The notes under the pieces: model-generated
Told to the model about the DNA's origin: nothing
Databases searched by the model: none
What the model saw: the letters and a program-made list of their open reading frames with translations, nothing else
Shown: piece after piece, positions 1 to 64,000 of the stretch
How positions within the stretch are numbered: the stretch's first letter is position 1
How the letters are laid out: each line of letters begins with the position of its first letter
Translations under genes and position numbers: made by a program
Origin: an uncultured Ruminococcus sp.
GTDB lineage: Bacteria > Bacillota > Clostridia > Oscillospirales > CAG-272
Direction of reading: 5' to 3'
Assembly: GCA_964621165.1 (NCBI GenBank)
Contig: CAZULC010000003.1
Location: 30,633 to 94,632, forward strand
Length of the DNA stretch: 64,000 nucleotides

Positions 1-816
1 CCGCCGCAGAAGCAGGGTGAAGTAGTCCTCCGTGCAGGTATCGCGGATGAGTTCCTGAATGTGGGTCAGCGTGACGACATGGACCTTGACCTTACCCGAA
101 TATTCTGCCAGACGTGCCGCCAGTGTGAGGACTTTTTCGCGTGCGGCTTCGCTGGTGTACGGCGGAGACTCAAAATGCACGCACTCTACGGTCATGCCGC
201 GCTTCATCATCATGTAACCCGCAACAGGGGAGTCAATTCCGCCGGACAAAAGTAAAAGTCCCTTTCCCGCAGAACCAATCGGCATTCCGCCCGCACCCTT
301 GTCCTGACCCGCGTGAATGTAGGCGTATTCCTCACGGACTTCAATCCGCACAACCACGTCCGGATCGTTCACGTCAACCTTGAGATTCGGCATGGCCTCG
401 AGGATCGCATCTCCGACCTCACCTGACAGCTCCGGGGACGAAAGCGGGAATTTCTTATCGCTTCTCTTTGACTCGCACTTGAAGGTCTTCACGCCCCTCA
501 GCTTGCCGGGTAGATAAGCCTGCGCCGTTTTGATTATGGACTCGAGGTTTTTCTCAGCCGCGGCGGCCTTGCAGATTCCGGAAAAGCCGAAGACCATGCC
601 AAGCTGGACATAAAGCGCGTCAACCGAATCAGCGGATTCATCGTCATTTGGAGTCACGTAAACTGTACTCTGGTTGTAAGTCACGCTGTAGTGACCGATC
701 ATAGCCGCACGACGCTTGACTTCACGCAGAAGCTGAGTCTCAAAAGTAGAGCGGTTTGCGCCTTTGAGGATGATTTCGCCGTACTTGCATAAAATTATTT
801 CTTTGATTTTTTCCAT
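1..816 (-). CDS. thiI: tRNA 4-thiouridine synthase ThiI, 5' part (3' end runs off the window)
   Basis: Manual minus-strand translation from ATG 816..814: MEKIKEIILCKYGEIILKGANRSTFE..., THUMP-type N-terminus then PP-loop LLLLSGGIDSPVAGYMMMKRG. Frame stays open to position 1, so there is no stop in the window and it is absent from the ORF track. Confidence 0.85.
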   Translation of the reverse strand, partial: MEKIKEIILCKYGEIILKGANRSTFETQLLREVKRRAAMIGHYSVTYNQSTVYVTPNDDESADSVDALYVQLGMVFGFSGICKAAAAEKNLESIIKTAQAYLPGKLRGVKTFKCESKRSDKKFPLSSPELSGEVGDAILEAMPNLKVDVNDPDVVVRIEVREEYAYIHAGQDKGAGGMPIGSAGKGLLLLSGGIDSPVAGYMMMKRGMTVECVHFESPPYTSEAAREKVLTLAARLAEYSGKVKVHVVTLTHIQELIRDTCTEDYFTLLLRR

Positions 817-930
817 ATTTAACCCGTTTCGGCAGGGAAGCCTTTTCAACTGAAACCGTACCGGCTCCCGCAATATTTTTACCTATTATACCATATTACG
901 GAAGAAATTTAAATAGTAAAGATGTACAAA

Positions 931-1629
931 TTATCCTTCACCGTTTTCAATATGTTCATAAAAATCCCGTAATAATTCCATCGCAAGCTTATCTCCCGCC
1001 ATTTCCGGGTGCCACTGAACCGCCTTGTAGTACCGCATGCCCACGACCTCCGCTGCTTCGACAATCCCGTCATTGGACACGGCACAGACCGACAGCTCTT
1101 TTCCCAAAGCCTTCAGCGACTGATGATGGTAGCTGTTTGTCAATATTTCATCACCTCCAGATAATTTTCGCAAGAATCCCGAAGTCCTGATCTGATGCAC
1201 CGGATTCTCCTTGTCCTCAACATGGGGGATTCCCGTAAGCTGAGAAGCAAAATCCTGCCATAATGTTCCGCCGAGAGCCACGTTCATCACCTGAATACCA
1301 CGGCATATTCCGAACACCGGTTTGTCAAGCCGAATCAGCTCATGAAGCAGGGCCAGTTCAAATTCATCACGGCAGAGTTCTGATTCGCCGCAGCAGGGAA
1401 GACGCTCTTCACCGTAGAAAGAAGGCTCCACGTCGTCCCCGCCCGTGAAAATAAATCCGTCATACAGTCCACCGTATTCTTTGATTATCCTCTTGCTTGA
1501 AACTACGGGAAGTATCGCCGGAGTCACATCAAATCCGAACATTTCCCCCGCACGAGTGGCGTAATCCGCATACCGCATTTTCTGAAAAAATCTGTCCCCT
1601 TCGACTGAGCAGGTTAAAGCAATTCTCAT
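931..1629 (-). CDS. class I glutamine amidotransferase / peptidase C26 (gamma-glutamyl-GABA hydrolase-like)
   Basis: 232 aa ORF with nucleophile elbow FGICRGIQVMNVALGG and HHQS / WHPE motifs. AAGGAG RBS upstream of the ATG. Confidence 0.8.
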   Translation of the reverse strand: MRIALTCSVEGDRFFQKMRYADYATRAGEMFGFDVTPAILPVVSSKRIIKEYGGLYDGFIFTGGDDVEPSFYGEERLPCCGESELCRDEFELALLHELIRLDKPVFGICRGIQVMNVALGGTLWQDFASQLTGIPHVEDKENPVHQIRTSGFLRKLSGGDEILTNSYHHQSLKALGKELSVCAVSNDGIVEAAEVVGMRYYKAVQWHPEMAGDKLAMELLRDFYEHIENGEG

Positions 1630-1767
1630 GTTTTTCTCCTTGAAATAAAATCCACACCTATATTATATATCAAACATTATATTAATGTCATATAAAATTT
1701 TTGAAAAAAATCAAACTCCACACCGCAAAAATTACGAAAAATCATAAAATCAACTTCACAGCAACAT

Positions 1768-1817
1768 AAAAAGCGGTTTCTCAAGCCTCACAGGAAGCCA
1801 AAAGAAAGCCGCTTTTT
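1768..1817 (-). terminator. rho-independent terminator after the HTH-repeat gene
   Basis: AAAAAGCGG...CCGCTTTTT inverted repeat (GCGGcTTTC / GAAACCGC stem on the minus strand) followed by a T-run, between two minus-strand genes. Confidence 0.6.
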
Positions 1818-1929
1818 CTGATAAATATCTATTTCCGTATCACAAATTATCTTCTGCAAATGACAATTCTATTTTTAGACAACTGCCAAATCGGAATCTA
1901 CACTTGCCTAACCTAAATCGTCAATTGCC

Positions 1930-3696
1930 TTAATTATTCATCTCTCCGTCAATTGTAATATTCTTCCCGGATACATCGCCGTTTGCGTCGCCTTCGATAT
2001 GTACGTCTCCGCGGGTCTTGACGTTGCCTTCAGCACTGCCGCCAATCGTAACCGACTCGTCCGCGTCAACATCCCCGTTTACGTCTCCTTCGACATTTAC
2101 GCTTCCTCCGGCTTCAACGTCCCCGCAGATATCCCCGCCAGCCGTAACGTCGCCTTCCGCATCAATATCGCCTGAAATCTCACCGCCTGCGTTCACGTCT
2201 CCCTGTGAATCCACGTCGCCTGAAATATCCCCGTCAGCCGATACATAACCACCGGCGTTCACGTTACCGCCAATATCACCACTAACTGTAGCATTGTCAC
2301 CGCAGCTTACATTCCCGCCGATATCTCCGACAGCTGTAACACTGTCTCCAGCGGTCACGTCACCGTCAACATCGCCGCCGACTGAAGCAGAATTTCCCGC
2401 ATTGAGCGCACCTTCAACGTCTCCGTCAACTGTAACATTCCCACTTCCGGTAACAGAACCGCTGACGTCGCCGTGTACCTCAACAGAATTCTCACAGCTT
2501 ATGTCGCCGTAAACATCGCCGTTGACGACAATATTTTCGATTCCATCGAGGTCGCCGTTGTAGTCCCCGTCGATTGTTACTGTTCTACCGTTCACGTGTA
2601 TACCAGTTCCGGAATTGACCTTGATTCTTAACGGCTCCTTGTTCACGTTGACATTGATCTTTTCGTCAAAATTCTTCTCAATCTTTTCGGGAAGGTTTGC
2701 TAGACTCTTGTCAAGCCGCTCCGAAACCAGGGACAAAATACCGTTGATTCTGTCGCTCAGCCCGTTCAGCTTGTCCATGGAACCCATCTTTTTCGTCTCC
2801 TCCGACGGATTTTTCTCCTCAGGATGAACGCCGAACTCACCGGAAGCCTTGCCCAGCACGGTCCTGCAGTTTACGCCGAATCCAGCGTTCACATTGCCTC
2901 CCACGTCGCCGCACTTGGTGTCAAATCCCGAGGACACATTTCCGCCCACGTCGCCATCAATCCGCATTTCAAAGCCTGAGGAAGCGTCTCCGCACACCAA
3001 GCCTTCCACCGTAACGCTCATAGCCGACTTAAGCTTGTACACATTGCCGGAGACAAGAACCGTGATGAAGTTGTCGGGATTGCCCCTGAATGAGCGCACA
3101 ATCTGCCCGTTTTTGATAACCGCAATCTCGTATTCGTCCTTCTTGAAGTTCAAATCTCCGGACGATAACGGAATGGAGTCATTCTTGAAGAAGCCGTTAT
3201 CAATACTGCAGTTTCCGCTGCCGCTGTCTTTCTTGGGAGCGGAGTAGACCACGTCAAAGCAGGGAGTGTTGTAATCGGGATTTTCTTCTTCGTCAGAAAC
3301 CGCGCCATCCGTGCTGACTTCAATCTTTGCTTCGTTTTTCGTGTTGTGCTCCACCTCAACCGATACGCCATCGACGTTGACGTCAGCCTCAACTGAAACC
3401 GTATCCACATATGCTTTATCAGCGTTTTCATTAGATGCTCCCGAGTTGTCTGCAAGAACATTGCCGCCGTTCTGGTTTAATTTAAGCTCCTCCGAGCCCA
3501 TAATTGCCGAAACGCTCTCACCGAAAATCTCCGCTATAATAGGGAGCGTCAGTATGTCAGGCAGCGTCTCGTTTCTCTCCCACTGGGATACCGCCTGATG
3601 GCTCACACCAATCATATCGGCAAGCTCCGCCTGTGTCAGACCCTTGCTCTTTCTAAGTTCAGCTATTCTTTGTCCGATTATACTTCTGTCCGTCAT
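1930..3696 (-). CDS. XRE-family HTH protein fused to a long GDV-repeat (bactofilin-like beta-helix) region
   Basis: 588 aa. N-terminus IGQRIAELRKSKGLTQAELADMIGVSHQAVSQWERNE is a classic Cro/C1 HTH. The C-terminal ~230 aa are tandem 8-9 residue repeats (GDVSGSV, GDVDGDV, GDIGGNV ...). No hydrophobic TM segment seen. Confidence 0.8.
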   Translation of the reverse strand: MTDRSIIGQRIAELRKSKGLTQAELADMIGVSHQAVSQWERNETLPDILTLPIIAEIFGESVSAIMGSEELKLNQNGGNVLADNSGASNENADKAYVDTVSVEADVNVDGVSVEVEHNTKNEAKIEVSTDGAVSDEEENPDYNTPCFDVVYSAPKKDSGSGNCSIDNGFFKNDSIPLSSGDLNFKKDEYEIAVIKNGQIVRSFRGNPDNFITVLVSGNVYKLKSAMSVTVEGLVCGDASSGFEMRIDGDVGGNVSSGFDTKCGDVGGNVNAGFGVNCRTVLGKASGEFGVHPEEKNPSEETKKMGSMDKLNGLSDRINGILSLVSERLDKSLANLPEKIEKNFDEKINVNVNKEPLRIKVNSGTGIHVNGRTVTIDGDYNGDLDGIENIVVNGDVYGDISCENSVEVHGDVSGSVTGSGNVTVDGDVEGALNAGNSASVGGDVDGDVTAGDSVTAVGDIGGNVSCGDNATVSGDIGGNVNAGGYVSADGDISGDVDSQGDVNAGGEISGDIDAEGDVTAGGDICGDVEAGGSVNVEGDVNGDVDADESVTIGGSAEGNVKTRGDVHIEGDANGDVSGKNITIDGEMNN

Positions 3697-4109
3697 TTTT
3701 GTATTCCTCCGATAAAAATTGATTCACGTGAATCGCTCATCTGTTGTAACAGCCGCACATCATTTTTCACGCGATATGTAGTTTTAATAGAATCCGGCGC
3801 GCCGCTTGCTTCTGTTTTTAGCATAGCATAAAAAAATCGAAAAAGCAATAAAGCGTTAATTGAATTTTCAAAAAAATTTAAATTCAAGCGTCTCTTGAAA
3901 AATGTTGCCGTTTTGTGAACGAGGATACCGGATGAAAACCCAACTGTAAATAACTGGAAAATTGCGTCTCGTTCCAGACTGTACGGCTGCTGCCCGTAAA
4001 ATTGAACCTGAAATTCAAAATTCAAGCGTCGCTTGCAGTAAAAAGAGGCAACATTCCGGCGCATGAGCATATACTGAAATGAAGCTCTAATGGAACAGGA
4101 GGCTAACCA

Positions 4110-4721
4110 ATGAACAATGGATATACAGCGGAAGGGTACCTGAAAGTGAGAGTGACCGAGGTAAACGGCACAATTCCCATAGAAAACGCCGTTGTCACCA
4201 TATCCGACTACACCTCTGACCCGAAAACAGACAGCGGAGCCGGAGACGTGCTTTTTTCCCTCAGAACCAACCCGGGAGGTATGACCGAAACCGTGACCCT
4301 AATGACCCCGCCTACCGCCGAAAGTGCGAGTCCCGGAGCATACCAGCCTTACGCGGTATATAACGTCACGGTGGAATACCCAGGCTATTATTCCGTCATT
4401 GGAGTGGGAGTTCCGGTTTTCCCGGGAGTAATAGCGGTTCAGCCGGTGAATCTCACCCCAATCAGCGAGGAGGGAATACTGTCCGGCGAGATAGGCAGAA
4501 GAATAATGATATTCGAAACCCCCGATTCCCAGTCACTGCAGCCGGGAGGTGTGAAGCGCGAGGATATCGGCAATAAAAACGGCAGTCTCAGCGGCAGTAT
4601 GATGCAGAACGCCGAAAACAGCACCCGAACCGGTCAGTATAATCAGCAGAATCAAAAAACCGACCTGCCTCACTTCAACCCTGATAACACAAACCTAACC
4701 GACAACGGAGGAAGCATATGA
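4110..4721 (+). CDS. SleC N-terminal (prepro-region-like) beta-sandwich domain protein, encoded as a separate ORF
   Basis: 203 aa with AGGAGG RBS. YLKVRVTEVNGTIPIENAVVTI ... PYAVYNVTVEYPGYYSV resembles, from memory, the N-terminal region of clostridial spore cortex-lytic enzyme SleC. Its TGA overlaps the next ATG (ATGA). Confidence 0.6.
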   Translation: MNNGYTAEGYLKVRVTEVNGTIPIENAVVTISDYTSDPKTDSGAGDVLFSLRTNPGGMTETVTLMTPPTAESASPGAYQPYAVYNVTVEYPGYYSVIGVGVPVFPGVIAVQPVNLTPISEEGILSGEIGRRIMIFETPDSQSLQPGGVKREDIGNKNGSLSGSMMQNAENSTRTGQYNQQNQKTDLPHFNPDNTNLTDNGGSI

Positions 4722-6115
4722 ACGAAGGAGTGCTCTATCCGGTAATCCCCGAAACCATAACGGTGCATCTCGGCCGACCGGACGAACCCGCGCGGAACGT
4801 CACAGTCCAATTTGTTGACTACATCAAAAACGTAGCTTCAAGTGAAATTTACCCCACATGGAACGAAAAAGCCCTCCGCGCCAATATTCTCGCACAGATA
4901 AGCTTCGCCCTGAACCGGATCTACACCGAATACTACATCAGCCGGGGCTACGACTTCAACATAACCAACTCCACCTCAATCGACCAGTCATTCGTCTACG
5001 GCCGCGACATTTTCGAAAACATATCCCAGCTTGTCGACGAGCTTTTTGACTCCTATATAAGCCGTCAGGGGTCAGTAGAGCCGCTTTTTGCCGTGTACTG
5101 CGACGGAATCGAGGTTCAGTGCAACGGTTTGTCACAGTGGGGAAGCGCCGCTCTCGCCGAACAGGGAATGACCCCATATGAAATTCTGCGGTACTATTAT
5201 GGCGACAGTATAGACATCGTAAGAAACGCGCCCATCGTCGGTCTTGCAGGCTCCTACCCTGGGACTCCGCTTCGGCTTGGCGATTCCGGCGACAACGTTT
5301 ACCTCATCCAGATACGACTGAACCGAATTTCACGCAACTTCCCGAACATCCCCAAAACAACACCCGACGGCTTCTTCACATCCGACACAGAAGACGCAGT
5401 GCGTGCTTTCCAGCGCCAGTTTGACCTGACTCCCGACGGAATAGTCGGAAAAGCAACATGGTACGCCATCTCTCGAATCTATACATCCGTAAAGCGATTG
5501 ACCGACGTGAACTCCGAGGGAGTGCCAATAAACGAAGCCACACTTATTTTCAACGGACGGCTCAGCGAGGGTGCGGTCAACGTGGGAGTGAAAGAAGTGC
5601 AGACCCTGCTCAGATATATCTCCCTCTTCAATCAAAGCGTCAGAAGCGTTGTGGTAGACGGAATTTTCGGCGCGGACACAAGAACGTCGGTGGAGGATTT
5701 CCAGTACGCCTACGGACTGCCCGTGACAGGAGCGGTTGACGCGCAGACCTTTGAGACAATGGTATCGGTTTTCCAAAGCTACCGTGCGTCGCTGCCGGAG
5801 GGTTCAATCGGAACTATAACCGAGCTGTACCCCGGAATTCCCCTGCGTATAGGCTACACTGGACAGAGCGTAAGCACCATACAGACCTATCTCAACCGAA
5901 TCTCCGACGTTTACACCGACATTCCAAAGCTGACCGTGGACGGGATTTTCGGCACGGCTACACAGAATTCCGTCAGGGCATACCAGCGTATTTTCGGAAT
6001 CGAGGAAAGCGGCGTGGTTGGAGCGGTGACGTGGGAATCCATATCCGAAACCTACAGAACAATAGTGGACGGCAGCGAAGGCTCCCCCACCCAGTTCGGC
6101 GGAAACATCGGATGA
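4718..6115 (+). CDS. sleC: SleC-like spore cortex-lytic enzyme core with three PG_binding_1 domains
   Basis: 465 aa. VQFVDYIKNVASSEIYPTWNEKALRANILAQISFALNRIYTEYYISRGYDFNITNSTSIDQSF matches the SleC core as I recall it. Three repeats of the GxxGxxVxxxQxxLN...DGIFGxxTxxAVxxFQ type. GGAGG RBS 6 nt before the ATG. Confidence 0.7.
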   Translation: MNEGVLYPVIPETITVHLGRPDEPARNVTVQFVDYIKNVASSEIYPTWNEKALRANILAQISFALNRIYTEYYISRGYDFNITNSTSIDQSFVYGRDIFENISQLVDELFDSYISRQGSVEPLFAVYCDGIEVQCNGLSQWGSAALAEQGMTPYEILRYYYGDSIDIVRNAPIVGLAGSYPGTPLRLGDSGDNVYLIQIRLNRISRNFPNIPKTTPDGFFTSDTEDAVRAFQRQFDLTPDGIVGKATWYAISRIYTSVKRLTDVNSEGVPINEATLIFNGRLSEGAVNVGVKEVQTLLRYISLFNQSVRSVVVDGIFGADTRTSVEDFQYAYGLPVTGAVDAQTFETMVSVFQSYRASLPEGSIGTITELYPGIPLRIGYTGQSVSTIQTYLNRISDVYTDIPKLTVDGIFGTATQNSVRAYQRIFGIEESGVVGAVTWESISETYRTIVDGSEGSPTQFGGNIG

Positions 6116-6140
6116 AGCTATATAATAAGGATGGTAACTT

Positions 6141-6659
6141 ATGCTCATAAACATAACCGACCCAAAAGTCCGCGCCCGCCGGGTTCAGACAATGCTCCGT
6201 ACGCTGTCTTTTGCGTATGACGAGCCTCACCTAAGAGCCAACGTCACCGGTAACTTCGATGAGCGAACAGAATCGGCGGTCAGATTCTTTCAGGAGAAAA
6301 ACAAAATCCCCGTTACAGGAGTGGTTGATCTCGCAACATGGAACGAGCTTGTCCGTCAGTACGATTATCAGATGGAACTGCAGCAGGGAATCGCACTGAA
6401 CCCCATCGGAACTGATTACGACTATAAAACGTCCCCCGGCGAGAGAAGTGACACAGTATGCATCCTGCAAATCATGCTCAACGCACTTAGCCGGGACTAC
6501 GGCATGGAACACATCCCCCTGTCCGGAATTTACGGAAGACAGACTGTCGAAGCAGTGAAGCTCTTTCAGGAGAAGAACAGACTGCCGGTCACAGGGGTCG
6601 CGGACGTCACAACATGGCAGAGACTTGCCGAGGAGTACAGCCGACAGATTTCACAGTAA
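6141..6659 (+). CDS. peptidoglycan-binding (2 x PG_binding_1) protein
   Basis: 172 aa. Two copies of the ...ESAVRFFQEKNKIPVTGVVDLATWNEL / VEAVKLFQEKNRLPVTGVADVTTWQRL motif. Confidence 0.75.
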   Translation: MLINITDPKVRARRVQTMLRTLSFAYDEPHLRANVTGNFDERTESAVRFFQEKNKIPVTGVVDLATWNELVRQYDYQMELQQGIALNPIGTDYDYKTSPGERSDTVCILQIMLNALSRDYGMEHIPLSGIYGRQTVEAVKLFQEKNRLPVTGVADVTTWQRLAEEYSRQISQ

Positions 6660-6666
6660 GACAAAA

Positions 6667-6708
6667 CCGCACGGCAGAGCATAACCCGGAACCGTGCGGA
6701 ATTTTTGT
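6667..6708 (+). terminator. rho-independent terminator of the sleC cluster
   Basis: CCGCACGG (6667-6674) / CCGTGCGG (6692-6699), an 8-bp stem followed by AATTTTTG. Confidence 0.75.
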
Positions 6709-6758
6709 TTAAACCAAACTGTAGCTAATGTAAAACAGTATCTGGCGATAGTCAAATG

Positions 6759-8348
6759 TCAGTCGTCGATTTCCTTGTCATACTTGAGAACCGAGCCGTC
6801 GAGAGCGTTGATGTCGTAGTCATATTCGTACCCTCCGGACTTGAATTCAATCTCATAATGCATAACATTGTGATCGTCGTCCATCTCGACCTCAAGCTCA
6901 CGTATGTCGTCAAGGGTCAGACCGGCATGATTCAGTGCGGCTTCAAGAGCGGCGTCATAGCCAATGTAGCCCTCGCTTTCAAGCCCCACGGAAGATGAAC
7001 CCTTGCCCTTGTCGGATTTGTCCTTGCCGTCCATGTAATCGTCGTCCGGCTCAACTTCCGACTTCACAATTTCCCCGCTTGCGGCAAGAAGCTTGTATTC
7101 ATACTCGTATCCGCCGGCTTTGAATTCAACCTCGTAGTAATCCTCGCCGCCCTCGTTTTTCAGCTTGCACTCGTACTCGTAAACGTCAGCTGAATCAACT
7201 CCGGCTGTCTCGAGTACAAGATCGCGGACCTTTTCCATAACGCTGTCGAGTCCCTGAGACGTGCTGTTCTGCTGAACGTCGGCAGTGTTGCCGCTTTGTA
7301 TGGGAACGGACTGACTGTTCTTCTCTACATTCGTGCTGTTTGCCTGACCGTATCTGTAGTCGTCGTCAGGCTTTGAGTTTTTCTTTATTATCTCCCCGCT
7401 CTCGGCGTTGATGTCGAAGTCGTATTCCGTACCGTCGCACTTGAACTCGATCTCGTACACCATCACGCCCTGCTCGAATTCCATCTCGATCTCGTAGTCA
7501 AAGACGTCACTTTCACTGACTCCCGCATCGGAGAGAGCTATTTCCTTTGCCCGGTCGCGTCCGATGTAAGCCTTGTCGCTCGCCTGGCCCTGAGCCGCAA
7601 CATTTTCGAGGTTCAGCCCGCCGGACATGGTGAGCAGATTCAGCTCGTTTATCGACAGTGGAACCAAGTCCTCGAAGGTGTAGTACGCATTCTGTGCGGT
7701 AATCTGTGAAATGAGCTGAGCCTTGCCAACGGTGATTCCGTATTCCTCAGAGATTTTCTTTAAATTGTCGTCCACGCTGACAGTCTGACTGAGAACCGCA
7801 CCGTCAAGTCCGCCAAGGGATAGAATTTCCGCAATCTCGCCCGCAACCTTCTGCTGGATTTCCGCGCTTTTTTCCACGCTCTTTCCCTCAACGCTGACGA
7901 GAATTGAGTTCGTGACGTCGCTGAGATATCCGTTTTTCAGCATTGACCCGATCAGAGCGTTGACCGTGACCTCGAGAGAGCTTCCTTCAAAGTCCATGCC
8001 GCCTATGATTGCCGTGCCGTCCTCGTTCAGTGCGTTTACCCCGAGAACACGTTCGTTTTTGTTGATGTTTATCTCAACCGACGGATTCACATCGAGAGAA
8101 ACCGTTGAGGACACCGTGTTGTTTGCCGAATAAACTCCCGCCGAAGCTCCGATTCCGAGAACCAATACAGCGGACGCGGCTATAGCTATGATTTTCTTGT
8201 ACATTTTCTGACTCCTTCTCTTTGTCAATATAATTTTGTCCGATGGCTTAACTTCCGCGCAGTCGCTGAGAACCGAATCGAGAATGTCCGGTGTAATTTT
8301 CGCGCAGGCGGATTTCAGATTTCTTTCAATATCAGAGGTTTTCATCAT
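6759..8348 (-). CDS. anti-sigma-factor-like membrane protein with three PepSY domains
   Basis: 529 aa starting 2 nt after the ECF sigma gene. Short cytoplasmic N-terminus, one TM (IIAIAASAVLVLGIGASAGV), then three repeats of the YEIEFKxxGxEYxYxIxAxSGEI (PepSY) type. Confidence 0.7.
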   Translation of the reverse strand: MMKTSDIERNLKSACAKITPDILDSVLSDCAEVKPSDKIILTKRRSQKMYKKIIAIAASAVLVLGIGASAGVYSANNTVSSTVSLDVNPSVEININKNERVLGVNALNEDGTAIIGGMDFEGSSLEVTVNALIGSMLKNGYLSDVTNSILVSVEGKSVEKSAEIQQKVAGEIAEILSLGGLDGAVLSQTVSVDDNLKKISEEYGITVGKAQLISQITAQNAYYTFEDLVPLSINELNLLTMSGGLNLENVAAQGQASDKAYIGRDRAKEIALSDAGVSESDVFDYEIEMEFEQGVMVYEIEFKCDGTEYDFDINAESGEIIKKNSKPDDDYRYGQANSTNVEKNSQSVPIQSGNTADVQQNSTSQGLDSVMEKVRDLVLETAGVDSADVYEYECKLKNEGGEDYYEVEFKAGGYEYEYKLLAASGEIVKSEVEPDDDYMDGKDKSDKGKGSSSVGLESEGYIGYDAALEAALNHAGLTLDDIRELEVEMDDDHNVMHYEIEFKSGGYEYDYDINALDGSVLKYDKEIDD

Positions 8349-8349
8349 T

Positions 8350-8913
8350 TTAATCCTCCATTGTTAAGGCGTTTTTGAGCTTTTTTATGGCTCTGTTGTA
8401 TTTTGACAGCACCGTCGAGAGGGGAAGCGACATATGCTCAGCTATCTCCCGATGCTTGAATCCGGAAACAGCATGCAGCATGACTATTTCCCGTTCGTCG
8501 TCTTTCAGAATTTTCATGGCTCCCATGACGGCTGCCCGTTCGTCGTATGAGAGTCCATCGTGCGAGGCGATGTATTCGCTCCAGTCATCAATCTGCTCGT
8601 GATCCGCCCGGCTGTTGGCTCTCAGCTTTGACAGACATAAATTTTTGGTGATGGTGATGATCCATGCCATTGGTTTGCCCGACGAACGGTAAGCCCCGGC
8701 ATGAATGGCAATTTTTATGTAGCTGTCGTGCATCACATCCTCAGCGTCGGCGATATTCTGCAGAATGGACAGAGCATAAGAATAAACCTGCGTCTTTGTT
8801 TCTTCATACAATTTTTCGAGAGCGTCAGTGTTTTTCTCTGCAATTCTGTAAATCAGAGAATCGAGATCGGTTTCTTTCTCTTTTTCACGGTGTGCGGTGA
8901 CGGAAAACATCAT
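8350..8913 (-). CDS. ECF-type RNA polymerase sigma-70 family factor
   Basis: Region 2 (VMHDSYIKI..., WIITITKNLCLSKLR) and region 4 (REIAEHMSLPLSTVLSKYNRAIKKL). I place the start at the ATGATG preceded by GGGGGGAAG rather than the ORF-track start at 8952. Confidence 0.85.
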   Translation of the reverse strand: MMFSVTAHREKEKETDLDSLIYRIAEKNTDALEKLYEETKTQVYSYALSILQNIADAEDVMHDSYIKIAIHAGAYRSSGKPMAWIITITKNLCLSKLRANSRADHEQIDDWSEYIASHDGLSYDERAAVMGAMKILKDDEREIVMLHAVSGFKHREIAEHMSLPLSTVLSKYNRAIKKLKNALTMED

Positions 8914-9089
8914 CTTCCCCCCTTTCACTATATTAACGCCGCAGAACTCCATTTTATCGCATTATTTCAAAATTTTTTTAAATTTCTGAATTCCAAAAAA
9001 AACTATTGCAATTCATGGACGAAAATGGTATAATTTATCTGTAAAAATATATTAAATGGTAAAAATCAAAGTAAAAAGAATGAATCAAA

Positions 9090-9869
9090 ATGAGTAATAT
9101 TAACGTATTTACATACAATCTCAGAATGGACAACCGGGGAGACGGAATCAACGCTTTCTCCTCGCGGAAGGATTATATCAAAAAGACCTTTCCAAAGTAC
9201 AATGCCGACGTCATAGGCTTTCAGGAGGTTCTCCCTCACATGAGACAGTGGCTGATAGATAACTTCACCGACTACGAAATCTGCGGAGTTGGCAGGGGAG
9301 CGAACCTTGACGACGAGAGCAACGTTGTGGCGTACAGAAAGGACAAATTCGACCTTGTATCATTGGAAACCTTCTGGCTTTCTGACACACCGCGCCGTCC
9401 CGGAACAAGATTCTCCACCGACCAAAGCCCATGCCCGAGAATCTGCACCTGCACAACCCTCTACTCAAGGGAAGCCAAAAAGGTGTTCCGCCACTACAAT
9501 ACCCATCTCGACCACGAAGGAGCCTTCGCTCAGGCACAGGGAATATCCCTGATTCTCGGCAGGATCGCTTCGGACTACGACTCATGGGCGCTCCCTGTAA
9601 TCCTCACCGGAGACTTCAACGTAACGCCGGACAGCGTTGTAATAAAGTCAGTCTCGAACTTCTCAGGTTGCGGGGAAAAGCTCATTGACGTGACGTCGGG
9701 CATCACCGGAACCTTCCACGGCTACAAGCCTGAAAAACGCCTGACTAAAATCGACTATATCTTCACAAACCTGCCTTGCGACAAGTCTAAGACCCATGTC
9801 GCCGACGACTGCGAAAACGGAGTCTACCTCTCCGACCATTATCCCGTAGGAGCCGCGGTGGAGATATAA
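9090..9869 (+). CDS. endonuclease/exonuclease/phosphatase (EEP) family protein
   Basis: 259 aa: VFTYNLRMDN..., GFQEV, TGDFNVTPDS, LSDHYPV, the characteristic EEP motifs. Confidence 0.8.
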   Translation: MSNINVFTYNLRMDNRGDGINAFSSRKDYIKKTFPKYNADVIGFQEVLPHMRQWLIDNFTDYEICGVGRGANLDDESNVVAYRKDKFDLVSLETFWLSDTPRRPGTRFSTDQSPCPRICTCTTLYSREAKKVFRHYNTHLDHEGAFAQAQGISLILGRIASDYDSWALPVILTGDFNVTPDSVVIKSVSNFSGCGEKLIDVTSGITGTFHGYKPEKRLTKIDYIFTNLPCDKSKTHVADDCENGVYLSDHYPVGAAVEI

Positions 9870-9939
9870 ATATAATACCACATTTTTGCAAAGAAGTAAA
9901 CAGAACCCAAAAAATTATCATCATACGGAGGTGCAGCTC

Positions 9940-10458
9940 ATGAAATGCCCAAGGTGTTCATGTACTGACAGTATAGTTGTAGACAGCCGGCCTGTGGAAG
10001 AGAATAACAGTACGAGGCGAAGACGTGAGTGTACTGCCTGCCACTTCCGTTTTACAACGTACGAATTTATAGACAACCTCAGCCCCATTGTCATCAAAAA
10101 GGACGGCTCCCGGGAACTATTCGACAAAAATAAAATCCTGTCGGGACTCATAAAAGCTTGCAATAAACGTCCGGTTGACGCGGTGAAGCTGGCAAACGAC
10201 ATTGAAGCCGAAATCAAAAGCTCCATGAAGACCGAAATCAAGTCAAAGAAAATCGGCGATATCGTGATGGAAAAGCTCAAGCAGCTGGATGACGTGGCAT
10301 ACGTGCGCTTTGCCTCAGTCCACCGGGAATTCAAGGATATAGAATCCTTCGCCGCGGAAATCACCAACCTGAAACGTGAAAAAGAGAAAGCCACACACGA
10401 CTTTGACTCCGACGAGGATGGAGATGGCAGAAAACGCCGCCGTTCGACGAAAAAGTAA
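9940..10458 (+). CDS. nrdR: transcriptional repressor NrdR
   Basis: MKCPRCSCTDSIVVDSRPVEENNSTRRRRECTACHFRFTTYE zinc ribbon plus ATP-cone. Start moved to ATG 9940, behind the GGAGGTG RBS. Has an acidic/basic C-terminal tail. Confidence 0.9.
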   Translation: MKCPRCSCTDSIVVDSRPVEENNSTRRRRECTACHFRFTTYEFIDNLSPIVIKKDGSRELFDKNKILSGLIKACNKRPVDAVKLANDIEAEIKSSMKTEIKSKKIGDIVMEKLKQLDDVAYVRFASVHREFKDIESFAAEITNLKREKEKATHDFDSDEDGDGRKRRRSTKK

Positions 10459-10462
10459 CTTA

Positions 10463-11001
10463 TGAAGTACACCATAAATCTGTATTTTGACAGGTAAACA
10501 GAGGAAAAACTGTCATATCTCGCAAAAAGTACAGCCGAAGAAACAGCCAGTGATAAAATTTCCGGATACAGCGTCCGACCATACCTCACATTAGCCTGCT
10601 TCAATGACGTTGACGAGCCGCAGTGTATAAGTCTGCTGAAAAGTTTTGCCAAAAGCCTTAAGGTCATATCCGTGAAAATCGGCTCCGTGGGAATGTTTAC
10701 CGACAGCAGCACTCTTTTCGGCATGCCAACCCTGACCGCCGGAATATTCCGTTTCCAAAGCGAGCTTCACGAAATCATGACGGACTTCGACAAAACCGGC
10801 TGGACCCTCTTTTGTCCTGACAACTGGTCGCCACACTGCACACTCGCATATACCTTGGAAGAAGGAAACGAAATCTTCCTCAGGGCGAGCAGGGTACTTC
10901 TGCAAAAATTCCGCCCCATGACAGGTGAGTTTTCGTCAATCGGACTTGTGAACATCACCCCTCCCGTAAAGGAAATCTTGGAGACCGAGTTGTCCCGGTA
11001 A
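10463..11001 (+). pseudogene. 2H phosphoesterase (LigT / 2'-5' RNA ligase-like) with in-frame TAA
   Basis: ATG 10463 gives MKYTINLYFDR, then TAA at 10496..10498. The same frame continues TEEKLSYLAK...RPYLTLA...PHCTLAYTLEE to 11001. The second HxTx motif is intact (HCTL) and the first is degenerate (YLTL). Confidence 0.7.
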
Positions 11002-11006
11002 AAATT

Positions 11007-11069
11007 CAAGCAATACTTGCAATAATACAAGCAATACTTGCAATAATACAAGCAATACTTGCAATAATA
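11007..11069. repeat. perfect tandem repeat, 3 x 21 bp (CAAGCAATACTTGCAATAATA)
   Basis: Units at 11007-11027, 11028-11048 and 11049-11069 are identical. Each contains a small CAAG-CAATA-CTTG hairpin. Sits between convergent genes. Confidence 0.95.
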
Positions 11070-11107
11070 AAGGAAGCCAGCCGCATCCACGGTAAAAAGC
11101 TTCCTTT
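11069..11107. terminator. bidirectional hairpin between convergent genes
   Basis: AAAGGAAGC (11069-11077) / GCTTCCTTT (11099-11107) with T/A runs on both sides. The loop is long (21 nt). Confidence 0.5.
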
Positions 11108-11131
11108 TATTATAATTATTATAATCGGGAT

Positions 11132-13954
11132 TCACTCGGCTTTCGTCTTTTTTGCCTGAACAATCGCCATAGCCGCCTTGCGAATGGTGTCAGCCGGAAT
11201 CACGGTCAGGGCAAACACCGCGCACAAAAGAAGATCGTCCACTCTCAGCGGCACACACCGGAAAACCTCGCCGCCGAAATATATAATCAACAGCTGAATC
11301 GCCGCCACCGCCGTCATAATGAACAGAAACGGCTTGTTCTTTCCCATGTTCGCGAACAGATTGATCCGCGGCGTTCGGGTACACATTGCAATCCCGATTC
11401 CCATAAATATAAACAAAGCGAAAAATAAAGTCAGATGATAAATATAATCCCCCGCGAACAAATGCTGCAAGCTCTTTGACATGAGAAAGTACATGGACAG
11501 CCCCACGGCGTAGGTTCCGGTCAGGATAATCTGGCAGACCATGGCGGAGGTCAGTATGTGCTCGTCACGCCGGACCGGTGGAATTTTCATGTATGCTTCA
11601 AGGGCAGGCTCACCGGCGAAGGCAAGGGAACCGAGAGTGTCCATGATGATGTTCACCCACAGCATCTGAATCACCGTGACGGGCGCGTCAATCCCGAAAA
11701 CCGTGCCGAGAACCGAAACTCCCACGGCAGCCATGTTCATGGTGAGCTGAAACGTGATGAACTTCCTGATACTCGAGAAAATCGTCCGCCCGAAGAGTAC
11801 GGCTTTGGTAATCGAGACGAAATTGTCGTCTGTTATCACAATATCACCGGCTTCACGGGCAATATCACTTCCGCTTCCCATTGAAAAGCCCACGTCCGCT
11901 GATTTGAGCGCCGGCGCGTCGTTGATTCCGTCCCCAGTCATCCCAGCAATGTGACCGGAAGCCTTGGAGAGACGTATGAGTCTGCTTTTGTCCATCGGAG
12001 TGACCCGGGATATGACCCTGATGTTCGGCAAAAGATAGGTGACCTGTTCGTCATCAAGCGAGCGCAAGTCATCCCCGTCTATGACAAGACTGCCGCATGC
12101 CTTGGTGAAGTGAGAAAAACTCTCCTTATTATTATATATAAGATAATTCTTCTCGAGGATTCTGCACTCCTCCGCGATTTTCCTCGCCGTGTCGCAGTTG
12201 TCTCCGGTAATCATCACCACCTGAATCCCCGCGCTCTTGCAATCCCGTATGGCTGGAATCACTTCCCGCCGGATTTCATCCTTGATAACGTACATCCCGG
12301 CAAAGGTCAGCTCTGCAGAGTCCAGCCCGCTCTTTTTCAGCCTGCCCATGACGGAAGCGTCCCCCTCAGCCGCCAACAGAATCCTGCATGAAGCTCCGGC
12401 TTTGGCTGATATCGCCGACTTGATTTTTCCGAGAACCTCGCCGCTCATGTGATTGACTTTACCGTCAGAGGTCAGATACGTCGTGCATTTCGGCAGAAGA
12501 TAGTCCGCCGCTCCCTGAACGTAGGTTTTACCTCTGTACAACGCCGCCGCGTACTTCCTTGACGAATCAAACATAATCCTCTCGCTTACGTCCTCTCCGC
12601 CGCCGGATATCCCGAGAAATTTGTTTATCGCCTTTTCAGTGGAGTTGTGTACCCCGGAGCAGGAATAGGCGCAGTTTTTCACGCTCTCGTAAACGCTCCC
12701 GCCAGAGGATGACAGTGCGGTCAGGGAATAATACTCCTGCCCCTCGGCTGAAATAATGCTGGACATGGTCAGCTTGCCCGTGGTCAAAGTTCCGGTTTTG
12801 TCCGTGAAGAGAATATCCACGCTTCCCGCAGTCTCGATTCCAACAAGCCGACGCACCAGAACGCTGGACTTCAGCATCTTCTGCATGTTCGACGACAGCA
12901 CCACCGTAATCATCATGGGAAGCCCTTCCGGCACCGCGACAACCACCACCGACACCGCCATGGTAAACGCCTTGATACATTCGGAGAAGACGTAACGGTA
13001 GTCCCGCAGTCTCTCGAGAGCCACAGTCGGATTCATTCCGGCTTCAATCCAGAACGCGTCAATCAGGTGAACCGCGGCGACAATTGCGGCTGAAACATAC
13101 CCGATTTTCGATATGGTTTTGGCGAGAGCCGACAGTCTTTCCTTCAGTGGACTTGCTTCGTCCACCCGTGAAAGCTCCCCTGCAATGGAGCCGTACATTG
13201 TGTTGTCCCCAACCGCCGTCACAAGCATAACCCCCGACCCGCCCGTGACATGGCACCCCTTGAACACCGCGCATCCGCCATGCTCATTTAACTTAAAATA
13301 AGCCGCGTCATTCCTGTACTTTTTTATAACAGAGTCCGCCGGAGTTTTTTCCACCTTCCTCGATTCCCCAGTCAAAGGAGCTTCGTCACAGCTGACCTTT
13401 CCCCGTACAAGAATCCCGTCCGCTGGAACAGTATCCCCGGGTGAGAGGACGACAATATCATGCCGCACCAGCTCCGACAAAGGAAGCGACACCTCACGCC
13501 CATCCCGTATGACCGCACATTTTCCTTCGTCAAGGGTAGAGTAAAGCTTTTCAAACGCCTTGCCCGAGGAATGCTCGGATATGGTGGAAACCAAGGCGGA
13601 AATCAGAACAGTAGCCGCGATACCGATGCTCTCAGCCCAGTTGAAATCGGAAAAGGTGAAGATGATGTTTATAACCAGCGCACCGATTAAAATCTTGATA
13701 ATGGGGTCGCTGAGATTTTTCAGAAAACAGATAAAAAATCCCGCCTGCTTTTTCGGTGAGATGGAATTGGAGCCGTATTTTTCCCGTGACTGCGCCGCTT
13801 CTTCACTGGTAAGTCCGACGGAAGGGGACGGAATAACATCCCGACTGACTCTGCCGTACCTTTCACGCCGAACGCCGGCCTCACCGTGCAGCTTTACTGT
13901 TTCATTCATTTGCTCACCGCGCTTCCTATAGTTTTCTCGATAGAGTATATTCAC
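11132..13954 (-). CDS. P-type (P2) calcium-translocating ATPase
   Basis: 940 aa with DKTGTLT phosphorylation site, VAVPEGLP, MITGDN and TGDGINDAPALK motifs, ~10 TM. Alternative start at 13909 (MNETV...). Confidence 0.85.
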   Translation of the reverse strand: MNILYRENYRKRGEQMNETVKLHGEAGVRRERYGRVSRDVIPSPSVGLTSEEAAQSREKYGSNSISPKKQAGFFICFLKNLSDPIIKILIGALVINIIFTFSDFNWAESIGIAATVLISALVSTISEHSSGKAFEKLYSTLDEGKCAVIRDGREVSLPLSELVRHDIVVLSPGDTVPADGILVRGKVSCDEAPLTGESRKVEKTPADSVIKKYRNDAAYFKLNEHGGCAVFKGCHVTGGSGVMLVTAVGDNTMYGSIAGELSRVDEASPLKERLSALAKTISKIGYVSAAIVAAVHLIDAFWIEAGMNPTVALERLRDYRYVFSECIKAFTMAVSVVVVAVPEGLPMMITVVLSSNMQKMLKSSVLVRRLVGIETAGSVDILFTDKTGTLTTGKLTMSSIISAEGQEYYSLTALSSSGGSVYESVKNCAYSCSGVHNSTEKAINKFLGISGGGEDVSERIMFDSSRKYAAALYRGKTYVQGAADYLLPKCTTYLTSDGKVNHMSGEVLGKIKSAISAKAGASCRILLAAEGDASVMGRLKKSGLDSAELTFAGMYVIKDEIRREVIPAIRDCKSAGIQVVMITGDNCDTARKIAEECRILEKNYLIYNNKESFSHFTKACGSLVIDGDDLRSLDDEQVTYLLPNIRVISRVTPMDKSRLIRLSKASGHIAGMTGDGINDAPALKSADVGFSMGSGSDIAREAGDIVITDDNFVSITKAVLFGRTIFSSIRKFITFQLTMNMAAVGVSVLGTVFGIDAPVTVIQMLWVNIIMDTLGSLAFAGEPALEAYMKIPPVRRDEHILTSAMVCQIILTGTYAVGLSMYFLMSKSLQHLFAGDYIYHLTLFFALFIFMGIGIAMCTRTPRINLFANMGKNKPFLFIMTAVAAIQLLIIYFGGEVFRCVPLRVDDLLLCAVFALTVIPADTIRKAAMAIVQAKKTKAE

Positions 13955-14073
13955 CCCGCCCCGCGGCTATTCCCATGAAATTTTTTTATTTTTTTCCGAA
14001 AAATCAAACTTTTTTGCCTTTTCAAACGTCTATATATATGTAATCGGTTACAGACCAAAAAAATGGTGACGCC

Positions 14074-15360
14074 ATGGAAAAAGAAGAGATAAAGCATTTG
14101 CTTGAAGAAAACTACGCCGCTCTCGAAAGGTATGTCTTCTTTCAGGCGGGATACAGCCAGCAGTCCGCTGATATTGTGCAGGAGACAGCCTTGTCGGTTA
14201 TGCTCCACGGGGATGCTCTCAGGAAAAAGGAAGCGTTCAAGCCGTGGCTGTACCAAATCGCACGGAATAAGCTCGCCGACGCATACCGGAAAAGCGGACA
14301 TGAAATCAGCTCCGACAAGCTGGATATGGTCCCCGTCAGGCGGGTTGAGAGAAGCTGCGACGCGGTATGGGAAACCCTCTACAAGCTCCCGCCCGATGAC
14401 AAAAAAATTCTCACCCTGTGCTACATGCAAGGAATGAAGCAGAAGGACGCGGCTGAGCTTCTGTCAATCCCTCTCGGTACGCTGAAAACCAGACTGAGCG
14501 CGGCAAGAGAAAGATTCAGAAAAAATTATCAGTATACTTATAATTACAAGGAGAAAACTATGGATAACATTAATTTTCCGAAAATAATACCTGACTATGA
14601 AATAACCGAAAAGGAAGGGGAGATTTTCCCTGTCAAATACGAGGGAATCATCGGCTGGGGAATTGTGCCAAGGCTCGGCGAGAAGAAAGCGTGGGCGGCA
14701 TACGACTTCCCGGAGAAGAAAATCACGGACGTCATGAAAATGGAGGTAACAGGCAGGTGCGAGGTCCACGGAATCGAGGGAGTGGAAATAAAGACAACCG
14801 AAACCTCCTGCGGAGGGATCGACCCAAACGTATTCACTGACAGTGAAATCGAGCGCATTTTCGCCGCACAGCTCACGGAAACCCACTGCCGCCTCCTCGC
14901 CGAGAGCCACATGGAAAACGGGGTCAAGAAGTGCTATACCTTCCTCGATGGGAACAAATTCCTCGATAACTGGGGATTCGGCGAAAATAACTGCGGCTTC
15001 AAGACACACCTCCGTCACGAGGGATATATAATAAAGAAGGGAAGCACCGTCGAAAATAAATCCGGCAGAGATGAGGTAATGGACCTGTCCGGCAGATTCA
15101 CCGTAAAAATCGGCGGGGTGGAGTACGACACCGTGTGCCTGACCGATATAGAATCCTACAACGAGGGAGTGCTGACGGAAACCTACCTCGACAGAAACGG
15201 TAACGAAATTCTCTGGCGCCGCTTCAACAGTGACGACTGGCACAGCGAGAGAATCGGGATGAAATGGGGCGAAAAATATCCGCAAAACGAGAGACTCACC
15301 GTCAACGGCAAAACTTACGTCCACTGGTACGACTGCATTTTCGATAATCTTGTAAAGTAA
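14074..15360 (+). CDS. ECF-like sigma factor fused to a ~260-aa C-terminal domain of unknown function
   Basis: The N-terminal ~165 aa carry sigma region 2 (FKPWLYQIARNKLADAYRK) and region 4 (KQKDAAELLSIPLGTLKTRLSAARERF). The remaining ~260 aa match nothing I recognise and have no TM. Confidence 0.75.
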   Translation: MEKEEIKHLLEENYAALERYVFFQAGYSQQSADIVQETALSVMLHGDALRKKEAFKPWLYQIARNKLADAYRKSGHEISSDKLDMVPVRRVERSCDAVWETLYKLPPDDKKILTLCYMQGMKQKDAAELLSIPLGTLKTRLSAARERFRKNYQYTYNYKEKTMDNINFPKIIPDYEITEKEGEIFPVKYEGIIGWGIVPRLGEKKAWAAYDFPEKKITDVMKMEVTGRCEVHGIEGVEIKTTETSCGGIDPNVFTDSEIERIFAAQLTETHCRLLAESHMENGVKKCYTFLDGNKFLDNWGFGENNCGFKTHLRHEGYIIKKGSTVENKSGRDEVMDLSGRFTVKIGGVEYDTVCLTDIESYNEGVLTETYLDRNGNEILWRRFNSDDWHSERIGMKWGEKYPQNERLTVNGKTYVHWYDCIFDNLVK

Positions 15361-15367
15361 AATTAAA

Positions 15368-15410
15368 CCCGCGGGAAATGTACATACAAATACTTCCCGC
15401 GGGATTTGTA
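15368..15410. terminator. bidirectional terminator
   Basis: CCCGCGGGAA (15368-15377) / TTCCCGCGGG (15394-15403), a 10-bp stem between convergent genes. Confidence 0.75.
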
Positions 15411-15459
15411 TGCTTCTCAGCTCACGCAATGGTCTGAACTCGTCAATATCATACCATAC

Positions 15460-16420
15460 TCACGATAATACTGACGATAATACTTCATAATTCACATCAA
15501 AGTTGTGGCTGTGACTGCTCTTTACAATAAACTCCACCCGGGAAACCGCTTCTTCGGCTTCATCATTCCTTCCGAGACGGTACAGACAAGCCGCAATCTC
15601 AAGGTAATAAGCATATTATTTGGAGTTCGTCCCGCCTATCTCATATGAGTCATATGAATAATCGTTATCCTTCATGAACATTTCCACCTCAGCCGCCGCC
15701 TGCCTGAAGGATTTGAGCGCTTTTTCATAATTACCGACCTAAAAATATCCTTTTCTTTCCTGTGCGAAAGCAATGAACAGTTCCTGATTTTCGATAATTT
15801 TCCACTCTGACGCTTCCTTGAGCCGATCTCCCCCTTGAGAAAATACGAGGTCACGCGCATTCTGTCCTGAAGCATGTATGGGTACATATACGGAAGCGAT
15901 TCAACCATTTTTTTGGCTTCATCATATTTGTCTAAATCAAGAGAAGCTGAAGCAATCATTTCCTTGCAGCGGCAGATACAGAAAATATCGTTTGATTAGG
16001 ATATTATTTTATTTCCAATATTCAAGAGTTTGTCAAGCAATTCATTTCTGTCAACTATATACTGACGTTATAAATTGAGAAGCTCCGTTTTCAGTTTATC
16101 CGACGACGGGTACTGGGCAATGCCGCCAAGCAGAATTTTCTCCGCTTTTTTAAAGTCACTGAAAAAAAATAATTATATGATTCAATTCTGATGTACTCGA
16201 TCCTATCTTCAATCTCCTCCGCGTTGTAGTTGAACAGCGTATCCAGCGATACCTTGAAGAATGCCGCGATGGCCGGAATCAGGGTCATATCCGGGTAGGA
16301 CGCCGCCATCTCCCAATTCGAAACCGCCTGAGGGGATACGTTGAGCTTGGAAGCAAGCTGATCCTGAGTCAGACCCCGCATTTTGCGAAGCTCGCGTATT
16401 TTGTTTTCTAAATTAATCAT
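15460..16420 (-). pseudogene. XRE-HTH / TPR-repeat regulator, multiply disrupted
   Basis: Intact HTH (MINLENKIRELRKMRGLTQDQLASKLNVSPQAVSNWE). Downstream TPR-like sequence (DFKKAEKILLGGIAQYPSSDKLKTELL, LDLDKYDEAKKMVESLPYMYPYM, GNYEKALKSFRQAAA, YYLEIAACLYRLGRNDEAEEA) is spread over all three frames with several stops. Shifts occur at T8 and A6 runs. Confidence 0.65.
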
Positions 16421-16636
16421 ATAAAAAATACCTATCAAGTATTGTCTGGCGCGCACCTTACGTTTATATTTTACATCCACGGGAAGAAAAAATCACCAAC
16501 GGGATTTTTGTGTTTTTTTCAACCTTTGGTTGTACCGGTTGAATGCGAAAAATAAACACGAAAAATTTACCGATTATATTTGACTTATTTCGGCAAAAGA
16601 TATAAAATATATAGGTTAGAAATAATTTGTCAGGAG

Positions 16637-17305
16637 ATGACGGAATTGAAGTACAAAGCCGCAATATTCGACCTCGACGGAACACTGCTCGATACCCTTG
16701 ATGACCTGCACGACGCCGTGAACCACACTATGAATAAATATTCCTACCCCGAGAGAACTCTCGACGAAGTCTGCCGTTTTGTGGGCAACGGTGTGGACAG
16801 ACTGATAACCCTCTGCGTACCCGGACATGAGAGCGACCCCAGCCTCGCCGCTGCAATAGGAGACTTTCGCGACTACTACGCCGCCCACTCGGAGATAAAG
16901 ACAAAGCCATACCCTGGTGTGATTGAGCTGATAGACAGGCTCATGAAGTCCGGCGTGAAAGCTGCAATCGTGTCAAACAAAATGCACGAGGCTGTCGTGA
17001 CACTGTGCCGGAAATATTTCCCGCAGGTTGAGGTGGTGTGCGGCGAGCGTGAGAGGGAAGGGGTCAGACGAAAGCCAGCTCCGGACACCGTAATAAAGGC
17101 GGCTGAAAACCTCGGCGTAAACCTGTCTGACGTTGTATACATCGGCGACTCCGAGGTTGACCTCAAGACCTCCGAAAACGCAGGAGTCGACTGCATATCG
17201 GTCCTATGGGGCTTCCGCGGACGGGAATGCTTAATCAATCACGGTGCGAAAATTTTTGCACAAACCGCCGATCAGGTTTACAGCATAATCGCAGGAGAAA
17301 ATTAA
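16637..17305 (+). CDS. HAD-family phosphatase (phosphoglycolate phosphatase-like)
   Basis: AAIFDLDGTLLDT motif I, SNK motif, and GDSEVDLKTSENAG motif IV. Start uncertain (ATG 16637 versus TTG 16580). Confidence 0.8.
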   Translation: MTELKYKAAIFDLDGTLLDTLDDLHDAVNHTMNKYSYPERTLDEVCRFVGNGVDRLITLCVPGHESDPSLAAAIGDFRDYYAAHSEIKTKPYPGVIELIDRLMKSGVKAAIVSNKMHEAVVTLCRKYFPQVEVVCGEREREGVRRKPAPDTVIKAAENLGVNLSDVVYIGDSEVDLKTSENAGVDCISVLWGFRGRECLINHGAKIFAQTADQVYSIIAGEN

Positions 17306-17419
17306 CAATTTTTGAAAAAAATGTAATTTTATTAATGATTAAAAAAAATCATTTACATTCGGATACGAATATGATATAATATAGGTGTATTGACTACTCG
17401 CTGATTTTTTGGAGCTTAA

Positions 17420-18826
17420 ATGTACTTTTCAAATATATTTTTCCTGTATGTCTTCATGCCGGTTCTGTTTCTGGCATATTTTATAATAAAAAACAATGCT
17501 TGGCGCAGGGGAGTACTTGTCGCTTTTTCGCTGATTTTCTACGCGTGGGGCGAGCCGGTTTACGTCTTCCTAATGGTAGGCCTTGTCCTCGCCGACTACC
17601 TCTTCGGTCTGGGAATCACGAACACCAAAAGCGCGTGGATGAAGAAATTTCTCCTTATAATGGCAGTGGCGTCGAACCTGAGCGTCCTCGGAGTGTACAA
17701 ATACCTTGGATTCTTCACCGAAACTTTGAACTACATCTTCAACGTGAACCTGCCAATGGTTGAGCTGACAATGCCCATCGGAATCAGCTTCTTCACCTTC
17801 CAGACCATGTCATACGTAATCGACGTTTACCGGGGTGACGCCGACGTGCAGAAATCTTTCTTCAAGCTTCTGCTTTACGTCTCATTCTTCCCACAGCTTG
17901 TGGCGGGACCAATAGTACGCTACAAGGACATAGAAGCACAGCTCACGGACCGTCATGTTCCTGTGGAGAAGTTCAACGAGGGCTTGTTCCGCCTGTCCGT
18001 GGGACTTGCCAAAAAGGTTCTCATCGCCGACTGCTGTGCCACGGTAATAACGTCACTCTACAGTCTGACTGATGTAACCTTCGCCGCGAGATGGATGGGA
18101 GCCGTGTTCTTCACCCTTCAGCTCTACTTCGACTTCTCAGGCTACTCCGACATGGCGATAGGGCTTGGCAAAATGTTCGGCTTCGAGCTGCGTGAAAACT
18201 TCAACTACCCGCTTATTTCCTCAAGCGCGACGGAATTCTGGCGCAGATGGCACATATCCCTCGGCAGCTTCTTCCGTGATTACGTGTACATCCCTCTCGG
18301 AGGAAACCGCCACGACCAGCAGAGAAACATACTTGTTGTATGGTTTTTGACCGGAATGTGGCACGGCGCGTCATGGAACTTCATCATTTGGGGACTGTAC
18401 TACGCATTCTTGTTAATGTGGGAAAAAAGCTATTTTCTGAAAGCTCGCGAAAGAATGCCTAAAGCTGTATCATTTGTTGTGTCACACATTTATACAATAT
18501 TCATAACAGTTTTTGGATTTGCCATATTCTACTTCGACGAAGGGCTGCTCAAGAATCTGGGCTACCTCTTCGGAATCGGATGCGCATCCTTCAGCGATAT
18601 TTTCACCAACGCCGTAATCATGGACAACATAATCCTTTTGGCGGCGGCAATTCTGTTCTCGGCACCGGTTGTTCCATATCTGTGGAATAAGCTGACATCC
18701 CGCGTCGCCGTTCCATACTCAGTGGAGCGAATCATCAAAACCGTGGTGGCAGTGGTGTTCATCGCCGCGTCCTCCGTCAGACTTGTGGGCGACACCTACA
18801 GCCCCTTCCTATATTTCCGCTTCTGA
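17420..18826 (+). CDS. MBOAT family O-acyltransferase (AlgI/DltB/PatA-like)
   Basis: 468 aa polytopic protein with FWRRWHISLGSFFRDYVYIPLGGNR and MWHGASW motifs containing the conserved His. Confidence 0.85.
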   Translation: MYFSNIFFLYVFMPVLFLAYFIIKNNAWRRGVLVAFSLIFYAWGEPVYVFLMVGLVLADYLFGLGITNTKSAWMKKFLLIMAVASNLSVLGVYKYLGFFTETLNYIFNVNLPMVELTMPIGISFFTFQTMSYVIDVYRGDADVQKSFFKLLLYVSFFPQLVAGPIVRYKDIEAQLTDRHVPVEKFNEGLFRLSVGLAKKVLIADCCATVITSLYSLTDVTFAARWMGAVFFTLQLYFDFSGYSDMAIGLGKMFGFELRENFNYPLISSSATEFWRRWHISLGSFFRDYVYIPLGGNRHDQQRNILVVWFLTGMWHGASWNFIIWGLYYAFLLMWEKSYFLKARERMPKAVSFVVSHIYTIFITVFGFAIFYFDEGLLKNLGYLFGIGCASFSDIFTNAVIMDNIILLAAAILFSAPVVPYLWNKLTSRVAVPYSVERIIKTVVAVVFIAASSVRLVGDTYSPFLYFRF

Positions 18827-18866
18827 TAACATTAATCAAAAAACATATTATTGAGTCAAGAAAGTA

Positions 18867-20660
18867 ATGCATATGAAAAATAAAATAATCGATGTCGTAT
18901 GCCTGTCCGTAGTGGCGGTCTTGTTCGGCTCCGTGGTGGTTTTGAATCTCGTCCAGAAGGACAGACCCACCGAATCCCTTACGGAGAAGCGGGAGCTTGC
19001 GAAAATGCCCGATTTTTCCTTCGATTCTCTCTGTGACGGCTCCTATTTTTCAGGAGTGGCGGCATTTATCTCGGACACCTTCATTGAACGGGACAAAATC
19101 GTCGCGCTTTCCGAAAAAATGGAGACTCTCAAGGGAGTGGACTATTCAATCGGCGGTCAAAACAACTTTGCTCTTTTAAGCCCCATCGACAACCCCGCCG
19201 ACAATTCAGGCGAACATGAGGAACTGTCAAACAAGCTGACCGAAGCCCTCGACAGCCTGAACAAACAACCGGATCCGGACAAGGATCCCGATGACCAAAG
19301 CGGATTTGCCAATGTGACAAAGGATGAAACCACGCCTCCTGAAACCGAGCCGGAGACAACCCCTCCTGAAACCGAAACCGAAGCGGAATCAGATCCCGAG
19401 CCGGAGACGGAAAAGCCGGAGGAAACCGAAACTGATGATCCTGAAACCGAGACAGAACCCGCCGAAACCCAGCCCGATCCAGAAAATGAAGTCACGGCAA
19501 TACATTTGTCGAAATCATATCTCAAGCTCACAGTCGGAAGCGGCTCAGCCGTAAGCGCCACCGTTGACACTACAAATAAAGAAGGAGTCATGGTGAAGTG
19601 GTCCATATCCGACAGCAGTATAGCGTCAATTGCCGTGAACGAAAGCGGAGGAATCAACGTCAAAGGCGAAGCTCTCGGCACCGCAACCCTGACCTGCTTC
19701 TACGGTGATGTGAAAGAGGAATGCAAGGTCGAGGTGGTTGAAATCAACACAGCCTCCACCCAGCCCAGCGACGGACACGCGGACTTTCTCGCAAGCGGAC
19801 TGTTCATCTACGGCGACGCGGTTTACACCCAAGCATGGTACAGCGATTCCGCGGCTGAGGTCTACGCACAGACTGTGGAATACTACAAAAAGCTATTTGG
19901 CGATAATGTAAACGTCAGCGTGGTTGTGGCGCCCGTTTCATCAATGGTGGTGGACAACGAGGAAGTCCAGTCGAAAATCCAGAATCAGGACGAAATTATA
20001 CAGAAAATCGGCGCTCATATGGCTGCAGACATCAACTTCGTCAACCCCTACGCGGAAATGTACGCCCACAAAGACGAATACCTCTTCTTCAAGAGCGACC
20101 ACCACTGGACACAGAGAGGAGCATACTACGCCTACCGTGCCTTCGCGGAGTCAGTCGGATTTGAACCCACAGCTCTCGATGACTTCACCTACGAAATCCG
20201 CAACGACAGCTACAGCGGAAGCCTCTACAGTTGGACTGCCGACGAGAGAGTGAAGTACTTCAAGGACACAATCGAGGCGTTCCGACCGACAAAATCCCAC
20301 ACCATGACGGTTACAAGCTCCAACGGCACAGTTTACACATACGATACGTCAATTGTCAACACAAACCAGACCTACGTTACGTTTATCGCAGGCGACAACC
20401 CATACACTGTAATCAACGTTCCCGACAATCCACAGGACAAAAACATCCTTGTTCTCAAGGATTCCTTTGGCAATGCGTTCGTCCCATTCCTATGCGAGCA
20501 TTACGGAAACATTATAGTGATAGATGTGCGTTATTCCAATTTCAATATATATGACCAGCTAAAGGACTACGGCTTGTCCGACATAGTTTTTGTGAACAAC
20601 GTCCAGGCTATCACAGCTGAGTGGGCGCAGATGTACCTTAAAGCAGTCGGCGTACAATAA
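18867..20660 (+). CDS. DHHW family (AlgX/AlgJ-like) protein with Big_2 domain and acidic Pro/Thr/Glu linker
   Basis: 597 aa. N-terminal TM, low-complexity ETTPPETEPETTPPETETEAESDPEPE linker, Big_2-like segment (LKLTVGSGSAVSATV...), and the FKSDHHWTQRGAYYAY signature. Confidence 0.8.
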   Translation: MHMKNKIIDVVCLSVVAVLFGSVVVLNLVQKDRPTESLTEKRELAKMPDFSFDSLCDGSYFSGVAAFISDTFIERDKIVALSEKMETLKGVDYSIGGQNNFALLSPIDNPADNSGEHEELSNKLTEALDSLNKQPDPDKDPDDQSGFANVTKDETTPPETEPETTPPETETEAESDPEPETEKPEETETDDPETETEPAETQPDPENEVTAIHLSKSYLKLTVGSGSAVSATVDTTNKEGVMVKWSISDSSIASIAVNESGGINVKGEALGTATLTCFYGDVKEECKVEVVEINTASTQPSDGHADFLASGLFIYGDAVYTQAWYSDSAAEVYAQTVEYYKKLFGDNVNVSVVVAPVSSMVVDNEEVQSKIQNQDEIIQKIGAHMAADINFVNPYAEMYAHKDEYLFFKSDHHWTQRGAYYAYRAFAESVGFEPTALDDFTYEIRNDSYSGSLYSWTADERVKYFKDTIEAFRPTKSHTMTVTSSNGTVYTYDTSIVNTNQTYVTFIAGDNPYTVINVPDNPQDKNILVLKDSFGNAFVPFLCEHYGNIIVIDVRYSNFNIYDQLKDYGLSDIVFVNNVQAITAEWAQMYLKAVGVQ

Positions 20661-20802
20661 AGTGACAGGTCGGGACGCCCCGACAGGCAAACACAGGGCG
20701 GGGAAGCCCCCGCGGGCATACACGGCACTTCTACAACTGAAACTATAAGAAATCCCACGACGACGGGGGCTAGCTCCCGCAATATAACTGCAAAATTAAA
20801 AC

Positions 20803-20851
20803 AACTCCCTATGGAATCAAGTTCGCGCAACTGAACCACAGGGAGTTTTTC
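20803..20851. terminator. bidirectional terminator between the DHHW and GNAT genes
   Basis: AACTCCCT (20803-20810) / AGGGAGTT (20840-20847), followed by T5 on plus and GTTTTAATTTT on minus. Confidence 0.6.
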
Positions 20852-20901
20852 ATATGTGTTTTTACGGGAACCTTACCTCGGCAGCCTAAAGAACCGCCAT
20901 A

Positions 20902-21435
20902 TCACCAGACGGATTTTTCCAATTCATCATTCACTAACGAAAATAAACAGTCGTCATGCACCTGACCGTCGTACCCCATAACCGCATGCCGCAGCCTACC
21001 TTCATTCGCGAATCCCAGCCGACGCATCACCGCAAGGGACTTCACGTTGTCAGCAAACACCCGCGCCGTTATAATTTCAAGCCCCAGTTCGCCGAAGCAG
21101 TAGGGAAGGAACTCACGCAAAGCCTCGCTCATGTACCCATGCCCTACAAAAGCCGGATCAAGGTCGTATGACAGACTCATACTGCCCGCTTTATACCTGA
21201 CATCGTCATCCACAAGACCGATTGTGCCGATAATTTTACCGCTCTCTTTCAGCTCAATCGAGTATTTGTAAAACCCGCGTTCGATGTTCCGCTGCGCCGA
21301 TTCTTCGTCAACAGGCTGGATGCAGTTGTATTTTAAAACCTTGGGACTTGAGTAAATCCCAACAAGCTCAGGCAAATCAGAAACATCGGCTTCGCGCACT
21401 TTGATTCTGTCGGTTTCAACAAAAATTCTGCCCAT
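20902..21435 (-). CDS. GNAT family N-acetyltransferase (RimJ/RimL-like)
   Basis: Acetyltransferase fold motifs (IGTIGLV, GHGYMSEALREF, RRLGF). Start set at ATG 21435, behind the GGAGG RBS. Confidence 0.8.
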   Translation of the reverse strand: MGRIFVETDRIKVREADVSDLPELVGIYSSPKVLKYNCIQPVDEESAQRNIERGFYKYSIELKESGKIIGTIGLVDDDVRYKAGSMSLSYDLDPAFVGHGYMSEALREFLPYCFGELGLEIITARVFADNVKSLAVMRRLGFANEGRLRHAVMGYDGQVHDDCLFSLVNDELEKSVW

Positions 21436-21520
21436 AAAAATCCTCCGTTTCAAAGGAATCATAGGAAAACCGCCCCGTACGTGACACAGGACGGCTTCCC
21501 ATATTTAAAGTTAACTCAAA

Positions 21521-23026
21521 TCAATATTTGTCGCTGTTTTCTTCGATATTTGTGAGCAGACGTTCGAGGGACTTGTTCCACAGCTTCTGCTGTTTTTCCA
21601 TGGAAGACGAGATTGCTTCGGTCTTGGAGGAAAGGTTGGAGCGGAAGAAGTGAGCGATGTCTGAAATGTTGTATGAATACAGCTCGGCAAAATCGGCAGA
21701 AACATTGTCTCTGATGAGGTCAATCATCATACCGGATTCGGTGTCGCGGGCATACTTGACTTTCAGCGCAACATCATAATAAGCCGGAGTTACAGTCTTG
21801 AGGCTCTCGGAAGCCAGACATTCAAGTGTGACGGAGGTTTCGTCGATATGCTGGTTGGTGATCGGAATGCCGAAGAGGGTTACGCCGTCGTGAAGCATGG
21901 TGTTGTAATGTTCCTGCTCCTCGTTGAGCTTCGGCACGGGAATGATCTTGAATTCCTGCTCCATTTCGCGGAGGTAGATGCCGGACTGAAACAGCTTATT
22001 TACTGTAATCATGGCGCGGTTGTCGGCAAACATCTGCATTACGGTCTTGCTGTCGTCCTCGGTGTGCCAGAATCCGGTGTTGTTTGCGATAATGTTGTAC
22101 ATTTTTTCATAAAAAGTAATGGTTCTCTCATTGTTGAAAGTTATCACGGGCGTACCCGAGTCATCTCTTTCGGAGAAATTTATCATGGAGCCGGCCGCCA
22201 TGCCTTCCACAGGGTCTTCTATATCGAATACAAAGCCGAAGGAGTCCTTGTAGTCGATCCGTCCGTTGCCGTTCATATCCTCAAACGCGCCGTTGGAGTA
22301 TTCGTTGAGCGCGTCAATAGTCCATTTGCCCTCGTTTACAAGGTCGTAAACGTCAACGTCGGCGTAGTGATTGCCCCAGATTTCTTGGTTTATATATGTA
22401 ACATACATACCGCCCGTATATCTCAGGGCAATATCGCCTGTTACCCAGTATGTTATATCCTTGTAGGACATGTTTTCGATGTATTGAGTACCCCAGTATT
22501 CGCGGGTGGTGTCAATGTTTTCCACGCTGTTCAGGTTCAGCATAAGACCCTCGGGACCCATACTGATGCCGTAGTACTGGTAAGTGCCTATGATATCGTA
22601 GTCGTCGGAGCCTGCCTGAATGGAAGGACGTACGGTTCCGGGAAGGCCGGGGTACATGATTACATCTACAAGATCAATGTTGATGTTGAGACGGTCGCAG
22701 ACGCTGTTGTTACGCTCTACCACGGCAGAATCAACGACCTCGCCGGTGTCTTCCTCAGCCCGTATGGACAGCTCAGTGAGGTTGCCCTGACCGCCTTCCT
22801 CTACAATAAAGCGAACGTTGTAGCCGCCGAAGTCGTAGCTTTCAGCAAGGTCGTCAAGGTACTTTTTGGTCTCGGTTTCTGTTTCCGTATCACCGGATAG
22901 GTCAAGAGTGTTGTCGACCGCAGGAGTTTCAGCAGTCGTATCATCATTGGCAGTCTTTTCCGAACAGGAAGCCATGGAAGCGCCAATCATCAATAAAGCA
23001 AGGATGAGGTAGAATTTTTTCTTCAT
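21521..23026 (-). CDS. extracellular solute-binding lipoprotein (ABC-type sugar SBP), orphan
   Basis: Signal plus lipobox (LLMIGASMASCSE). About 500 aa, paralogous to 40825..42282. No permease or ATPase genes adjacent. Start at ATG 23026 behind GGAGG. Confidence 0.75.
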   Translation of the reverse strand: MKKKFYLILALLMIGASMASCSEKTANDDTTAETPAVDNTLDLSGDTETETETKKYLDDLAESYDFGGYNVRFIVEEGGQGNLTELSIRAEEDTGEVVDSAVVERNNSVCDRLNINIDLVDVIMYPGLPGTVRPSIQAGSDDYDIIGTYQYYGISMGPEGLMLNLNSVENIDTTREYWGTQYIENMSYKDITYWVTGDIALRYTGGMYVTYINQEIWGNHYADVDVYDLVNEGKWTIDALNEYSNGAFEDMNGNGRIDYKDSFGFVFDIEDPVEGMAAGSMINFSERDDSGTPVITFNNERTITFYEKMYNIIANNTGFWHTEDDSKTVMQMFADNRAMITVNKLFQSGIYLREMEQEFKIIPVPKLNEEQEHYNTMLHDGVTLFGIPITNQHIDETSVTLECLASESLKTVTPAYYDVALKVKYARDTESGMMIDLIRDNVSADFAELYSYNISDIAHFFRSNLSSKTEAISSSMEKQQKLWNKSLERLLTNIEENSDKY

Positions 23027-23462
23027 ATGTTCCTCCACAAGATTTTGTACTGTAATTTACGCTCACGTCAAGAACAAAGTGTATAAGCCACCCGTGGCTT
23101 TAACCAATATAATCAGTGGGTATAGCACAAATAACTTATCACTATACTGAACATATTATATCATATATAAGTAGGAATGTCAATAAAAACATTCAATTTT
23201 TTCGCTATTTTTTCGCTATTTTTTAATCATGATATCAATAATATACAATTGCCGTACAGCCATCCGGAAGGTGGGAAAGAAGAATTATTTAACCCCCATA
23301 AATAATCCGCCATCCACTTGACTTTTTCCAAAAAAGTGATATAATAACCACCGTTGATCAAATATCCGTATGTATTTTACAGAATATATCGGTGAAAGTA
23401 TGGTTTCCCCCATAAAGGTTCCGCTGTTTTTTAACCATGCGGTCTTAATGGAGGATTTTTTT

Positions 23463-23571
23463 ATGTATGAAAACAACAACCCACTCGCGACTGAGAAAAT
23501 AGGGAAGCTCCTGCCGAAATACGTAATTCCCAGCGTCATATCACTGCTGATCGGCTCGCTCTACAACATAA
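23463..23571 (+). pseudogene. 5' fragment of a MATE efflux transporter gene
   Basis: MYENNNPLATEKIGKLLPKYVIPSVISLLIGSLYNI is a typical MATE N-terminus. Similarity stops at about codon 36 and the frame ends at 23645. Preceded by a TTGACT / TATAAT-like promoter near 23310-23345. Confidence 0.6.
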
Positions 23572-23833
23572 GTGAAGAACCGTTTTCGTTCTCGTTAGAC
23601 CCCATAGCTTTGCGTCGCCGTTTTTCAACGGTTTTGCAACAATAAGAAATTATTCTATTGTATTGCAGAAATTTTAATACCATACCGATCGGAACCGCCG
23701 CGAACTCAACCTTTCTGAGCCGCTACGTAGGTCCTTTCTTGAACCCTCTGTTGCTTTCCCTTTCGACGTATACAATATACCACACCCCATCAGCTTTGTT
23801 AAGTGGTTTTGGAAAGATTTTTTAAAAATTTTT

Positions 23834-24526
23834 TCAGTTCTCGCCGGAGCTTAAATACAGATGGTATTCCTGATCGGGATATAAATATGACTTAAAGCCG
23901 AAACCCGTCCTGTAGAAAGCGTTTTTCAGGCGGAAATTTTCTGCATCAAAAGCCGCGCTGACGCCGCTCATGAAAGATTCTGTCAGCTTTTCCCGATCCC
24001 GCACGGCAAACGTGCAGTTCTTTGCTGATTCATTGAAATTACGAATGTATTCGAGAATCTCTTTTCCGCCTGAAGACAGATATTTGTCGGGCATGGGAAT
24101 GAAGCCCAAAAAGTAACCATTGCTGTCTGTGAGCAGCATGTGGACCCGCGGGTCGTTCTTTTTGGTGATGAAAAGGTCGAGAAGAACGAAAAAAGCGTTG
24201 ATGTTGATCTTTTTTTCGGCGACAAACTGCTGTTGGACCAAATCGCACATTATTTTAAAGTACGCGTTTATGTAATCTGCCGTCCTAGGACCTACGCCTT
24301 CAACTGTCAACAGTTCGTCATGCGACGCCTGAAATACCCCGAGGAGGGAGCCGAATTTATCAATCAGGCGGTGTGATAGTGGATTTGTGTTTGCGCGGGG
24401 AATTACGCCGAAGAGATACAGTTCGAGAACCTCGTGTTCCGTAAAGCACTGCAATCCCTCTCTTTCAATCCGTTTCATCACGCGCTGACGATGACCCGCG
24501 TGCGATGTGTTCTTTTCGCCATCCAT
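23834..24526 (-). CDS. RadC-like protein (UPF0758 HhH N-domain) lacking the JAMM motif
   Basis: GHRQRVMKRIEREGLQCFTEHEVLELYLFGVIPRANTNPLSHRLIDKFGSLLGVFQASHDELLTVEGVGPRTA is RadC N-terminal. The C-terminal half has no HxHx7SxxD. Confidence 0.7.
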   Translation of the reverse strand: MDGEKNTSHAGHRQRVMKRIEREGLQCFTEHEVLELYLFGVIPRANTNPLSHRLIDKFGSLLGVFQASHDELLTVEGVGPRTADYINAYFKIMCDLVQQQFVAEKKININAFFVLLDLFITKKNDPRVHMLLTDSNGYFLGFIPMPDKYLSSGGKEILEYIRNFNESAKNCTFAVRDREKLTESFMSGVSAAFDAENFRLKNAFYRTGFGFKSYLYPDQEYHLYLSSGEN

Positions 24527-24687
24527 AAAACTCCCGCCTTTGTGAAAAAAATATGCATATTAACAGCATTTTCAGCGGTAGTATAACATGATTTTACATT
24601 TTTGTCAATGTTTTTCTGTTAATTTTCCCCTGATTTGAATTTAAATATTTTTTATAAAAATTTTTCCTGCGGATTTCGCCGAAACCG

Positions 24688-24736
24688 TTGACAATCGTCT
24701 TCGGATATGCTATAATAAAACCATAGACAATTGTCT
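24688..24736 (+). promoter_or_regulatory. sigma-70 promoter plus palindromic BlaI/CopY-type operator
   Basis: TTGACA (24688-24693), 17 nt, TATAAT (24711-24716). Perfect palindrome AGACAATTGTCT at 24725-24736 (ACAnnTGT core). A half-related GACAATCGTC overlaps the -35. Confidence 0.7.
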
Positions 24737-24764
24737 TTAAAATTCACACAAAAAGAGGTTCAAT

Positions 24765-25148
24765 ATGAAAACAATAGAACGCCTGCCAGATGCGGAGCTT
24801 GAAGTTATGCTGATTCTGTGGCACAATCAAACGCCAATGACCGCTGGAGACATAACAAAACTTCTCGCGGATACACACAGCTGGAAAAACGCAACGGTCC
24901 ATGTGCTGCTCGATCGGCTTGAAGAACGCGGATTCGTTTGCTGTGACAAAACCGGTTTCCGGCATCTGTTTGCGCCTGCCATATCGGAAGAAGACTACCG
25001 GCGGGGCGAGGAGCGGACTCTGATGAAGCGGTTTTTCGGCGGGTCTGCCAAGAACATGATTGCTTCATTGCTGAACACGGACGGTTTATCCGATGACGAC
25101 CTCGATGAACTGTCAGCAATGCTGAAACGTCGCAAAGGAGGAAACTGA
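24765..25148 (+). CDS. BlaI/MecI/CopY family transcriptional repressor
   Basis: 127 aa: LPDAELEVMLILWHNQTPMTAGDITKLL... winged helix. Its stop overlaps the start of the M56 gene (TGATG). Confidence 0.85.
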   Translation: MKTIERLPDAELEVMLILWHNQTPMTAGDITKLLADTHSWKNATVHVLLDRLEERGFVCCDKTGFRHLFAPAISEEDYRRGEERTLMKRFFGGSAKNMIASLLNTDGLSDDDLDELSAMLKRRKGGN

Positions 25149-28100
25149 TGGCAATTCGCGATTTTTTCATCGGCATTCTTGAATTGAACATCGGAATGTC
25201 GCTTCTGATTCTGCTCATGTTGGCACTGTTGAAGCTGATTGGCGGAAAATTTACGGCAAGATGCCGCTACATTTTGTGGACGCTCGTAATAATCCGGCTT
25301 GCCCTGCCATTTGGCTTCGGAATTCCTGCCATTATTGAGCTTCCAATTGGGGTGGAAACCCAGTCTCAGACGCCGGATGAACAGCAGCCTGTACAATACC
25401 CGCCGGATTACGCTCCCACATTTTCCGCATCTTCTGCTGTTCCCGTAACGACCGGCAAGCCGCTGCAGCTTCAGGAACCAGTAATGATTCCGGAGGTCCC
25501 CGAGACTGACCCGACGACTTCCGGACAAAATCAATCCATGACTTTGGAAAAAGCGGTAACATACTTGTCGTACCTGTATCTCACTGCGGCGGCGGTATAT
25601 CTTCTGTGGATTTTTCCTTCCTATTTATTATATACCTTTAAAATCACACGATGGGCAAAAGAGCCAGACGAAAGGACCCGGGCGGTTTATGATTCCGTTT
25701 GCGTCAATCAAAAAATCAGGCATGCACCGCGGCTTCTTATATCTTCTGATGTGAACAGCCCCATTGCCTTCGGACTTGTGAAAAGAAAAATCGTCCTGCC
25801 GGATATATTTCTCACGAATGAGGGGCTTGCGGGCACTTTGTCCCATGAACTGACTCACTGTAGGCGTGGAGATCTGTGGATCAAGGCTTTCTCGCTTCTT
25901 GCGCGGGCGTTCAACTGGTTCAATCCACTGGTTCACTGGGCCGCCATGCGTTGTGAAATGGAAATGGAACTGTCCTGCGACGAAGCTGTTCTTGCTGGGT
26001 GCGGAGAGGACGTCCGTGCGGCTTATGGTGATGTGATGCTCGACATAATACGTCAGTGCAGGCGCAAGGGCGGTGTGCTGACGACTCATTTCAATCCCAA
26101 AAAACGTGCGGTGAAGGCCAGATTTATAAATATAATGTACGGTTCGGGCAAGCGGCGGGGACTGTGGCTCATTGGGGCGTGCGTTGTACTGTGCGTGACA
26201 GCAGGAGCTGTTGTGGCGTGCAAAACTGTCAAACCGGATGAAAAACCTGACGCGGAAGCAGTTGACATGCCCGAAACCGATTCCGGCGAGAATCCAGAGG
26301 AAAACTCCGACGAGCTTGATTTGCTTGTCAGCAAAATTTACGAGCTCTCTCTCTCGCCCATCATGAAATGCTTTGCCACCGGATGCGGAAATGTGGAATA
26401 CGACATCAGCAGCTCGCAGTATACCGAAGACAACGAATACTATATAGTTACGGACCCATGGTTCGCTGAAGCCGGCGTCGACTCGGTGGAGTCATTGAGA
26501 AACTATCTCCTCGGCTATTTTTCACCTGAATATACCGACCGGTTGCTCGATTCCTCCGTCACCTTCCGGGATATAAACGGGAAGCTGTGTATTCATTTGT
26601 ATGACGGCGGTAACTCAGCCGTTTATGATTTCCCCGAATTTTCCGCGGAACACATAGATGACAGCAGAATCAGGCTGACCTGTTTATCAATCTGTAATAT
26701 GCCCCTCGTTGAGCCGGAGCCGTATCTGATGGAGTTTGAATTCGTTCAGACGGATGGCGGTTGGGTTATTGATGAAGCTCCGTCTTTGCTCGATTATTTA
26801 TGGATACGGTTCGGCGTGGAAAATGAGCTGACCGCCTCGCTTGTCGAAAAGATAAGTCAAGCCGCAGAGTCGCCTGTACTGAACTGCTTTGCCGTCGGTT
26901 GTCAGGCAGTCGGGCGCAGCGTTGAGAGTTCCGGCGTTCCTGATTACTATATGATCAATGATCAATGGTTCGAAGAAAACGGAATCAACTCAGTAAAGGC
27001 GGTGGAGGACTACCTGCTCACCAGCTTCACACCCGATTGTGTGGATAGACTGTTCTCGGAGAACCCAAGCCTTTTCAATGATATTGACGGACGCCTCTGC
27101 ATATCCGACTACGTGTCAGAAAATTCGGCTGTATATGAATTCCCAGACATTACGGCTTCATATACCTCAGACGACAAAATCTGTCTGACCTGCTACGTCA
27201 CACCGGGCGCGTCCTTCGAACATCCCGATCCATACAAGTTGTATTTTTACTTTGTCAAACAGGACGGCGAATGGCTGATTGATTACACGCCTTCGGTCAA
27301 GGATCTCGTAAGACTGCGCTTCAGTGAGAATATTTTGTGGGAATATAACGAGCTGTACGGAGAATTTCTCGCCACAGCTTTCGCGCCCTATACAAAGCTC
27401 CTCAGCGCGTCGGAATACCTTGACCTCGACTCAAACGGCGTACCAGAGCTGATCCTGCAGGATTTGGCTTATGGTGCATGCGAGATTTACACCATAGAAA
27501 ACGGAGAAGTCCGCGCCTTTTACAGTGGGGACAGCATTTTCACCCATTACTCCGACGAGCGAAAACCGCTGGCTCCACCGTCCGAAAACGCTAAAGACTT
27601 GATGTTTTACGGCGCCACAACGTTAATGTCCTCCGACATCCAGCCCACATTCCTACCCGCCGAGGAAAAGTCCACGGGGAGAAAAGGGTACATGCTCTGC
27701 TCCGTCTGGGGCAATGATATGACGTGTAACTGGGAATACTATTTCTTCACACAGGGAAGTGACGGCTTGCTGACGGTTGAACTTCTGGAAATATACCGCG
27801 CTGAGGCGGTGAACTCCAACACATCAAACGGCTGGGAATTCTACAGCGGACTTAATATGCTCTCGGGCAGTCAGTTTATGGCTGAGATAACCGAACTGTG
27901 GCGCAGCTTTGCCGACGAATACGGTGTGAGCTTCACGCAGGAGAACACAATGTGTCCGCTGACCCATCTGACTGAAAAGACTCCGCCAATCCACCTGCTG
28001 CTCGATATTCTTGAGTCCCTTGACGTGGATGAGCCAATGGTTCGTATCGCGAAAACAATACCGTCAACGCAAATGTCCATAAGTTCGGCCAATGGCTGGG

Positions 28101-28378
28101 GATTTGATGAAGCAAAGGAACTTGCAGGTCAGCTGCGTGAATTCAGTTATAAGCAGTCAGAGCAGTCAGAGGAGCCCGAAGACGCGCAGATTGCCGTAAT
28201 GTCGTCGACGGAACAGGATTTCTCGCTGTACTTCCACGAAAACTCCGACGTAGTGGAGATGAACCTTGACGGTGAGACATACGTCTTTGAAGCCGCACAG
28301 ATGACCGAAGAAACAGGATCAATCTTTGAAGCGGTGACAGCGTGGTTTGACGCAGCAGTTGAAAACGGGAAAAACTAA
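25148..28378 (+). CDS. BlaR1-like M56 metallopeptidase signal transducer with large non-PBP extracellular region
   Basis: 1076 aa with HELTHCRRGD (HExxH) in the M56 domain and 4 TM. The extracellular part has two ~150-aa internal repeats (residues ~395-545 and ~560-715) and no SxxK/PBP motifs. Confidence 0.8.
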   Translation: MAIRDFFIGILELNIGMSLLILLMLALLKLIGGKFTARCRYILWTLVIIRLALPFGFGIPAIIELPIGVETQSQTPDEQQPVQYPPDYAPTFSASSAVPVTTGKPLQLQEPVMIPEVPETDPTTSGQNQSMTLEKAVTYLSYLYLTAAAVYLLWIFPSYLLYTFKITRWAKEPDERTRAVYDSVCVNQKIRHAPRLLISSDVNSPIAFGLVKRKIVLPDIFLTNEGLAGTLSHELTHCRRGDLWIKAFSLLARAFNWFNPLVHWAAMRCEMEMELSCDEAVLAGCGEDVRAAYGDVMLDIIRQCRRKGGVLTTHFNPKKRAVKARFINIMYGSGKRRGLWLIGACVVLCVTAGAVVACKTVKPDEKPDAEAVDMPETDSGENPEENSDELDLLVSKIYELSLSPIMKCFATGCGNVEYDISSSQYTEDNEYYIVTDPWFAEAGVDSVESLRNYLLGYFSPEYTDRLLDSSVTFRDINGKLCIHLYDGGNSAVYDFPEFSAEHIDDSRIRLTCLSICNMPLVEPEPYLMEFEFVQTDGGWVIDEAPSLLDYLWIRFGVENELTASLVEKISQAAESPVLNCFAVGCQAVGRSVESSGVPDYYMINDQWFEENGINSVKAVEDYLLTSFTPDCVDRLFSENPSLFNDIDGRLCISDYVSENSAVYEFPDITASYTSDDKICLTCYVTPGASFEHPDPYKLYFYFVKQDGEWLIDYTPSVKDLVRLRFSENILWEYNELYGEFLATAFAPYTKLLSASEYLDLDSNGVPELILQDLAYGACEIYTIENGEVRAFYSGDSIFTHYSDERKPLAPPSENAKDLMFYGATTLMSSDIQPTFLPAEEKSTGRKGYMLCSVWGNDMTCNWEYYFFTQGSDGLLTVELLEIYRAEAVNSNTSNGWEFYSGLNMLSGSQFMAEITELWRSFADEYGVSFTQENTMCPLTHLTEKTPPIHLLLDILESLDVDEPMVRIAKTIPSTQMSISSANGWGFDEAKELAGQLREFSYKQSEQSEEPEDAQIAVMSSTEQDFSLYFHENSDVVEMNLDGETYVFEAAQMTEETGSIFEAVTAWFDAAVENGKN

Positions 28379-28562
28379 GCCCACAAACGATGCACGTCAA
28401 ACATTTCTACAGATTCAAAAAACTCTGCCCGGAAAGCGTTCGGTCTTCCACAAAATGGCAGATAAACTCAACCGTATGGAAAATCAACATCAAAAGTAAC
28501 GCTATATTCCACAAAACACAAGATAAAAATTGATGTAAATTCGTGCAAAAAAATAAAAATAA

Positions 28563-28591
28563 TTGACATATTATCGAAATCATGGTATGAT
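28563..28591 (+). promoter_or_regulatory. consensus sigma-70 promoter
   Basis: TTGACA (28563-28568), 17 nt, TATGAT (28586-28591). Confidence 0.7.
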
Positions 28592-28633
28592 TATTTCGGC
28601 AGACAAAATTTAACTGCTGAAAGGAGTTATACC

Positions 28634-28702
28634 ATGACTGTTTTTAAGTATCGTATCGCACCCGCGGCCTCACTGATTATCACCTTAATTGACGATTCAT
28701 AA
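28634..28702 (+). CDS. candidate small ORF (22 aa: MTVFKYRIAPAASLIITLIDDS)
   Basis: AAAGGAG RBS 6-7 nt upstream of the ATG and ~40 nt downstream of the consensus promoter. Stop lies 31 nt before the TTG start of the first ABC gene. Below the ORF-track size cut-off. Confidence 0.35.
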   Translation: MTVFKYRIAPAASLIITLIDDS

Positions 28703-28733
28703 TACCAAAATTTAATCAAAGAAGGTGAAATAA

Positions 28734-30561
28734 TTGTTCAAGCATAAGAAAAATCCCGATACCATAATGTTCACGGAGTCTTTGCCGCTGTTCGCCGCGT
28801 CAGTCAGACGGGTTTGGCGGATGGACAGGAAGTACATCCTTTTCTCCGACTTCGTCTACCTCCTCGGCACGGTCCCGCCCCTTCTGACCGCATACATCAC
28901 TGCGGTTTTCAACAAACGTTTAATCGCAGGCTAGCAGGCTTACCCGTCGTATTTCTGCGCGTTCTACCCACTCATCATAGCTTTCGCTGTATCTGTGCTG
29001 GAATTCGTTTTTTTCATGGTATGGCAGTGGGTCGGAAACCGCACATATGACCGGATTACTTCGATTCTTATGTGGGATTCGGTGAAAAAAGCGTCAAAAA
29101 TAGATTACGCCTCCTATGACAGTCCTGAATTCTACGACCGTATACAAAAAGGCTGGTCACTGGACGGGCAGCGGTTTGTCGCCAGCGCACAGAGCATTTT
29201 CAACACGCTGTCCTGTATTGCCGGGATGGCTGCGTATGCCGCGATTTTAGCCTATGTCGACTGGAAGCTGTTTTTGGTTCTGATCCTGCTGCGGATAGCA
29301 TTCACTCCGATTGACGAGAAAACCGGCAGGATGATCTACCGTTTCAACAACAAATTAGCCGAGCAGCGGAGGAAGGAGTCGTATTACCGCAGCTTTTTCG
29401 ACAACAAGGGAATGGCAGCTGAGGGCAAAATATTCGACCTCTACAGCTACGCACGGGAAAACTACATATCGGCGAACAAAAAGATATATAAGCAAACCTT
29501 TATATTTGAGCTTAAAATCAAGGGAATAAAGCTCCTGTCCGAGGTAATGTGGAATCTGCCAATCGCGGCGGTGTACATCTACCTGTCAGTCTGCGCGTAC
29601 AACGGCACGGTCAGCCTTGGGGACATGACAATGTGCATAGCGATGTATGTCGGCTTCATCAACCAGCTCTACAACACCATTGCCAACATAACGGGATTCC
29701 GAAACGACGCGGAAAGAGCGCGGTTTTCACGGGAATTTCTCGCTCCCCCCACAACAATCTGCGCCGATGGCGACGAATCAAAGCCAAAGGTTGACTCAGG
29801 TTTTGCCGGACATACGGTGGAATTTTGCGGCGTGTCCTTCGCATATCTCGGAATCGATAAGAAGGTTCTCGACAACGTCAGCTTTAAGGTTGGCTCCAAC
29901 AAAACCGTATCCGTAATCGGCGCAAACGGCGCAGGAAAGACTACACTTGTACATCTACTCATGCGGCTGTACGACCCCACCGAAGGCGTGATTCTGCTTG
30001 ACGGCAGGGATTTGCGCGAATACTCGGCGTCGAGCCTGTACGAAATTTTCGGCGTGCTGTTTCAGGACTACTGTGACTACGCCGTGAGCGCCTGGGAGTT
30101 CGTAACTCTGTCCACTGTCGAGCTGGATGTGAGTCGATTCAGCGACGCATTAAAGTCCTCTACATCATACAAATTCATAAATTCACTCAAAAACGGCATA
30201 AATACCGCCCCTGTCAAGTAGGTTCGACCCCGACGGAATCGAGCTGTCCGGCGGTTAGAAGCATCGGGTGGCACTTGCGCGGGCATATTACAAGGACGCA
30301 CCTGTCATAGTCCTCGACGAGCCGTCAGCCTCCATTGACCCGCAATCCGAGACGGAGATTCTCGCGTCCGTGAAAATGCTCCACGGCAAGCGGAATATCT
30401 GGCTCATTTCCCACCGGCTCAGCACCTGCGTCATTTCCTATTTGGTTCTGCTGCTGAAGGACGGCAGGCTTATCGGAAACGGTTCGCACGACGAGCTGAT
30501 GGAAAACAACGACGAGTACCGCCGTATGTTCAGACTCCAAGCCGACAGATATGAGGTGTAA
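28734..30561 (+). pseudogene. ABC exporter, fused permease/ATPase (pair A, gene 1), disrupted
   Basis: TTG start behind AAGGTG. In-frame TAG at 28932-28934, a +1 frameshift near 30200-30221 (GINT|PLSSRFDPDG), and an in-frame TAG at 30256-30258 exactly at the Q of the LSGGQ signature (IELSGG*KHRVALARAYYKDAPVIVLDEPSASIDP). Walker A GANGAGKTT is present. Confidence 0.8.
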
Positions 30562-30563
30562 TT

Positions 30564-32351
30564 ATGATTAATAAAAAAGCAATATCCGCTATATCCTGAG
30601 CCTAGCATTCGACAAAAGTCTGTGGTTCATCCTGATTATCCCCGTCTGCTCCATCATCGCGGGTCAGAGAGCTGTGGCGTCCAGTTGGCTCAGCGCACAG
30701 ATTTTTAATAAGCTCCAGCTTATAGTTACGGAAAATCACGACCCGGCTCTGCTGTATGACGCCATAATTTTCGGAATCCTGCTGTCGTTCACCACAATAG
30801 TGGTATGGCTCCTTAATACCGTATCGGGTCTCACAGAAAACCACTGGCGGGAGCACGTCAACTTATAAGTGCAGGAAAAATTCCTCGAGCGGGACTATAA
30901 AAGTGACATCGCGGACTTCGACAACCCTGATTTTCAGAACCGCCGCTCCGTCACCAAGAGAGTTGACCCCATAGGCGAGATCAAAACGGTCATCGACTGC
31001 CTAAGCGGGATTTTCGCAGCCCTGTCATTCACCGTGATTCTGTGGAATTACAGCCCCATCATGTTCATCGCCGCCGTTTTTGTGAAGCTGCCCACGTATT
31101 TTCACAAAAATTCACTCATGAAGGAGCGCCGGCAGTTCCGTATTTCCTCGGATGTACTGTGGCGTGAGAAGAACTATTATCGCGGCATTCCTGTATCCCG
31201 TTAAGAAGCGAAGGGATTCAAAATCTTTGACATGAAATCCTACGTCTGCGACAAATACGACGACGCGGTTGAGCGGTATTTCAAGGCGTACAGAAGCCAG
31301 TTCGTCAAAAATAAAACGAACATCGGAATCGACGACCACTACTCCGAGCTGATTACGGTTGTCGTTGAAATTATCGTGGGAACCTCGGTTTTCACGGGGA
31401 AAATGATGGTAGGCGACTTCACCCTCGTCGTTGCCGCGTTCAATAACTTGTCAGGCTGCGTTTGGAAATCTCGTCGGATTCGCGGCACAGCTGAATGATA
31501 TGCGGGATCAAAACAATATGCTTCGTGACTACCTTGAAGACAAGGCAATTTTCGACAGAGGCGAAGAATCCGGCATGGAAGTAAAGGAAGGCGCACACAC
31601 GATTGAAGTAAGAAACCTGTGCTTCACCTACCCCGGAGGTGACAAGCCTATTTTCTCGGACCTAAGCCTGACCATCTCCGCCGGCGAGACATGTGCTCTT
31701 GTCGGACTGAACGGAAGCGGAAAGAGTACGTTTGTCAACATGCTCCTGCGACTGTACAAGCCTGACAGCTGGGAAATCCTCCTTGACGGCGTGAATATCG
31801 AAAAATACGACGTCCATTCCTACTATAAAGCGATCGCATGCGTGTTCCAGAGCACCACAAAATACGCCATGCCCATCCGTGACTACATCGCGTCGGGAAA
31901 GGACTGCGACATAGACAGAGCAAAAGCGGCGGTCAACGAGGTTAGACTGGGCGATTGGTGCAGGGAACTGCCTCACGGATTGGACACCATGCTGACCTGC
32001 CCGTTTACGTCTGAGTCCGATTCAGTGGAGCCGTCAATTGGACAATGGCAGAAGCTTTCGATTGCCCGTGCAATATACAAGGACTCGTCAATTATGATTC
32101 TAGACGAGCTATCAGCCAGCCTCGACGTTGACTCGGAAAACGTGATTTTTAGCTATATAGAGCGTCTGTTCGCTAAGAAAACGGCACTGCTGATCTCCCA
32201 CAGACTGTCAAATGTGGTCGGATGCGATAAAATCTTTCTGATCATCGGCGGTCGATTGGTAGAAGAGGGAAGTCACCGCGAGCTTATGGAAAAACGCAGA
32301 CGTTACGCCGAGTTGTTCATGTCACAGGCGGAGATGTACAAAGCCGGATAA
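30564..32351 (+). pseudogene. ABC exporter, fused permease/ATPase (pair A, gene 2), disrupted
   Basis: ATG 30564. Frameshift in the A6 run 30573-30578, in-frame TAA at 30866-30868 and at 31202-31204, and a frameshift near 31450. The NBD (GLNGSGKST ... MILDELSASLD) is otherwise readable. Confidence 0.8.
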
Positions 32352-32478
32352 AACAGGATTCACCTGAGTTTACTGTAAAATAAATCCAACTCCTGCATAT
32401 TCGTGCTGGAATTTTTGTATGAACTGCATTTTATGGTGAAAAGCACAAGCCGAAGCATAACACAGCTGTGTCTGCCTA

Positions 32479-32507
32479 TTGACATCCGCAAAAACCAATG
32501 CTATAAT
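32479..32507 (+). promoter_or_regulatory. consensus sigma-70 promoter of the two-component genes
   Basis: TTGACA (32479-32484), 17 nt, TATAAT (32502-32507). Confidence 0.7.
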
Positions 32508-32539
32508 TAATCCATAACCAAAACGAAAGAGCAGCTCCA

Positions 32540-33241
32540 ATGAACCTGAAAATAGCAATCTGCGACGACGACGCAACCCAGCGGACATATCTACAAGACA
32601 TCCTCATCCCGTGGGCAAAGCGAAACCGCCATCTTATTGAAATCAAACAATACGCAAATGCAAAACAATTCTTCTTTGACTATGATGAAGAAAAGGACTT
32701 CGACATACTTCTTCTCGACGTGGAAATGCCGGAGGTGAACGGAATTGAGGTCGCGAAACGGGTGAGAGAGAAGAATTCCACCGTCCAGATTATCTTCATC
32801 ACCGGGTATTACGAGTATTTCAGCGACGGATTTGACGTCTCAGCTCTCCATTACCTCATCAAACCCGTGGATAAAGCTAAGCTATGCCCCGTGCTGGACA
32901 AAGCTGCGGACAATCTACTCTGCCGTCAGCGTTCGGTTCTTGTCTCCACCCCGGATGAGGACATAAAAATCTCTCTCGCCGACATCTGCTACGTGAATTC
33001 GGAAAATGTCTACGTCAACGTCCACACGGTTCACGGAAATCATCGTACACGAATGACCCTCGCAAAATTCGCCGAGCAGCTTGATGGAACCTTTTTCAAA
33101 ATCCACCGCTCATACATAGTCGGGTTGAAATACGTTAAAAAAATCTCACGCAGCGAGGTCACAATGTTAAACGGCGACGTACTGCCAATCAGCCGGGGAC
33201 TGTACGACGAGATTCACGCCGCGGTAATCAAGTATCTTTGA
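32540..33241 (+). CDS. LytTR/AlgR family response regulator
   Basis: REC domain (IAICDDD...LLLDVEMPEVNGIEV) plus LytTR DNA-binding domain (FFKIHRSYIVGLKYVKKI). Confidence 0.9.
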   Translation: MNLKIAICDDDATQRTYLQDILIPWAKRNRHLIEIKQYANAKQFFFDYDEEKDFDILLLDVEMPEVNGIEVAKRVREKNSTVQIIFITGYYEYFSDGFDVSALHYLIKPVDKAKLCPVLDKAADNLLCRQRSVLVSTPDEDIKISLADICYVNSENVYVNVHTVHGNHRTRMTLAKFAEQLDGTFFKIHRSYIVGLKYVKKISRSEVTMLNGDVLPISRGLYDEIHAAVIKYL

Positions 33242-33250
33242 GGTGCATGC

Positions 33251-33895
33251 ATGATTTTAGACAAGCTAATATCAAAACGGGTCGCCGCCTTTGAACAGGA
33301 ACTTCTACAGAAGTATTACGCCGAGGTCGAGAACATGTACGACAAAATGCGCGGCTGGCGTCACGACTACCGGCACCACATCCAGACCATGAAGGTCCAC
33401 ATGGCAAACGGCGAGATTGAGGAAATCGGGCGTTATCTCGACATGCTCGACGACGACCTGACCAACGTGGAAACCGTAATCAAAACCGGCAACCGCATGG
33501 CTGACGCAATCCTCAACAGCAAGCTCTCCCTCGCCGCCCAAAAGGACATAAAGGTCAAAGCGGAGGCGAAAATCCCCGTGTCCCTTTCCGTTTCCGAGAT
33601 TGATTTGTGCGTGGTAATCGGCAACCTGCTCGACAACGCCATCGAAGCCTGCATGGAGCTTCCGCCAAAGGAGCGGCTGATTCGGATTTACATGGAGATG
33701 AAGGGAAACTATCTCTACATTGCTCTGACCAACACCGCCGCCAGAAAGAAGAAAAGCAGCTTCCGCACGACAAAGGGCGACGGTCACGGCTTCGGCATAA
33801 GCCGGGTGGACGCGGTGGTGAAGAAGTACGGCGGCTACGTCACAAGAGCGTCGGAGGACGGGGCTTTTTCCACCGAGGTCCTGCTTCCGATGTAA
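33251..33895 (+). CDS. AgrC-type (HPK10) histidine kinase core without transmembrane or sensor domain
   Basis: 214 aa. H-box WRHDYRHHIQTM, N-box IGNLLDNAIEA, G-box GDGHGFGISRV. No hydrophobic segment. Starts 10 nt after the RR stop, behind a GAGGTG RBS. Confidence 0.8.
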   Translation: MILDKLISKRVAAFEQELLQKYYAEVENMYDKMRGWRHDYRHHIQTMKVHMANGEIEEIGRYLDMLDDDLTNVETVIKTGNRMADAILNSKLSLAAQKDIKVKAEAKIPVSLSVSEIDLCVVIGNLLDNAIEACMELPPKERLIRIYMEMKGNYLYIALTNTAARKKKSSFRTTKGDGHGFGISRVDAVVKKYGGYVTRASEDGAFSTEVLLPM

Positions 33896-33921
33896 AATAA
33901 ACAAAAAAATGCAATTGACAA

Positions 33922-33978
33922 CAAATTTCAGACATTTGGCATCAAATTGCACTTTTTCATTTCCGGAAATGTTATAAT
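33922..33978 (+). promoter_or_regulatory. candidate LytTR operator (direct repeats) plus extended -10 promoter
   Basis: CAAATTTCA (33922-33930) and CAAATTGCA (33943-33951) match 8/9 and start 21 bp apart (9-bp repeat plus 12-bp spacer). TGtTATAAT at 33970-33978 lies 21 nt downstream. Confidence 0.5.
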
Positions 33979-34073
33979 GTAGTCAAGAGGTGCGGCGTGA
34001 AGATATAGTTGATCACAGTTTATTTAGCTGTCAGCCGACCGGAATTCTTTCATATCTATTTGTGGAGGAGAAA

Positions 34074-35894
34074 ATGAAAACCAAAAAAGAAAAACGAAAG
34101 TATTCACGCATTGACTCAATCCTGTTTGGAATGAAATGGATGTGGAAATTCGACAAAAGTTTTATATTCTATGTATTTTCCAACATTCCGTTAATAATAA
34201 TCATTCCCCTCGCGTCTTCCTATTTCACGAAATACCTTATAAACGCGCTGGAACGCGGGGCGGCATTCAAGGAACTCGCGCTGATTGTAGCCGGCTTCAT
34301 CGGGGGAATCATGCTTCTCAATTTTTTAGACATGCTTTTATCCACGCGCCTCGGTGCAAAAACTTATTATCCGACTATGATTTGTCAGACAGAAATGAAC
34401 GCGATTGTTAACAAAGAAAAGGACTATGAAAACACCGAAAAGCAGGATTTCAAGAAAGCATATCAATATTCTTACAATGACGCTTGCAGTGGGAACTGCG
34501 CATTGGAGACTGTCTGGAAGGATATTTCCAATTTTTTGGTCTCCCTCCTCGGAATCGGCGTGTACGGCTCACTGCTGGGACTGCTCAACCCCATACTTTT
34601 CGCTGTCGTTGTTGCTGTGTCAATTGCGTCGTACTACACAACCCGCTGGGAGAGCCTGTATTATGAAAAGCACAAGCATATGTACGAAAAGGAACAGCGC
34701 AAGCTCAGCTATCTCAAGGGACTATCGGAAAACTTTTCCGTCGCAAAGGATATAAAGCTCTACGGCATGGAGTCGTGGCTAGACAAAATGGTGCGGGATT
34801 ACCAGATCTACGTCCTCATGTGGGAGAACAGATGCAGTCTTCGGGGCGTTTTCGCTTCCATTTTTTCGGGAATCATGAGCTTTGTGCAGAACAGCGTGGC
34901 TTATATAGTACTCATCGGAACATTGTTTTCCGGAGGTATGTCAGTGGGCGACTTCGTGTTCTACTTCGGTATAGTCGGCAGCATTGCCGGATTTCTCACC
35001 GGAATCATCACAGGCATCGCAAGACTTAACAACCGCGCCGAGAAAATCGACTACTACCGGGATTTCTTCGCATATTCCAACGTAATGAACTACGGAAAAG
35101 GCTGCGAGCTGCCTGAAAGTGCGGTCAAAATCGAGCTTCGCGACGTGTGGTACCGTTACGACGGAGCCGAGGACTACACCATCAGGGGAATCAACCTGAC
35201 TATCGACTCTGGTGAGAGCCTCGCACTTGTGGGCATGAACGGCGCGGGTAAAACCACGCTAATCAAGCTCATCTGCGGCTTCTATCTTCCTACAAAGGGT
35301 GAAATCCTCGTAAACGGCAGGAAAATCGAGGAATATAACATAAACGAATACTATTCCATCATATCCGCCGTGTTCCAGAAAATCAACCCCGTCGCCTTTT
35401 CCATATTTAATTTCGTGGCGAGCTCTGACCTGACCCGGGAAAACGCCCGTGAGGAAGCAATAGACGCCATGAAGAAAGCCGGAATCTGGGAGAAAATCGA
35501 GAGTCTCGAGTACGGAATCGACACCCACCTGATGAAGGGTATATACGACGACGGCGTGGATTTGTCCGGCGGGGAAATGCAGAAGCTGGTTCTGGCGCGG
35601 GCAATCTACAAAAACGGTCACATCCTCATCCTCGACGAACCCACCGCAGCCCTCGACCCAATCGCGGAAAACAACCTGTACCTGCAATACCGCGCACTGA
35701 CAAAGGAAAAAACCTCAATCTACATCTCACACCGCTTCGCCTCCACAAAATTCTGCGATAGGATTGTACTGCTTGAGGACGGCAGAATCACGGAAAGTGG
35801 CACACATGACGAGCTGATGAATCTGAACGGACGGTACGCGTATATGTTCGGCGTTCAGGCAAAATATTACAGGGAGGGCGAAAAAAATGCTTAA
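34074..35894 (+). CDS. ABC exporter, fused permease/ATPase (pair B, gene 1), intact
   Basis: Start ATG 34074 behind GGAGGAG. 6 TM region, Walker A GMNGAGKTT, LSGGEMQKLVLARA signature, ILILDEPTAALD Walker B. Confidence 0.85.
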   Translation: MKTKKEKRKYSRIDSILFGMKWMWKFDKSFIFYVFSNIPLIIIIPLASSYFTKYLINALERGAAFKELALIVAGFIGGIMLLNFLDMLLSTRLGAKTYYPTMICQTEMNAIVNKEKDYENTEKQDFKKAYQYSYNDACSGNCALETVWKDISNFLVSLLGIGVYGSLLGLLNPILFAVVVAVSIASYYTTRWESLYYEKHKHMYEKEQRKLSYLKGLSENFSVAKDIKLYGMESWLDKMVRDYQIYVLMWENRCSLRGVFASIFSGIMSFVQNSVAYIVLIGTLFSGGMSVGDFVFYFGIVGSIAGFLTGIITGIARLNNRAEKIDYYRDFFAYSNVMNYGKGCELPESAVKIELRDVWYRYDGAEDYTIRGINLTIDSGESLALVGMNGAGKTTLIKLICGFYLPTKGEILVNGRKIEEYNINEYYSIISAVFQKINPVAFSIFNFVASSDLTRENAREEAIDAMKKAGIWEKIESLEYGIDTHLMKGIYDDGVDLSGGEMQKLVLARAIYKNGHILILDEPTAALDPIAENNLYLQYRALTKEKTSIYISHRFASTKFCDRIVLLEDGRITESGTHDELMNLNGRYAYMFGVQAKYYREGEKNA

Positions 35895-37722
35895 GGACAA
35901 CATTACACTGCGCGGACTGAAAATGTACTCCGGATATAACAAAAGATATTTCCCGCTGAAATTCATTCAGACCGTGTTCGGGAGCATCTCCCCCTACTTC
36001 AATCTGTGGATGTCCGCCCAAATCGTCACCTCGCTGTATGAAGGGAAGGAGAGGGAATACATCTTTACCCTTGTGACGATAACCCTCCTCGGTAACCTGT
36101 TTGTACATATTATGGGAGCGATTCTCGGCAGGTACGTGGGCATTGAATTCAAGAAGCTGTGCAACAATGAAAGCGCCGCCTTCAGCCATAAAACCGTGTC
36201 CCTCGATTACGATAAATTAGAGGACCCCGCTGTCCGCAAGCTGCGCAGAAAAATCATAGAAAACGCGTGTATCAACAACTACGGCGTCAAATCACTGCGC
36301 ATTAATATTGAAGGACTGTTCAACCGCTTTATAAATATTTTTTTCTCGGCGGTCCTCTTTATCGAGATGTTTTCCGAGATAGCCAAAGCGGGTTTTCAGC
36401 CCCTGTCCGTCATTCTTCTGATAGGGCTGGTCGGATTTATGGTTCTTTCAATTATATACGACAACTTTATACAAAAGCAAAAAGCGCAAACGAACAATCG
36501 GCTTGGAGACCTTCTCCTGCGCGAAAATGAGCTTGACAGAGGTCATCAGCTTGACGGAATGGACTGCCGCATATATAAGCAGCAGGATATATTGTCGCGC
36601 ATTGAAGCCAAAATAAACGAAGACCACTTTAAGATTTTTACAGCGGTAATGAAACAGAATATTAGATTCAGCTTACCGAGTTCTATTTTATATAAGGTGT
36701 CGGAGGTGTGCGCGTACCTGATAATCTGCTTATACTGCGGCATGGGTATTTTCCCAATCGGCGGCGTGATAAAGTATGTAGGGTACCTGAAACGAGTGAC
36801 CAATGATATTCAAAAAACCTTCTACCATTTTTCCGAGCTGAAAAACAACGAGCCATTCCTCAAGACCTATCTGGAATACTTTGAAATTCCAAACAGCATG
36901 TACCAAGGCTCACTGGCGGTGGAAAAACGCAGCGACAAAAAGTTCGACATAGAGTTTCGCGACGTCAGCTTCAAGTACTCCGGCTCGGACGAGTACGCGC
37001 TGAAGCATATCAATCTCAGCCTGAAGGTAGGGGAACGTCTGGCAGTGGTGGGCATGAACGGCAGCGGAAAAACTACATTTATTAAGCTTCTCTGCCGCCT
37101 GTACGACCCCACGGACGGGGAAATTCTGATGAACGACTTCAACATCCGCAAATATAACTACCGCGAGTATCTTGACATATTCTCGGTGGTGTTCCAGGAA
37201 TACACGCTTTTAGCGCTCCCCCTCGGAAACAACATCGCCTGCGATAAATCGTGGGACGAGGCAAAGGCTGAGCGGCTGATTGACGAGGTGGGCTTCGGCG
37301 GACGGTATTCGGAAATGCCGAAAAAGCTGGAAACTCCCTTGTACAAGAATTTCGACGAGGACGGCGTGAACATTTCCGGCGGTGAAGCCCAGAAAATAGC
37401 CCTCGCCCGTGCGCTGTACCGTGACTCGCCGTTTATAATCCTCGATGAACCCACGGCGGCACTGGACCCCATAGCGGAGGTGGAAATTTACTCAAAATTC
37501 GACAACATTGTCGGGGACAAGACCGCGATTTACATAAGCCATAGGTTGTCGTCATGCCGGTTCTGCGACAAAATAGCGGTGTTCGACCACGGCGAGATTG
37601 TACAGATTGGCACCCATGACGAGCTGCTCTCCGACGAAAAAGGGAAGTACTATGAGCTATGGAACGCTCAGGCGCAGTATTACACAAACCAAAAGAAAAG
37701 CGCTGTGAGTGAGATAAGCTGA
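35887..37722 (+). CDS. ABC exporter, fused permease/ATPase (pair B, gene 2), intact
   Basis: Overlaps the upstream gene by 8 nt. GMNGSGKTT, ISGGEAQKIALARA, FIILDEPTAALD. Confidence 0.85.
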   Translation: MLKDNITLRGLKMYSGYNKRYFPLKFIQTVFGSISPYFNLWMSAQIVTSLYEGKEREYIFTLVTITLLGNLFVHIMGAILGRYVGIEFKKLCNNESAAFSHKTVSLDYDKLEDPAVRKLRRKIIENACINNYGVKSLRINIEGLFNRFINIFFSAVLFIEMFSEIAKAGFQPLSVILLIGLVGFMVLSIIYDNFIQKQKAQTNNRLGDLLLRENELDRGHQLDGMDCRIYKQQDILSRIEAKINEDHFKIFTAVMKQNIRFSLPSSILYKVSEVCAYLIICLYCGMGIFPIGGVIKYVGYLKRVTNDIQKTFYHFSELKNNEPFLKTYLEYFEIPNSMYQGSLAVEKRSDKKFDIEFRDVSFKYSGSDEYALKHINLSLKVGERLAVVGMNGSGKTTFIKLLCRLYDPTDGEILMNDFNIRKYNYREYLDIFSVVFQEYTLLALPLGNNIACDKSWDEAKAERLIDEVGFGGRYSEMPKKLETPLYKNFDEDGVNISGGEAQKIALARALYRDSPFIILDEPTAALDPIAEVEIYSKFDNIVGDKTAIYISHRLSSCRFCDKIAVFDHGEIVQIGTHDELLSDEKGKYYELWNAQAQYYTNQKKSAVSEIS

Positions 37723-37804
37723 TGACCTTCCAACAATACTGCGTGTGGAGTATGAACAGCACATACTGATGCGCCTCCGCATCAACATTTTTACAAGTCA
37801 AAAA

Positions 37805-37845
37805 AGCCTGATATTGGAAATAAAACTCCTCCATCAGGTTTTTCT
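37805..37845. terminator. bidirectional terminator (ABC operon / malQ)
   Basis: CCTGAT (37807-37812) / ATCAGG (37833-37838), flanked by an A-run and T5. Confidence 0.6.
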
Positions 37846-37902
37846 GATTATAACGTCATATGTAATAACTTATATAAAAGTCCGCCGTAGAAACTGACTT
37901 GT

Positions 37903-39357
37903 TCATTCCTTCCGTGTTTCCGCCGCTCTGCCATACAGCCGGTTGACGTATTTCCAGTAACCCCGGTCGATTCCGTCAAGCTGCTCATCGGTGAGCCTGA
38001 ATGCCCAGTTGCCTTCCTTGACTCCGGGGACGTTCATGCGGGTGTCCGCGCCGTAGCCGAGAATGTCCTGAATCGGGAAGACAACACGGTCAGCAGGGGA
38101 GCGAAGGATTGTTTTGAGCACAGCCGGAATCGCGTCCTTCCACAGCTCTGTCGGATAGCCGATGTAGTCCATCATAGTCCGCCGTGTGGATTCGTCCGAC
38201 TCCCAAATGTAGCCGAGAAGCGTATTGTTGTCGTGGGTTCCGGAATAAGCGACGCAGTTTACGGGGTAATTGTGCGGCTGGTGGGGGCTGTTTTCGCCAA
38301 GGAACGCGAACTGGAACACGCGCATGCCCGGCAGCTTGGATTTTTCAAGCAGCTTCACAACGTCCTCGTCGATGTCGCCCAAATCCTCGGCGATAATAAG
38401 ACGCTCTCCTGCCTGCTTCTTCAACAGATTGACAAACGGAAGTCCCGGACCCTTGACCCAGCTTCCTTCTTTTGCGGTTTCAGCCTCAGCCGGAACGGAC
38501 CAGTATGCTGAAAATCCCCGGAAATGGTCGATTCGCACCCCGTCAAATATAGTGAGCAGATGCTCGATTCGGTCAAGCCACCAGCGGTAGCCGTTTTTCT
38601 TCATTGCCTTCCAGTTGTAGAGCGGATTCTCCCAAAGCTGACCCTCTGGTGAGAAATAATCCGGCGGAACACCCGCTACATTTGTGGGATGACCACCTTC
38701 GTCCAGCAGATACTCACTCGGGTTGGCATAAACGTCGCTGCTGTCGAGGTCAAGGTAGATCGGTACATCCCCGATTATCTCAATCCCACACTCGTTTGCG
38801 TAAGCCTTGATCTTACTCCACTGGGTGAAAAATGTGTACTGTATAAATTTGTGCAGGAAAAGAACGTCGGGGTCAACGTCGATATCCGGATCAAATTCCT
38901 GCCACACCGCGCCGTGATTGGCTTCTTTTTTCGCCATAAAATTGCAGAAATCAGCAATGTGCGGAGAATTTTCCATGTAAGACTCAATTTCCTCACGCTT
39001 TTCAGCCGTCACACGGGAAGCCGCCTTTGCGAGCAGGGAGAGCCGGGATGAAAAGAGCCGTTCAAACTCACAGAGATAAGGGGACGACTGTTTTGCTCCT
39101 GCCAGATCTGCATCCGTGAGAAGCCCGTCCTTTGCCAGCGTGGGCAGGTCGATGAAGTAGGGATTGCCAGCGAAAGCGGAGATAGCCTTGTAAGGGGAGC
39201 CGTACTCATCCGGCCAGTTGAAGGGAAGGGTCTGCCATATGGAGAAACCGCTCTCCGACAGCAGATCAATAAAGCGGTAAGCCGATTCGCCGAAGGAGCC
39301 GCAGCCATAATCTCCCGGCAGTGTGGAAATGTGCATCAAAATACCCGATTTTTTCAT
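37903..39357 (-). CDS. malQ: 4-alpha-glucanotransferase (amylomaltase, GH77)
   Basis: 484 aa: SGILMHISTLPGDYGCGSFG..., RIDHFRGF, and IIAEDLGDI, the characteristic GH77 motifs. Confidence 0.9.
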   Translation of the reverse strand: MKKSGILMHISTLPGDYGCGSFGESAYRFIDLLSESGFSIWQTLPFNWPDEYGSPYKAISAFAGNPYFIDLPTLAKDGLLTDADLAGAKQSSPYLCEFERLFSSRLSLLAKAASRVTAEKREEIESYMENSPHIADFCNFMAKKEANHGAVWQEFDPDIDVDPDVLFLHKFIQYTFFTQWSKIKAYANECGIEIIGDVPIYLDLDSSDVYANPSEYLLDEGGHPTNVAGVPPDYFSPEGQLWENPLYNWKAMKKNGYRWWLDRIEHLLTIFDGVRIDHFRGFSAYWSVPAEAETAKEGSWVKGPGLPFVNLLKKQAGERLIIAEDLGDIDEDVVKLLEKSKLPGMRVFQFAFLGENSPHQPHNYPVNCVAYSGTHDNNTLLGYIWESDESTRRTMMDYIGYPTELWKDAIPAVLKTILRSPADRVVFPIQDILGYGADTRMNVPGVKEGNWAFRLTDEQLDGIDRGYWKYVNRLYGRAAETRKE

Positions 39358-39508
39358 ATAAAACCTTTCCTTTGTAAAGAATTGCTTGCGATGATTTTGT
39401 ATGTATTATGTAAATATTATAACATAAAGCAGGTGAAAAATCAATATTGATTCAGCAGTTTTGGTGGAAAGTCATGCTAATGCGTAATAATATTTACTGT
39501 CGAGTATT

Positions 39509-40564
39509 CTATTCACAGAAGTCAATGGCCGAAATGTCATACCACAATAAATTTGCGTATTCTGCGGCTAAATCCCGTTCCCACCGCTCAGCCGGCTTAA
39601 ACATTGTAACCGTAAGTTTATTTTTCTTCTTTATCCATTTACCGACAACCTCGCCGTCAATCATAAGCGCGGGCATAACAATTCCAGCAAGGTTGAAGAT
39701 TCCGCGAATGTTGTCCTGACTGATAAATAAACTCTCCGTCTTCTCGTGAGCCAAAAGAAGCTGGTCAAACCCCGCAAGAAACATGCACCGCGTTATGGAT
39801 TCGCAGCAAATCCGGTTGTTTTCAATATAATAATAGATTTTGCCCCCGCATTCCACGCTTGAAACAGGCAGACGGGAAAGCCATGCCTTGATTTGCGCGG
39901 CAGTTGTACGAAAATAATACATAGCGTCATGTATATTCGAGGGACCCATGTGCGTGAAATATCGTCGGGCAATCTCAAGCATTGCTTCATCTTCCGGCAA
40001 AGGTGAAAACGGAGGAGCGAGACAAAACGTCTTCTTTTCCTTTACAACATAATTGATGAACCCGCGCTCACATAATTCCCGTATACCGCCGCCCCATCCG
40101 TCAAACATGCAGCTTTCCTCAACCTCCGTCATACCGGCTTTGCGGCAGAAAATTTTCAGCTCTTCCCGGGTCATTTCAGAATCCCTGAGGGAGTCTAAAA
40201 TAAGGTTCGCAAAATACTCTGACGCTTGGGCGTTAGTGCAAACTTGTCCCGCTGATTGTGTAGTAGGTATACCAATTCCAGTCACGCCGACGGTAATCAC
40301 GCTCATTTCTGCAGTGGATGAACAAAGGCAGGTCTTACTCTGAAAACACATGCACCGTACCCCTGACAGTCCAGTTTTTCACCAGTCCCGTTCCCATAGC
40401 GTCCTCGCGAAAATCCGAGCACACCTGATTCTGAGCGAGTGGAAGACATTTCCCATAAACTGAGCCTGCACCCCGCATAAATCATGCAGCACGGTCTTTG
40501 TATCCGAAGGTTCCAATAAATGCTGATTCGCCATCTGACGAATTTTAATCCCGTCCAAAGTCAT
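39509..40564 (-). pseudogene. YcaQ-like winged-helix DNA-binding (DUF1006) protein, frameshifted
   Basis: The N-terminal 61 codons (40564-40379), the conserved GLVKNWTVRGTVHVFSE block, and the C-terminal 280 codons (40351-39509) lie in three different frames. One shift is at an A5 run near 40375. Confidence 0.65.
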
Positions 40565-40824
40565 CGTAGTTTCCCCGTAGGATTAGGTTGGATATTATGA
40601 TATAATTATACCAGATTTGAGGTAGTTTTTCAACCGTATTGACGATTTATATGGGATTGATATAATAGATCAGGGTGATATAAATCAATAAAACCCGTTT
40701 GATATTGCCGCTGGAATGCACTTATTAATAATGATCCCCCCATAAAACAAAACTGACTCTGCCGAAAAACAAAGTCAGTATGCCATATGCGCCAATGTAT
40801 ATTTTCTGCCTTAGTCCCTCTCTC

Positions 40825-42282
40825 TTATTCCATCTCCTCAAAATTCGCGATCATCTTCTCCAATGATTTGCCAGCCGCTTTTTCCTTTGATTTATAGTAC
40901 GACGCGACTTCCTGGGTGCTTTCGAGTATGTCACCGAGGATATTGTTCATCAGCAGGTCATATCCATAAGCAAAACCTATGGTTCTCGTGTCCGAGATAA
41001 GCTGGAGCATTTCTGCGTCGTCCGGTGCGTCAGCCGCTCTTGACTTAAGCGCAACCTCAAAGTACGCCGGAAGCACATGGTTGTAGTTGTAGCAGCTCAT
41101 TGCCTCGCAGATTGTGCCGACTATTTCCTGCTGCTCTCCCATGACGGTTTTTGGAATTGCCCACGGCACGTCTGTACAGCAGTTTATGTAGTTTTCCTGA
41201 TTCTCATCCAGCTTTGGAGTGGGCAGGAAGCCGTATTTTATGTCGCTGATTCTGATGTAGTCGTAAGCGTCGCCGACCTGTGTATAGGCAAACAGTGCGT
41301 TTCCTTTTTCAAACATGTCCGTGCCAAAGTCGCCGCTTGACACATACCTGTCCTTGTTTGTCAGCTCACGCATGATGTTCACAAATTTGTCCACTCTGTC
41401 CACGTCAAAGTCCATGTAGATTTCGCCGTTTGCGTCATGTCTGTACACGGGCAGATCGACGCTTTCCTGGAGACAATACCATGTCTGACTGCCGGATGTG
41501 AATCCAACCTTGTCTTTTTCGTTCATCTTGCCGTTGCCGTCATAGTCGTAGGAAACGTCCTCGGTTAGCGAATTCAGAGTGTCGAGAGTCCACGTGCCCT
41601 CGCGAACCATGTCGTAGAGCGAATCCATGTGAAGATCCTCCGCCCATTCCTTGTTGTATATAATGGCACGGGTCCAGTGCAGTCCACAGTAGCTTATGTA
41701 GCTAGAAGCCGCGTACATCTTGCCGGCGATAGTCCATGACTCAACTGTGTTGTCAGGCCACCACGGCTTGTCAAAATTGAACTGTTCAAAGTCGTACATG
41801 TTGCGCAGCAGTCCCTCCTTGCCCAACCCCAATGTGTTTTTATCTTGACCGATAAGAATGTCAAAGGCGTCGTCTCCCGCGTTGATGGCGGTTCTCGAGG
41901 TGTTCATTCCGTCCGTCTCGTTGCCTGTTTCAATCCACGATATCGCGGTGTCGAATCTGTCCTCAATGTTTATCTTGGATTCATACAGCGCGTCGTTAAC
42001 TGGAACGCCGGTGTAATCGTCAAAGGTCATATAGGTGGCCAGTTCTTTATTGTAGAATTGACATGACAGTATGCGGAAAGCGTAGCCGTCGAATTTTACG
42101 TCGGGCAGGTCGTCGCTGATGTATTCGGTCTCGTTGACGCTTTCGGCCTCTGTCTCCGAATAAGGATTTGCGGTTGGAACAGGCTCAGTCTCATCCGTTG
42201 CGGTCTCAGAACATGAAACCAAACATGACGACAGCATTAATATGCTCAGAGCGAGTGCCAGTATTTGCTGATGTTTTTTCAT
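40825..42282 (-). CDS. extracellular solute-binding lipoprotein, orphan (paralog of 21521..23026)
   Basis: Signal plus lipobox (ILMLSSCLVSCSE). Shares blocks with the other SBP (EGTWTLD, NGNGKMNEKDKVGF, IPWAIP). No transporter genes adjacent. Confidence 0.75.
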   Translation of the reverse strand: MKKHQQILALALSILMLSSCLVSCSETATDETEPVPTANPYSETEAESVNETEYISDDLPDVKFDGYAFRILSCQFYNKELATYMTFDDYTGVPVNDALYESKINIEDRFDTAISWIETGNETDGMNTSRTAINAGDDAFDILIGQDKNTLGLGKEGLLRNMYDFEQFNFDKPWWPDNTVESWTIAGKMYAASSYISYCGLHWTRAIIYNKEWAEDLHMDSLYDMVREGTWTLDTLNSLTEDVSYDYDGNGKMNEKDKVGFTSGSQTWYCLQESVDLPVYRHDANGEIYMDFDVDRVDKFVNIMRELTNKDRYVSSGDFGTDMFEKGNALFAYTQVGDAYDYIRISDIKYGFLPTPKLDENQENYINCCTDVPWAIPKTVMGEQQEIVGTICEAMSCYNYNHVLPAYFEVALKSRAADAPDDAEMLQLISDTRTIGFAYGYDLLMNNILGDILESTQEVASYYKSKEKAAGKSLEKMIANFEEME

Positions 42283-42712
42283 TGAACTATACTCCTTTTT
42301 TATTAAGTAATCACCAAATAAGCTCTGCGATTACTAAATTTTATTTGGTGTGTTGCTGATTATATTATAGTCAATCAAAAAGGCAATGTCAACATACAAA
42401 TGTGTAAAAAGACAAAATTTGACCATAAAATGTTGCAAAAAGGCCAGTAAAAAGGGGTGCAATTTTGTGCGAAATGAGTTATAATAGAGTATACGAAAAA
42501 ACTCATAAAAACATTATGGAATATGCCCTCTCAAAAAGTCATCAGACATGAAGAAATTGGTGTATGATGTTAAACATAATTGCGTAATGAAAATTCATTC
42601 GACTGAAAAAATGATACCTTTTGAATATGAAAAAAGTATAAACCAAATTTTGTCCTATTTCGATAAAATAATGTCCAGCCTGCGGTTGAAAAAGAGGAAG
42701 AAAGACGTAATA

Positions 42713-44389
42713 ATGAAGCCTGAGACAATATTTCCGCTGTGTTGTACAATAATGCTGATTTTGTTTCTTTTGTCGTCGTGTACTCCGAAGTTGACGGAGG
42801 GAGATGGCGCGCTTGCGGAAACATCCGGTTCTGAGCCTGACTACCCCAAATATTCGGTCAGCCCACCTGCATGGGCGGCGGAAGTAAACTTCGACAGCAA
42901 TGATTCCTCCGAAAAAGCAGTGACGAGAGCTGACGGTCAATCAACCATGTATGTGGACTCTTATGACGAAAACTTCGGCGCGGTTACGAAAATCACGGCT
43001 TACGCTGAGGACAACGAAAACTTCCCCTGCGATATCGTCGGTTATAAGGACGCGAAGACCCTCACCTACTGGCTCTTTCTTCCATGCACAGCGAACCTTT
43101 CAGAAATCAAAGTCCGAACGCTTCACGAAAACAACACGGAGACCGGCGTGTACACCCTTGACTTCACCGAAAAAGAGTACGGCGTGAATATGGGTCAGGA
43201 TTACTTCACCGTCGAAGCAATGCAGTCGGACATCCCAAGCCTGTTTATCGAAATAGACGAGAGCGAGGGGAGCATCAATAAAATGAACTCGGACCCAAAC
43301 CACACCACCTTCTGCTTCGGCGAACTGACGCTTCTTGTGACCGACGGGCTGGCAAAAGAGCGCGGCTGGAAAACGGAGTATAAGTCAAAGGAAAACGATT
43401 ACTCGACTCCGGGAAGCATAAAGATGCGCGGACGGGGTAACTGGACATGGAATCAGGATAAAAAGCCGTATCAGATTACATTTGAGAAGAAGACTGACCT
43501 GCTCGGCATGGGAGAAGCTAAAAACTACCTGCTGCTCGCTAATGTAATGGACGCGTCACTTCTGCGGAACCAGATTTTCTACGACCTTGCGGATGAAATG
43601 GGACTTGCGTTTTCGCCGGATATAGAACCTGTCGACGTGTTCCTGAACGGTGAGTACATGGGTTCATATTCGCTCTCGGAAAAAGTGGAGGTTGGCGAAA
43701 ACCGCGTCGACATTGACAAAGACGGGGACTTCCTTCTTGAGCTTGACCATTACTATTTCAACGAGACCTACACCTTCGAGACAAACTGCGGATATCACTT
43801 CACCATGCACAACCGTGAGGATGAGGAGAGCCTTAAAGAAATAAACAAAATCATTAACAAAATCGAGAGAAGCGTCTGCAGCGAGGACAGCACCGACTAC
43901 ATGGACTGCATTGACGTGGATTCGTGGGTGAAATACTGGTGGATTCAGGACCTTTCCCGCAACAACGACACCTTCATCGGAAGCAATTTCTTCTACTACG
44001 CCGCATCCGAGGAAAAGCTCTACGCCGGTCCAATCTGGGATATGGACAACACTCTTGGAATCTGGGGAAGCGGGGAAAATCTCATGTCAAAGGGCTGGCA
44101 CTCCGACGACCGGGGCTGGCTTGGACATCTCTACAAAAATCCTGCTTTTAACTCGGCTTTAGTCGATTACTACACAAACGGCGGACTCAGGGAGCTTTTC
44201 GCTTCACTTCCGGATAAAATCGATGGATACGCCGCATACATCGAAAAAAGCTACCGGATGAACTACATAGTAAACAGAAAGCAATATTTTGTGGACTGCG
44301 GCTGCGAGACCTTTGAAGACGACATAGCTTACCTCAAAAATTTTATAACCGACCGGCTTGATTGGTACGACAAAAGACTCGCGAAGTAA
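42713..44389 (+). CDS. cotH: CotH kinase family lipoprotein
   Basis: MKPETIFPLCCTIMLILFLLSSC lipobox. CotH core IKMRGRGNWTWNQDKKPYQITFEKKTDLLGMGEAKNYLLLAN...VDVFLNGEYMGSYSLSEKVE. The ORF-track start at 42548 is unlikely. Confidence 0.8.
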   Translation: MKPETIFPLCCTIMLILFLLSSCTPKLTEGDGALAETSGSEPDYPKYSVSPPAWAAEVNFDSNDSSEKAVTRADGQSTMYVDSYDENFGAVTKITAYAEDNENFPCDIVGYKDAKTLTYWLFLPCTANLSEIKVRTLHENNTETGVYTLDFTEKEYGVNMGQDYFTVEAMQSDIPSLFIEIDESEGSINKMNSDPNHTTFCFGELTLLVTDGLAKERGWKTEYKSKENDYSTPGSIKMRGRGNWTWNQDKKPYQITFEKKTDLLGMGEAKNYLLLANVMDASLLRNQIFYDLADEMGLAFSPDIEPVDVFLNGEYMGSYSLSEKVEVGENRVDIDKDGDFLLELDHYYFNETYTFETNCGYHFTMHNREDEESLKEINKIINKIERSVCSEDSTDYMDCIDVDSWVKYWWIQDLSRNNDTFIGSNFFYYAASEEKLYAGPIWDMDNTLGIWGSGENLMSKGWHSDDRGWLGHLYKNPAFNSALVDYYTNGGLRELFASLPDKIDGYAAYIEKSYRMNYIVNRKQYFVDCGCETFEDDIAYLKNFITDRLDWYDKRLAK

Positions 44390-44495
44390 CATCAGCTTGA
44401 AACAAATCAAATATATAAAACAGTATCAAATCAGCTCTCAGGCAGTAAGGGCTGTTTAGATAAAATAACCAAAATAATCAGGAGGAAATAAAAAA

Positions 44496-45845
44496 ATGAA
44501 AAAACTGCTATCATTGATCCTGTGCGCTCTCATGATCTCCATGAGCTTTGCGTCCTGCGCAGGAAAGGAAGACCAAGAGGGAAGCGGTTCGCCGGACAAT
44601 CAGACAGAAGCCGTCACTGAAGGCTCCACACCTGAAACGGAAGCCGCAACCGACGCTCCCGAAGCCCAAACTGAGCCGGCAGAAACTGAACCAGAGGCAT
44701 ATGTCTACACTCCCGACCCGAGCAATAAGTACACCGGAGGAGTCGGAGTTGGAACATATTCCACAAGCCTGACCTACAAGAGCGTCAAGGTAGTCAACAA
44801 CGCTGACCGTGAAGTCCTGCTTGACACAAAGTTCGAAAACCTCGACGGCTGGAATTATGTAACAACGAGCGGCGGCTCATGGGATTCAAGCAACACCGGA
44901 GACTGGGCTGTAGGTGATGACGGCGTTACCTTTGCTGACACCAGCTCCACAGGCGCGACAATCTGGTACGGCGACACCCAGTGGGGCAACTACAATCTTC
45001 AGGTAAAAGGCGTTGCTAACGAAGGTGCTGAGGCTCTAAGAGTATTCTTTGCCTACAAGGACACCGACAACTATTATGTATTCAACATCGGCGGCTGGAA
45101 CAACACCGTAGCCTGCGTTCAGTGCGTGGTTGACGGAGTTGAAACAGTAACTGACAAGATACCGATTCACCTCAATTATGGCGAGGAGTACATGGTATCG
45201 GTCAACGTAGGTCCCAGCGTTGTAAACGGATTCCTCAACGGCGAGCAGCTGTTCAGTATCGGCGGAGAAGAACCTGACAGTCCTTTCGTTGGCGCGGCTG
45301 GATTCGGTCACTGGTCAACGGAGGCGTATATCGACAACATCAAGGTTGTAAGCTTTGACGATGGAAGCGTGCTTTACGAAAACGACTTCGCCGACGAGAG
45401 CAAGCTTGAGGATCTGAAACACGACCTCGCCACATATTCCGATGGCACCTACAGAGGAAGCGAAGAATGCTTTGAGTGGGAAGACGGAACGCTCCACCAG
45501 ACAGACTCATCCACAACAGGCGTAATTTCATACTTCGGCGATACGTCATGGAGCAACTACATTTATTCAATTGACGTTATGCCGGTTGCCGGTACTGAAG
45601 GCGCTACAATTCTCGGAGCAATCGACCTCGATACTCCAAGCTACGTGCTTTACAATTGCGGCGGATGGTCCAATACAAAGGGCTGCTGGCAGACCTACAA
45701 CGCAGGAACAAATCAAGCGTATGACGGTGATGGACTTGACAAGAGCCTTACATATAACGAATGGCACACACTGCAGCTTGTAGTACTCGATTACGCAATC
45801 TTCTCCTACATCGACGGCGAATTCTGTCAGTCATGGTGGAACTGA
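44496..45845 (+). CDS. lipoprotein with two concanavalin/LamG-like (CBM-like) domains
   Basis: Lipobox SFASC, acidic T/E/P linker, and two repeats of the pattern GDTxWxNYxxxV...EGAxxL...DxxNYYVFNIGGWNNT. Confidence 0.65.
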   Translation: MKKLLSLILCALMISMSFASCAGKEDQEGSGSPDNQTEAVTEGSTPETEAATDAPEAQTEPAETEPEAYVYTPDPSNKYTGGVGVGTYSTSLTYKSVKVVNNADREVLLDTKFENLDGWNYVTTSGGSWDSSNTGDWAVGDDGVTFADTSSTGATIWYGDTQWGNYNLQVKGVANEGAEALRVFFAYKDTDNYYVFNIGGWNNTVACVQCVVDGVETVTDKIPIHLNYGEEYMVSVNVGPSVVNGFLNGEQLFSIGGEEPDSPFVGAAGFGHWSTEAYIDNIKVVSFDDGSVLYENDFADESKLEDLKHDLATYSDGTYRGSEECFEWEDGTLHQTDSSTTGVISYFGDTSWSNYIYSIDVMPVAGTEGATILGAIDLDTPSYVLYNCGGWSNTKGCWQTYNAGTNQAYDGDGLDKSLTYNEWHTLQLVVLDYAIFSYIDGEFCQSWWN

Positions 45846-45913
45846 TAAAGCAGGTTTGCGTATAACGGGAAATATCAGCCGCGTGATAAAATTTAATGAA
45901 GCATAAAAGTAAA

Positions 45914-45947
45914 AACCTCCTGTTAAATAAAACAACGGGAGGTTTTA
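45914..45947 (+). terminator. terminator after the lectin-fold lipoprotein gene
   Basis: AACCTCC (45914-45920) / GGAGGTT (45938-45944) followed by TTTT. Confidence 0.55.
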
Positions 45948-46048
45948 CTATTGCTTTTTATAAAAAAATTCATTTTTGAGTACGAGTCCGGCGAGGCTCA
46001 TGTTATGCAGGATAGGCAGAATTATTCATATAAAAATGTAAAAATACC

Positions 46049-46077
46049 TTGACTTTCCCTTTATTCTATGTTATAAT
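46049..46077 (+). promoter_or_regulatory. consensus sigma-70 promoter
   Basis: TTGACT (46049-46054), 17 nt, TATAAT (46072-46077). Confidence 0.7.
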
Positions 46078-46097
46078 ACAAACGAAGGGAGGACAGG

Positions 46098-46250
46098 ATG
46101 AATAATTACATCAAAAAAATACGACATATAACATCAAGTAAATCCCAAGCAAAGGCTTGTTTCAAGTCTCAGCCGTGGTTATTACTTGATTTTTTTGTTG
46201 CGTTTATTAATTCATCCTCCCTGAAAATATATTTTATGGAGGTTTTGTAA
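46098..46250 (+). pseudogene. 50-codon 5' fragment resembling an ABC exporter N-terminus
   Basis: GGGAGG RBS. MNNYIKKIRHITSSKSQAKACFKSQPWLLLDFFVAFIN parallels the N-terminus of the next ORF (MNKIKRHITNVKKS...SSQPVLAVLYIIF). Ends at TAA 46248-46250. Confidence 0.5.
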
Positions 46251-46253
46251 TTA

Positions 46254-48071
46254 TTGAATAAGATTAAGCGGCACATTACCAACGTGAAAAAATCCTGCAC
46301 AGCGGAATGGTATGTGGTAAAGCTGCTGTTTTCATCCCAGCCGGTATTAGCAGTGTTGTACATCATTTTCCACACGCTGAGCTATCCTGTTTCTCTCGTC
46401 AATATCTTCCTTTGGAAGGAGGTGCTGGACGCCCTGACTGAAGGGAAAAACACGGATTTGAAGCGCATAATATTTTTAGTATGTCTGTACCTGCTTCTGA
46501 CGATTTTTATATCCTGCTTGGGCAAAATCAATTTTGGTATAATCCGCCCAGCCTTGTATATGAAATCCCAAAAGCAGCTGGACGAGCGCATTATGAAGAA
46601 AATGTCAGAGCTGGATTTATCCTTTTTTGACGAACCCGAAAATCAGGATATGCTCCAGGTTGCTCAGAACAGCAAGCAGCAGGTCAGCGACGCCATGACA
46701 TATTTTGTCCGCGAGTCTGTCAATACTGTTACATTTGTTATAGGGCTGGACTGTTTTCTCTCAATTTAGACTGTAGTCGGATATGCGTATTTGCTGACAA
46801 ATCTACCGAGTGTCCTGATCAACCATAACAATAATGTGAAAATGGATCGTTTATCAATCAGAAGTGTTTCGGAAAATCGGGAAAAGGACTATTATCGGAG
46901 TCTGCTGACAACGAGCAGCTACGCAAAGGATTTACGGCTGTATAATCTGCGCACATACTGGCTGGAAAAATACCAAAACATATGGAATAAGCTTAGAGCT
47001 GAGCGTGCGAAAATTTTCACCCGCGGCGTAATGCTCTCGGGCATATCCCTCTTGTTGTCAGCCGCGGGAAGTATTCTTATTGTAGTATATTCCTCATATT
47101 CGGTGCTGAAAGGCGGAATGACAATCGGCACATTAACTATGTTTTTGTCCTTCGCGGAAAAATCCAAAGTATGTTTTTGGCATTATGTCATTCCTTTCCC
47201 AATCATATCAAGGTCACGATTCCTCATATTCTTCGTTTTATGGAATTTTTGTCCCTTCCTTTTCAGAATATCAAGGGAGAGGAGCCAATCGAACAGAAAC
47301 CCCCGTCAATTGAGTTTCAGAATGTTTCCTTCCATTATCCAAATGATGAGAAGAATGTTCTGCAAAACCTGAATTTAACCATTGCTCCCGGTAAAAAAGT
47401 CCTTTTGGTAGGGCAGAACGGCTCAAGAAAGACCACAATCATGAAATTGCTGCTCAGGTTTTACCGACCGACAGAAGGTCAGATTCTGATTAACGGCAAA
47501 AATATAGAATCTTATTCGCAAAAAGAATTATATCGTGTTTTCAGCGTATGCTTCCAATAAACTGAGCAATATGCCATGACCCTGCGGGAAAATATCGCAA
47601 TATTCGACGTTGACAGGATAGATGAAACGGAATCCATAAAGTCGGCTGCCCATAAGGCTGAGGTTGACGCGATTTACAAGTCCCTTCCCGAGGGCCTTGA
47701 CGCGGACTTGACAAAGAGCTTCAAACAGTAAAGGTCATGTGCTGTCCGGCGGGCAGTGGCAGAAGATTGGGCTGTCAAGAGTGTTTTAAGTGACTCAGTC
47801 TTTATGATTTTTGACGAACCTTCATCCCTTGAATCCGGACGCTGAAAACTTCGTGTTTGAATCCATCAGGACCTTGTGTCAGAACAAAGGCGGATTGATT
47901 ATCTCCTGCAGGCTGACCGCAGTTCCTTTGGCGGACGAAATTATATTCTTGAATGATGGAAAAATCAGCGAAGCCGGAACGCACAGTGAATCAATTAAAC
48001 ATAACGGTGAATATGCTAACATGTACCGACTGCAGGCTGACAAATATAAACTGATCAAGAAGGAGGCATAA
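46254..48071 (+). pseudogene. ABC exporter, fused permease/ATPase (pair C, gene 1), heavily disrupted
   Basis: Readable pieces occur in all three frames. In-frame TAA at 47558-47560 (VCFQ*TEQYAMTLRENI), LSGGQWQKIGLSRVF in one frame then LSDSVFMIFDEPSS in another (T4 run near 47783), further shifts near 46770, 47170, 47730 and 47830. Walker A is degenerate (GQNGSRKTT). Confidence 0.75.
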
Positions 48072-48074
48072 ATC

Positions 48075-49858
48075 ATGACTGAAATAAAGAAGCAAATCAA
48101 ATACGTCATTCAGGCGACAAAGCTGATTTATATGGCGTCGGGGAAATATTACATATGGATTTTTCTCCTGAGTCTGCGCCTGTCCGTTCTGCCGTATGTA
48201 CCGATGTTTTTATGACGTTCCCTATTGAATGCTTTGACGGCGGAAAGTAAAGACAGTCATGCAGTGGTATTTTTCATAGGATGCTACTGCCTCAGTGTTT
48301 TTCTGTCGGGACTATTCAACCGTATCTATAGAATAGTTTCCTACCAATATAACGACAGAGTGGACTATTATATAGATAATCTTCTGATTGAAAAGATTGC
48401 GGGGGCGGATATTTCCTTCTTTGACAGCAGTGAAATTGCGGACAAGCTCAGGAATGCCTCCAACTATATGCGCGGCACAACAAAATCAATCGTCATGTTT
48501 ATATTCTACATAATGCAGAGCTTCCTCAGAATTGCGGTTTCCGTTTTGATTATGATAGAACTGGATTATAAAGTCCTGCCGCTCATTCTTCTGTTTAGAG
48601 TGGTTCCGATATTGACGCAGAAAAAGAACAGGGAGGAGCAGTACAATTTTAATAAAGAGCAGTTAATGAGACAGAGAAAAATGGATTACATAAAAGAACT
48701 GTTTTTCAGTGGCGCAAAATATGAGCTTCGTCTGTATGTATGAGTTTAAGGATTTTTTACTCGGAAAATATAAAAATGAATGGGATGAGTATTATTCCCA
48801 AAACAAAAAGCTGCAAATCCGACTCTGAGGGCGTGAATGTGCTTCTGTATTTATGGAAGTTGGTATCGAAGCGATTGCGATTTTCTTCTCGGTGGAAAAA
48901 ATGCTTTCGCAGACGACGACAGGAATCGGCTACGTCACCTATTTTATTTCCACTGTAAATCAAATCAAGACAAATCTGCTCGGACTTTCGAATATTTATA
49001 CGCGCTTTACCCAAGAATGTACACAGCTCGACGATATTATGGACTTCATTTCCTACACCCCGAAAACAGAGATCGGCGGCAGTATGTGTCCGAAGATGAA
49101 TTGTATCCCGAGAACCACATTAAAAAATGTGTCATTCAAATATCCGAATTTCGACGAATATGTTTTGAAAAATTGCAGCTTTACCATAAATCCCAGAGAA
49201 AAAATCGGTCTGGTTGGAAATAACGGCGCCGGAAAAAGTACGATTGTGAAATTGCTGTGCAGATTCTACGATCCGACCGAAGGAGTCATTGAAGTAAATG
49301 GAGGTGACGTCAGGGAATATGAGCTGTCAGCACTGCGGCGGCTGTATGGTGTTGTTTCAGGATTATGTGCGGTACAGCTTTTCCTTGCGGGAAAATATCG
49401 CATTGTCGGATATTGAAAAGAAGGATTGATGACCGGAAGATAAATGCCGCAGTGTCCCGCAGCCATGTGTCCGACTTTGCAGGGGAATGGGATAATGCTA
49501 TGGAAGCATCTGACCCGGCAGTTCGATAAAGAGGGCAAAGAGCTGGCCGGAGGTCAATGGCAGAGTGTTTCTTTGGCGAGAGCGTTTTTCCGTGACGCGC
49601 CGGTTGTACTGCTTGACGAACCATCCGCCGCACTTGACCCCATTGCGGAGTATGAGATTTTTGAAGATTTCGCAAGGCTGTCAAAGGATAAAAGCGCGGT
49701 TTTGATTTCCCACCGGCTGTCGAGCATTACGCTGTGTGACAGGATTTTAGTTTTGTCGGACGGACACATCATCGAGCAGGGTTCCCACGCGGAGCTGATG
49801 AAGCAGAACGGGAGAATACGCTCGACTGTTCAGCCTTCAGGCGAGCAAGTATATGTGA
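48075..49858 (+). pseudogene. ABC exporter, fused permease/ATPase (pair C, gene 2), heavily disrupted
   Basis: ATG 48075 behind AGGAGG. In-frame TGA at 48213-48215 (PMFL*RSLLNALT), frameshifts near 48740, 48840, 49370-49440 and 49815. GNNGAGKST and LLDEPSAALDP are readable. True stop inferred at 49856-49858 (YARLFSLQASKYM*). Confidence 0.75.
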
Positions 49859-49976
49859 GCTTTGGGATTACAATGTGATTGAATCAACGCCTATGTTGAA
49901 ACGCGACTGTTTCCTGTGCCGTGATATACGTCTTATGTAGAGAAAGAAATTCCCGCAGAAGCATACACGTCCCGCG

Positions 49977-50255
49977 TCAATTCATATAAGTCCTCGTCCA
50001 GTTAACGCCCATGACGTCGCACCATTTCCGTATCTCTCTTCTGAGGCAGATTTTACGGTGCCTGTACCAATAATCCTCAAGCTCCAGTCGGCGTACAGTC
50101 TCACGGAAACGCCGGAACGCACCTTTGCCTTGTATCGCGTCAAGTATTTTATCCTGATATGGTTTTGGAAGCGAGTACGCAAAGTTTTCCATCAAATCAT
50201 ACTCGTCAATAAAATTACCATACGGAAGCATTATGACGTCGTCCTGTTCACTCAT
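49977..50255 (-). CDS. UPF0158-like small protein
   Basis: 92 aa. ...ILDAIQGKGAFRRFRETVRRLELEDYWYRH resembles the UPF0158 signature as I recall it. 4-nt overlap with the upstream gene. Confidence 0.55.
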   Translation of the reverse strand: MSEQDDVIMLPYGNFIDEYDLMENFAYSLPKPYQDKILDAIQGKGAFRRFRETVRRLELEDYWYRHRKICLRREIRKWCDVMGVNWTRTYMN

Positions 50256-50701
50256 AAGCTTTTTAATTGAGACAGCTCCTCCTTTTCCGTGTCAAACAGT
50301 TTCCCCTCGTCAATATCTCCGTCTAGACATGCGACGACACTGCGGGAAAAGTACATGATCTCGCCGGTTGATTTTTTGCAGAATCCGAGATTTTCGTTGT
50401 CAGGATGTCCGTCATCAAGCTCGGACGCTTCAAGCATCTTTTCGATAGTGCCAAACCGCAGCTTTGAGTCAAGCTCGTCCAAGTCTGCCGCAATGTAACT
50501 GAACCGGGAAACTTCCTTGCCATCCAAAACGACAGTTTCGTTCCACATGGACAGCGGTCTTGCCCAGCATTGTTTGGTTAATGTATTTTTATAGATAACC
50601 AGCTCTTCCAGCAATTCACTGTGCTTTGCAATCCCTGTAACCTCGTAAATCCCGCCCTTGAAATGACGATATATACCGGTCAACACCTGATTTTCTTCCA
50701 T
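50252..50701 (-). CDS. DUF1653 domain protein with C-terminal extension
   Basis: 149 aa. GIYRHFKGGIYEVTGIAKHSELLEELVIYKN...WARPLSMW is the DUF1653 pattern. Confidence 0.6.
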   Translation of the reverse strand: MEENQVLTGIYRHFKGGIYEVTGIAKHSELLEELVIYKNTLTKQCWARPLSMWNETVVLDGKEVSRFSYIAADLDELDSKLRFGTIEKMLEASELDDGHPDNENLGFCKKSTGEIMYFSRSVVACLDGDIDEGKLFDTEKEELSQLKSL

Positions 50702-50709
50702 ATTTTACC

Positions 50710-52107
50710 TCACAGCATCTTCTCGAGCTTTGGCATCCTGTTTGACCAGCCCATTTCCTTAGCCCACTCGCGCATTTCTTCGGCCTGCTCCTTGTCTTTT
50801 CCGTGAATAGTTCTCAGCATGTCAACAAAACCGCGAATTCCGCCAACGTCGTCAAGCAGTCGAAGTCCTTCCGCGGCAATGCACACGGGAGTATTGCTCT
50901 TGGCCACACTGAAAGGCGGCTCCGTCAGCTCATCAGGAGCTTTTTCGCCTGTTGTAATTGAATAGAAGAATCGAATGCCGCTCTTGTCCTCACCGTCATA
51001 CGCTGTCACAATGCCACCCCACTTGCCGGAATGAGAGCTTTCTTCGTCGAAGCTGTGCACATCCTCGCAGGTCACTTTCACACACCAGCCGTCACCGTAG
51101 TCGTAGTGGTACAGTAATGTATCGGTCAGCGGGGAAATGCCGGGGGTAATAATCGACAGCAGACCCTCAATGACGCTCTCGAGAACTGCAATCACCTCTG
51201 ATTTATGACAGCTTATATTATCGTTTGCCACGTAGTCTAAGCCGAGATAAACGCCGCGTTGTCTGAATGTTTCGGCATTTGTCAGCTCATTTTTACAGTT
51301 CTGTAAACAGTCGAATTTTTCAATCAGCTCATCATATCCCTGACCGCACGAACAGCCGCCGAAAACCTGCTTCTTTGCTTTGATTTCACCCGACATTCTG
51401 TTCAGCCACTCAGCTGTGCCCGGCAGAGATGTTATTGGACGGAGAAGTGCGTCAACAGTCAGACATTCGAGCAGATTGTTACAGTCTTCACCCAAATATA
51501 CCATTTTATTTAAATCTTCAATAGTGGAAATATCGCCGTGAGATTTTCTGAAATCACTTTTTTCAAATTCATCAACGAGCTGTTGGTTCCTGATGTAGGT
51601 GTTGCTTACGCACAAAGGCAAAACTGGACTGCTGTACATTTCTTTGACCCATTCTTTGTATGGCTTCAAACTGTCGTAAATTTCATCGCTGTATCTGTTG
51701 CTGTCGTCATCGTCCTCGGGAAAATGGAACAATAGTCCGCACAGCTCCTCCCACTTTGAAATGTTGCCGCCATCCGTTGCCGACATGAATGAATCATCCA
51801 TGAGGGTGAAGCTGTGAAGGTGAGAATTCTGCCAGCCAAACAGTGTCTGAATCACAAAATGCAGTGATTTGAGCCGCATTGACGAGGGAACGAGAACCTC
51901 ACGCCAGAATCCGGTTTTGACCTTAGCGTATTTTTGCAAAACCGTAAGCTCGTCCTCATCCCATTTTATTTCTTCTCCATCATAATCCGCAAGTTCCAGT
52001 CTCAGCCTTAAAACTGTGGGACAGCGTTTCTTTTCAACCGTTGGAATTGTTGTGCCGCCGTTAACACTTTCTGTGTTAAAATGATTGTCGTTCATTGTAA
52101 AAATCAT
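50710..52107 (-). CDS. pRiA4b ORF-3-like (MM3350 / IS1096 passenger TnpR-like) family protein with large internal insertion
   Basis: 465 aa. The N-part FWREVLVPSSMRLKSLHFVIQTLFGWQNSHLHSF and the C-part YHYDYGDGWCVKVTCE...PVCIAAEGLRLLDDVGGIRGF are the two halves of the PRiA4_ORF3 domain, separated by ~200 aa. Alternative start at 52095. Confidence 0.65.
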   Translation of the reverse strand: MIFTMNDNHFNTESVNGGTTIPTVEKKRCPTVLRLRLELADYDGEEIKWDEDELTVLQKYAKVKTGFWREVLVPSSMRLKSLHFVIQTLFGWQNSHLHSFTLMDDSFMSATDGGNISKWEELCGLLFHFPEDDDDSNRYSDEIYDSLKPYKEWVKEMYSSPVLPLCVSNTYIRNQQLVDEFEKSDFRKSHGDISTIEDLNKMVYLGEDCNNLLECLTVDALLRPITSLPGTAEWLNRMSGEIKAKKQVFGGCSCGQGYDELIEKFDCLQNCKNELTNAETFRQRGVYLGLDYVANDNISCHKSEVIAVLESVIEGLLSIITPGISPLTDTLLYHYDYGDGWCVKVTCEDVHSFDEESSHSGKWGGIVTAYDGEDKSGIRFFYSITTGEKAPDELTEPPFSVAKSNTPVCIAAEGLRLLDDVGGIRGFVDMLRTIHGKDKEQAEEMREWAKEMGWSNRMPKLEKML

Positions 52108-52136
52108 CCAAGTCTTTCCGACCTGTCGTGTTCCTT

Positions 52137-52224
52137 AAAAAATCCAAGTCCCGCGGCAATCCGGTCCCCGCAAGCACTTGTTTTGTTGTAATGACAGTAT
52201 AGCAAAAAAACACGAAATAAGCAA
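52137..52224 (-). promoter_or_regulatory. promoter plus terminator-like hairpin in the 5' leader of the PRiA4-like operon
   Basis: On the minus strand: TTGCTT (52224-52219), 17 nt, TATACT (52201-52196). Then hairpin CAAGTgcttGCGG...CCGCgggACTTG (52180-52145) followed by GATTTTTT (T-run 52142-52137), ~30 nt before the start codon. Confidence 0.5.
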
Positions 52225-52361
52225 TATTTTTTTCGAATATAGCCGTATTTTTGCATTAACACTGTGGGATATACCTATTGAGGAAAACTCGGCCGGCTGC
52301 CATTCGGCGGGAAAGTATATATTTTAACTCGGAAAACTCCAAAAAATTTCCGCAAAACCTA

Positions 52362-52390
52362 TTGACAAAAAAGAACACAAATGTTATAAT
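52362..52390 (+). promoter_or_regulatory. consensus sigma-70 promoter of rpsF-ssb-rpsR
   Basis: TTGACA (52362-52367), 17 nt, TATAAT (52385-52390). Confidence 0.75.
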
Positions 52391-52485
52391 AAACAATTGA
52401 ACGGGCAAATTTAAGATAGTCCGTCTCTCTACCGTCGGAAAAATCAAGCCGGCGGTCTGAAAAGTCCATAGGGAGGTATAAACAA
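52391..52485 (+). promoter_or_regulatory. structured rpsF 5' leader (possible S6:S18 autoregulatory element)
   Basis: Two hairpins: ACGG...CCGT, and ACCGTCGG aaaaatcaag CCGGCGGT (8 bp with one G-U). Position matches known rpsF leaders. I cannot verify the motif by eye. Confidence 0.35.
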
Positions 52486-52827
52486 ATGGAAATCATTAAC
52501 TCTTACGAAACCCTTTTTGTTATTGACTCTGACCTTACCGAAGAAGCAACAAAAGCTCTCGTTGAGAAGTTTACAAAGCTCATCTCCGATAACGGTGAAA
52601 TTGTTGAAGTAAACGAATGGGGCAAGCGCAGACTCGCATACCCGATCAACGACAAACCCGAGGGTTACTACGTACTGATAAACTTCAAGAGCCAGGCAGC
52701 GCTTCCCAGCGAGCTTGAAAGAATTTTCGGTATCACAGAGGGCATCATCCGCTCCATCGTAATTCGTCACGAGGAAAAGAAGTCGTCTAAGAAACCAGAA
52801 GAGAAAGCTGCTGAAGCAGAAGCGTAA
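52486..52827 (+). CDS. rpsF: 30S ribosomal protein S6
   Basis: MEIINSYETLFVIDSDLTEEATKALVEKF...WGKRRLAYPI. Conserved rpsF-ssb-rpsR order. Confidence 0.95.
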   Translation: MEIINSYETLFVIDSDLTEEATKALVEKFTKLISDNGEIVEVNEWGKRRLAYPINDKPEGYYVLINFKSQAALPSELERIFGITEGIIRSIVIRHEEKKSSKKPEEKAAEAEA

Positions 52828-52884
52828 AGCCGCTAAAACACCTGACTGACAAAAATCTGTCAGGGAAGAAAGGCATGGTCAATT

Positions 52885-53394
52885 ATGGCTAACTTTAACT
52901 TTAACAAAGTTATATTGGGTGGACGTTTAACCGCTGACCCGGAACTCAAGACAACCCCCTCCGGCATTTCCGTAACGTCGTTTACAGTTGCCGTGAATAG
53001 AAGGTTCGGCTCAAAGCAGGGCGAGGAAGCACAGGCTGACTTCTTTAACGTAACCGCGTGGAGACAGACCGCGGAGTTCATAACAAGATACTTCCGCAAG
53101 GCAAGCTCCATCTGCGTAGTCGGTACAGTCCAGACAAGGACGTGGATTGACGGACAGGGACAGAAGCGTTTTGCTACGGAAATCGTTGCCGACGAAGCTT
53201 ATTTTGTTGACGCAAAGAGCGAAAGTCCTATCGCGGTTCAGCAGGCTGCGGCAATGTACGCACAGAACCAGGCTCCCACCTACGTTCCCGAAGGATACGG
53301 TAGCTTTAACACTCCTACCCAGAATTCCGGAACCCAGAATCAGAATGCGCCTAAATTTGAAGAAATTTCAGACGATGAGGAATTACCTTTCTGA
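52885..53394 (+). CDS. ssb: single-stranded DNA-binding protein
   Basis: MANFNFNKVILGGRLTADPELKTTPSGISVTSFTVAVNR OB fold. Gln/Asn-rich linker and acidic tail DDEELPF. Confidence 0.95.
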   Translation: MANFNFNKVILGGRLTADPELKTTPSGISVTSFTVAVNRRFGSKQGEEAQADFFNVTAWRQTAEFITRYFRKASSICVVGTVQTRTWIDGQGQKRFATEIVADEAYFVDAKSESPIAVQQAAAMYAQNQAPTYVPEGYGSFNTPTQNSGTQNQNAPKFEEISDDEELPF

Positions 53395-53435
53395 GATACC
53401 AAAGGTAACAATTTTAACAGGAGGATTAAGTAAGA

Positions 53436-53756
53436 ATGGATACAGAAAAGACTGAAGTAGTTGCCGAGGAGACTACCGCTCCCGCCGCAGCTGAAAGAAC
53501 AGAATCCGCACCCCAGCAGAGAATCAACCGTCAGGGCAGAAACAACAGAAGAAAAAAGGTCTGCCTGTTCTGCGCTGAAAATATCGACTACATTGACTAT
53601 AAGGATATTGCAAGACTGAAAAAGTGCATCGCTCCCGAAAGAGGAAAGATTCTCCCCAGAAGAATTTCCGGCTGTTGCGCTAAGCACCAGAGACAGCTCA
53701 CCGTAGCTATCAAGAGAGCACGCCAAATCGCACTTCTCCCCTACATTGCTGACTAA
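53436..53756 (+). CDS. rpsR: 30S ribosomal protein S18 (with ~30-aa N-terminal extension)
   Basis: ...[66 protein letters not shown]. Confidence 0.9.
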
Positions 53757-53901
53757 GCAGGCATAACTTAAGCGAAAATCTCCGATTGACCGAATCCGTC
53801 ATGGATTTACTCCAACCGGAGTTTTTATTTTGTACGGCTGAAAATCAAAAAAAGCGCCTCCCCGAAGAGAAACGCTTAATTTTGTTATTCTGTCAAATTG
53901 A

Positions 53902-53926
53902 CGTGAGTTGGAAGTGTTCTGTTGGC
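53902..53926. repeat. left arm of a 25-bp imperfect inverted repeat
   Basis: CGTGAGTTGGAAGTGTTCTGTTGGC matches the reverse complement of 54739-54763 at 22/25 positions. Confidence 0.9.
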
Positions 53927-53969
53927 ATGAGTCACTCTAAAATATCAGATCGTTCTGTTTGCAGATATC

Positions 53970-54636
53970 TTACTTATCTTCTACTAAGTTGTTGTGCGGA
54001 ATGTCGCAGGTAAAAATCCCATGAACCTCACAATAATCGCCGACCATCACAGGGTCATAGGGCTTGCTGTCAGAATCATTACTTCCCGCTAAAGCCGGAA
54101 CCGGTGTAGGGTTATCCAATCCAAGTTTTTTTGCCACTCTTGCGCGTAAATCTGGTTATTTCGGTAAAGAACAATATGCGTCATCTTTACCGCTTGTATC
54201 ATCAATGTGGTAATATGCCTCAACATGATAATCATCATTATGCGCTCCTCTTGCGAACCAACCGCAGTCTGTGCAAATATACGCGTTCCAGCACAACTCC
54301 TGAACGGTGCTACAGTCTGATCCATGAAGACGCGGGAAATAACATGATGCGTAATAATCGTCTTCCAAGCAACTCTCACTGTAGCAAAGCGTGGCTTCTT
54401 TACCGCATAAAGGACATTCTACATAATAATAAGATCTATTCAAACCATAACCATGACAAATAGTTGCAGTTCTGCTCAAGATGTTCAGCACAAATATCTG
54501 CTGCGTGAATTGCTTCAGAATAATAGTCAACAGGTTCCGGACTGATATTGTCAGACGCACAAACCAAAATTACTGCTGAAACTGCAACAAGAACTATCGC
54601 TGATATCAATATTGCTGTTTTTTTAGCTTTATTCAT
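53970..54636 (-). pseudogene. membrane-anchored Cys-rich hypothetical protein, disrupted
   Basis: Signal-anchor MNKAKKTAILISAIVLVAVSAVILVCAS (frame 1). The Cys-rich body ...ICHGYGLNRSYYYVECPLCGKEATLCYSESC...CTDCGWFARG is in another frame (shift near 54440-54480). In-frame TAA at 54156-54158, then 61 more sense codons to TAA 53970-53972. Confidence 0.5.
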
Positions 54637-54738
54637 AATTAAACATTAAACCTCTCAATTCTAATATCACTCGTCTGAATACAATAAAAAAATGTGTATA
54701 ATAATCGAAGAACATCCAAAATTTGTTTATTATGATAA

Positions 54739-54763
54739 AGCCAACAGAATCTTTCCAACTCAC
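54739..54763. repeat. right arm of the 25-bp inverted repeat
   Basis: GCCAACAGAATCTTTCCAACTCACG. Its outer 8 nt also pair with CGTGAGTT at 54783-54790 to form a local hairpin just downstream of gap. Confidence 0.9.
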
Positions 54764-54822
54764 GCCAACCCTCTCAGGAATAACGTGAGTTTAAAAACAA
54801 CAGACTAAATCTAACCTAAACC

Positions 54823-55854
54823 TTAGTTCAGCTCAGCGAAGTACTTGATTGTACGAACCATCTGGCTGGTGTAGGAGTTCTCGTTGTCGTACCAGGAAAC
54901 AACCTGAACTTGATATGTGTCGTCATCAATCTTTGTTACCATTGTCTGAGTGGAATCAAACAGTGAGCCGTATCTCATTCCAACAACGTCGGAAGAAACG
55001 ATAAGCTCGTCGTTGTAGCCGAAGGATTCGGAAGCCTGAGCCTTCATAGCGGCGTTGATTGAATCCTTTGTAACGTCCTTGCCCTTAACAACAGCAACGA
55101 GGATTGTGGTGGAACCGGTTGTTACAGGAACTCTCTGAGCGGAGCCGATGAGCTTGCCGTTGAGTTCGGGAATAACAAGTCCGATAGCCTTTGCGGCGCC
55201 GGTGGAGTTGGGAACGATGTTAGCGGCACCTGCTCTTGCACGTCTCAGGTCGCCCTTTCTCTGAGGACCGTCGAGGATCATCTGGTCGCCGGTGTATGCG
55301 TGAACTGTTGTCATGATACCAGAAACGATCGGATAAGCGTCATTCAGAGCCTTAGCCATAGGAGCGAGGCAGTTTGTTGTGCAGGAAGCAGCGGATATGA
55401 TCTGGTCATCGGGTGTAAGAGTCTTCTCGTTTACGGAATAAACGATTGTCTTCAAGTCATTGCCGGCGGGAGCGGAGATAACAACCTTCTTTGCGCCTGC
55501 GGTGATGTGAGCCTGGGACTTTTCCTTGGATGTGTAGAAGCCTGTGCATTCGAGAACTACGTCTACGTCAAGCTTTCCCCAAGGGCAGTCTGCCGCGTTC
55601 TTTTCAGCGTAAATCTTGATTTCCTTGCCGTCAACAACGATGGAATCTTCTGTGGAAGTGACGGTGTGCTTGTTTTCGCCGATCTTGCCGAGGAATGAAC
55701 CCTGAGCTGTGTCGTACTTCAGAAGATGAGCGAGCATTGCGGGGCTGGTAAGGTCGTTGATAGCGACAACCTCGTAGCCTTCAGCGTCGAACATCTGACG
55801 GAAAGCAAGACGACCAATGCGGCCGAAACCGTTAATAGCAACTTTAACTGACAT
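54823..55854 (-). CDS. gap: type I glyceraldehyde-3-phosphate dehydrogenase
   Basis: [15 protein letters not shown], active site SCTTNCLAP. Start at ATG 55854 behind GGAGG (the ORF-track start 55869 is a TTG). Confidence 0.95.
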
Positions 55855-56041
55855 TTGTGTTTCCTCCAAATATATATGATATTTCTTTGGGACAATATTA
55901 TATTAGATTTCCCTTCGAGTATATATTTTACCTCATTTTTTGGAAATATACAATAGTTTTTAGGAAAGTTTTTTAGATTTTACCATTTATATAAAAAAAT
56001 AACAAAAAATTGTGACAATTCGTTAAAAATGGGGGTAAATA

Positions 56042-56074
56042 AAATACCGACTCTTTGCGTTAGAATCGGTATTT
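56042..56074. terminator. hairpin terminator downstream of the 56120..56914 gene
   Basis: ATACCGA...TCGGTAT inverted repeat flanked by A/T runs. Confidence 0.5.
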
Positions 56075-56119
56075 TACGTTTTCGATTAATCAGTGCGTTA
56101 TCGCTCTAAGTTTGTGGTA

Positions 56120-56914
56120 TTATTCAACGATTTCGCCGCGGGCAATAGCTTCCTTTTCAGCTTCCACCTTAGCTCTGAATTCAGCACGTCTCTTTGCGGA
56201 TTCTTCGGCACGCTTAGCAAGCTCCTTCTGACGTGTTACGATTGCACGGGAGATCTGGTCGCAGTACTTGTCGATGTCGGCGCCGTATGTAACGCAGAGT
56301 TCAAGAGCCTTGCCGCCGTCTGTCTTGATAATCTTGAATACATAATACTTGACCTGAACGGTGCGGTCTTTCTTCTGGTATTCGTAGACCTTTTCCTCGA
56401 TTTCGGCGTGGTCAAGCTCGTTGAATGTGAACTGAGCCGCAATCTCGCTGTCGATGGTCTCGTCTGTCATGGAGAAGCGGCGTCCGTATACGAACATCTT
56501 CTCGCTTGTGAAAATCAGGTTGACGCCGGTGAAGTAGTTGGTTCTGTCAACGCCGTCTTTGCCTTTTTTGTAGTACAGGGGAGTTTCCTTTGCGTCAAAG
56601 TCGTAGCCATTCAGATTGATAGGCTTGAGCATCTTGAGGAAGCTCTTTTCGTAAACTTCAAATTTCTTTTCGCTGAGTTCCTGAAGGTTCTTGATTCTTT
56701 CGGCTATCTGGAAGTCGATGTCACTGTCCGTTGATTTTCCGCCGGAGGTCAGAGCAACCACGAGTGCGCCTACAATAGCGACGACGATACCGTAAAGTCT
56801 GAGGTACCTGACGCCGAGCATAATAAGGCCGACGATGATTACAATCCAGCCGATGAGCGAGGGAATTGAAATCGGCGGAGCTGTGAAATATTTGAGATTG
56901 CGTTTGGTTTCCAT
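56120..56914 (-). CDS. hypothetical two-TM membrane protein with cytoplasmic domain and charged coiled C-terminus
   Basis: METKRN... with two hydrophobic helices (LIGWIVIIVGLIMLGV, IVVAIVGALVVAL), a ~170-aa soluble domain, and a KELAKRAEESAKRRAEFRAKVEAEKEA tail. No family recognised. Confidence 0.6.
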   Translation of the reverse strand: METKRNLKYFTAPPISIPSLIGWIVIIVGLIMLGVRYLRLYGIVVAIVGALVVALTSGGKSTDSDIDFQIAERIKNLQELSEKKFEVYEKSFLKMLKPINLNGYDFDAKETPLYYKKGKDGVDRTNYFTGVNLIFTSEKMFVYGRRFSMTDETIDSEIAAQFTFNELDHAEIEEKVYEYQKKDRTVQVKYYVFKIIKTDGGKALELCVTYGADIDKYCDQISRAIVTRQKELAKRAEESAKRRAEFRAKVEAEKEAIARGEIVE

Positions 56915-57044
56915 AACAACTCTCCATTCAAATAAAATTTTGATGATAACGATAAAACGCACATTATCAATATATGTATAATATCACAAATTTCGGTGAA
57001 TGTCAAGACTATTGGCGGTTATAAATGATAAATAGTTATTTCTG

Positions 57045-57071
57045 CGAAAAAAGCACACCTGAAATTTGTGC
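57045..57071 (-). terminator. rho-independent terminator of the greA-like gene
   Basis: On the minus strand, GCACA aatttcagg TGTGC followed by TTTTTT. Confidence 0.7.
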
Positions 57072-57138
57072 AAAATGACGATGAAATATGCTTCTTCTTC
57101 TCGAATCAAGCATAACCGCGGATTTTTATGCCCTGTTC

Positions 57139-57639
57139 TCAATTGATATTTAGCGAGTCGTCGTCAATGCCCTTTGTGAGTTCGCGAATTGTCACATAAT
57201 ATGAATATTTGTCGTTTACCTTTATCAGCACTCTGTCGCCCTCATGATGACCCAGAAGAGCTTGGCCAAGAGGGGATTCCTTTGAAATTTTGTCGTTTAA
57301 AATGTCGTGGCGCAGGGGAGTTACAATTGTGATTGTCCGTTCCTCTTCGTCATCCTCATACCATAACCTGACGCTGTCGAACAGCCCCACGGTTTCCGCG
57401 TCTGACTCGTAGTTGATAACCACCGCGTTGTCAAGCAGGGACTTGAGGTAGCGGATCCTGGAGTAATTGCGGTTCATGTCACGCTTGGCGCTTCTGTATT
57501 CGTCGTTTTCGGATAAGTCGCCGAATGCCCGGGTCCGCTGAACCTCCGCTATGCACTTAGGCGTCTCCACCTGCTGGCGGTACTGTATTTCTTCCTTGAT
57601 TTTGTTGATCTCAACTTCTGTAAGCTCATGTGAAGGCAT
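57139..57639 (-). CDS. greA: GreA/GreB family transcription elongation factor
   Basis: 166 aa: ...RTRAFGDLSENDEYRSAKRDMNRNYSRIRYLKSLL coiled-coil finger plus C-terminal globular domain. Confidence 0.8.
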   Translation of the reverse strand: MPSHELTEVEINKIKEEIQYRQQVETPKCIAEVQRTRAFGDLSENDEYRSAKRDMNRNYSRIRYLKSLLDNAVVINYESDAETVGLFDSVRLWYEDDEEERTITIVTPLRHDILNDKISKESPLGQALLGHHEGDRVLIKVNDKYSYYVTIRELTKGIDDDSLNIN

Positions 57640-57738
57640 GATTTATTCCTCCCAATCTGTATTGGCTTTGTATCAGATAAATTATATCACCCCGGAGATA
57701 AAAAATCAAGACTGAGCGGAAAAAATTCGCTTTAGCTA

Positions 57739-57767
57739 TTGCATTTTCAAAAAAACCGTGATATAAT
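57739..57767 (+). promoter_or_regulatory. sigma-70 promoter of tRNA-Arg
   Basis: TTGCAT (57739-57744), 17 nt, TATAAT (57762-57767). The tRNA begins 14 nt later. Confidence 0.7.
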
Positions 57768-57780
57768 TATCAAAGCTGAT

Positions 57781-57854
57781 GTTTCCGTAGCTCAGTTGGA
57801 TAGAGCGACCGCCTCCTAAGCGGTAGGTCGGGTGTTCAAGTCACCTCGGGAACG
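57781..57854 (+). tRNA. tRNA-Arg (anticodon CCT)
   Basis: Hand-folded cloverleaf: acceptor GTTTCCG/CGGGAAC, D arm GCTC...GAGC, anticodon stem ACCGC/GCGGT with loop CTCCTAA, T arm GGGTG TTCAAGT CACCT. No encoded CCA. Confidence 0.9.
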
Positions 57855-57860
57855 TCAATA

Positions 57861-57890
57861 GTCAGAACCGCACATGATTCTGACTTTTTT
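57861..57890 (+). terminator. rho-independent terminator after tRNA-Arg
   Basis: GTCAGAA (57861-57867) / TTCTGAC (57878-57884) followed by T6. Confidence 0.85.
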
Positions 57891-57984
57891 CTTTTCTTCA
57901 CAGCAGTGTTGCTTTTTGCATCGATTTGTGCTATCATATATATAAATAAAAAATACTGCGGACCATACTGAAAGGATAAAAAAT

Positions 57985-59070
57985 ATGACTGGCTATACTT
58001 TCTCGGGAATCGGAACCGGTATGGGCAGCCTGTCGCTTCTATCGAACGCCAAATCCCGCTCAATCAGTCCGGAAAACTTTGACGGAAAAAAGGGAAGAGG
58101 CGGCATGGCAGAGGACGGCACAGGAAAGAGCTGCGCAAGGGATCTTGGAACCGGATGGAAAATATCTCCCTCAGTGAGAATCGAGCCTCACACAACCTAC
58201 ACAATGGCACAGATCGAGGGACCGGGCTGCATCAACCACATATGGCTGACCCCCGCAGGCGCACCCGGACGCTTCGTCATAATCAGAATCTACTGGGACG
58301 ACATCACAGTCCCATCGGTTGAATGTCCCCTCGGCGACTTTTTCGCAAATGCCTACGTTCCGGAGTTCAGACAGATGAGCTCGCTGGCAGTCTGCGTGAA
58401 TCCCCGCAACGGACTCAACTGCTACTGGCAGATGCCATTTCGGAAAAACTGCCGCATAACCGTGGAAAACCTCGCCGACGACGTGTTCACCCTCTATTAT
58501 CAGGTTGACTACCAGCTGACCGATATTCCCGACGGCATGGGATACTTCCACGCACAGTTCCGCCGTACAAATCCGGTGCCGTATAAATCCGTGCATACAA
58601 TCCTCGACGGAGTGAATGGCAAGGGTCATTATGTCGGAACCTACATGGCGTGGGGAGTCAACAACAACGGCTGGTGGGGCGAGGGGGAAATCAAGTTCTA
58701 CATGGACAACGACAGCGAATACCCCACAATCTGCGGTACGGGAACTGAGGACTATTTCTGCGGCGCGTATAACTTCGACAACGAACACAGATATGAGCCA
58801 TTCTGTACCCCCTACACTGGAATGATCCCATATAAACCCGACGGACTGTATAACTCCCAGCAGAGGTTCTCCCTCTACAGATGGCATATCACCGACCCAA
58901 TCCGCTTCGACGAAAATCTCAGGGTCACGATTCAGGACTTAGGCTGGCGCTCCTCCGGCAGGTATCTCCCCATGCAGGATGACGTATCCTCAGTCGCCTT
59001 CTGGTACCAGGACAAACCTAATGGAACCATGCCGCCCCTTCCTGACCGCGATTTCCTCGAGATAATCTGA
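57985..59070 (+). CDS. DUF2961 (GH172-like) domain protein
   Basis: 361 aa. ...SRSISPENFDGKKGRGGMA...GPGCINHIWLTP... and the WGEGEIKFYMDNDSEYPTICGTGTEDYF pattern typical of DUF2961. Confidence 0.7.
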   Translation: MTGYTFSGIGTGMGSLSLLSNAKSRSISPENFDGKKGRGGMAEDGTGKSCARDLGTGWKISPSVRIEPHTTYTMAQIEGPGCINHIWLTPAGAPGRFVIIRIYWDDITVPSVECPLGDFFANAYVPEFRQMSSLAVCVNPRNGLNCYWQMPFRKNCRITVENLADDVFTLYYQVDYQLTDIPDGMGYFHAQFRRTNPVPYKSVHTILDGVNGKGHYVGTYMAWGVNNNGWWGEGEIKFYMDNDSEYPTICGTGTEDYFCGAYNFDNEHRYEPFCTPYTGMIPYKPDGLYNSQQRFSLYRWHITDPIRFDENLRVTIQDLGWRSSGRYLPMQDDVSSVAFWYQDKPNGTMPPLPDRDFLEII

Positions 59071-59141
59071 CCCGAATCCGCAGACAGACTGTTTTCTGAT
59101 TATTACGATAATTCTATTCAACAGAACGGGAGAGATAATTA

Positions 59142-59663
59142 ATGGATAAAAAAATTAAAAGCGAATGGAGCGGATTCTATATAGACAAAGTTATTAACAG
59201 ACGGGAAAATATAGTTGAAAGAACAAAAATTGATAAGCAAAGCTATGTTTTTTTCGCGGAAATCATGAGGTATATCTCATCCGCAGGCATTCCTGACAAG
59301 AGAAACAGAAAAATCCTGAAGCATCGCTACGACAAAGAGGTGTATGATTTGAACACAAAGGAAGGAGTAGCCGTTTATTCGACATGGCAGCTGTGCAGTG
59401 ATATGGAGGACAAACGCTGGGTGGGTACAAACGCGACATTTGAAATTCAGCCGTCCGGAAGCAGGCTCTGCTTTTCAGCCCATGCCCATCCCTATCTGCC
59501 GCGCACACCCTCGCCTGACGATTATCTCATTATCGCAAAGATGAAAGGCAGATCTGTAAACTATATAATCGACCGCTTCGTCTGCGAGGAATATTCTCTT
59601 GACATGTTCAAGCCTTATGAGATAAAAACAAAACCGAAAACTCCGTCTCAGCCTCAGCCCTGA
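59142..59663 (+). CDS. small stand-alone JAB/MPN (JAMM motif) protein
   Basis: 173 aa. HAHPYLPRTPSPDD fits HxHx7SxxD exactly. The 3' end overlaps the convergent methyltransferase gene by 56 nt. Confidence 0.55.
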   Translation: MDKKIKSEWSGFYIDKVINRRENIVERTKIDKQSYVFFAEIMRYISSAGIPDKRNRKILKHRYDKEVYDLNTKEGVAVYSTWQLCSDMEDKRWVGTNATFEIQPSGSRLCFSAHAHPYLPRTPSPDDYLIIAKMKGRSVNYIIDRFVCEEYSLDMFKPYEIKTKPKTPSQPQP

Positions 59664-60225
59664 CGCAAAGTCCCGCTTCCATTATATATCCTGCCATTTC
59701 CTCACGACCGGCGGGGTATATTTTTATTTTCCTGTCGCCATACCTGATGAATTCATCGGTACTTTTGTCCACTGACAGGACGAAGCTTCCGCCGGGGTTC
59801 AGCAGTCCTGCCGCTTTCCTGACAGCATTACGCTTGTCCTCGAAGTGCATGAAGGTCAGGGAAGAGTACACAATGTCAAACCTGCGTGAGAATTCGTACT
59901 CCATAAAATCCCCGCAGACAAGGCTTGCGTTTTCCATCCCTGCCAGATTCACCCTCGCGCGTTCGATTGTCTTCGGTGAAATGTCAATTCCACAGAAAGT
60001 CCCAAACAGTGGACAAACCTTCACCGCAAGTCTGCCGCTTCCCACACCTATTTCGAGGGCGCTTTTGCTTTTGTCCGGAGCCAGCAGCTCAATAAATTTT
60101 TCGCCGTCCCACTTGTCCATGTATTCGCGAAGGGGGGCGGGGTCATGGACGGGATCATTTCCTTCGTCAATCAGGGCGTCATAGTGCCGGATCACATCAA
60201 TATTTCCATTCATATCAGATTTCAT
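59608..60225 (-). CDS. class I SAM-dependent methyltransferase
   Basis: Motif I ALEIGVGSGRLAVKV, post-I GIDISP, and the LNPGGSFVLS motif. Confidence 0.8.
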   Translation of the reverse strand: MKSDMNGNIDVIRHYDALIDEGNDPVHDPAPLREYMDKWDGEKFIELLAPDKSKSALEIGVGSGRLAVKVCPLFGTFCGIDISPKTIERARVNLAGMENASLVCGDFMEYEFSRRFDIVYSSLTFMHFEDKRNAVRKAAGLLNPGGSFVLSVDKSTDEFIRYGDRKIKIYPAGREEMAGYIMEAGLCVRAEAETEFSVLFLSHKA

Positions 60226-61585
60226 CCTTTCTGCCCTTGTTTATGTACGGTAGAAACAGCGCAGGAGATACCGCAAGCGCAATCCAGTCAGCCGCCGGCG
60301 TCGCCCACGCTATTCCTTTGTTTCCGATGTATCTGTTGAAGAATATCATCAGCGGTATGTCAAGACTGCCTTTTCTCAGAAGCGAAAGCACAAGCGGCTG
60401 AATTTTCTGCTTGGTCGCCTGAAACGTGGTGATAATCATGAAGTTTACGGCAGTGGAAGGACAGGTGAAACATATGATTATAAGAAAAGTACGTCCGACC
60501 ATAACCGTTTCGCCGTTGTTTATAAAGCATCCGGTAATCGGCTCGGCAAACGTGAACAGAACAACAGTCGCGGTGCAGGCTATGGTCAGTGTGTATGTCA
60601 GCGTCACCCGTATGGATTGGCTCATTCTCGTCCGGTTGCCTGAGGCGTAGTTGTAGGAAATCAGCGGCATAACCCCCTGAGTCATACCCTGAGCCACACA
60701 GAACGCAATCATGTCAATTTTCTTCGCGATTCCCATTCCCGCCATAACTTCGTTGGAATATGAAGTCACAAGCCGATTCAGGACGCTGTTTGACAGACAG
60801 CCGAGCATCATCATTATAAAGCTGGGCAGTCCACCGACGATAACTTCACTGGGAATTCCGCCTGACAGACTGTAGTCCCGCAGATTCGGCCTGATTGCAG
60901 TCTTGTTTCTGATTCTGTAGATAAAAATGAAGAAATAAGCGGCCGCTGCGGTGTTCGAGAGCATAGTAGCCACCGCCGCACCGGTTATCTAGAGCTTAAA
61001 AACGAATATAAACACCGGGTCGAGAATCATGTTCAGTACACCGCCGAAGGCAACACCGAATCCGGCTTCCTTTGCGTATCCCTCGGTCCGGATCAGGTGC
61101 GCAATTTCCGCGTTGAGTACTGTAGGAACCGCACCCGATGTAATGGTCAGAAAACATAACTCGAGCAATATGTGTAAGTGTCGTCATCCGCTCCGAGAAG
61201 TCCGAGTAAATCCCGACGGAACAGAAGGACTCAGAGTCCATACAGCAGTGATACCGCAATCGACGTCCACACACAGAAAGCGGCGGTTTTCTTAGCCCCA
61301 TCCTCATCCTTGTTTGCCGAGACAGCGTGCGATTTTTCCGGCTCCACCGATTCCGAACAGATTTGAAAGTGCGGTCAGCACCGCAAAAGCAGACATGGCA
61401 ACCGTGGCGGCGGCAACCTGATCCGGGTCATCAAGCTGACCTATGAAAAACGTGTCCGCCATGTTATAAATCACCGTGATTATCTGACTTATGACTGTCG
61501 GCACCGCCAGAGACAGAACCGCACGTCTCACCGGCATCTTCCTGAATAAAAAGACGTTTTCATGCATTTTCATTACTCCCTTCAC
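60215..61585 (-). pseudogene. MATE family efflux transporter, disrupted
   Basis: The N-terminal (61585-61304) and C-terminal (60973-60215) parts share one frame, but the middle is readable only in another frame (DEDGAKKTAAFCVWTSIAVSLLYGL*VLLFRRDLL...). Two compensating frameshifts (near 61300 and near 61165 at a T4 run), in-frame TGA at 61231-61233 at a likely Trp, and in-frame TAG at 60989-60991 (FVFKL*ITGAAVATMLSN). Confidence 0.75.
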
Positions 61586-62141
61586 TTTTTAAACCTGAAA
61601 TCAGGCACATTACCGTAGTCTTAAAGTTTTCTTCTGCGTCCGCCGGATAATGTCTGAAAAAGCCAGCGTTTTCACAGGAAACAAAGCCGTGAACAACGCT
61701 CTTGAATACTCTTTGCCAGTGAATGCGGCGTACCTCGTCAAGTCCATACTGTGACAACACTTCAAAAATCGGCTCCGCTATGGCAGTGGACGTTTCTCTA
61801 AGAACATTCTCAGGCAGAGTAGGCAGGGAAAAGTAACGCTGTATAACCCTCGCCTCTCCTTCGCATAATTTCTGTAAGCGGCGACTAATGCAAGCACGGC
61901 TTCGTCCCGCTCTTTTCCTTCGATTGCGTGAACCAATGTGTCTCTGAGCTGAAATGCTGCGTACCTGCTGACCTCCGCCGCTACCTCATCCGCGTTTTTC
62001 TCATGATTGTACAGCGAAGGCGCCTTGATTCCCAGCTCAGCCGCGAGTTCCCGCATTGGAATGACAGGATTCCCGCTTTTTTCAACCATCTCCACAGCCT
62101 TGGCAAGTATGACCTCCCGGCTGATTCCTTTTTTGTGCCAT
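61560..62141 (-). pseudogene. TetR/AcrR family regulator, frameshifted
   Basis: ATG 62141 is out of frame with the HTH (KKGISREVILAKAVEMVEKSGNPVIPMRELAAELGIKAPSLYNH). The shift is at the A6 run (plus-strand T-run 62129-62134). A second shift near 61805 separates ...YSVTF from SLPTLPENVLRETSTAIAEPIFEVLSQYGLD. Confidence 0.7.
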
Positions 62142-62235
62142 AAATTCTCCGAAACAAAAAACTAACGATGTAAGTATTATACACTAACGCCGTTAGTCAG
62201 TCAATATTATCGGAGAAATTTATAATTAACAGAAG

Positions 62236-63123
62236 TCAGCTTTTGTCCGAGACCAGCGTGTCCCGCACCATAAGAGCAGTGCTTGCCGCCATTATTGCCA
62301 GCGCAACATAAAACTGCACCCCGGGACGCTCGCCAACGATAATCATGCTGAACATAACCCCTAGGAAAGGTGCGATTGAGTAAAACGCGCTTGTTTTGGC
62401 AGCCCCCAAGTCCGCCTGAGCCATGATGTAGAAGTTGATGCTCATGCCGTAAGCCACAAAGCCGAGAGCCATTGAAGCTAAAATCCACATGAATTCAGGA
62501 ATACTCTCGCCTGAACATAACGCTATAACAAGACTTCCCAGCCCCGAGAAAATTCCCTTGATGACGACAATTTCCTCCGAGCTTTTGTTGCTTATCATCT
62601 TTGTGCAGTTGTTCTCAAATCCCCAGCAGAGACAAGCCCCGAGAACAAACAGCGATCCTTTGTTCAAAGCGAACGCACCGGCTCCTTCAAAGCTGAGAAT
62701 CGCGCTTGCCGCCGTCACAAGAACGATAACCAGCCATAACCGCTTCGATATAGCTTCCTTAAAAATAATCAGCGCAATCAATGAAGTAGCCACAATCTCG
62801 AAGTTGTTGAGAAGTGAAACGTTGGCTGAGTTTGTGTATGTAATGCCAAACATAAGCAGAATTGGGGCAAAAATGTCCAGCACCACCATTCCGATGGTGT
62901 AGGGAAGCTCCTTTTTCGTAAGAGGCTCTTTTTTGTTGCCTTTGCCGAACAGCTTCCGCATAAGTCCGTATAAAATCATCCCCACACCGGCCCCAAGATA
63001 GAGCAGGGAAGCCATCATCACCGCTCCCACATGCTCCATCAGCAGCTTCGACAACGGTACGTTTATTGCATACAAAGCCGCAGCCATCACCGCGAACGCC
63101 ATGGCAAGTTTTTTCTCTCTCAT
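62236..63123 (-). CDS. DMT superfamily (EamA-like) transporter
   Basis: 295 aa, ~10 TM, with two EamA-like halves. Confidence 0.8.
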   Translation of the reverse strand: MREKKLAMAFAVMAAALYAINVPLSKLLMEHVGAVMMASLLYLGAGVGMILYGLMRKLFGKGNKKEPLTKKELPYTIGMVVLDIFAPILLMFGITYTNSANVSLLNNFEIVATSLIALIIFKEAISKRLWLVIVLVTAASAILSFEGAGAFALNKGSLFVLGACLCWGFENNCTKMISNKSSEEIVVIKGIFSGLGSLVIALCSGESIPEFMWILASMALGFVAYGMSINFYIMAQADLGAAKTSAFYSIAPFLGVMFSMIIVGERPGVQFYVALAIMAASTALMVRDTLVSDKS

Positions 63124-63191
63124 AAAATCACGCTCCTGTAAGCAAAGTCATAATTTGTATTCCTTCCTGAAATCAAACGGCATAATTTACC

Positions 63192-63508
63192 TCACCTGTT
63201 TTCTTCAAACACCACATCGGAAGGGTATCTGCTTTCGTTAATCTTCGGCTTAACCTTGATGACCTTTTCCAAATCAATATCGTATAAATTTGCAATCGTG
63301 ATAGCGTAATATATGACTTCCCACACCTCTTCGTCAATTGTCCCGATAATATCCTCGTCATCAACCGCTTTGAGACCTTTTCTCATCGCCTGTGACAGCT
63401 CGCCCACCTCCTCCGTCAGCTTTAGAAAATAGTCCTTCGCCAGCTCCGGGTGGTAATCCTTCTGCCTGATGAAATTTTGCAGATACTTGACCGTAGTTTT
63501 CCGTCCAT
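63192..63508 (-). pseudogene. MazG-like nucleotide pyrophosphohydrolase, start-proximal frameshift
   Basis: GGAGT RBS plus ATG 63508 (MDGK...) is out of frame by one base with TTVKYLQNFIRQKDYHPELAKDYFLKLTEEVGELSQAMRKG...WEVIYYAITIANLYDIDLE. An A4 run (plus TTTT 63497-63500) would restore the frame if it were A5. It may still be expressed from the GTG at 63407, but without the EExxE motif. Confidence 0.6.
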
Positions 63509-63563
63509 TTTATACTCCAATTATAACAAAAAAGTCTGCAAACACGAAGTTCACAGACTCTGC

Positions 63564-63649
63564 CGGAAGCGGTGGGATTCGAACCCACGGACCATTGCTG
63601 ATCAACTGATTTCGAGTCAGTCCCGTTATGACCACTTCGATACGCTTCC
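63564..63649 (-). tRNA. tRNA-Ser (anticodon CGA)
   Basis: Hand-folded: acceptor GGAAGCG/CGCTTCC, anticodon stem ACTGA/TCAGT with loop CTCGAAA, long variable arm, T loop GGTTCGAATCC. No encoded CCA. Confidence 0.9.
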
Positions 63650-64000
63650 ATTAACTTGAGTAACTCACTCAAGTCTGTTTATTATACCACAAATTAAGCG
63701 GCTTTGCAATACTTTTTTGAAATTTTTTACTCTGAAAATTATATTTGCGTATTTTATAAAAATTTAAGCTAATAACGCCTAATAGCTAATAAATAAGCAT
63801 TCTGCTTCATGTGATATATAAAATCCATTTTGCCTGACTTTGCGTTTATGCATAAAAATAAAGGTTAAAATTTAGTTAAACCTAACAAAAATAAAAAAAT
63901 TCGATAGATTATATTGACAAAATAGTCCGGGGGGTATAATTAGCTATTGTTGTTTTTGCCCAAGAAACAGCGATGAATTTTAAAAGACTTACATAAGGAG

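Follow-up and report, generated by a model that had tools for sequence, protein, structure and literature searches.

About one-fifth of the genes in the stretch of DNA analyzed here (64 kb from an uncultured Ruminococcus sp., hereafter the window) are very probably genuine, multiply mutated pseudogenes whose neighbors are intact. Eleven loci, with a total length of 12.7 kb, are firmly disrupted; these encode a LigT-like 2H phosphoesterase, an XRE-TPR regulator, four ABC half-transporters, an AlkZ/YcaQ-like DNA glycosylase, a Cys-rich protein, a MATE efflux transporter, a TetR-family regulator, and a MazG-like pyrophosphohydrolase. Together they carry at least 41 disabling lesions, that is, ~20 in-frame stops (TAA, TAG, and TGA are all represented) and 21 frameshifts; the other 40 genes of the window (43.5 kb) carry none. 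Pseudogenes account for 11 of the 51 genes (~21%) and 19.8% of the bases, a local density that is notable for the 64 kb considered; the phenomenon itself is already known as ordinary lineage-specific gene decay.

The lesion load varies from 1 to 8 per gene and the lesion density from 1.7 to 6.3 per kb; nine of the eleven loci have 2–8 lesions each and have retained nearly their full length. We consider it very likely that these are genuine lineage-specific pseudogenes that arose as selection was relaxed on dispensable functions at different times.

Results

An earlier note on this DNA had counted at least 13 disrupted loci. Our count is eleven firm loci and one weak candidate, because the evidence for the latter, a 5′ remnant of a second MATE gene, is weak and because the separate ABC fragment that had been included was not found in the window by phmmer searches with ABC proteins. 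The coordinates that had been reported for individual sites are all correct (A6 at 30573–30578 and 62129–62134, A4 at 63497–63500, T4 at 47783–47786, TGA at 61231–61233, and TAG at 30256–30258), and there is indeed no interruption in the 940-, 1076-, and 611-aa ORFs. Searches with a MATE subfamily HMM and with ABC proteins (phmmer) recovered no remnants beyond the known loci. The minus-strand ORFs at 52.0–53.8 kb were considered as a broken gene and rejected because they are antisense to rpsF-ssb-rpsR. No transposase or integrase domains and no IS elements were found in any scanned ORF of the window, and an Rfam scan of the window identified two tRNAs and nothing else. No pseudogene is present in the leftmost 10.4 kb of the window or in the adjoining 3.8 kb past its left edge; a uniform rate is compatible with this (P ~0.08), and so is a patchy distribution. 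A crude ORF-tiling metric scored the window at 0.755, below the median of 0.851 for 23 comparison loci; because it is confounded by comparators rich in mobile elements, it lends weak support at most.

The nearest available relative is represented by two contigs of metagenome GCA_037193895.1, L054 (gene order NrdR, LigT, ATPase, sigma, XRE, XRE-TPR, HAD, MBOAT, DHHW, GNAT, and a 503-aa gene) and L034 (EamA, MATE, methyltransferase, GH172, and GreA). All of the genes called in these 23 kb appear intact; their counterpart in the window contains the LigT, XRE-TPR, and MATE pseudogenes as well as the TetR pseudogene, which has no counterpart in L034. The LigT-like pseudogene (10462–11001, plus strand) has a single disabling lesion, TAA at codon 12 (10495–10497), and no indels; in addition, its first HxT motif has Tyr (TAC, 10579–10581) instead of the catalytic His. 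In L054 the gene is represented by an intact syntenic orthologue of equal length (179 aa), with GAT in place of the stop and CAC in place of the Tyr codon.

The pseudogene for the XRE-HTH + TPR regulator (15400–16420, minus strand) has at least seven lesions: a +2 insertion in an A/T run at ~16163–16172, TAA at 16068–16070 and at 15996–15998, a −1 deletion at ~15828–15831, TAG at 15739–15741, TAA at 15616–15618, and, at a 12-bp tandem repeat in the 3′ part, a rearrangement (−8/+2) with a stop at 15460–15462. When repaired, the protein covers 98% of intact homologues of 335–360 aa (the best, P0252, at 74%); a nucleotide alignment was made with the intact syntenic orthologue (337 aa) in L054.

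The MATE pseudogene (60215–61573, minus strand) has four lesions, a +1 insertion at ~61309–61313, TGA at 61231–61233, a −1 deletion at ~61148–61150, and TAG at 60989–60991, with an additional in-frame 9-nt deletion at the 3′ end; its syntenic orthologue in L034 is intact (453 aa). Upstream of MATE and overlapping its start is the TetR-family pseudogene (61560–62141, minus strand), with a +1 insertion in the coding-strand A6 run at 62129–62134 and a frameshift at ~61835–61844. Intact orthologues therefore occupy the syntenic position for LigT, XRE-TPR, and MATE; the relative has no TetR gene, intact or otherwise, in its EamA-MATE spacer. The weak candidate is located at 23463–23603 (plus strand) and is plausibly the 5′ remnant of a second MATE gene (~36–47 codons, the remainder deleted) and, if so, a twelfth disrupted locus. 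Its translation, MYENNNPLATEKIGKLLPKYVIPSVISLLIGSLYNI, is aligned consistently by tblastn with residues 1–49 of many MATE proteins (best E = 0.02); neither Pfam nor the MATE subfamily HMM detected it.

The four ABC half-transporter pseudogenes, numbered in their order along the plus strand, form two pairs of adjacent genes. ABC1 (28767–30561) has three lesions: TAG at 28932–28934, a frameshift at ~30207, and TAG at 30256–30258 in place of the Gln of the LSGGQ signature. ABC2 (30564–32351) has four, a frameshift in the A6 run (30573–30578) at its 5′ end, TAA at 30866–30868 and 31202–31204, and a frameshift at ~31451; its motifs are degenerate (signature SIGQWQ, Walker B DELS). ABC3 (46254–48071; GC 42.8%) has six, TAG at 46767–46769, TAA at 47558–47560, and frameshifts at ~47170, 47723, 47786 (T4), and 47834. 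ABC4 (48075–49858; GC 43.4%) has eight, TGA at 48213, 48826, 49427, and 49430 and frameshifts at ~48740, 49356, 49489, and 49813. An intact pair of ABC half-transporters (634 and 611 aa; 33990–37722, plus strand) serves as an internal control; its members are paralogues of the broken pairs (23–40% identity) and were rejected as guides to the ancestral codons because they are too distant.

The AlkZ/YcaQ-like pseudogene (39509–40564, minus strand) has four lesions, frameshifts at ~40391–40394, 40258–40259, and 40216–40219 and TAA at 40335–40337; when repaired, it covers 99–100% of intact homologues of ~350 aa with 55–66% identity. The pseudogene for a Cys-rich secreted or membrane-anchored protein (53970–54636, minus strand) has a frameshift within 54439–54473 and TAA at 54156–54158; its intact fragment retrieves a family of ~210-aa proteins, and the repaired protein aligns end to end with one of 213 aa (P0242; 48% identity), with the stop opposite a Leu. 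The MazG-like gene (63192–63508, minus strand) has one frameshift, in the A4 run at 63497–63500 after codon 4; with this single lesion it is the least certain pseudogene among the firm loci.

Homology continues past the lesions in these genes. When the lesions are bridged, split Pfam matches become full-length (ABC_tran, 1–136/137 in all four ABC genes; AlkZ-like, 3–324/329; TetR_C_33, 2–100/103), and the repaired LigT-like and MazG-like proteins match 2_5_RNA_ligase2 with 33 bits and MazG with 25.8 bits (cut-off 22), respectively. The repaired MATE, AlkZ, XRE-TPR, and Cys-rich proteins align over 97–100% of their length with intact homologues that number hundreds or thousands; no near-identical intact allele of MATE, AlkZ, or XRE-TPR was found in a collection of 5.8 billion proteins. 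Loci in close relatives for ABC1–4, AlkZ, Cys-rich, and MazG were sought and none was found, so for these and for TetR we infer inactivation in this lineage from family homology. The closest GTDB species representatives share only 55–60% identity in MalQ, and MalQ scans for syntenic relatives in GTDB genomes and JGI metagenomes (best 60% and 57%) yielded no synteny and no orthologues. Exact-match look-ups of the window proteins returned only sequencing run SRR10165008 and an unannotated 195-kb NCBI contig, and two of the look-ups had no match; a literature search for the run found no paper.

The lesions are clustered and very probably real. Pseudogene counts, including those that result from internal stops, are inflated by assembler, platform, and coverage, and assembly error accounts for many genes that have been called pseudogenes (Cooley and Wright, 2024; PMC11017572); the genes described here could likewise be intact in the organism and appear broken as the result of low coverage, unpolished long reads, or homopolymer miscalls. 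As in the spurious cases, the internal stops and frameshifts occur in a draft or metagenome-derived assembly, and five of the 21 frameshifts are located at homopolymers of at least 5 nt (runs of 5–8 nt). However, seven Logan contigs, from an independent k-mer assembly of SRR10165008, match the window with 100% identity at positions 1–23150, 24864–53452, and 55607–63629 (~58.6 kb), which include ten of the eleven firm loci (LigT in L052, XRE-TPR in L051, ABC1 and ABC2 in L001, AlkZ in L049, ABC3 and ABC4 in L050, and MATE, TetR, and MazG in L033; the Cys-rich locus is outside the fetched contigs). The reads behind the Logan assembly are very probably those of the deposited genome; the identity excludes assembler error but not systematic platform error. 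The other 16 frameshifts occur elsewhere than in such homopolymers, 48 runs of at least 6 nt are undisturbed in the intact coding sequences, and about half of the lesions are nonsense substitutions. When 41 lesions were placed at random on the 51 genes according to length, they fell on a mean of 26 genes (minimum 17 in 100,000 simulations), in contrast to the 11 that were observed. Unlike assembly errors, that is, the lesions are neither scattered in proportion to length nor focused on homopolymers, they do not differ between assemblers, and they are accompanied by missense changes at invariant or catalytic positions. The judgment in the earlier note that generic sequencing error is an unlikely sole cause is upheld on these grounds, and we regard an artefact as highly improbable.

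We give even less credence to interruptions that are functional, that is, to programmed frameshifting, readthrough, an alternative genetic code, or phase variation at homopolymers. Phase-variable tracts usually sit within the first codons, and the first lesions of ABC2 (A6), TetR (A6), and MazG (A4) are indeed in short A-runs within five codons; however, these tracts are only 4–6 nt long, ABC2 and TetR have more lesions downstream, and nine of the eleven genes are multiply disrupted instead of having the single, conserved, reversible or recoded site that such mechanisms use. All three stop codons occur as lesions but none interrupts the ORFs of 940 and 1076 aa, so the code has not changed; no lesion site is interrupted in any of the orthologues or homologues, which leaves no conserved recoding signal.

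The neighboring genes are under purifying selection. For 16 intact orthologue pairs between the window and the relative dN/dS is 0.016–0.18 (dS is about 0.6–1.6, mostly 0.6–1.2), and for the pseudogenes it is 0.07–0.165, that is, at the upper edge of the intact range; inactivation is therefore probably recent relative to the split. No weakening of purifying selection on the retained genes is visible in these pairwise values, which average both lineages and would dilute a recent rise on this branch. In the pseudogenes, constraint is relaxed beyond the disabling lesions: in MATE, 12 of 246 near-invariant columns are altered, whereas 40 intact homologues have on average 1.8 such changes and at most 6, and the His-to-Tyr change in LigT and the degenerate motifs of ABC2 are of the same kind.

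The earlier note had described the inferable substitutions as G:C-to-A:T transitions. This is correct for the change of the LSGGQ Gln to TAG and applies also to the His-to-Tyr change in LigT (CAC to TAC), but it does not generalize: three stops are opposite Glu codons (G-to-T transversions, GAA/GAG to TAA/TAG), and a fourth is opposite TAT (T-to-A). The proposed Trp-to-TGA change at 61231 is contradicted by the alignments, in which the column is I/V/A/L in 100 intact MATE homologues and the codon is GCG (Ala) in the closest orthologue. The transversions, together with the fact that the AlkZ-like and MazG-like genes, which are related to nucleotide damage, are themselves broken, might point to a mutational burst, caused by a mutator genotype or by mutagenic exposure (e.g., loss of mismatch or oxidative-damage repair), whose hits survive in dispensable genes. 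This we consider improbable: the spectrum is mixed (C-to-T, G-to-T, T-to-A, and indels of +1, −1, +2, and −8) and is read from fewer than ten inferable events against a relative at dS ~0.6–1.6; the uneven loads suggest staggered ages; multiple hits in a gene require neutral time after the first at any mutation rate; and the window has no canonical gene for mismatch or 8-oxoG repair (mutS, mutL, mutY, and mutT).

The broken genes could also have arrived on islands, never been useful, and be degrading beside a healthy ancestral backbone; failed horizontal transfers, as reportedly described by Liu and colleagues in Genome Biology in 2004, are a source of prokaryotic pseudogenes. In agreement with that model, half of the loci lie in a non-syntenic block and have lower GC: a blastn comparison of L054 with the window identified a 29.1-kb block (23223–52340) that is absent at that position in the relative, where the 503-aa gene adjoins rpsF, and the disrupted genes of this block are ABC1–4, AlkZ, and the putative MATE remnant. 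The absence of TetR from the relative's EamA-MATE spacer and the low GC of the most decayed loci (41–43%, compared with 49.8% for intact coding sequences) are in the same direction. However, LigT, XRE-TPR, and MATE clearly belong to the ancestral backbone and have intact orthologues in synteny, and the flanks of the block have no mobility genes or att-like repeats: it has no integrase, tRNA boundary, or flanking repeat (the direct and inverted repeats at its borders are 9-mers, as predicted by chance, and none is longer than 9 nt). Its intact content (BlaI/BlaR1-like genes, a LytTR two-component system, the ABC pair, MalQ, a solute-binding protein, and CotH) includes housekeeping-type genes, e.g., MalQ; AT-biased neutral mutation could equally lower the GC; and, with no outgroup, an insertion here looks the same as a deletion or rearrangement in the relative. 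Failed transfer is unlikely as the general explanation; because six or seven of the disrupted loci are inside the block, part of the signal may be the decay of acquired DNA, not of ancestral genes.

Discussion

Ongoing gene decay, which the earlier note had proposed, agrees both with the range of lesion loads, from which it follows that the inactivations are of different ages, and with the three intact orthologues that the nearest relative has in the corresponding positions. Relaxed selection or drift is the probable cause. We propose that selection would have been relaxed, at staggered times, on a dispensable set that comprises two heterodimeric ABC exporter pairs, the TetR-MATE efflux unit, the XRE-TPR regulator, the LigT-like phosphoesterase, the AlkZ-like glycosylase, the Cys-rich exported protein, and the MazG-like enzyme. 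The genes would then have accrued ordinary mutations: nonsense changes, missense changes that affect catalytic motifs, and indels of 1–2 nt, of which some are at short homopolymers. Decay would proceed by functional unit, with both partners of each ABC pair and both a regulator and its transporter broken, and the order of events is probably also unit-wise; the age would correspond to ~1–5% neutral divergence since inactivation. The remains would still be present because deletion has not yet removed them.

A focus of the decay on efflux/export and its regulators, also suggested in the earlier note, is marginal: Fisher's test gives p = 0.015 by gene and p = 0.053 by functional unit, since the ABC genes form two heterodimer pairs. 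Roughly half of the loci (LigT, XRE-TPR, AlkZ, Cys-rich, and MazG) have no connection with efflux, and the genes that are still intact include an ABC exporter pair, an EamA transporter, and a P-type ATPase.

Pseudogene-rich genomes are found in bacteria that have recently become host-restricted or niche-specialized, including Mycobacterium leprae, Sodalis glossinidius, Shigella, and Salmonella Typhi; among the Firmicutes, the dairy-adapted Streptococcus thermophilus and Lactobacillus delbrueckii subsp. bulgaricus are examples. Sodalis is described in PMC7067036. The window resembles the M. leprae/Sodalis type in its high share of disrupted genes, in its nonsense mutations and small indels with many genes hit repeatedly, in its core genes that are intact under purifying selection, and in the prominence of transporters and regulators among the losses. 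It differs in that IS elements, whose expansion along with other mobile DNA would accompany decay of that type, are absent from the window; also, the comparison is one of 64 kb from an uncultured Clostridia lineage seen in a single sequencing run. In Salmonella, pseudogenes are mostly young, have a single lesion, and are quickly deleted, and those that persist in degraded form in free-living enterics are accessory, peripheral, and sparsely connected (Kuo and Ochman, 2010; PMC2916853). The types of inactivating mutation and the peripheral, accessory nature of the genes are shared with the window; in contrast to Salmonella, nine of its eleven loci have 2–8 lesions at nearly full length, which implies slow removal.

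The finding as it stands is a well-documented instance of a known process, of interest because near-full-length pseudogenes with multiple lesions are uncommon in free-living bacteria, in which removal is usually quick (PMC2916853). Automated annotation of this genome will split the ABC and MATE genes and yield numerous short ‘hypothetical’ ORFs; these should be merged and flagged as pseudogenes, and the efflux capacity of the organism should not be over-counted. The window could be representative of the whole genome, with ~1/5 of the genes pseudogenized, the rest under strong purifying selection, and broken genes slowly removed, although we hold this to be somewhat doubtful. If it is, the organism, which belongs to a gut-type anaerobe community, would be in an early-to-middle stage of genome degradation of the Sodalis/M. 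leprae kind; this would suggest a recent move into a restricted niche or a very small effective population size. A genome-wide density of this order would also provide a natural case of ongoing genome degradation in the Clostridia, in which the spectra of neutral mutation and deletion could be measured against known intact syntenic orthologues.

Disrupted genes in the window

Using three-frame reading together with Pfam searches of both the ORF pieces and the bridged ('repaired') translations, we confirm 11 disrupted genes: a LigT-like gene (10462-11001; one stop, TAA, and a catalytic His changed to Tyr), an XRE-TPR gene (about 15400-16420; at least 7 lesions), two pairs of ABC half-transporter genes (ABC#1, 28767-30561, 3 lesions, with ABC#2, 30564-32351, 4 lesions; ABC#3, 46254-48071, 6 lesions, with ABC#4, 48075-49858, 8 lesions), an AlkZ/YcaQ-like gene (39509-40564; 4 lesions), a Cys-rich protein gene (53970-54636; 2 lesions), a MATE gene (60215-61573; 4 lesions), a TetR gene (61560-62141; 2 lesions), and a MazG-like gene (63192-63508; 1 lesion). 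The earlier note had counted at least 13 disrupted loci. Its homopolymer and stop coordinates are all correct on checking against the sequence, and 11 loci are firm; however, the segment at 23463-23603 resembles a MATE N-terminus with weak statistical support and is not counted as firm, and a separate 'ABC fragment' was looked for in the window and not found.

Joining the fragments gives full-length Pfam matches where single pieces matched only part of the profile: ABC_tran is matched at 1-136 of 137 positions in all four ABC genes, AlkZ-like at 3-324 of 329 (103 bits vs 66 bits for the largest fragment), and TetR_C_33 at 2-100 of 103. The repaired MATE protein aligns at 99% coverage with >2,500 intact proteins of about 450 aa (top identity 81%), the repaired AlkZ at 99-100% coverage with proteins of about 350 aa (55-66% identity), and the repaired XRE-TPR at 98% coverage with proteins of 335-360 aa (identity up to 74%). 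The Cys-rich protein matched no Pfam family; its relatives form a family of proteins of about 210 aa, and its end-to-end alignment to an intact 213-aa homologue (P0242) spans both lesions.

In ABC#2 (31980-32130) the signature reads SIGQWQ instead of LSGGQ and the Walker B region ILDELSASLD instead of ILDEP..., changes that we read as missense decay on top of the stops and frameshifts. ABC#4 carries two adjoining in-frame TGA codons (TGATGA, 49427-49432), and all four of its stops are TGA; those of XRE-TPR are mostly TAA.

The window has a GC content of 47-50% and gene functions typical of Clostridia, with ThiI, NrdR, several ECF sigma/anti-sigma pairs, BlaI, and a 1076-aa BlaR1-like protein; a LytTR two-component system, MalQ, rpsF-ssb-rpsR, GAPDH, GreA, and two tRNAs are also encoded. 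A putative 280-aa ORF between GAPDH and GreA (56120-56962, minus strand) is also called as a gene in a Logan contig; it has no Pfam match, and a 213-aa ORF overlaps it on the opposite strand. Beyond the left edge, 3.8 kb of a Logan contig (L052, 11037-14871) encode the remainder of ThiI, NAPRTase, two radical-SAM proteins, and an ABM monooxygenase, and each of these genes looks intact; with window positions 1-10400 added, the pseudogene-free stretch reaches about 14 kb. In the gap that separates the LigT pseudogene from the P-type ATPase gene at its 3' end, positions 11003-11069 hold a 21-bp tandem repeat (AATACAAGCAATACTTGCAAT; 3.2 copies, 97% matches); here one Logan contig stops and another starts (11036/11040).

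Lesions versus assembly error

The only exact copies of window proteins are in Logan contigs of run SRR10165008 and in one unannotated 195,220-bp NCBI contig. Logan unitigs are built from k-mers seen at least twice. Seven contigs of this run, the product of a different, k-mer-based assembler, match the window at 100% identity over 1-23150, 24864-53452, and 55607-63629, that is, over every firm locus except the Cys-rich gene. Homopolymers of at least 5 nt are the site of only 5 of 21 frameshifts, and among the 48 runs of ≥6 nt and 7 runs of ≥7 nt in intact coding sequences, none is disrupted. Substitutions to stop codons make up about half of the lesions (TAA 9, TAG 5, TGA 5).

The strongest argument against error is the clustering of the lesions: all of them (at least 41) are in the 11 genes (12.7 kb), with none in the 40 other genes (43.5 kb). 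With random placement, the mean number of genes hit would be 26, and none of 100,000 trials gave a count below 17. Cooley and Wright described pseudogenes produced by assembly error (PMC11017572); errors of that kind would be expected to give the opposite of the confinement to 11 genes seen here. The proposal that sequencing error is an unlikely sole cause is supported by second-assembler identity, lesion context, and clustering, and at the level of the assemblies the lesions can be taken as real.

Comparison with the nearest relative

The closest GTDB species representatives, 'Clostridia bacterium' and Oscillospiraceae MAGs from herbivore gut, have only 55-60% identity in MalQ and no synteny with the window, and a search of JGI metagenomes gave no closer relative. 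In metagenome GCA_037193895.1, two contigs share synteny with portions of the window: L054 (NrdR, LigT, P-type ATPase, sigma, XRE, XRE-TPR, HAD, MBOAT, DHHW, GNAT, a 503-aa gene, rpsF-ssb-rpsR) and L034 (EamA, MATE, methyltransferase, a hypothetical gene, GH172, GreA). Each gene called in these 23 kb looks intact and, where its window counterpart is intact, has a matching length; the reading frames of LigT (179 aa), XRE-TPR (337 aa), and MATE (453 aa) are unbroken there.

Nucleotide alignment to these orthologues places the window lesions. In MATE they are TGA at 61231 and TAG at 60989, with one base gained near 61313 and one lost near 61148; XRE-TPR has four stops, a gain of 2 nt, a loss of 1 nt, and, at a 12-bp repeat, a -8/+2 rearrangement; and LigT has one TAA, while the CAC of its first HxT motif has become TAC. 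Two tandem XRE-type paralogues in the relative (337 and 342 aa; L054 10001-12290) both align to the single broken copy in the window (15396-16544), suggesting duplication in the relative or recombinational loss in the window lineage. The TetR pseudogene fills about 670 bp between EamA and MATE (61560-62254); in the relative these genes are 30 bp apart (L034 649-680) with no TetR remnant, reflecting either complete deletion there or acquisition in the window lineage.

For 16 intact orthologue pairs, dN/dS is 0.016-0.18 and dS mostly 0.6-1.2. The LigT, XRE-TPR, and MATE pseudogenes have dN/dS of 0.07-0.165 against their orthologues; this implies that divergence mostly accrued while the genes were functional, so their inactivation is recent relative to the split from the relative. 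In MATE, 12 of 246 near-invariant columns are changed (including one at a repair junction) vs 1.8 on average and no more than 6 in any of 40 intact homologues, which would correspond to about 1-2% neutral divergence after the gene was inactivated. Inactivation is probably older in XRE-TPR and ABC#3/#4, which carry 3-6 lesions per kb.

Acquired DNA, mutation spectrum, and efflux

Decay of acquired DNA is a partial alternative for some loci. A 29.1-kb block of about 25 genes (23223-52340) is absent from the relative, where the 503-aa gene and rpsF adjoin divergently (L054 2999-3052), and it holds six firm pseudogenes or remnants, along with intact genes including MalQ. The block encodes BlaI/BlaR1-like genes, the two broken ABC pairs, one intact ABC pair, the LytTR two-component system, MalQ, AlkZ, a solute-binding protein, CotH, DUF1653, and PRiA4_ORF3; no mobility gene or integrase, tRNA, or flanking repeat was found for it. 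The comparison with this one relative is compatible with insertion in the window lineage as well as with loss or rearrangement in the relative. GC content (46.6% in pseudogenes vs 49.8% in intact CDS; 41-43% in the most decayed loci) fits AT-biased neutral mutation and foreign origin equally. However, decay of acquired DNA offers no rival account of LigT, XRE-TPR, or MATE.

Within the block, a BlaI-type repressor gene is followed by that for the unusually long 1076-aa Peptidase_M56/BlaR1-like protein, which has a large extra C-terminal region; the two genes (24765-28378) are directly upstream of the broken ABC#1/#2 pair.

The earlier note also proposed a spectrum of G:C>A:T transitions. The change of the LSGGQ Gln to TAG in ABC#1 is sound on codon check, and the LigT His to Tyr change is a further C-to-T transition. 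However, the supposed Trp at MATE 61231 is contradicted by a column occupied by I/V/A/L in 100 homologues and by GCG in the orthologue, and a transition-only spectrum fails on three stops that align to Glu codons, needing G-to-T, and one that aligns to TAT. A focus of decay on efflux/export and its regulators is marginal: exporters are enriched among broken loci by gene (p = 0.015), but less so by functional unit (p = 0.053), 5 of the 11 loci are unrelated to efflux, and one ABC pair, EamA, and the P-type ATPase are intact.

The simplest account would be ordinary, staggered pseudogenisation following loss of selection, unit by unit. Both members are broken in each disrupted ABC pair, as are TetR and the overlapping downstream MATE; failure of one partner of a functional unit may leave the other free to decay. 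The pseudogenes are near full length, which points to slow deletion, in contrast to Salmonella, in which most pseudogenes are quickly removed (PMC2916853).

The original observation is confirmed for 11 disrupted genes. What it describes is gene decay specific to this lineage, already a known kind of process; among bacteria that are not endosymbionts, its local density (about 21% of genes in the 64-kb window, most of them hit more than once) is unusual.

Follow-up and report, generated by a model that had tools for sequence, protein, structure and literature searches.

A four-gene cassette encoding a LytTR response regulator, a soluble histidine kinase, and two fused TMD-NBD ABC exporters was identified in a 64-kb window, the whole stretch of DNA analyzed here (64,000 nucleotides), from an uncultured Ruminococcus sp. 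The cassette (Unit A, 32479–37784) is conserved and self-contained, and it appears not to have been characterized before. Upstream lies an independent Unit B (28563–32351), a relic unrelated to the cassette that consists of a 22-codon ORF and a dead ABC exporter pair. The first-pass annotation had described these elements as one composite module. Each of them was confirmed at its coordinates, in the order given, and on the plus strand throughout, but the locus is two units rather than one. Our preferred explanation combines these two independent units with a circuit in which the regulator turns on the cassette exporter and the exporter in turn sets the activity of the kinase. We give this combined reading a probability of about 45%. 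The same sequence occurs with 100% identity over 9197 bp in the Logan assembly of run SRR10165008, thus the pseudogene lesions described below are not a quirk of one assembler.

Unit B is a relic outside the cassette

Unit B begins with a near-consensus sigma-70 promoter (TTGACA-17-TGnTATGAT, 28563–28591) that has 11 of 12 matches and an extended TG. The 22-aa ORF MTVFKYRIAPAASLIITLIDDS (28634–28702, 22 sense codons) is preceded by the ribosome-binding site GAAAGGAG. Two fused TMD-NBD ABC exporter pseudogenes follow at 28734–30561 and 30575–32351, the start of the second being approximate, and together they carry at least seven disabling lesions. The first has at least three: an in-frame TAG at position 28932, a frameshift around 30200–30225, and a TAG at 30257–30259 that converts LSGGQ to LSGG-stop. 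The second has at least four. The TAATAA at 30569–30574 is followed by no in-frame start ahead of 30674, TAA codons are found at 30866 and 31202, and a frameshift lies at approximately 31431–31498.

The decayed pair is just 22–30% identical to the cassette exporters, as measured in alignments of the first pseudogene spanning the TMD through the start of the NBD, and it is missing along with the small ORF from all other copies of the cassette. Both results speak against a single module. The nearest intact homologues of the decayed genes are 53–60% identical and are pairs of 610- and 598-aa exporters in radical-SAM peptide (RiPP) clusters, where they come after a 97-aa protein, two radical-SAM enzymes, and a Cys-rich precursor of 46–48 aa. 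The decayed pair is of the same kind as these exporters, but the 64-kb window contains neither radical-SAM genes nor a Cys-rich precursor. The 22-aa ORF is cysteine-free and has no similarity to the Cys-rich precursors. No homologue of the ORF was found in approximately 170 fetched loci, its RNA has no stable structure (z = −1.7), and no Rfam match was found for that RNA. Unit B, which has its own promoter, is a dead remnant of an exporter pair of the type that exports radical-SAM peptides.

The first-pass annotation had also raised the option of quorum-sensing-like signaling, with export and sensing of a peptide that is either the product of the 22-codon ORF or another one from the locus. LytTR/HPK10 systems are classically peptide-sensing, and a good ribosome-binding site and promoter precede the small ORF. 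However, the ORF lies in a dead operon, an AgrB-like or C39-peptidase gene was not found, the kinase has no extracellular part, and the two-component operon is not autoinduced (regulator sites precede the regulator gene at 0 of 66 loci). A locus-made signal peptide is unlikely because other cassettes lack both the ORF and the decayed pair and the precursors accompanying the intact homologues are unrelated to the ORF. The quorum-sensing circuit is largely refuted, and we consider it very improbable.

The cassette is conserved in gut Clostridia

The cassette occurs in gut Clostridia, in well over 100 genomes and metagenome contigs, and the regulator-kinase-ABC-ABC order occurs in three unrelated genomic contexts. 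The regulator is immediately 5' of the kinase at 66 of 74 loci. A same-strand ABC pair lies 3' of the kinase in 54 of 56 informative genomes and is missing from the other two (L059 and L077). Tandem and expanded copies are present in L032, L033, L050, L060, and L071. Between clades, identity is 57–63% for the kinase, 35–45% for the regulator, and 33–45% for the exporters. A conserved fifth gene flanking the cassette was not found in the three contexts or across 80 genomes. These data bear out the predicted recurrent linkage of a sensor-less kinase to paired TMD-NBD exporters; the predicted linkage to an upstream small ORF failed.

The kinase is a membrane-free AgrC-type core

The kinase (33251–33895) is a minimal 214-aa protein of the HPK10/AgrC type that contains only a linker helix, a DHp domain with His38 in an RHDY motif, and a CA domain. 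Pfam identifies HATPase_c_5 (E = 1.5e-22) and, weakly, SPOB_a. AgrC is the best NCBIfam match, at 44 bits against an equivalog cut-off of 500 bits, and the AgrC kinase module (6E52) is the best sequence match in the PDB. The AlphaFold2 model (pLDDT 80.9) consists of a DHp hairpin and a CA domain and nothing else.

The absence of a sensor is a conserved family trait. Kinases of approximately 214–220 aa with no TM helix form more than 120 protein clusters, and the best 120 clusters (81–100% identity) are all 214–215 aa long. The genome search for the 0-TM kinase returned at least 587 candidates, and it was present in 80 of the 80 GTDB species genomes examined. No 19-residue hydrophobic window occurs in the close 0-TM relatives or the 80 genome orthologues. 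The 75 distinct N-termini start 36–37 residues ahead of RHDY and have a conserved motif in common. The closest long relatives (35–47% identity) bear 4–8 TM helices, which could point to a local truncation or assembly artefact of an AgrC-type membrane kinase. This idea is refuted by the conserved length and start point in these clusters and species and by the spacing of 9 nt between the regulator stop codon and the kinase start, which leaves no room for more; we give it essentially no weight. An N-terminal TM domain is not universal among the homologues, nor is ABC linkage lacking, so that the outcome named in the first-pass annotation as refuting was not observed. Relatives with one, 3–4, or many TM helices retain the same gene order, and the linker that joins the last TM helix to the histidine is unchanged in length. 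The ABC linkage is older than the loss of the sensor because the 1-TM and polytopic relatives share this order.

The 0-TM form looks as if the membrane domain had been cut away cleanly where the linker helix begins, and split sensors are known among other two-component systems. The kinase might therefore partner an unlinked membrane sensor or accessory protein, such as a split-off membrane domain, and the local ABC pair would be only its target. We think this quite unlikely, given the lack of a conserved fifth gene and the need for one matched partner per cassette in the tandem-cassette genomes L033 and L050.

A constitutive operon and a repeat-controlled exporter promoter

The regulator-kinase operon has a perfect sigma-70 promoter (TTGACA-17-TGnTATAAT, 32479–32507; 12 of 12 matches) that lacks LytTR repeats. 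The 233-aa regulator (32540–33241) contains Pfam Response_reg (E = 1.9e-18) and LytTR (E = 1.9e-20) domains and has a canonical acidic pocket with D60 and K108. Its best NCBIfam matches, BtsR, LytR, and AgrA, all fall far under their cut-offs. A LytTR motif was found 5' of the regulator gene at none of the 66 orthologous loci, and it is absent from that position in the 64-kb window too. These data indicate that a constitutive two-component system drives an inducible transporter, as in Bce modules.

The exporter promoter is organized differently. Two 16-bp LytTR-type direct repeats, the distal CAATTGACAACAAATT (33912–33927) and the proximal CATTTGGCATCAAATT (33933–33948), are spaced 21 bp apart. 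The 9-mers CAAATT(T/G)CA reported in the first-pass annotation are the 3' ends of these longer units. The −10 hexamer TATAAT of the predicted activator-dependent promoter, read from the sequence, lies at 33973–33978, 24 nt beyond the proximal repeat. The sole −35-like hexamer is TTGCAC at 33946–33951, and its 21-nt distance from the −10 is too great for an unassisted promoter. Orthologues share this layout. A search of the 64-kb window for CAWTTGRYAWCAAAWT with up to two mismatches returned two matches, both of them these repeats, but the count alone is not significant since 44 of 100 shuffles yield at least two. Significance comes instead from phasing and conservation. When the best 14-bp direct repeat was located in each of 75 distinct orthologous regions between the kinase and the ABC genes, its spacing was exactly 21 bp in 55 of them, compared to 14 of 375 shuffled controls. 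A second repeat sequence pairs with a divergent regulator clade, and the two motif classes follow the regulator clades. Motif pairs precede the ABC genes at 28 of 29 and 33 of 37 loci, and up to five copies occur (L057). By their sequence and conservation, the repeats are real LytTR-type sites and putative targets of the regulator. No terminator was predicted in the stretch that separates the end of the kinase gene from the ABC promoter.

The exporter subunits are both intact. Subunit A (606 aa, 34074–35894) starts with MKTKKEK and overlaps subunit B (611 aa, 35887–37722) by 8 nt. A terminator-like hairpin followed by a T-run is predicted at the end of the operon (37767–37784). Both subunits have Walker A, LSGGE or ISGGE, Walker B with D-E, and the H-loop histidine. 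Their fold class is ABCB/type IV. Subunit A orthologues in the close clade are 55–74% identical. No signaling adaptation was detected in the exporter sequences, and both nucleotide-binding sites look canonical.

The exporter as the proposed input to the kinase

The wiring of the cassette is well supported by its sequence and by comparison among orthologues. The strong repeat-free promoter would transcribe the regulator and the kinase core, which comprises a linker helix of 37 residues and the DHp (with His38) and CA domains. The phosphorylated regulator would bind the two repeats just 5' of a −10 that has no usable −35 and turn on the heterodimeric ABCB-type exporter. Kinase activity may then be set by the exporter through contact with its cytoplasmic face. 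This arrangement would amount to need-based "flux" sensing with the logic of Bce modules or of PhoR-PstSCAB-PhoU, and transcription reading through from the upstream promoter would provide the basal transporter level that flux sensing needs. The exporter substrate is most likely a toxic compound or peptide encountered in the gut.

Transporter coupling is the most plausible input because the kinase lacks both a membrane domain and a ligand-binding domain and the cassette has no conserved fifth gene. We know of no precedent for a soluble kinase that docks on NBDs or coupling helices. The polytopic relatives are equally ABC-linked, thus the linkage marks the ABC operon as a target and not as a sensor. 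Precedent does exist for transporter-coupled kinases (PMC4513084, PMC10314905), and by analogy we infer a Bce-like input from the exporter.

The soluble kinase might instead sense a cytoplasmic cue directly through its DHp or CA domain, with the exporter only an output. Such a cue could be exporter substrate that has entered, a nucleotide ratio, or a second messenger. Of the four proteins, it is the kinase that varies least between clades, as expected of a common-cue sensor, and this conservation fits at least as well with a kinase that reads a universal cytoplasmic cue. Its N-terminus is sharply defined and conserved, and the cassette would require no further gene. However, the AlphaFold2 model has no pocket-forming domain besides DHp and CA, a PAS, GAF, or similar module cannot fit in 214 aa, and a bare DHp-CA core rarely senses ligands directly. 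We consider direct sensing unlikely.

A further alternative is that the kinase is essentially constitutive and the regulator-kinase pair is a fixed-gain activator, with regulation through phosphatase balance, acetyl phosphate, or growth state. The AgrC sensor restrains its kinase through a linker twist and an R238-Q305 latch, and the R238A mutant is constitutively active (PMC6755735). A sensor-less AgrC core might likewise be on. The consensus promoter of the regulator-kinase operon agrees with this idea. However, an always-on two-gene switch is unlikely to last in more than 100 genomes and contigs with the kinase as its best conserved part, and a plain constitutive promoter could do the same job. 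We rate a constitutive kinase as rather improbable and retain exporter coupling as the preferred input.

Comparison with known systems

The cassette kinase resembles those of AgrC-AgrA, ComDE, BlpHR, and FsrCA in its RHDY H-box, NLLDNAIEA N-box, and HATPase_c_5 domain. As in these and other HPK10/LytTR systems, the regulator is LytTR-type and paired 21-bp-phased direct repeats lie 5' of a promoter with poor −35 spacing. Unlike AgrC-AgrA-type systems, the cassette has no polytopic sensor, peptide precursor, AgrB, or C39 exporter, its kinase-regulator operon is not autoinduced, and its sole conserved target is the ABC exporter pair.

The Firmicutes heterodimers BmrCD, LmrCD, PatAB, EfrCD, and TM287/288 are fused TMD-NBD half transporters of approximately 600 aa whose two genes lie side by side and overlap, and the cassette exporters match them in arrangement, size, and ABCB/type IV class. 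Sequence similarity to these heterodimers, however, is mainly limited to the NBD and last TM helices. They usually have one degenerate ATP site, whereas both cassette sites look canonical. BmrCD is controlled by a leader-peptide attenuator and not by a two-component system. NatK-NatR of Bacillus subtilis has a LytTR-family regulator whose main target is the adjoining ABC operon natAB, as in the cassette, but NatK is a membrane kinase and NatAB is an ABC-2-type sodium extrusion system, unlike the fused ABCB half-transporter pair.

Kinases without an extracytoplasmic sensor read transporter state in PhoR/PstSCAB/PhoU, DcuS-DctA, and UhpB-UhpC, and Pst is read through its cytoplasmic ATPase side. 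PhoR, however, is anchored in the membrane, contains a PAS domain, and depends on the adaptor PhoU, and its transporter is an importer that is not the main target of the kinase.

Similar logic operates in the Bce-type modules for antimicrobial-peptide resistance, such as BceRS-BceAB of B. subtilis, where a two-component system adjoins the ABC transporter that it induces (PMC4513084, PMC10314905). The components differ. BceS is anchored by two TM helices and meets the permease within the membrane, whereas the cassette kinase has no TM helix; BceR is OmpR-type and the cassette regulator LytTR-type; and BceAB consists of an ATPase and, as a separate protein, a 10-TM FtsX-type permease that bears a large extracellular domain, in contrast to two fused ABCB-type half transporters. 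Kinase-transporter coupling is proven for Bce, whereas for the cassette we infer it. Both systems have a kinase with no sensory domain of its own, a constitutive two-component system with an inducible transporter, and a regulatory operon that is not autoregulated. By analogy, these shared features suggest that the cassette exporter is under need-based control.

Organization of the region

Every element that the first-pass annotation assigned to one composite locus is present on the + strand of the window, in the order it gave. A near-consensus promoter (28563-28591) lies 5' of a 22-aa ORF (28634-28702) with a good ribosome-binding site, and two dead ABC genes that each encoded a fused TMD-NBD protein follow. 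Gene 1 (28734-30561) has an in-frame TAG at 28932, a frameshift at ~30200-30225, and a TAG at 30257-30259 that turns the LSGGQ signature into LSGG-stop. Gene 2 (~30575-32351) lacks an in-frame start after the TAATAA at 30569-30574, is interrupted by TAA at 30866 and again at 31202, and shifts frame near 31431-31498. The lesions of both genes recur in the Logan assembly of run SRR10165008 (100% identity, 9197 bp). A perfect promoter (TTGACA-17-TGnTATAAT, 32479-32507) then precedes a response regulator with Response_reg and LytTR domains (32540-33241) and a 214-aa kinase (33251-33895). Two 16-bp repeats, distal CAATTGACAACAAATT (33912-33927) and proximal CATTTGGCATCAAATT (33933-33948), and a TATAAT -10 box (33973-33978) lead into an intact, overlapping ABC pair (34074-35894 and 35887-37722), and a terminator-like hairpin (37767-37784) closes the ABC operon. 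No source names are on record for the window's proteins. The interpretation of the region as one module stood in part. The membrane-free kinase, the four-gene unit, and the phased repeats are conserved and are called the cassette here (32479-37784), whereas the small ORF and decayed pair are a separate relic (28563-32351).

The kinase is a conserved membrane-free protein

HPK10 (AgrC/ComD-type) kinases carry an (F/W)RHDY H-box, an NLLDNAIEA N-box, and an HATPase_c_5 CA domain, and adjoin a cognate LytTR regulator. Their defining sensor is a polytopic (5-8 TM) N-terminal peptide-sensing domain. The H-box of the window's kinase reads GWRHDYRHH, with the phospho-histidine at His38, and its N-box reads GNLLDNAIEA. 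The CA domain matched HATPase_c_5 in Pfam (E = 1.5e-22), the top PDB sequence match was the AgrC kinase module (6E52, E = 2e-9), and the Foldseek matches of the predicted structure were kinase cores, AgrC-GCN4 among them. The polytopic domain is missing: the phospho-histidine is 37 residues from the start, and there are no TM segments. The AlphaFold2 model (pLDDT 80.9) consists of a helix (2-52) bearing His38, a second helix (56-97), and an alpha/beta ATP-binding domain (101-213), with no domain beyond DHp and CA. Its sequence puts the kinase in the HPK10/AgrC lineage, yet that family's defining sensor is missing. An intact catalytic core and a canonical receiver domain in the regulator are strongly supported by comparison.

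Database searches established that this form is widespread. In a search of 5.8 billion proteins, which gave at least 8000 hits, the best 120 clusters were all 214-215 aa long and 81-100% identical. HMMER, run in full over 1.84 billion cluster representatives, identified 27,072 relatives. The nearest are short and have no TM helix (0-TM), the next nearest (~236-255 aa, 37-50% identity) have one N-terminal TM helix (1-TM), and more remote ones (370-450 aa, 35-47% identity) are classical polytopic kinases. At least 587 relatives were found in GTDB, scanned with one genome per species. The best 80 of these are 57-89% identical, all 0-TM, and come from Lachnospiraceae, Oscillospiraceae, and Ruminococcaceae; among their carriers are the cultured Roseburia inulinivorans DSM 16841, Faecalibacterium sp. 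An122, and Butyrivibrio sp. INlla18. The 75 distinct N-termini all begin 36-37 residues ahead of the histidine of RHDY and have in common the motif M-x-[LF]-[FL]-[SD]-K-x-I-[DA]-K-[RK]-[IV]-A-A-[YF]-[QE]. The conserved length, 0-TM form, and start across clusters and species genomes rule out a local truncation and bear out the first-pass view that the kinase is truly membrane-free.

The database names of these relatives are just 'GHKL domain-containing protein' or 'sensor histidine kinase'. Plasmid-borne or named relatives were considered and discarded; the plasmid matches reach no more than 35% identity and represent polytopic kinases that are agr-like or RiPP-linked. One such locus, L174 (4634-6651 and 8225-10382) on Ruminococcus albus 7 plasmid pRUMAL03 (L numbers denote fetched loci of relatives), encodes a polytopic AgrC-like kinase and a LytTR regulator that adjoin a radical-SAM enzyme gene and two RiPP precursor genes of the huazacin family. 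It offers a classical membrane-sensor counterpart and connects HPK10 systems with radical-SAM peptides.

Regulator, kinase, and exporter pair form a four-gene cassette

Three homologues on long contigs have the same order of regulator (233 aa), kinase (214 aa), and two ABC genes (606-620 and 600-601 aa) within flanking genes that differ wholly from one another. All three lack the small ORF and the extra ABC pair, which argues against a single composite locus. Among 80 genome loci, the regulator is directly upstream of the kinase in 66 of 74 informative cases. The recurrent linkage to paired TMD-NBD exporters that the first-pass annotation proposed to look for was found: in 54 of 56 informative loci, a co-directional ABC pair lies 3' of the kinase. 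The pair of L059 is convergent, and L077 has no pair. These comparisons strongly support a four-gene cassette as the predicted unit.

L077 (8001-8648 and downstream; Lachnospiraceae UBA7188) encodes the regulator and a 0-TM kinase with no ABC pair within 8 kb downstream. An obvious repeat pair is also missing, making it a rare orphan version of the two-component pair. Cassettes occur in tandem in L033 (7289-15779) and L050 (1445-12518) and with extra exporter pairs in L032, L060, and L071. L032 (61-12549) carries another two intact ABC pairs just 5' of the regulator and is an intact counterpart of the window's layout, although its exporters belong to the cassette's own family.

The two adjoining fused TMD-NBD genes of the intact pair encode Walker A, signature, Walker B, and H-loop motifs (Pfam ABC_tran, E = 1e-28 and 6.5e-27), and their PDB matches are ABCB1, MsbA, and Sav1866. 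From these features, the pair is a predicted heterodimeric ABCB-type (type IV) exporter. Its best exporter families are MsbA, HlyB, and NHLP exporters, all scoring below cut-off. A degenerate ATP site was looked for and not seen, and both sites look canonical in their motifs. ABC transporters of the ComA/BlpA type, which cleave and export peptides, have an N-terminal C39 peptidase domain. Pfam detected no C39 domain in the intact subunits (606 and 611 aa), which score 159 and 155 bits against TIGR01193 (cut-off 524).

Predicted operator repeats are confined to the exporter promoter

In promoters regulated by LytTR proteins, at least two direct repeats lie just 5' of the core promoter and recur at about two helical turns (~21 bp). 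The 9-mers noted in the first-pass annotation are the 3' ends of the 16-bp units CAATTGACAACAAATT and CATTTGGCATCAAATT, which lie at a 21-bp spacing. There are 24 nt between the end of the proximal unit and the TATAAT. The ABC promoter should be activator-dependent, because its sole -35-like hexamer stands 21 nt from the -10 box. The best 14-bp direct repeat has an exact 21-bp spacing in 55 of 75 distinct orthologous kinase-to-ABC intergenic regions, compared to 14 of 375 shuffled controls. These data strongly support the repeats as conserved, predicted LytTR-type operator sites, as originally proposed. Loci whose regulators are 56-77% identical to the window's have a CAWTTGRYAWCAAA motif in common, and those with regulators only ~40% identical have CAATTCGTCCCC repeats at unchanged spacing and position in up to five copies. 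The kinase-to-ABC regions of L057 and L070 contain 3-5 tandem copies of a 21-bp unit (CGATTCGTCCCCCAAAAAGAA) rather than two, suggesting that the operator array expands by unit duplication.

Motif pairs lie 5' of the ABC genes in 28/29 and 33/37 loci and upstream of the regulator gene in 0/66 orthologous loci. Autoregulation of the regulator-kinase operon was rejected because the motif is absent upstream of the regulator both in the window and in these 66 loci. Confinement of the phased predicted repeats to the ABC promoter is strongly supported. Together with the perfect promoter of the regulator-kinase operon, this arrangement points to a constitutive two-component system and an inducible exporter with no autoinduction. 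In the window, the interval from the kinase stop codon to the ABC promoter contains no predicted terminator.

The decayed exporter pair and small ORF are a separate relic

The decayed genes had been counted as part of the module. They are just 22-30% identical to the cassette exporters in pABC1 alignments spanning the TMD, and their nearest intact homologues are only 53-60% identical. These intact homologues lie 3' of one same gene set in three independent contexts: a 97-aa acidic protein, a radical-SAM enzyme (469 aa), a Cys-rich 46-48-aa precursor (e.g. MTLDELFNVAVPMTGCESQNVNNHCGTGNGSNQLDCTSSGKPTTSC), and a second radical-SAM enzyme (415-472 aa), followed by the ABC pair. The low identity across the TMD and the location of the relatives in radical-SAM clusters exclude a paralogue of the cassette exporters and identify a separate relic. 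The recurrent, apparently unnamed radical-SAM peptide cluster spans 3774-10629 in L168, 3428-10626 in L170 and L171, and 2135-8963 in L172. The window contains none of its 97-aa, radical-SAM, or Cys-rich precursor genes.

A conserved upstream small ORF, acting as a signaling or leader peptide, was not borne out: tblastx and blastn-short found no homologue in ~170 loci. The next gene begins after a gap of just 31 nt, which leaves no room for an attenuator. Its RNA fold is not significant (z = -1.7), and no Rfam family matched the region. It has no cysteine and no similarity to the Cys-rich precursors of the homologous exporter clusters. The small ORF may be fortuitous.

Immediately 5' of the relic operon promoter, 25148-28378 (+) encodes a BlaR1-type M56 peptidase of 1076 aa; it contains an IseA-like (DL-endopeptidase inhibitor) domain, and its long C-terminal region is duplicated. 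At 46254-49878 (+), a second fused TMD-NBD ABC exporter gene pair is broken into ORF fragments (46254-46769, 46791-47372, 47171-47560, 47811-48071, 48225-48743, 48853-49416, and 49444-49878). With the decayed pair, two of the window's three exporter pairs are pseudogenes.

Exporter linkage predates loss of the membrane sensor

Seeded with 1-TM kinases, a search of metagenomes recovered 0-TM, 1-TM (L088-L090, L095, L100, L124, L128, and L137), 3-4-TM (L122 and L154), and fully polytopic relatives (L127, 409 aa; L142, 429 aa; L153, 391 aa). All of the listed loci have the regulator 5' and the ABC pair 3' of the kinase. The ABC linkage is therefore older than the loss of the sensor, and a whole HPK10 clade is devoted to the control of ABCB-type exporters, with progressive loss of the membrane domain. 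In polytopic relatives, the last TM helix is as far from the histidine as the N-terminus is in the 0-TM form, suggesting that the short kinase arose when the membrane domain was cleanly excised where the linker helix begins. A crude NJ tree, too weak for event counts, places 0-TM forms mostly in two neighboring groups and scatters 1-TM forms, which hints at more than one reduction event. Progressive loss fits a transporter taking over sensing. The ABC pair also lies beside polytopic kinases, so linkage by itself demonstrates regulation only.

Source of the kinase signal

Between the two main clades, conservation is highest for the kinase (57-63% identity); the regulator keeps 35-45% and the exporters 33-45%. 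The signal must reach the DHp-CA core or the 37-residue N-terminal helix, because there is no space for a sensory domain, no conserved fifth gene, and strong selection on the kinase. We infer that the exporter is the most economical candidate for the signal source, with a probability of about 0.35-0.45. Tentatively, the soluble AgrC-type kinase would dock onto the cytoplasmic face of its cognate ABCB-type exporter and read the transport cycle, which would amount to flux sensing by a membrane-free kinase. Read-through could supply the basal transporter.

Direct sensing of a cytoplasmic signal by the kinase is favored by its unusually high conservation, and we consider it unlikely. Work with an unlinked partner is improbable. 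We give the same low weight to a near-constitutive kinase; this is conceivable for a sensor-less core because the AgrC sensor restrains its core through the linker and an R238-Q305 latch (PMC6755735). If docking and flux sensing are correct, the series from polytopic to one TM to none in this large clostridial clade would record a stepwise hand-over of sensing from kinase to transporter.

Comparison with known systems

AgrC/LytTR-class two-component systems are textbook sensors of extracellular peptides. Here, a large branch of this class has lost the sensor, stayed under strong selection, and kept one kind of ABC exporter alongside. A full-text search of the open-access literature did not turn up any account of an architecture that joins a soluble HPK10 kinase to a LytTR regulator and an ABC pair. 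The cassette is widespread, uncharacterized, and experimentally tractable. Even if the exporter is not the sensor, this is an abundant inducible export system of dominant gut commensals, and its clean, predictable operator-promoter pair is usable directly as a reporter for what these bacteria pump out.

Bce-type detoxification modules combine a constitutive two-component system with an inducible transporter (PMC4513084). The cassette would resemble them in this regulatory logic only. The Bce kinase is an intramembrane-sensing protein with two TM helices and an OmpR-family regulator, whereas the cassette has a 0-TM kinase and a LytTR regulator. BceAB consists of a separate ATPase and a 10-TM FtsX-domain permease with a large extracellular domain, in contrast to two fused TMD-NBD ABCB-type half transporters. 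No structural criterion places the cassette among Bce modules. Should the exporter prove to be the sensor, need-based flux sensing would no longer be confined to Bce modules and would take in a soluble kinase as well as the main class of exporters of drugs and peptides.

An agr locus has an AgrD-like precursor, an AgrB-like processing protein, and autoinduction from LytTR repeats, and the cassette has none of these. AgrD-like and AgrB-like genes are absent from the cassette and its orthologues, and the NCBIfam scores are 44 bits for AgrC (cut-off 500) and 41 bits for AgrA (cut-off 400). Compared to agr, com, and blp loci, the cassette is without a precursor, AgrB, a C39 peptidase, and autoinduction. 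Its wiring follows a logic other than that of agr, com, or blp quorum sensing.

Follow-up and report, generated by a model that had tools for sequence, protein, structure and literature searches.

Translational coupling by the unmasking of a hairpin is known from the coat and replicase genes of phage MS2 and from several bacterial operons. In ermC and cat-86, stem-loops that mask a ribosome-binding site (RBS) are under the control of a leader open reading frame (ORF), and in the bmrBCD operon of Bacillus subtilis the leader ORF BmrB controls a heterodimeric ABC exporter, BmrCD (PMC4191407). The locus considered here lies in a 64,000-nucleotide stretch of DNA from an uncultured Ruminococcus sp. 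(the window), in which a promoter, a Shine-Dalgarno (SD) sequence and a short ORF (designated the sORF) directly precede two genes of an ABC exporter (designated genes A and B). Our preferred reading, held tentatively and at somewhat less than an even chance, is that the sORF is a translated cis-acting leader of the ABC exporter operon, of the ermC/cat-86 or the translational-coupling type, that is now a relic. The coordinates of the features are given in Table 1.

Table 1. Features of the sORF locus and its surroundings (positions in the window)
Feature	Position	Strand	Basis	Remarks
BlaI-like repressor	24765-25148			upstream of the sORF
BlaR1/M56 protein	25148-28378			1076 aa, with an IseA-type endopeptidase-inhibitor domain; upstream of the sORF
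Sigma-70-type promoter	28563-28591	+	promoter scan, 11 of 12 matches, upstream TG	TTGACA 28563-28568, 17-nt spacer, TGn-TATGAT 28586-28591
SD sequence of the sORF	28620-28626	+	sequence reading	AAAGGAG, 7 nt ahead of the ATG
sORF	28634-28702	+	reading-frame translation	22 codons and TAA; encodes MTVFKYRIAPAASLIITLIDDS
Predicted hairpin, 5' arm	28675-28692	+	folding	anti-SD segment with TCACCTT, within sORF codons 14-20
Predicted hairpin, 3' arm	28716-28735	+	folding	gene A SD AAGGTGA (28722-28728) and first bases of the TTG start
Gene A	28734-30561	+	orthologue alignment	pseudogene of ABC exporter subunit A (fused permease-ATPase); TTG start
Gene B	30564-32351	+	orthologue alignment	pseudogene of ABC exporter subunit B
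LytTR response regulator	32540-33241			downstream of gene B
GHKL histidine kinase	33251-33895			214 aa, soluble, H-box HDYRHH, without transmembrane or sensor domain; after the LytTR gene
Second ABC pair (heterodimeric exporter)	ends at 37722			intact; after the GHKL kinase

Expression Signals and Coding Potential of the sORF

The initial annotation had described a TTGACA-17-TATGAT promoter, an AAAGGAG RBS and an ATG at this locus, and each is present where it had been placed; the ORF, from ATG 28634 to TAA 28700–28702, and its 22-codon translation were likewise found as given. The promoter at 28563 was the sole hit in a scan of positions 28000–29200. The window has 16 promoters that match at 11 or more of the 12 positions, as compared with 0.77 expected from Markov shuffles; 13 of them have the extended TG, and about 5% of this strong-promoter class are expected to be chance members. 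Judged from the promoter sequence, transcription would start near G28598. The SD-ATG of the sORF lies 42 nt from the −10 box, a distance that matches those of real genes behind other strong promoters; where such a promoter precedes a long gene, that gene starts at the first SD-ATG, about 30–95 nt past the −10 box. ORFs of at least 20 codons that open with AGGAG-N5-9-ATG are expected by chance about 3.4 times per 128 kb (both strands), and the probability that one falls on the right strand of the 136-nt leader is low (p ~0.004). According to the folding model, opening of the SD and AUG of the sORF in the transcript costs 8.6–9.4 kcal/mol; the site is partly paired and not especially accessible.

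The expression signals of the sORF exceed chance and look real, and ribosomes probably reach it. On their own, these signals are no evidence of a working small gene. It is nearly as likely as the preferred leader reading that the sORF is functionless, with a real promoter, a 136-nt leader that is untranslated or incidentally translated, and a frame and hairpin that arose from chance or from neutral drift once the operon was dead. The codon-usage score of the sORF (0.10 per codon) is the highest among its three frames and falls between the values for windows of real genes read in frame (0.30 ± 0.20) and out of frame (−0.21 ± 0.20), and this intermediate value is consistent with absence of function, but a near-consensus promoter and a well-spaced, strong SD-ATG at a gene-like distance are improbable together by chance.

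The encoded peptide has no cysteine and, as read from its sequence, is neither amphipathic nor cationic. Its longest unbroken hydrophobic run is 12 residues (IAPAASLIITLI), no GG, GA or GS motif is present, and no established ribosome-arrest motif was recognized when MTVFKYRIAPAASLIITLIDDS was read by eye. The searches for homologues in metagenome contigs, 102 loci (L001–L102) and plasmids found none, which also favors absence of function: a back-translated degenerate query of MTVFKYRIAPAA had 0 matches among the metagenome contigs, tblastn of the peptide against the 102 loci gave only noise, and tblastn and blastn searches of the plasmids returned nothing. The interval around the sORF is present as a single copy in the window and is absent from all of the loci that were fetched.

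Decay of the Downstream Exporter Genes

The stop codon of the sORF is 31 nt ahead of TTG 28734, as first described, and this TTG aligns with residue 1 of intact gene A orthologues. Most of the orthologues examined start with ATG, and that of locus L001 starts with GTG. Whereas the orthologues of L007 and L089 have a promoter ~45 nt upstream, gene A lacks a good one, and its transcription must therefore pass through the sORF.

The two genes had been annotated simply as ABC exporter genes. Both are pseudogenes, with seven disabling lesions in 3.6 kb, and their correction as such is the more useful outcome of this analysis in practice. Gene A is interrupted by an in-frame TAG at 28932, is frameshifted by the insertion of 1 nt at 30207, and has a second TAG at 30256 where the LSGGQ signature has its invariant Gln. 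In gene B, as compared with the orthologues, ~4 nt are deleted near 30578; TAA codons occur at 30866 and 31202, and the frame shifts near 31455. Because the remaining long genes of the window are intact, these lesions represent real decay rather than general sequence error. A present-day role of the sORF in controlling or feeding the exporters is therefore excluded. With its downstream genes inactivated, the region may also have undergone drift, and the ORF may have its present length by accident. The density of lesions is in keeping with a functionless sORF because it implies appreciable neutral drift, from which a small number of substitutions would be expected in a stretch of ~140 nt.

Decay also extends to a third ABC exporter pair in the window (46254–49878), for which the tblastn matches jump between frames and many of the ORFs are fragmentary. 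It is preceded by a near-consensus promoter at 46049, an SD sequence (GGGAGG) and a 50-aa ORF (46098–46250), which ends with TAA one codon ahead of the ABC start, TTG 46254, and is in the same frame. Relatives of this pair with 70% identity, which are fragmentary as well, begin with ATG at the point corresponding to 46254. A fragment of this locus with 99% identity is contained in a Logan assembly (P0206). The 50-aa ORF has a faint likeness to an ABC N terminus (RHIT, SQP), and BLASTP finds nothing for it. The first genes of the two decayed pairs, at 28734 and 46254, both have TTG where most relatives have ATG, and both lie behind a strong promoter and a short SD-ATG ORF. With genes A and B and this third pair all decayed, the lineage seems to be losing exporters of peptides or drugs.

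Several other features of the neighborhood were recorded. The BlaI/BlaR1-like operon is flanked by divergent near-consensus promoters at 24688 (+) and 24608 (−), in the interval 24608–24765. A direct repeat, TTCCACAAAA-N4-AGATAAA, occurs at 28446–28466 and 28507–28527, 61 nt apart and just upstream of the 28563 promoter, and nowhere else in the window; it could be a regulator-binding site. A motif common to the three promoters, ATTCGTGC, was considered as a regulator site and rejected, as it occurs at chance frequency. Downstream, the location of a sensor-less kinase beside a transporter (32540–37722) suggests sensing through the transporter. A small ORF at 33909–33977, ahead of the intact ABC pair, was considered as a paralogue of the sORF; it overlaps the operon promoter and has no SD sequence, and the two are not comparable.

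Orthologous Loci

The databases contain no close relative of the source lineage. In a search of 5.8 billion proteins, the nearest relatives of gene A beyond the window's own fragment have at most 60% identity, and the next-best match of the BlaR1-like neighbor has 53% identity over half its length. About 45 orthologue clusters with 40–60% identity comprise intact proteins of ~610 aa (604–617 for subunit A; subunit B has ~598). The genomic context was read for 11 of these clusters and for one further locus from species-representative genomes, and the survey for upstream ORFs covered loci L001, L006, L007, L088 and L089–L106. A metagenome scan with the ABC alignment, which was keyed to generic ATPase motifs, returned only unrelated ABC loci of ~30% identity.

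Most of the orthologous ABC pairs are part of a twin radical-SAM peptide (RiPP) cluster, with the order 97-aa ACP-like protein, 469-aa radical-SAM/SPASM protein, precursor, 415–420-aa radical-SAM protein, ABC-A and ABC-B. The precursor is Cys-rich, has 46–58 aa and begins with MT[IL]xELF. The best matches of the first radical-SAM enzyme are the PapB/SCIFF maturases and those of the second are AlbA/SkfB; both enzymes are below every NCBIfam cut-off, and the cluster may represent an undescribed thioether RiPP family. This arrangement is found in L001, L006, L089–92 (in L089 it spans 2428–9626), L097–99, L101 and L103–104. Solo ABC pairs are found in L007, where the pair has a promoter of its own and the leader is 45 nt in length, in L088, where the pair follows a VanZ gene, and in L093–96 and L105.

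No comparable SD-preceded small ORF was found ahead of the orthologous ABC pairs in any of the surveyed loci, which represent four genomic contexts and have at most 60% identity. The initial annotation had looked to conservation of the reading frame upstream of orthologous ABC genes as the check on the sORF; such conservation is absent from the surveyed loci, a weak test at identities of 60% or less, and intergenic DNA can no longer be aligned at the distance of these orthologues. The lack of the sORF from every orthologous locus examined is a further point on the side of its having no function. Locus L105 contains a five-codon mini-ORF (MLSDL, 3905–3925) with the SD sequence AGAGGAGG, located ~70–75 nt upstream of the solo ABC pair.

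The composition of the orthologous clusters bears on the origin of the sORF, which might be the 5' stump of a longer gene, now mostly deleted, such as a RiPP precursor, a maturase or a duplicated ABC 5' end. The locus is decaying, and the radical-SAM and precursor genes that precede most orthologous ABC pairs are missing here. AAAGGAG-N7-9-ATGAC is used by four of the five precursors examined, all of which begin with MT[IL], and the other decayed ABC locus of the window has an in-frame 50-aa ORF directly before its start. This origin is nonetheless unlikely because the sORF region shows no significant similarity, in DNA or protein, to precursors or to the ends of the radical-SAM (3') and ABC (5') genes, and because nhmmer, run with a profile of the 5' regions of precursors, has no match at the sORF.

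Each form of such a remnant was considered and rejected. (i) Duplication of the ABC promoter or 5' end was not borne out, as both the 10-mer in common (CAAAATTTAA) and the local alignments were at the level of chance or of shuffles. (ii) For a radical-SAM 3' remnant in the upstream intergenic DNA, the AAATTCGTG patch was equalled or beaten in 74 of 200 shuffles, and local DNA alignment of 28379–28733 with radical-SAM 3' ends and precursor genes was at shuffle level; when the window was searched by tblastn with the cluster proteins, no remnant of them was detected near the sORF, and no maturase at any position. (iii) For a decayed RiPP precursor, alignment of the peptides gave p values of 0.5–0.9, and the precursor profile missed the sORF; when ABC N termini were compared as well as precursors, the range was 0.4–0.9.

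The adjacency of the sORF to exporters whose orthologues serve RiPP clusters, the presence of a LytTR regulator and a kinase 3.8 kb downstream, and the size of leaderless peptides, which is similar to its 22 aa, could be taken to indicate that its product is secreted or otherwise active, for instance as a leaderless pheromone, bacteriocin or PSM-like peptide, and that it is exported by the adjacent ABC pair and is possibly tied to the LytTR system. We regard this as highly improbable. The exporters are pseudogenes, the 214-aa kinase is soluble and lacks a membrane sensor, and the peptide, besides being neither amphipathic nor cationic, is not conserved. Of the two roles that the initial annotation had drawn from the position of the sORF, that of an exported precursor is unsupported by cysteine, a double-glycine motif, similarity to the cluster precursors, a maturase or a peptidase domain (a Pfam search of the exporter fragments gave ABC_tran only, and no C39 peptidase domain), while the anatomy fits the other, a cis-acting leader in which a hairpin with codons 15–18 masks the SD sequence of gene A. 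A more specific form of the leader reading, in which the translated sORF gated, through SD unmasking, an ABC pair of the twin radical-SAM cluster family, has a very slender chance of being correct, and it is still less likely that these exporters handled a leaderless 22-aa peptide.

Folding of the Leader and Predicted Masking of the Gene A SD Sequence

The hairpin that pairs the distal codons of the sORF with the SD sequence of gene A has a predicted energy of −10.9 kcal/mol and a z score of −1.65, and 10 of 200 shuffled sequences fold equally well. It is not statistically exceptional. The cost of opening the SD sequence and start of gene A was computed by a partition-function model for different positions of the ribosome. 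In the free transcript, or with a ribosome early in the sORF, this cost is 9.7–10.2 kcal/mol; it is 6.5 kcal/mol with codon 12 in the P-site, 3.1–3.4 kcal/mol with codons 15–18 in the P-site, and 6.3 kcal/mol with a ribosome at the stop codon of the sORF. Among 39 real genes of the window used as controls, five have an SD opening cost at least equal to that of gene A, and three have a perfect upstream complement of at least 7 nt. Both the hairpin and the masking are thus within the range of ordinary genes, which is also what would be expected if the sORF were functionless.

The leader reading, which we prefer, would operate as follows. The sORF would be the first translated cistron of the transcript from the 28563 promoter. 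In the free mRNA, the RBS of gene A (AAGGUGA) and its weak TTG start would be paired with sORF codons 15–18, and a ribosome translating, pausing or terminating in the last third of the sORF would melt this pairing and expose the gene A SD sequence 31 nt downstream. In this way, translation of the exporter would be linked with the passage of ribosomes along the leader and could be tuned by it. We infer that the sORF is translated, that gene A was coupled to it and that the arrangement had regulatory value at some time; the promoter, SD sequence, ORF and hairpin are present in the DNA, and the pseudogene state of the exporter genes is real. The control would be translational coupling or a two-arm attenuation of the cat-86/ermC kind rather than transcription attenuation. 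The seven lesions later inactivated both exporter genes and would have left the leader without a working target.

No terminator-like site is found in 28000–29200, and no G+C-rich stem followed by a T-run occurs among the folds of the leader; transcription attenuation in the style of BmrB is therefore excluded. A structured RNA leader, riboswitch-like or protein-binding, with an incidental ORF would account for the predicted hairpins and for a 5' leader that at ~136 nt is long as compared with the ~45 nt of L007 and L089, but the overall fold of the leader has a z score of only −1.05, there is no terminator, and no conserved related sequence is available for covariation. An Rfam search with E values up to 10 gave a single match, to a miRNA, which was judged spurious. 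The chance that the leader is of this kind is very small.

Comparison with Known Systems

If the leader reading is true, the locus adds a further case of an ABC exporter controlled through translational coupling, a single, unconserved one that survives as a fossil ahead of dead genes. If the form of it that involves a RiPP exporter is true, leader-ORF control would extend to RiPP-type exporters in uncultured Clostridia. The sORF is of little wider importance and at best is a leftover regulatory leader.

Among systems that encode small peptides, the sORF resembles the precursors of the twin radical-SAM clusters in being a small ORF with an AAAGGAG SD sequence and a Met-Thr-hydrophobic start near an exporter of the same family. 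The cluster precursors, however, have 46–58 aa and several Cys residues and are located between two radical-SAM genes, not beside the exporter. As compared with the precursors of double-glycine bacteriocins and pheromones, the sORF has no GG-type leader and the exporters have no N-terminal C39 domain. Type I toxins similar to Fst have a transmembrane helix of ~20 residues and an antisense RNA, whereas the sORF has its 12-residue hydrophobic run, and no convergent promoter was found in 28000–29200.

Closer parallels are found among systems in which an upstream frame controls a downstream gene. As in coupling of the MS2 type, a translated upstream frame would open a structure over a downstream SD sequence, here with a stop-start gap of 31 nt; the upstream cistron is only 22 codons in length and has no evident function of its own. 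BmrB differs from the sORF in that the latter has no terminator-like site in 28000–29200 and no sequence similarity to BmrB. The two are alike in being leader ORFs on the operon promoter, directly before a heterodimeric ABC pair, in a Firmicute (PMC4191407).

The targets of the cat-86 and ermC leaders are a ribosome-protecting or drug-modifying enzyme, whereas that of the sORF is an ABC exporter; unlike those systems, the sORF is not conserved among the loci examined and its targets are pseudogenes. At the sORF, the alternative pairing of four segments seen in ermC is absent. The leaders also differ in length, with 22 codons in the sORF as compared with nine in cat-86 and 19 in ermC. With both systems the sORF shares the arrangement of a short, SD-preceded ORF directly upstream of the putatively regulated gene; a predicted stem-loop may mask the RBS of that gene, as the stem-loops of those systems do. 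The predicted structure is most like the two-arm design of cat-86, in which the 5' arm lies within the distal codons of the leader and a ribosome located there unmasks the RBS (see PMC4191407 for the mechanism).

Follow-up and report, generated by a model that had tools for sequence, protein, structure and literature searches.

A conserved AgrC-type histidine kinase without a membrane domain, encoded beside an ABC exporter pair that may supply its signal

The textbook HPK10 histidine kinase is a receptor that sits in the membrane and responds to a peptide pheromone, and a member of this class that lacks any membrane helix raises the question of how, and from where, such a protein could receive its signal. 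The kinase considered here is encoded at 33251-33895 on the plus strand of a 64,000-nucleotide stretch of DNA from an uncultured Ruminococcus species (the window), and its 214 aa carry the H-box, N-box and G-box set of the HPK10/AgrC type. An earlier, sequence-only reading of the locus had left two answers standing side by side, namely a soluble kinase with an unknown input or a truncation fixed in this lineage.

The predicted architecture is that of a kinase with all of its cytoplasmic parts. A linker helix whose hydrophobic residues follow a heptad-like pattern (residues 1-35, 33251-33355, plus strand) leads into a DHp hairpin (residues 36-78, 33356-33484, plus strand) that carries the H-box WRHDYRHH at residues 36-43 with its His38, and Pfam places a sub-threshold match to a SPOB_a-type DHp at residues 22-78. 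The catalytic ATP-binding domain follows (residues 82-214 plus the stop codon, 33494-33895, plus strand), is matched by HATPase_c_5 (PF14501, 1.5e-22, residues 115-213), and contains the N-box GNLLDNAIEA (residues 124-133, 33620-33649, plus strand) and the G-box GDGHGFGIS (residues 178-186, 33782-33808, plus strand), so that all three motifs named in the sequence-only reading are in place. An AlphaFold2 model (pLDDT 82) predicts one helix from residue 2 to 52, a second from 56 to 73 and an alpha/beta ATPase domain over residues 82-213. Among solved structures, sequence and fold searches both place the AgrC kinase modules 6E52, 6E95 and 4BXI closest: 6E52 is the top match of the PDB search (2e-9), the top three Foldseek hits of the model are AgrC chimeras, and AgrC is the top NCBIfam match, at a score below the cut-off. 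In the orthologue alignment N129, G180, G182 and G195 are invariant, and W36, R37, H38, D39 and Y40 are invariant or almost so. The kinase has no transmembrane (TM) helix; its peak 19-residue Kyte-Doolittle mean of 1.54, which falls within the ATPase domain on its charged N-box helix, stays below the usual cut-off of 1.6 for a membrane segment, in keeping with the earlier statement that the protein contains no hydrophobic helix. Pfam likewise finds no PAS, GAF or other recognisable ligand-binding domain in it.

There is also no room upstream for a lost N-terminus, as had been noted before. The ATG at 33251 is separated from the stop codon of the response regulator (33239-33241) by 9 nt (33242-33250), in substance the 10 nt first given, and the kinase has its own ribosome-binding site, GAGGTG (33240-33245, plus strand), which overlaps that stop codon and ends 5 nt 5' of the ATG. 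A hidden N-terminus, reached by an upstream start or a frameshift, was rejected because the upstream frame encodes the regulator C-terminus and then a stop. A read-through fusion of regulator and kinase is not supported either: although both genes are read in one frame in the window, the gap between them varies from 2 to 12 nt among relatives. An antisense ORF of 215 aa (33305-33952) lies opposite the kinase gene and is taken as its shadow.

The definition of HPK10, after Grebe and Stock, includes a tyrosine two residues past the phospho-accepting histidine (PMC3353171). The window kinase has this tyrosine (His38-Asp39-Tyr40), and Y40 is found in 97-100% of sequences across all three TM classes described below. 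Its H-box, WRHDYRHHIQTMK, has no proline; residues 134-177 (CMELPPKERLIRIYMEMKGNYLYIALTNTAARKKKSSFRTTK) contain on inspection neither DxGxG nor FxPF, the D-box and F-box thus being absent as in the class, and only the G-box GDGHGFG follows them. The catalytic domain is of the HATPase_c_5 type and closest to that of AgrC, and the adjoining regulator has a LytTR output domain (PF04397). What is missing is the polytopic N-terminal sensor of 5-8 helices, in whose place there are no helices and no upstream coding room. The earlier description of an AgrC-like kinase reduced to DHp and catalytic domains is borne out by Pfam, by the AgrC-closest structures and by the class motifs, and the 214-aa ORF is best read as a functional cytoplasmic HPK10-type kinase composed of linker helix, DHp hairpin and catalytic domain.

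A short ORF of this kind could still be the decaying remnant of a full-length AgrC-like kinase, recently truncated and fixed by chance, and gene decay does occur locally, the ABC gene pair directly upstream in the window being demonstrably decayed. The kinase, by comparison, is intact and selected. With dN/dS of 0.04-0.09 against orthologues at 75-89% identity, it is under strong purifying selection; its catalytic residues are invariant; and its length is a constant 214-215 aa in all of the best 120 database clusters, more than 100 clusters lying at 81-100% identity. A phmmer search returned 14,583 representatives at E<=1e-10, a number that together with the selection on the orthologues puts the kinase far beyond chance. 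The TM-less form occupies about 58 of 80 species-representative loci in several families of Clostridia. Syntenic orthologues, which to refute the sequence-only reading would have had to be ~430 aa long with 5-7 TM helices and an alignable deletion junction in this genome, are 214-220 aa, and neither a junction nor leftover membrane-domain coding sequence was found 5' of the kinase gene. Judged by selection, length and spread, recent truncation is already contradicted and hardly credible; of the two original answers, the soluble kinase fits the evidence and the fixed truncation does not.

On a deeper time scale the TM-less kinase is indeed a reduction, since distant members of the same cassette of response regulator, histidine kinase and two ABC genes (RR-HK-ABC-ABC) have kinases with one or 3-6 helices. 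Counted on maximal ORFs by a simple hydropathy criterion, TM helices in the kinases of this cassette number 0, 1 or 3-6, and a neighbour-joining tree, albeit a crude one, places these kinases along a gradient from multi-TM through single-TM to TM-less forms, in which the last helix seems to have been lost several times independently. In the single-TM relatives the membrane helix lies directly 5' of a segment matching kinase residues 1-35, and the classes with no, one and two or more helices all retain F/Y14, Q15, L18, E25, V26 and Y30; on this alignment, the kinase linker helix and the juxtamembrane linker of TM-bearing relatives are homologous. The lone helix itself, at a mean identity of 17% vs 52% for the core, is no more than an unconserved anchor. 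Pfam recognises no domain in the membrane portions of the longer related kinases.

The sequence-only reading overlooked the ABC exporter pair downstream and the LytTR-type repeat in the promoter of the ABC genes, which together turn the unknown input into a testable model. The cassette comprises, on one strand, genes for a LytTR regulator, an HPK10-type kinase and two MsbA-like half-transporters, and its definition includes a 21-bp-phased repeat in the kinase-ABC spacer, which the window also has. The regulator (32540-33241, plus strand, 233 aa; Pfam Response_reg 1.9e-18, LytTR 1.9e-20) shows in translation the acidic pocket (CDDD), the aspartate of LLLDVEMP, the T in FITGY and the K in LIKP. 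ABC1 (34074-35894, plus strand, 606 aa; ABC_tran 9.6e-29) is an MsbA-like half-transporter with membrane domain and ATPase, and ABC2 (35887-37722, plus strand, 611 aa; ABC_tran 6.5e-27, and NCBIfam), whose gene overlaps that of ABC1 by 8 nt, is a second half-transporter and presumed to be its heterodimer partner. A GTG at 33990 was rejected as the ABC1 start in favour of the ATG at 34074, KEKRKYSRI aligning with the first residues of the orthologues. The top NCBIfam matches of ABC1 are MsbA and bacteriocin or type I exporters, all far below their cut-offs, and MsbA and type I exporters are the best matches of ABC2 as well.

This arrangement is conserved. Across loci picked by motif search and similarity ranking, whose counts are no unbiased census, the regulator lies upstream of 57 of 62 TM-less, 27 of 27 single-TM and 57 of 59 multi-TM kinases (141/148 in all), and the ABC pair lies downstream at 40 of 47 TM-less, 19 of 22 single-TM and 39 of 42 multi-TM (3-6 helix) loci. 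ABC1 and ABC2 are co-conserved in 98 of the 111 related loci with enough downstream sequence. Exceptions among TM-less kinases comprise a few without the ABC pair (L035, L049) or without the regulator (L028, L044). Close relatives carry the four-gene order amid three unrelated sets of flanking genes, and the cassette is widespread in gut Clostridia. Its cultured carriers include Faecalibacterium sp. An122, with the TM-less form, Clostridium oryzae DSM 28571, with the single-TM form, and Lachnospiraceae bacterium IMSAGC_003. Set against those of multi-TM cassettes, ABC1 and ABC2 of TM-less cassettes have neither an added domain nor an insertion; the alignment shows just four single-residue indel columns.

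The two spacers differ in their regulatory elements. Upstream of the regulator gene lies a promoter with 12/12 consensus matches, TTGACA-17 nt-TATAAT with TG ahead of TATAAT (32479-32507, plus strand). No 21-bp-phased repeat was found upstream of the regulator in the window, nor any enrichment of one in 134 related loci, and the RR-kinase operon thus looks constitutive and not autoregulated; autoregulation through repeats of the kinase-ABC type was rejected on the same lack of enrichment. Between kinase and ABC1, two 19-nt direct repeats, CAATTGACAACAAATTTCA and CATTTGGCATCAAATTGCA (33912-33951, plus strand), are spaced 21 bp start to start and form a candidate site for the LytTR regulator. 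This phasing recurs: of 106 non-identical kinase-ABC spacers, 65 have their best repeat at an offset of 21, and 53 reach at least 10/12 matches there, vs 0-8 at any other offset and 8 of 2120 shuffles. The repeat sequence varies among clades while the 21-bp phasing is retained. The sites of AgrA and ComE consist likewise of two direct repeats with 21-bp phasing. Past the repeats, an extended -10 element, TGTTATAAT (33970-33978, plus strand), marks the ABC operon promoter, which has no recognisable -35 (CACTTT stands there), and in relatives a TGnTAnnAT element is found 20-30 nt past the proximal repeat. A -35-less promoter of this kind is predicted to be activator-dependent. No terminator-like site lies between kinase and ABC1, and Rfam finds no known RNA element in the two spacers, its sole match being a chance snoRNA inside the regulator gene.

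The explanation that we favour, and to which as a whole we assign a probability of about one half, is that the soluble kinase controls the exporter operon and takes its input from the transporter. The RR-kinase operon would be transcribed constitutively from its consensus promoter, and read-through past the kinase, with no terminator in the way, would provide a basal level of transporter. A kinase dimer would autophosphorylate on His38 and pass the phosphoryl group to the regulator, which would then bind the two phased repeats at 33912-33951 and activate the -35-less ABC promoter. Since no part of the kinase lies in the membrane or outside the cell, and since the anchor helix of its nearest TM-bearing relatives is unconserved, the signal must reach it on the cytoplasmic side, via the linker helix that it has kept or via the DHp domain, and would probably come from the cytoplasmic face of the transporter or from a cytosolic cue. 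The likeliest source would be the co-conserved exporter, whose ATPase and intracellular domains could report substrate-driven cycling. Comparison across relatives shows that the kinase is intact and selected, that the cassette is conserved and that a LytTR-type site precedes the ABC genes; we infer phosphotransfer, promoter activation and, with the greatest reserve, this coupling to the transporter, which taken alone we hold to be somewhat short of an even chance. Counting against coupling, the link between kinase and transporter in the data is one of gene adjacency alone, and regulators often adjoin their targets without being controlled by them. A kinase without TM helices cannot use a BceS-like membrane contact, so that a new interface must be postulated, and the proposal is further weakened by the lack of any docking feature in ABC1 or ABC2 specific to TM-less cassettes and by the few TM-less kinases that occur apart from the ABC pair or the regulator.

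A cytoplasmic cue might instead act on the kinase directly and independently of the transporter, the ABC pair being a regulated output only. Such a cue could be a transporter substrate that has entered the cell (a drug, a peptide or a lipid-like compound) or a metabolic or redox signal, and would bind the linker helix, the DHp domain or the ATP lid. Kinases that are soluble and respond to cues in the cytoplasm form an acknowledged class (PMC3353171). The present kinase is cytoplasmic, has a moderately conserved 35-residue helix before the H-box, faces ABC proteins without a class-specific docking feature, and has TM-less relatives that persist without a neighbouring ABC pair. However, beyond the DHp and catalytic domains only ~35 residues, in one helix, are left, which is little for specific ligand binding when no recognisable ligand-binding domain is present, and the occurrence of 3-6 TM sensors in the same cassette suggests that the ancestral kinase received its signal at the membrane, which is also the location of the transporter. 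We regard direct sensing as unlikely, if far from negligible.

It is improbable, by our assessment, that the kinase is blind to any signal and phosphorylates its regulator constitutively, or according to its own abundance or ATP, which would make exporter expression hard-wired or dependent on growth state. The perfect consensus promoter of the RR-kinase operon would suit such a relay, and the cytoplasmic module of an AgrC-type kinase, taken in isolation, can autophosphorylate with no sensor domain attached; yet a plain promoter would be expected to replace a constitutive relay, whereas kinase, regulator and activator-dependent promoter layout have all been kept under strong purifying selection in dozens of species. 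The kinase N-terminus starts exactly at the end of its relatives' membrane domain, as it would after gene fission, and the input might then come from a separate membrane protein, encoded elsewhere, that docks onto the N-terminal helix. No small membrane-protein gene was found between or beside the cassette genes in the window or in relatives in three contexts, however, and the existence of single-TM intermediates is more in line with a stepwise loss than with a fission, making a split sensor distinctly improbable.

The preferred reading, a kinase informed by its exporter, resembles the BceRS-BceAB type, in which a kinase without an input domain of its own is genetically tied to the ABC transporter that it regulates. 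In BceS-BceAB the sensor-domain-less kinase is controlled by the ABC transporter, which is the real sensor (PMC4513084, PMC10314905). The proposed model shares this flux-sensing logic but builds it from unrelated parts and with a different contact surface. Bce systems pair a BceS-type kinase with an OmpR-type regulator, whereas the cassette has an HPK10-type kinase (HATPase_c_5) and a LytTR regulator; their transporter consists of a separate ATPase, BceA, and a ten-helix permease, BceB, with a large extracellular domain, whereas the cassette encodes two fused MsbA-like half-transporters; and BceS touches BceB with two membrane helices, whereas the window kinase has none and its coupling is proposed by analogy. 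More tentatively still, we suggest that the cassette may represent a second, independently evolved kind of transporter-coupled two-component system. In it, the N-terminal coiled-coil linker of a fully soluble AgrC-type kinase would bind a heterodimeric MsbA-like exporter from the cytoplasmic side, at the ATPase or intracellular domains, and the kinase would read the transport cycle, the pump being induced according to need. If this is true, the series of 6, 3, 1 and 0 helices would record a hand-over of sensing from a membrane receptor kinase to a transporter.

With AgrC/ComD/PlnB-type systems the window kinase shares the same core (the tyrosine, no H-box proline, no D- or F-box, HATPase_c_5, AgrC as the closest relative), and the cassette has a LytTR partner, as AgrA and ComE are, and 21-bp direct repeats; the canonical kinases of these systems have 5-8 helices, in contrast to a kinase with no membrane sensor. 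The agr-type locus, with an AgrB enzyme and an AgrD propeptide beside kinase and regulator, is also not what the cassette offers. AgrB, as judged by family match, is absent from the flanking genes in the window and from Pfam-labelled gene maps of relatives, the Pfam-annotated genes of the cassette, in the window and in those maps, include neither a C39-peptidase exporter nor an AgrD or other peptide-pheromone gene, and the two-component operon shows no sign of autoregulation. For AgrB the sole occurrence is in a distant relative (35% identity); relatives this distant (<=35% identity) show the classical arrangement, with AgrB, a LytTR regulator and a 418-aa kinase, and annotated plasmid records likewise contain only distant relatives (<=35% identity), in classical agr or RiPP contexts.

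AtcS/AtcR of Treponema denticola (TDE0032/TDE0033) is the only experimentally studied system that we found with the overall layout of the cassette. It pairs a kinase without an identifiable sensing domain with a LytTR regulator; expression of the adjacent ABC transporter TDE0028-0029 is lower in an atcS mutant, and BceS-like sensing was suggested by its authors, while AtcS is membrane-bound and the reported regulon is broad, including motility and many transporters (PMC12070737). Likened to the cassette by the description in that paper alone, it may be related to the family. A full-text search of the literature found no description of a TM-less-kinase cassette, AtcS/AtcR being the sole possible relative. 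The NatK-NatR pair of Bacillus subtilis, said by Ogura et al. in 2007 (cited in PMC3498285) to control the adjacent natAB ABC transporter operon, is alike in combining a kinase-regulator pair with an adjoining ABC operon. As in the cassette, the regulator NatR belongs to the LytTR type. The kinase NatK, however, is embedded in the membrane, and instead of a pair of MsbA-like half-transporters NatAB forms a sodium extrusion system of the ABC-2 type.

A large conserved HPK10 branch without a membrane domain, tied to an ABC exporter pair, shows that an input other than a built-in sensor can drive the AgrC-type core. The system is small and soluble and hence experimentally tractable, and the forms with no, one and several helices within one cassette constitute a natural comparative experiment. 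If the exporter is the sensor, the ‘need-based’ logic of Bce systems would extend to another kinase family, another regulator family and another transporter fold, and the cassette would be an inducible efflux system, common in gut Lachnospiraceae and Oscillospiraceae, with a possible role in their tolerance of antibiotics, bile or bacteriocins.

The kinase gene (33251–33895, forward strand; 214 aa) abuts the gene for a LytTR response regulator on the same strand (32540–33241; 233 aa, with a receiver and a LytTR DNA-binding domain in Pfam). A GAGGTG motif (33240–33245) overlaps the regulator stop codon 5 nt upstream of the kinase ATG, and reading upstream from that ATG in frame leads through a stop codon into the 3' end of the regulator gene. 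All kinase motifs are there (H-box WRHDYRHH, N-box GNLLDNAIEA, G-box GDGHGFGIS); Pfam gives a clear match to HATPase_c_5 at residues 115–213 and a sub-threshold match to a SPOB_a-type DHp at residues 22–78, and the AlphaFold2 model (pLDDT 82) consists of a helix at 2–52 kinked at His38, a return helix at 56–73 and an alpha/beta ATPase domain at 82–213. Since the hydropathy maximum, 1.54 as a 19-residue mean, sits on the charged N-box helix, the protein has no membrane segment. As an observation, the sequence-only reading, which described a kinase free of hydrophobic helices with its own ribosome-binding site, the full motif set and no coding room upstream, was right in every material point. 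Regulator and kinase share a reading frame in the window, separated by TGA and three sense codons (33239–33253); as the spacing between the two genes varies from 2 to 12 nt in relatives, the shared frame is probably coincidence rather than a sign of read-through fusion. An antisense ORF of 215 aa (33305–33952, reverse strand) spans the whole kinase gene and is taken as a shadow of a strongly conserved coding region.

Among the best 120 matches in a collection of 5.8 billion proteins (81–100% identity), every kinase is 214 or 215 aa long, and dN/dS is 0.04, 0.06 and 0.09 against orthologues at 89, 82 and 75% identity, with synonymous sites near saturation. Comparison thus shows a kinase that is intact and under selection. 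The proposal of a soluble enzyme is right, and we consider it highly improbable that the short protein is a product of decay. Rather than syntenic orthologues of about 430 aa and a deletion junction, a scan with one genome per species (80 loci picked by motif and similarity, many from metagenome bins, and so no unbiased census) gave about 58 kinases without a transmembrane (TM) helix, by a hydropathy rule on maximal ORFs, that start within 8 residues of the equivalent of the window's Met1. One of these TM-less loci, L024, has a maximal ORF reaching much further upstream, and this extension too lacks any hydrophobic helix. About 22 of the 80 kinases have exactly one N-terminal helix, which adds 21–30 residues and leads into the same 'xxDRRIA' motif. 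The loci span Lachnospiraceae, Acetatifactor, Oscillospiraceae, Faecalibacterium, Christensenellales, Defluviitaleaceae, Clostridium oryzae and others. Databases give the kinases generic names ('GHKL domain-containing protein', 'sensor histidine kinase'). Within the window's close clade, WRHDYRHH recurs in 117 of 120 clusters (best 120 matches); in the wider family, 84–98% of sequences have Asn at phospho-His+4, where the window has His (residue 42, 33374–33376). The same position bears on phosphatase activity in HisKA kinases, and the His found here might alter the balance between kinase and phosphatase.

The context that the sequence-only reading missed is the ABC exporter pair downstream. 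ABC1 (34074–35894) and ABC2 (35887–37722), both on the forward strand, each encode a half-transporter with fused membrane domain and ATPase; among curated families they come closest to MsbA and to bacteriocin or type I secretion exporters, with every score far under the cut-off, and neither carries a C39 peptidase domain. Two such genes of about 600–610 codons each lie 3' of the kinase in every close relative mapped, while the flanks of the four-gene block differ (chorismate synthase, an arabinofuranosidase or, in the window, a decayed ABC pair). Longer relatives with three to six helices (325–450 aa), from a metagenome scan seeded with these distant kinases, share the order regulator, kinase, ABC, ABC. 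In loci that were likewise picked by motif and similarity and classed by the hydropathy rule, the ABC pair, scored where 4.2 kb or more of sequence follows, lies behind 40 of 47 TM-less, 19 of 22 single-TM and 39 of 42 multi-TM kinases. The regulator lies upstream in 57/62, 27/27 and 57/59, respectively. The four-gene cassette is therefore the unit of conservation, and its sole variable part is the membrane domain of the kinase.

Individual loci depart from this pattern or elaborate it. At L035 the regulator–kinase pair is followed by an ORF (9796–11487) whose N-terminus resembles a large serine recombinase and which may be an insertion, and at L028 and L044 (around 8000) a TM-less kinase lacks an upstream regulator gene. 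Some assemblies hold two cassettes (L015/L035, L014/L063, L061/L072, L068/L079), sometimes of different class, as in Lachnospiraceae bacterium IMSAGC_003 with TM-less L061 and single-TM L072, which suggests paralogous modules with different specificities. In the window, the pair directly upstream of the regulator (28740–32351, forward strand) is a second, decayed set of MsbA-like half-transporters: in the first gene the frame changes near 30206–30235, within the ATPase domain, and of the second gene there are four or more separate ORF fragments (30674–30868, 30869–31204, 31232–31498, 31431–32351). The independent Logan assembly L008 has identical breaks, and other genomes (L027, L072, L078, L150, L025, L047) have intact ABC pairs next to the cassette, either upstream or as extra copies. 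Just 5' of the decayed genes (24765–28378, forward strand) lie genes for a BlaI-type repressor (127 aa, Penicillinase_R) and, after it, a 1076-aa BlaR1-type M56 peptidase that also bears an IseA-like endopeptidase-inhibitor domain; this pair, of the kind that senses antibiotics or the state of the envelope, was not seen in the cassette's other contexts.

How the membrane domain was lost can be traced in part. In a neighbour-joining tree of 140 kinase cores, multi-helix forms lie at one end and a TM-less clade of 54 leaves, including the window, at the other, flanked by single-helix forms; because several small TM-less groups are scattered among single-helix forms, this crude tree suggests that the last helix was lost repeatedly. 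The lone helix of single-TM kinases is essentially unconserved, with a mean pairwise identity of 17%, against 52% for the kinase core of the same pairs, and seems to serve as an anchor, not as a sensor. No Pfam family matches the membrane parts of the longer kinases. Across the three classes, the 35-residue stretch that precedes the H-box is homologous (F/Y14, Q15, L18, E25, V26, Y30), so the TM-less kinase starts precisely where the signalling linker would leave the membrane. A truncation fixed in this lineage, the other option in the sequence-only reading, does not describe the lineage itself; it does describe the passage, in deep evolutionary time, from multi-helix through single-helix to TM-less forms.

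The 178-nt spacer between kinase and ABC1 holds two 19-nt direct repeats (33912–33930 and 33933–33951, forward strand), 21 bp apart start to start, and 3' of them an extended -10 element, TGTTATAAT (33970–33978), with nothing like a -35 hexamer. Sites for AgrA, ComE and other LytTR activators are known to have this arrangement, a pair of repeats phased at 21 bp that reaches up to the -35 position. Across 106 non-identical kinase–ABC spacers, 21 is the top direct-repeat offset in 65, and at least 10 of 12 positions match at this offset in 53, compared with 0–8 spacers at any other offset (12–33) and 8 of 2120 shuffles; the same analysis found no peak at offset 21 in 134 regions upstream of the regulator gene. 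The repeats are clade-specific (for example CAATTGACATCAAA, CAATTCGTCCCC and ACATTTCGTGCA) while phasing and downstream extended -10 are retained, which is what co-evolution of regulator and site would predict. Comparison thus shows a candidate LytTR-type site in front of the exporter genes. Upstream of the regulator the window has a perfect promoter, TTGACA-17-TATAAT, and no terminator-like site was found between kinase and ABC1. The ABC1 leader is about 90 nt long (33984–34080, forward strand), and in the second hairpin predicted for it the GGAGGAG ribosome-binding site is base-paired to UUCUUUCAU (-24.2 kcal/mol, z = -1.9); this hairpin is not a conserved feature of the cassette, given that in the closest relative, L012, the leader is much shorter and ABC1 starts about 25 nt past the -10.

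The kinase core agrees with HPK10 in every sequence criterion listed in PMC3353171: there is a Tyr at His+2, the H-box has no proline, and D- and F-boxes are absent. It lacks the polytopic sensor domain of that architecture. Among solved structures the AgrC kinase module is closest, 6E52 by sequence (2e-9) and 6E52/6E95 by fold. The kinase is not part of an agr locus: no AgrB occurs among the window's flanking genes or in the gene maps of close relatives, whereas relatives at 35% identity or less show the classical arrangement of AgrB with a LytTR regulator and a kinase of 418 aa. B. subtilis NatK-NatR, a two-component system reportedly controlling the natAB ABC operon (work cited in PMC3498285), is a looser precedent. 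The nearest experimentally studied system, likened by description only, is Treponema denticola AtcS/AtcR, in which the kinase lacks a sensing domain and the regulator is of the LytTR type. The atcS mutant shows lower expression of a neighbouring ABC transporter, and the authors suggest BceS-like sensing, although AtcS is described as membrane-bound (PMC12070737), unlike the kinase here. A full-text literature search found no paper on the four-gene cassette or on TM-less HPK10 kinases.

We suggest that the regulator–kinase operon would be transcribed constitutively, with some read-through into the ABC genes, and that the kinase would autophosphorylate on His38 and pass the phosphate to the regulator, which would then activate the ABC operon as its target. 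The signal must arrive in the cytoplasm, because an external ligand is out of reach for a kinase that has neither a membrane nor an extracellular part, and the helix of its nearest relatives is only an anchor. In our view its most likely source is coupling to the co-conserved exporter, a step to which, taken by itself, we give a probability of about 0.4. The established precedent is BceS, which has no input domain of its own and is controlled by BceAB (PMC4513084, PMC10314905), touching BceB via membrane helices (PMC10314905). The cassette is not itself a Bce module, since all three component families differ, and three observations count against a simple analogy: the contacting helices are absent from the TM-less kinase, no insertion sets the ABC proteins of TM-less cassettes apart from those of the other classes, and a few TM-less kinases lack the ABC pair. 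Direct sensing of a cytoplasmic cue would suit a soluble kinase and those few orphan cases; we hold it to be rather unlikely. That the kinase is blind to any signal is improbable for a protein under such selection, and slightly more improbable is a separately encoded membrane partner. The conserved cassette and its graded loss of the sensor are a more interesting result than the short kinase itself.
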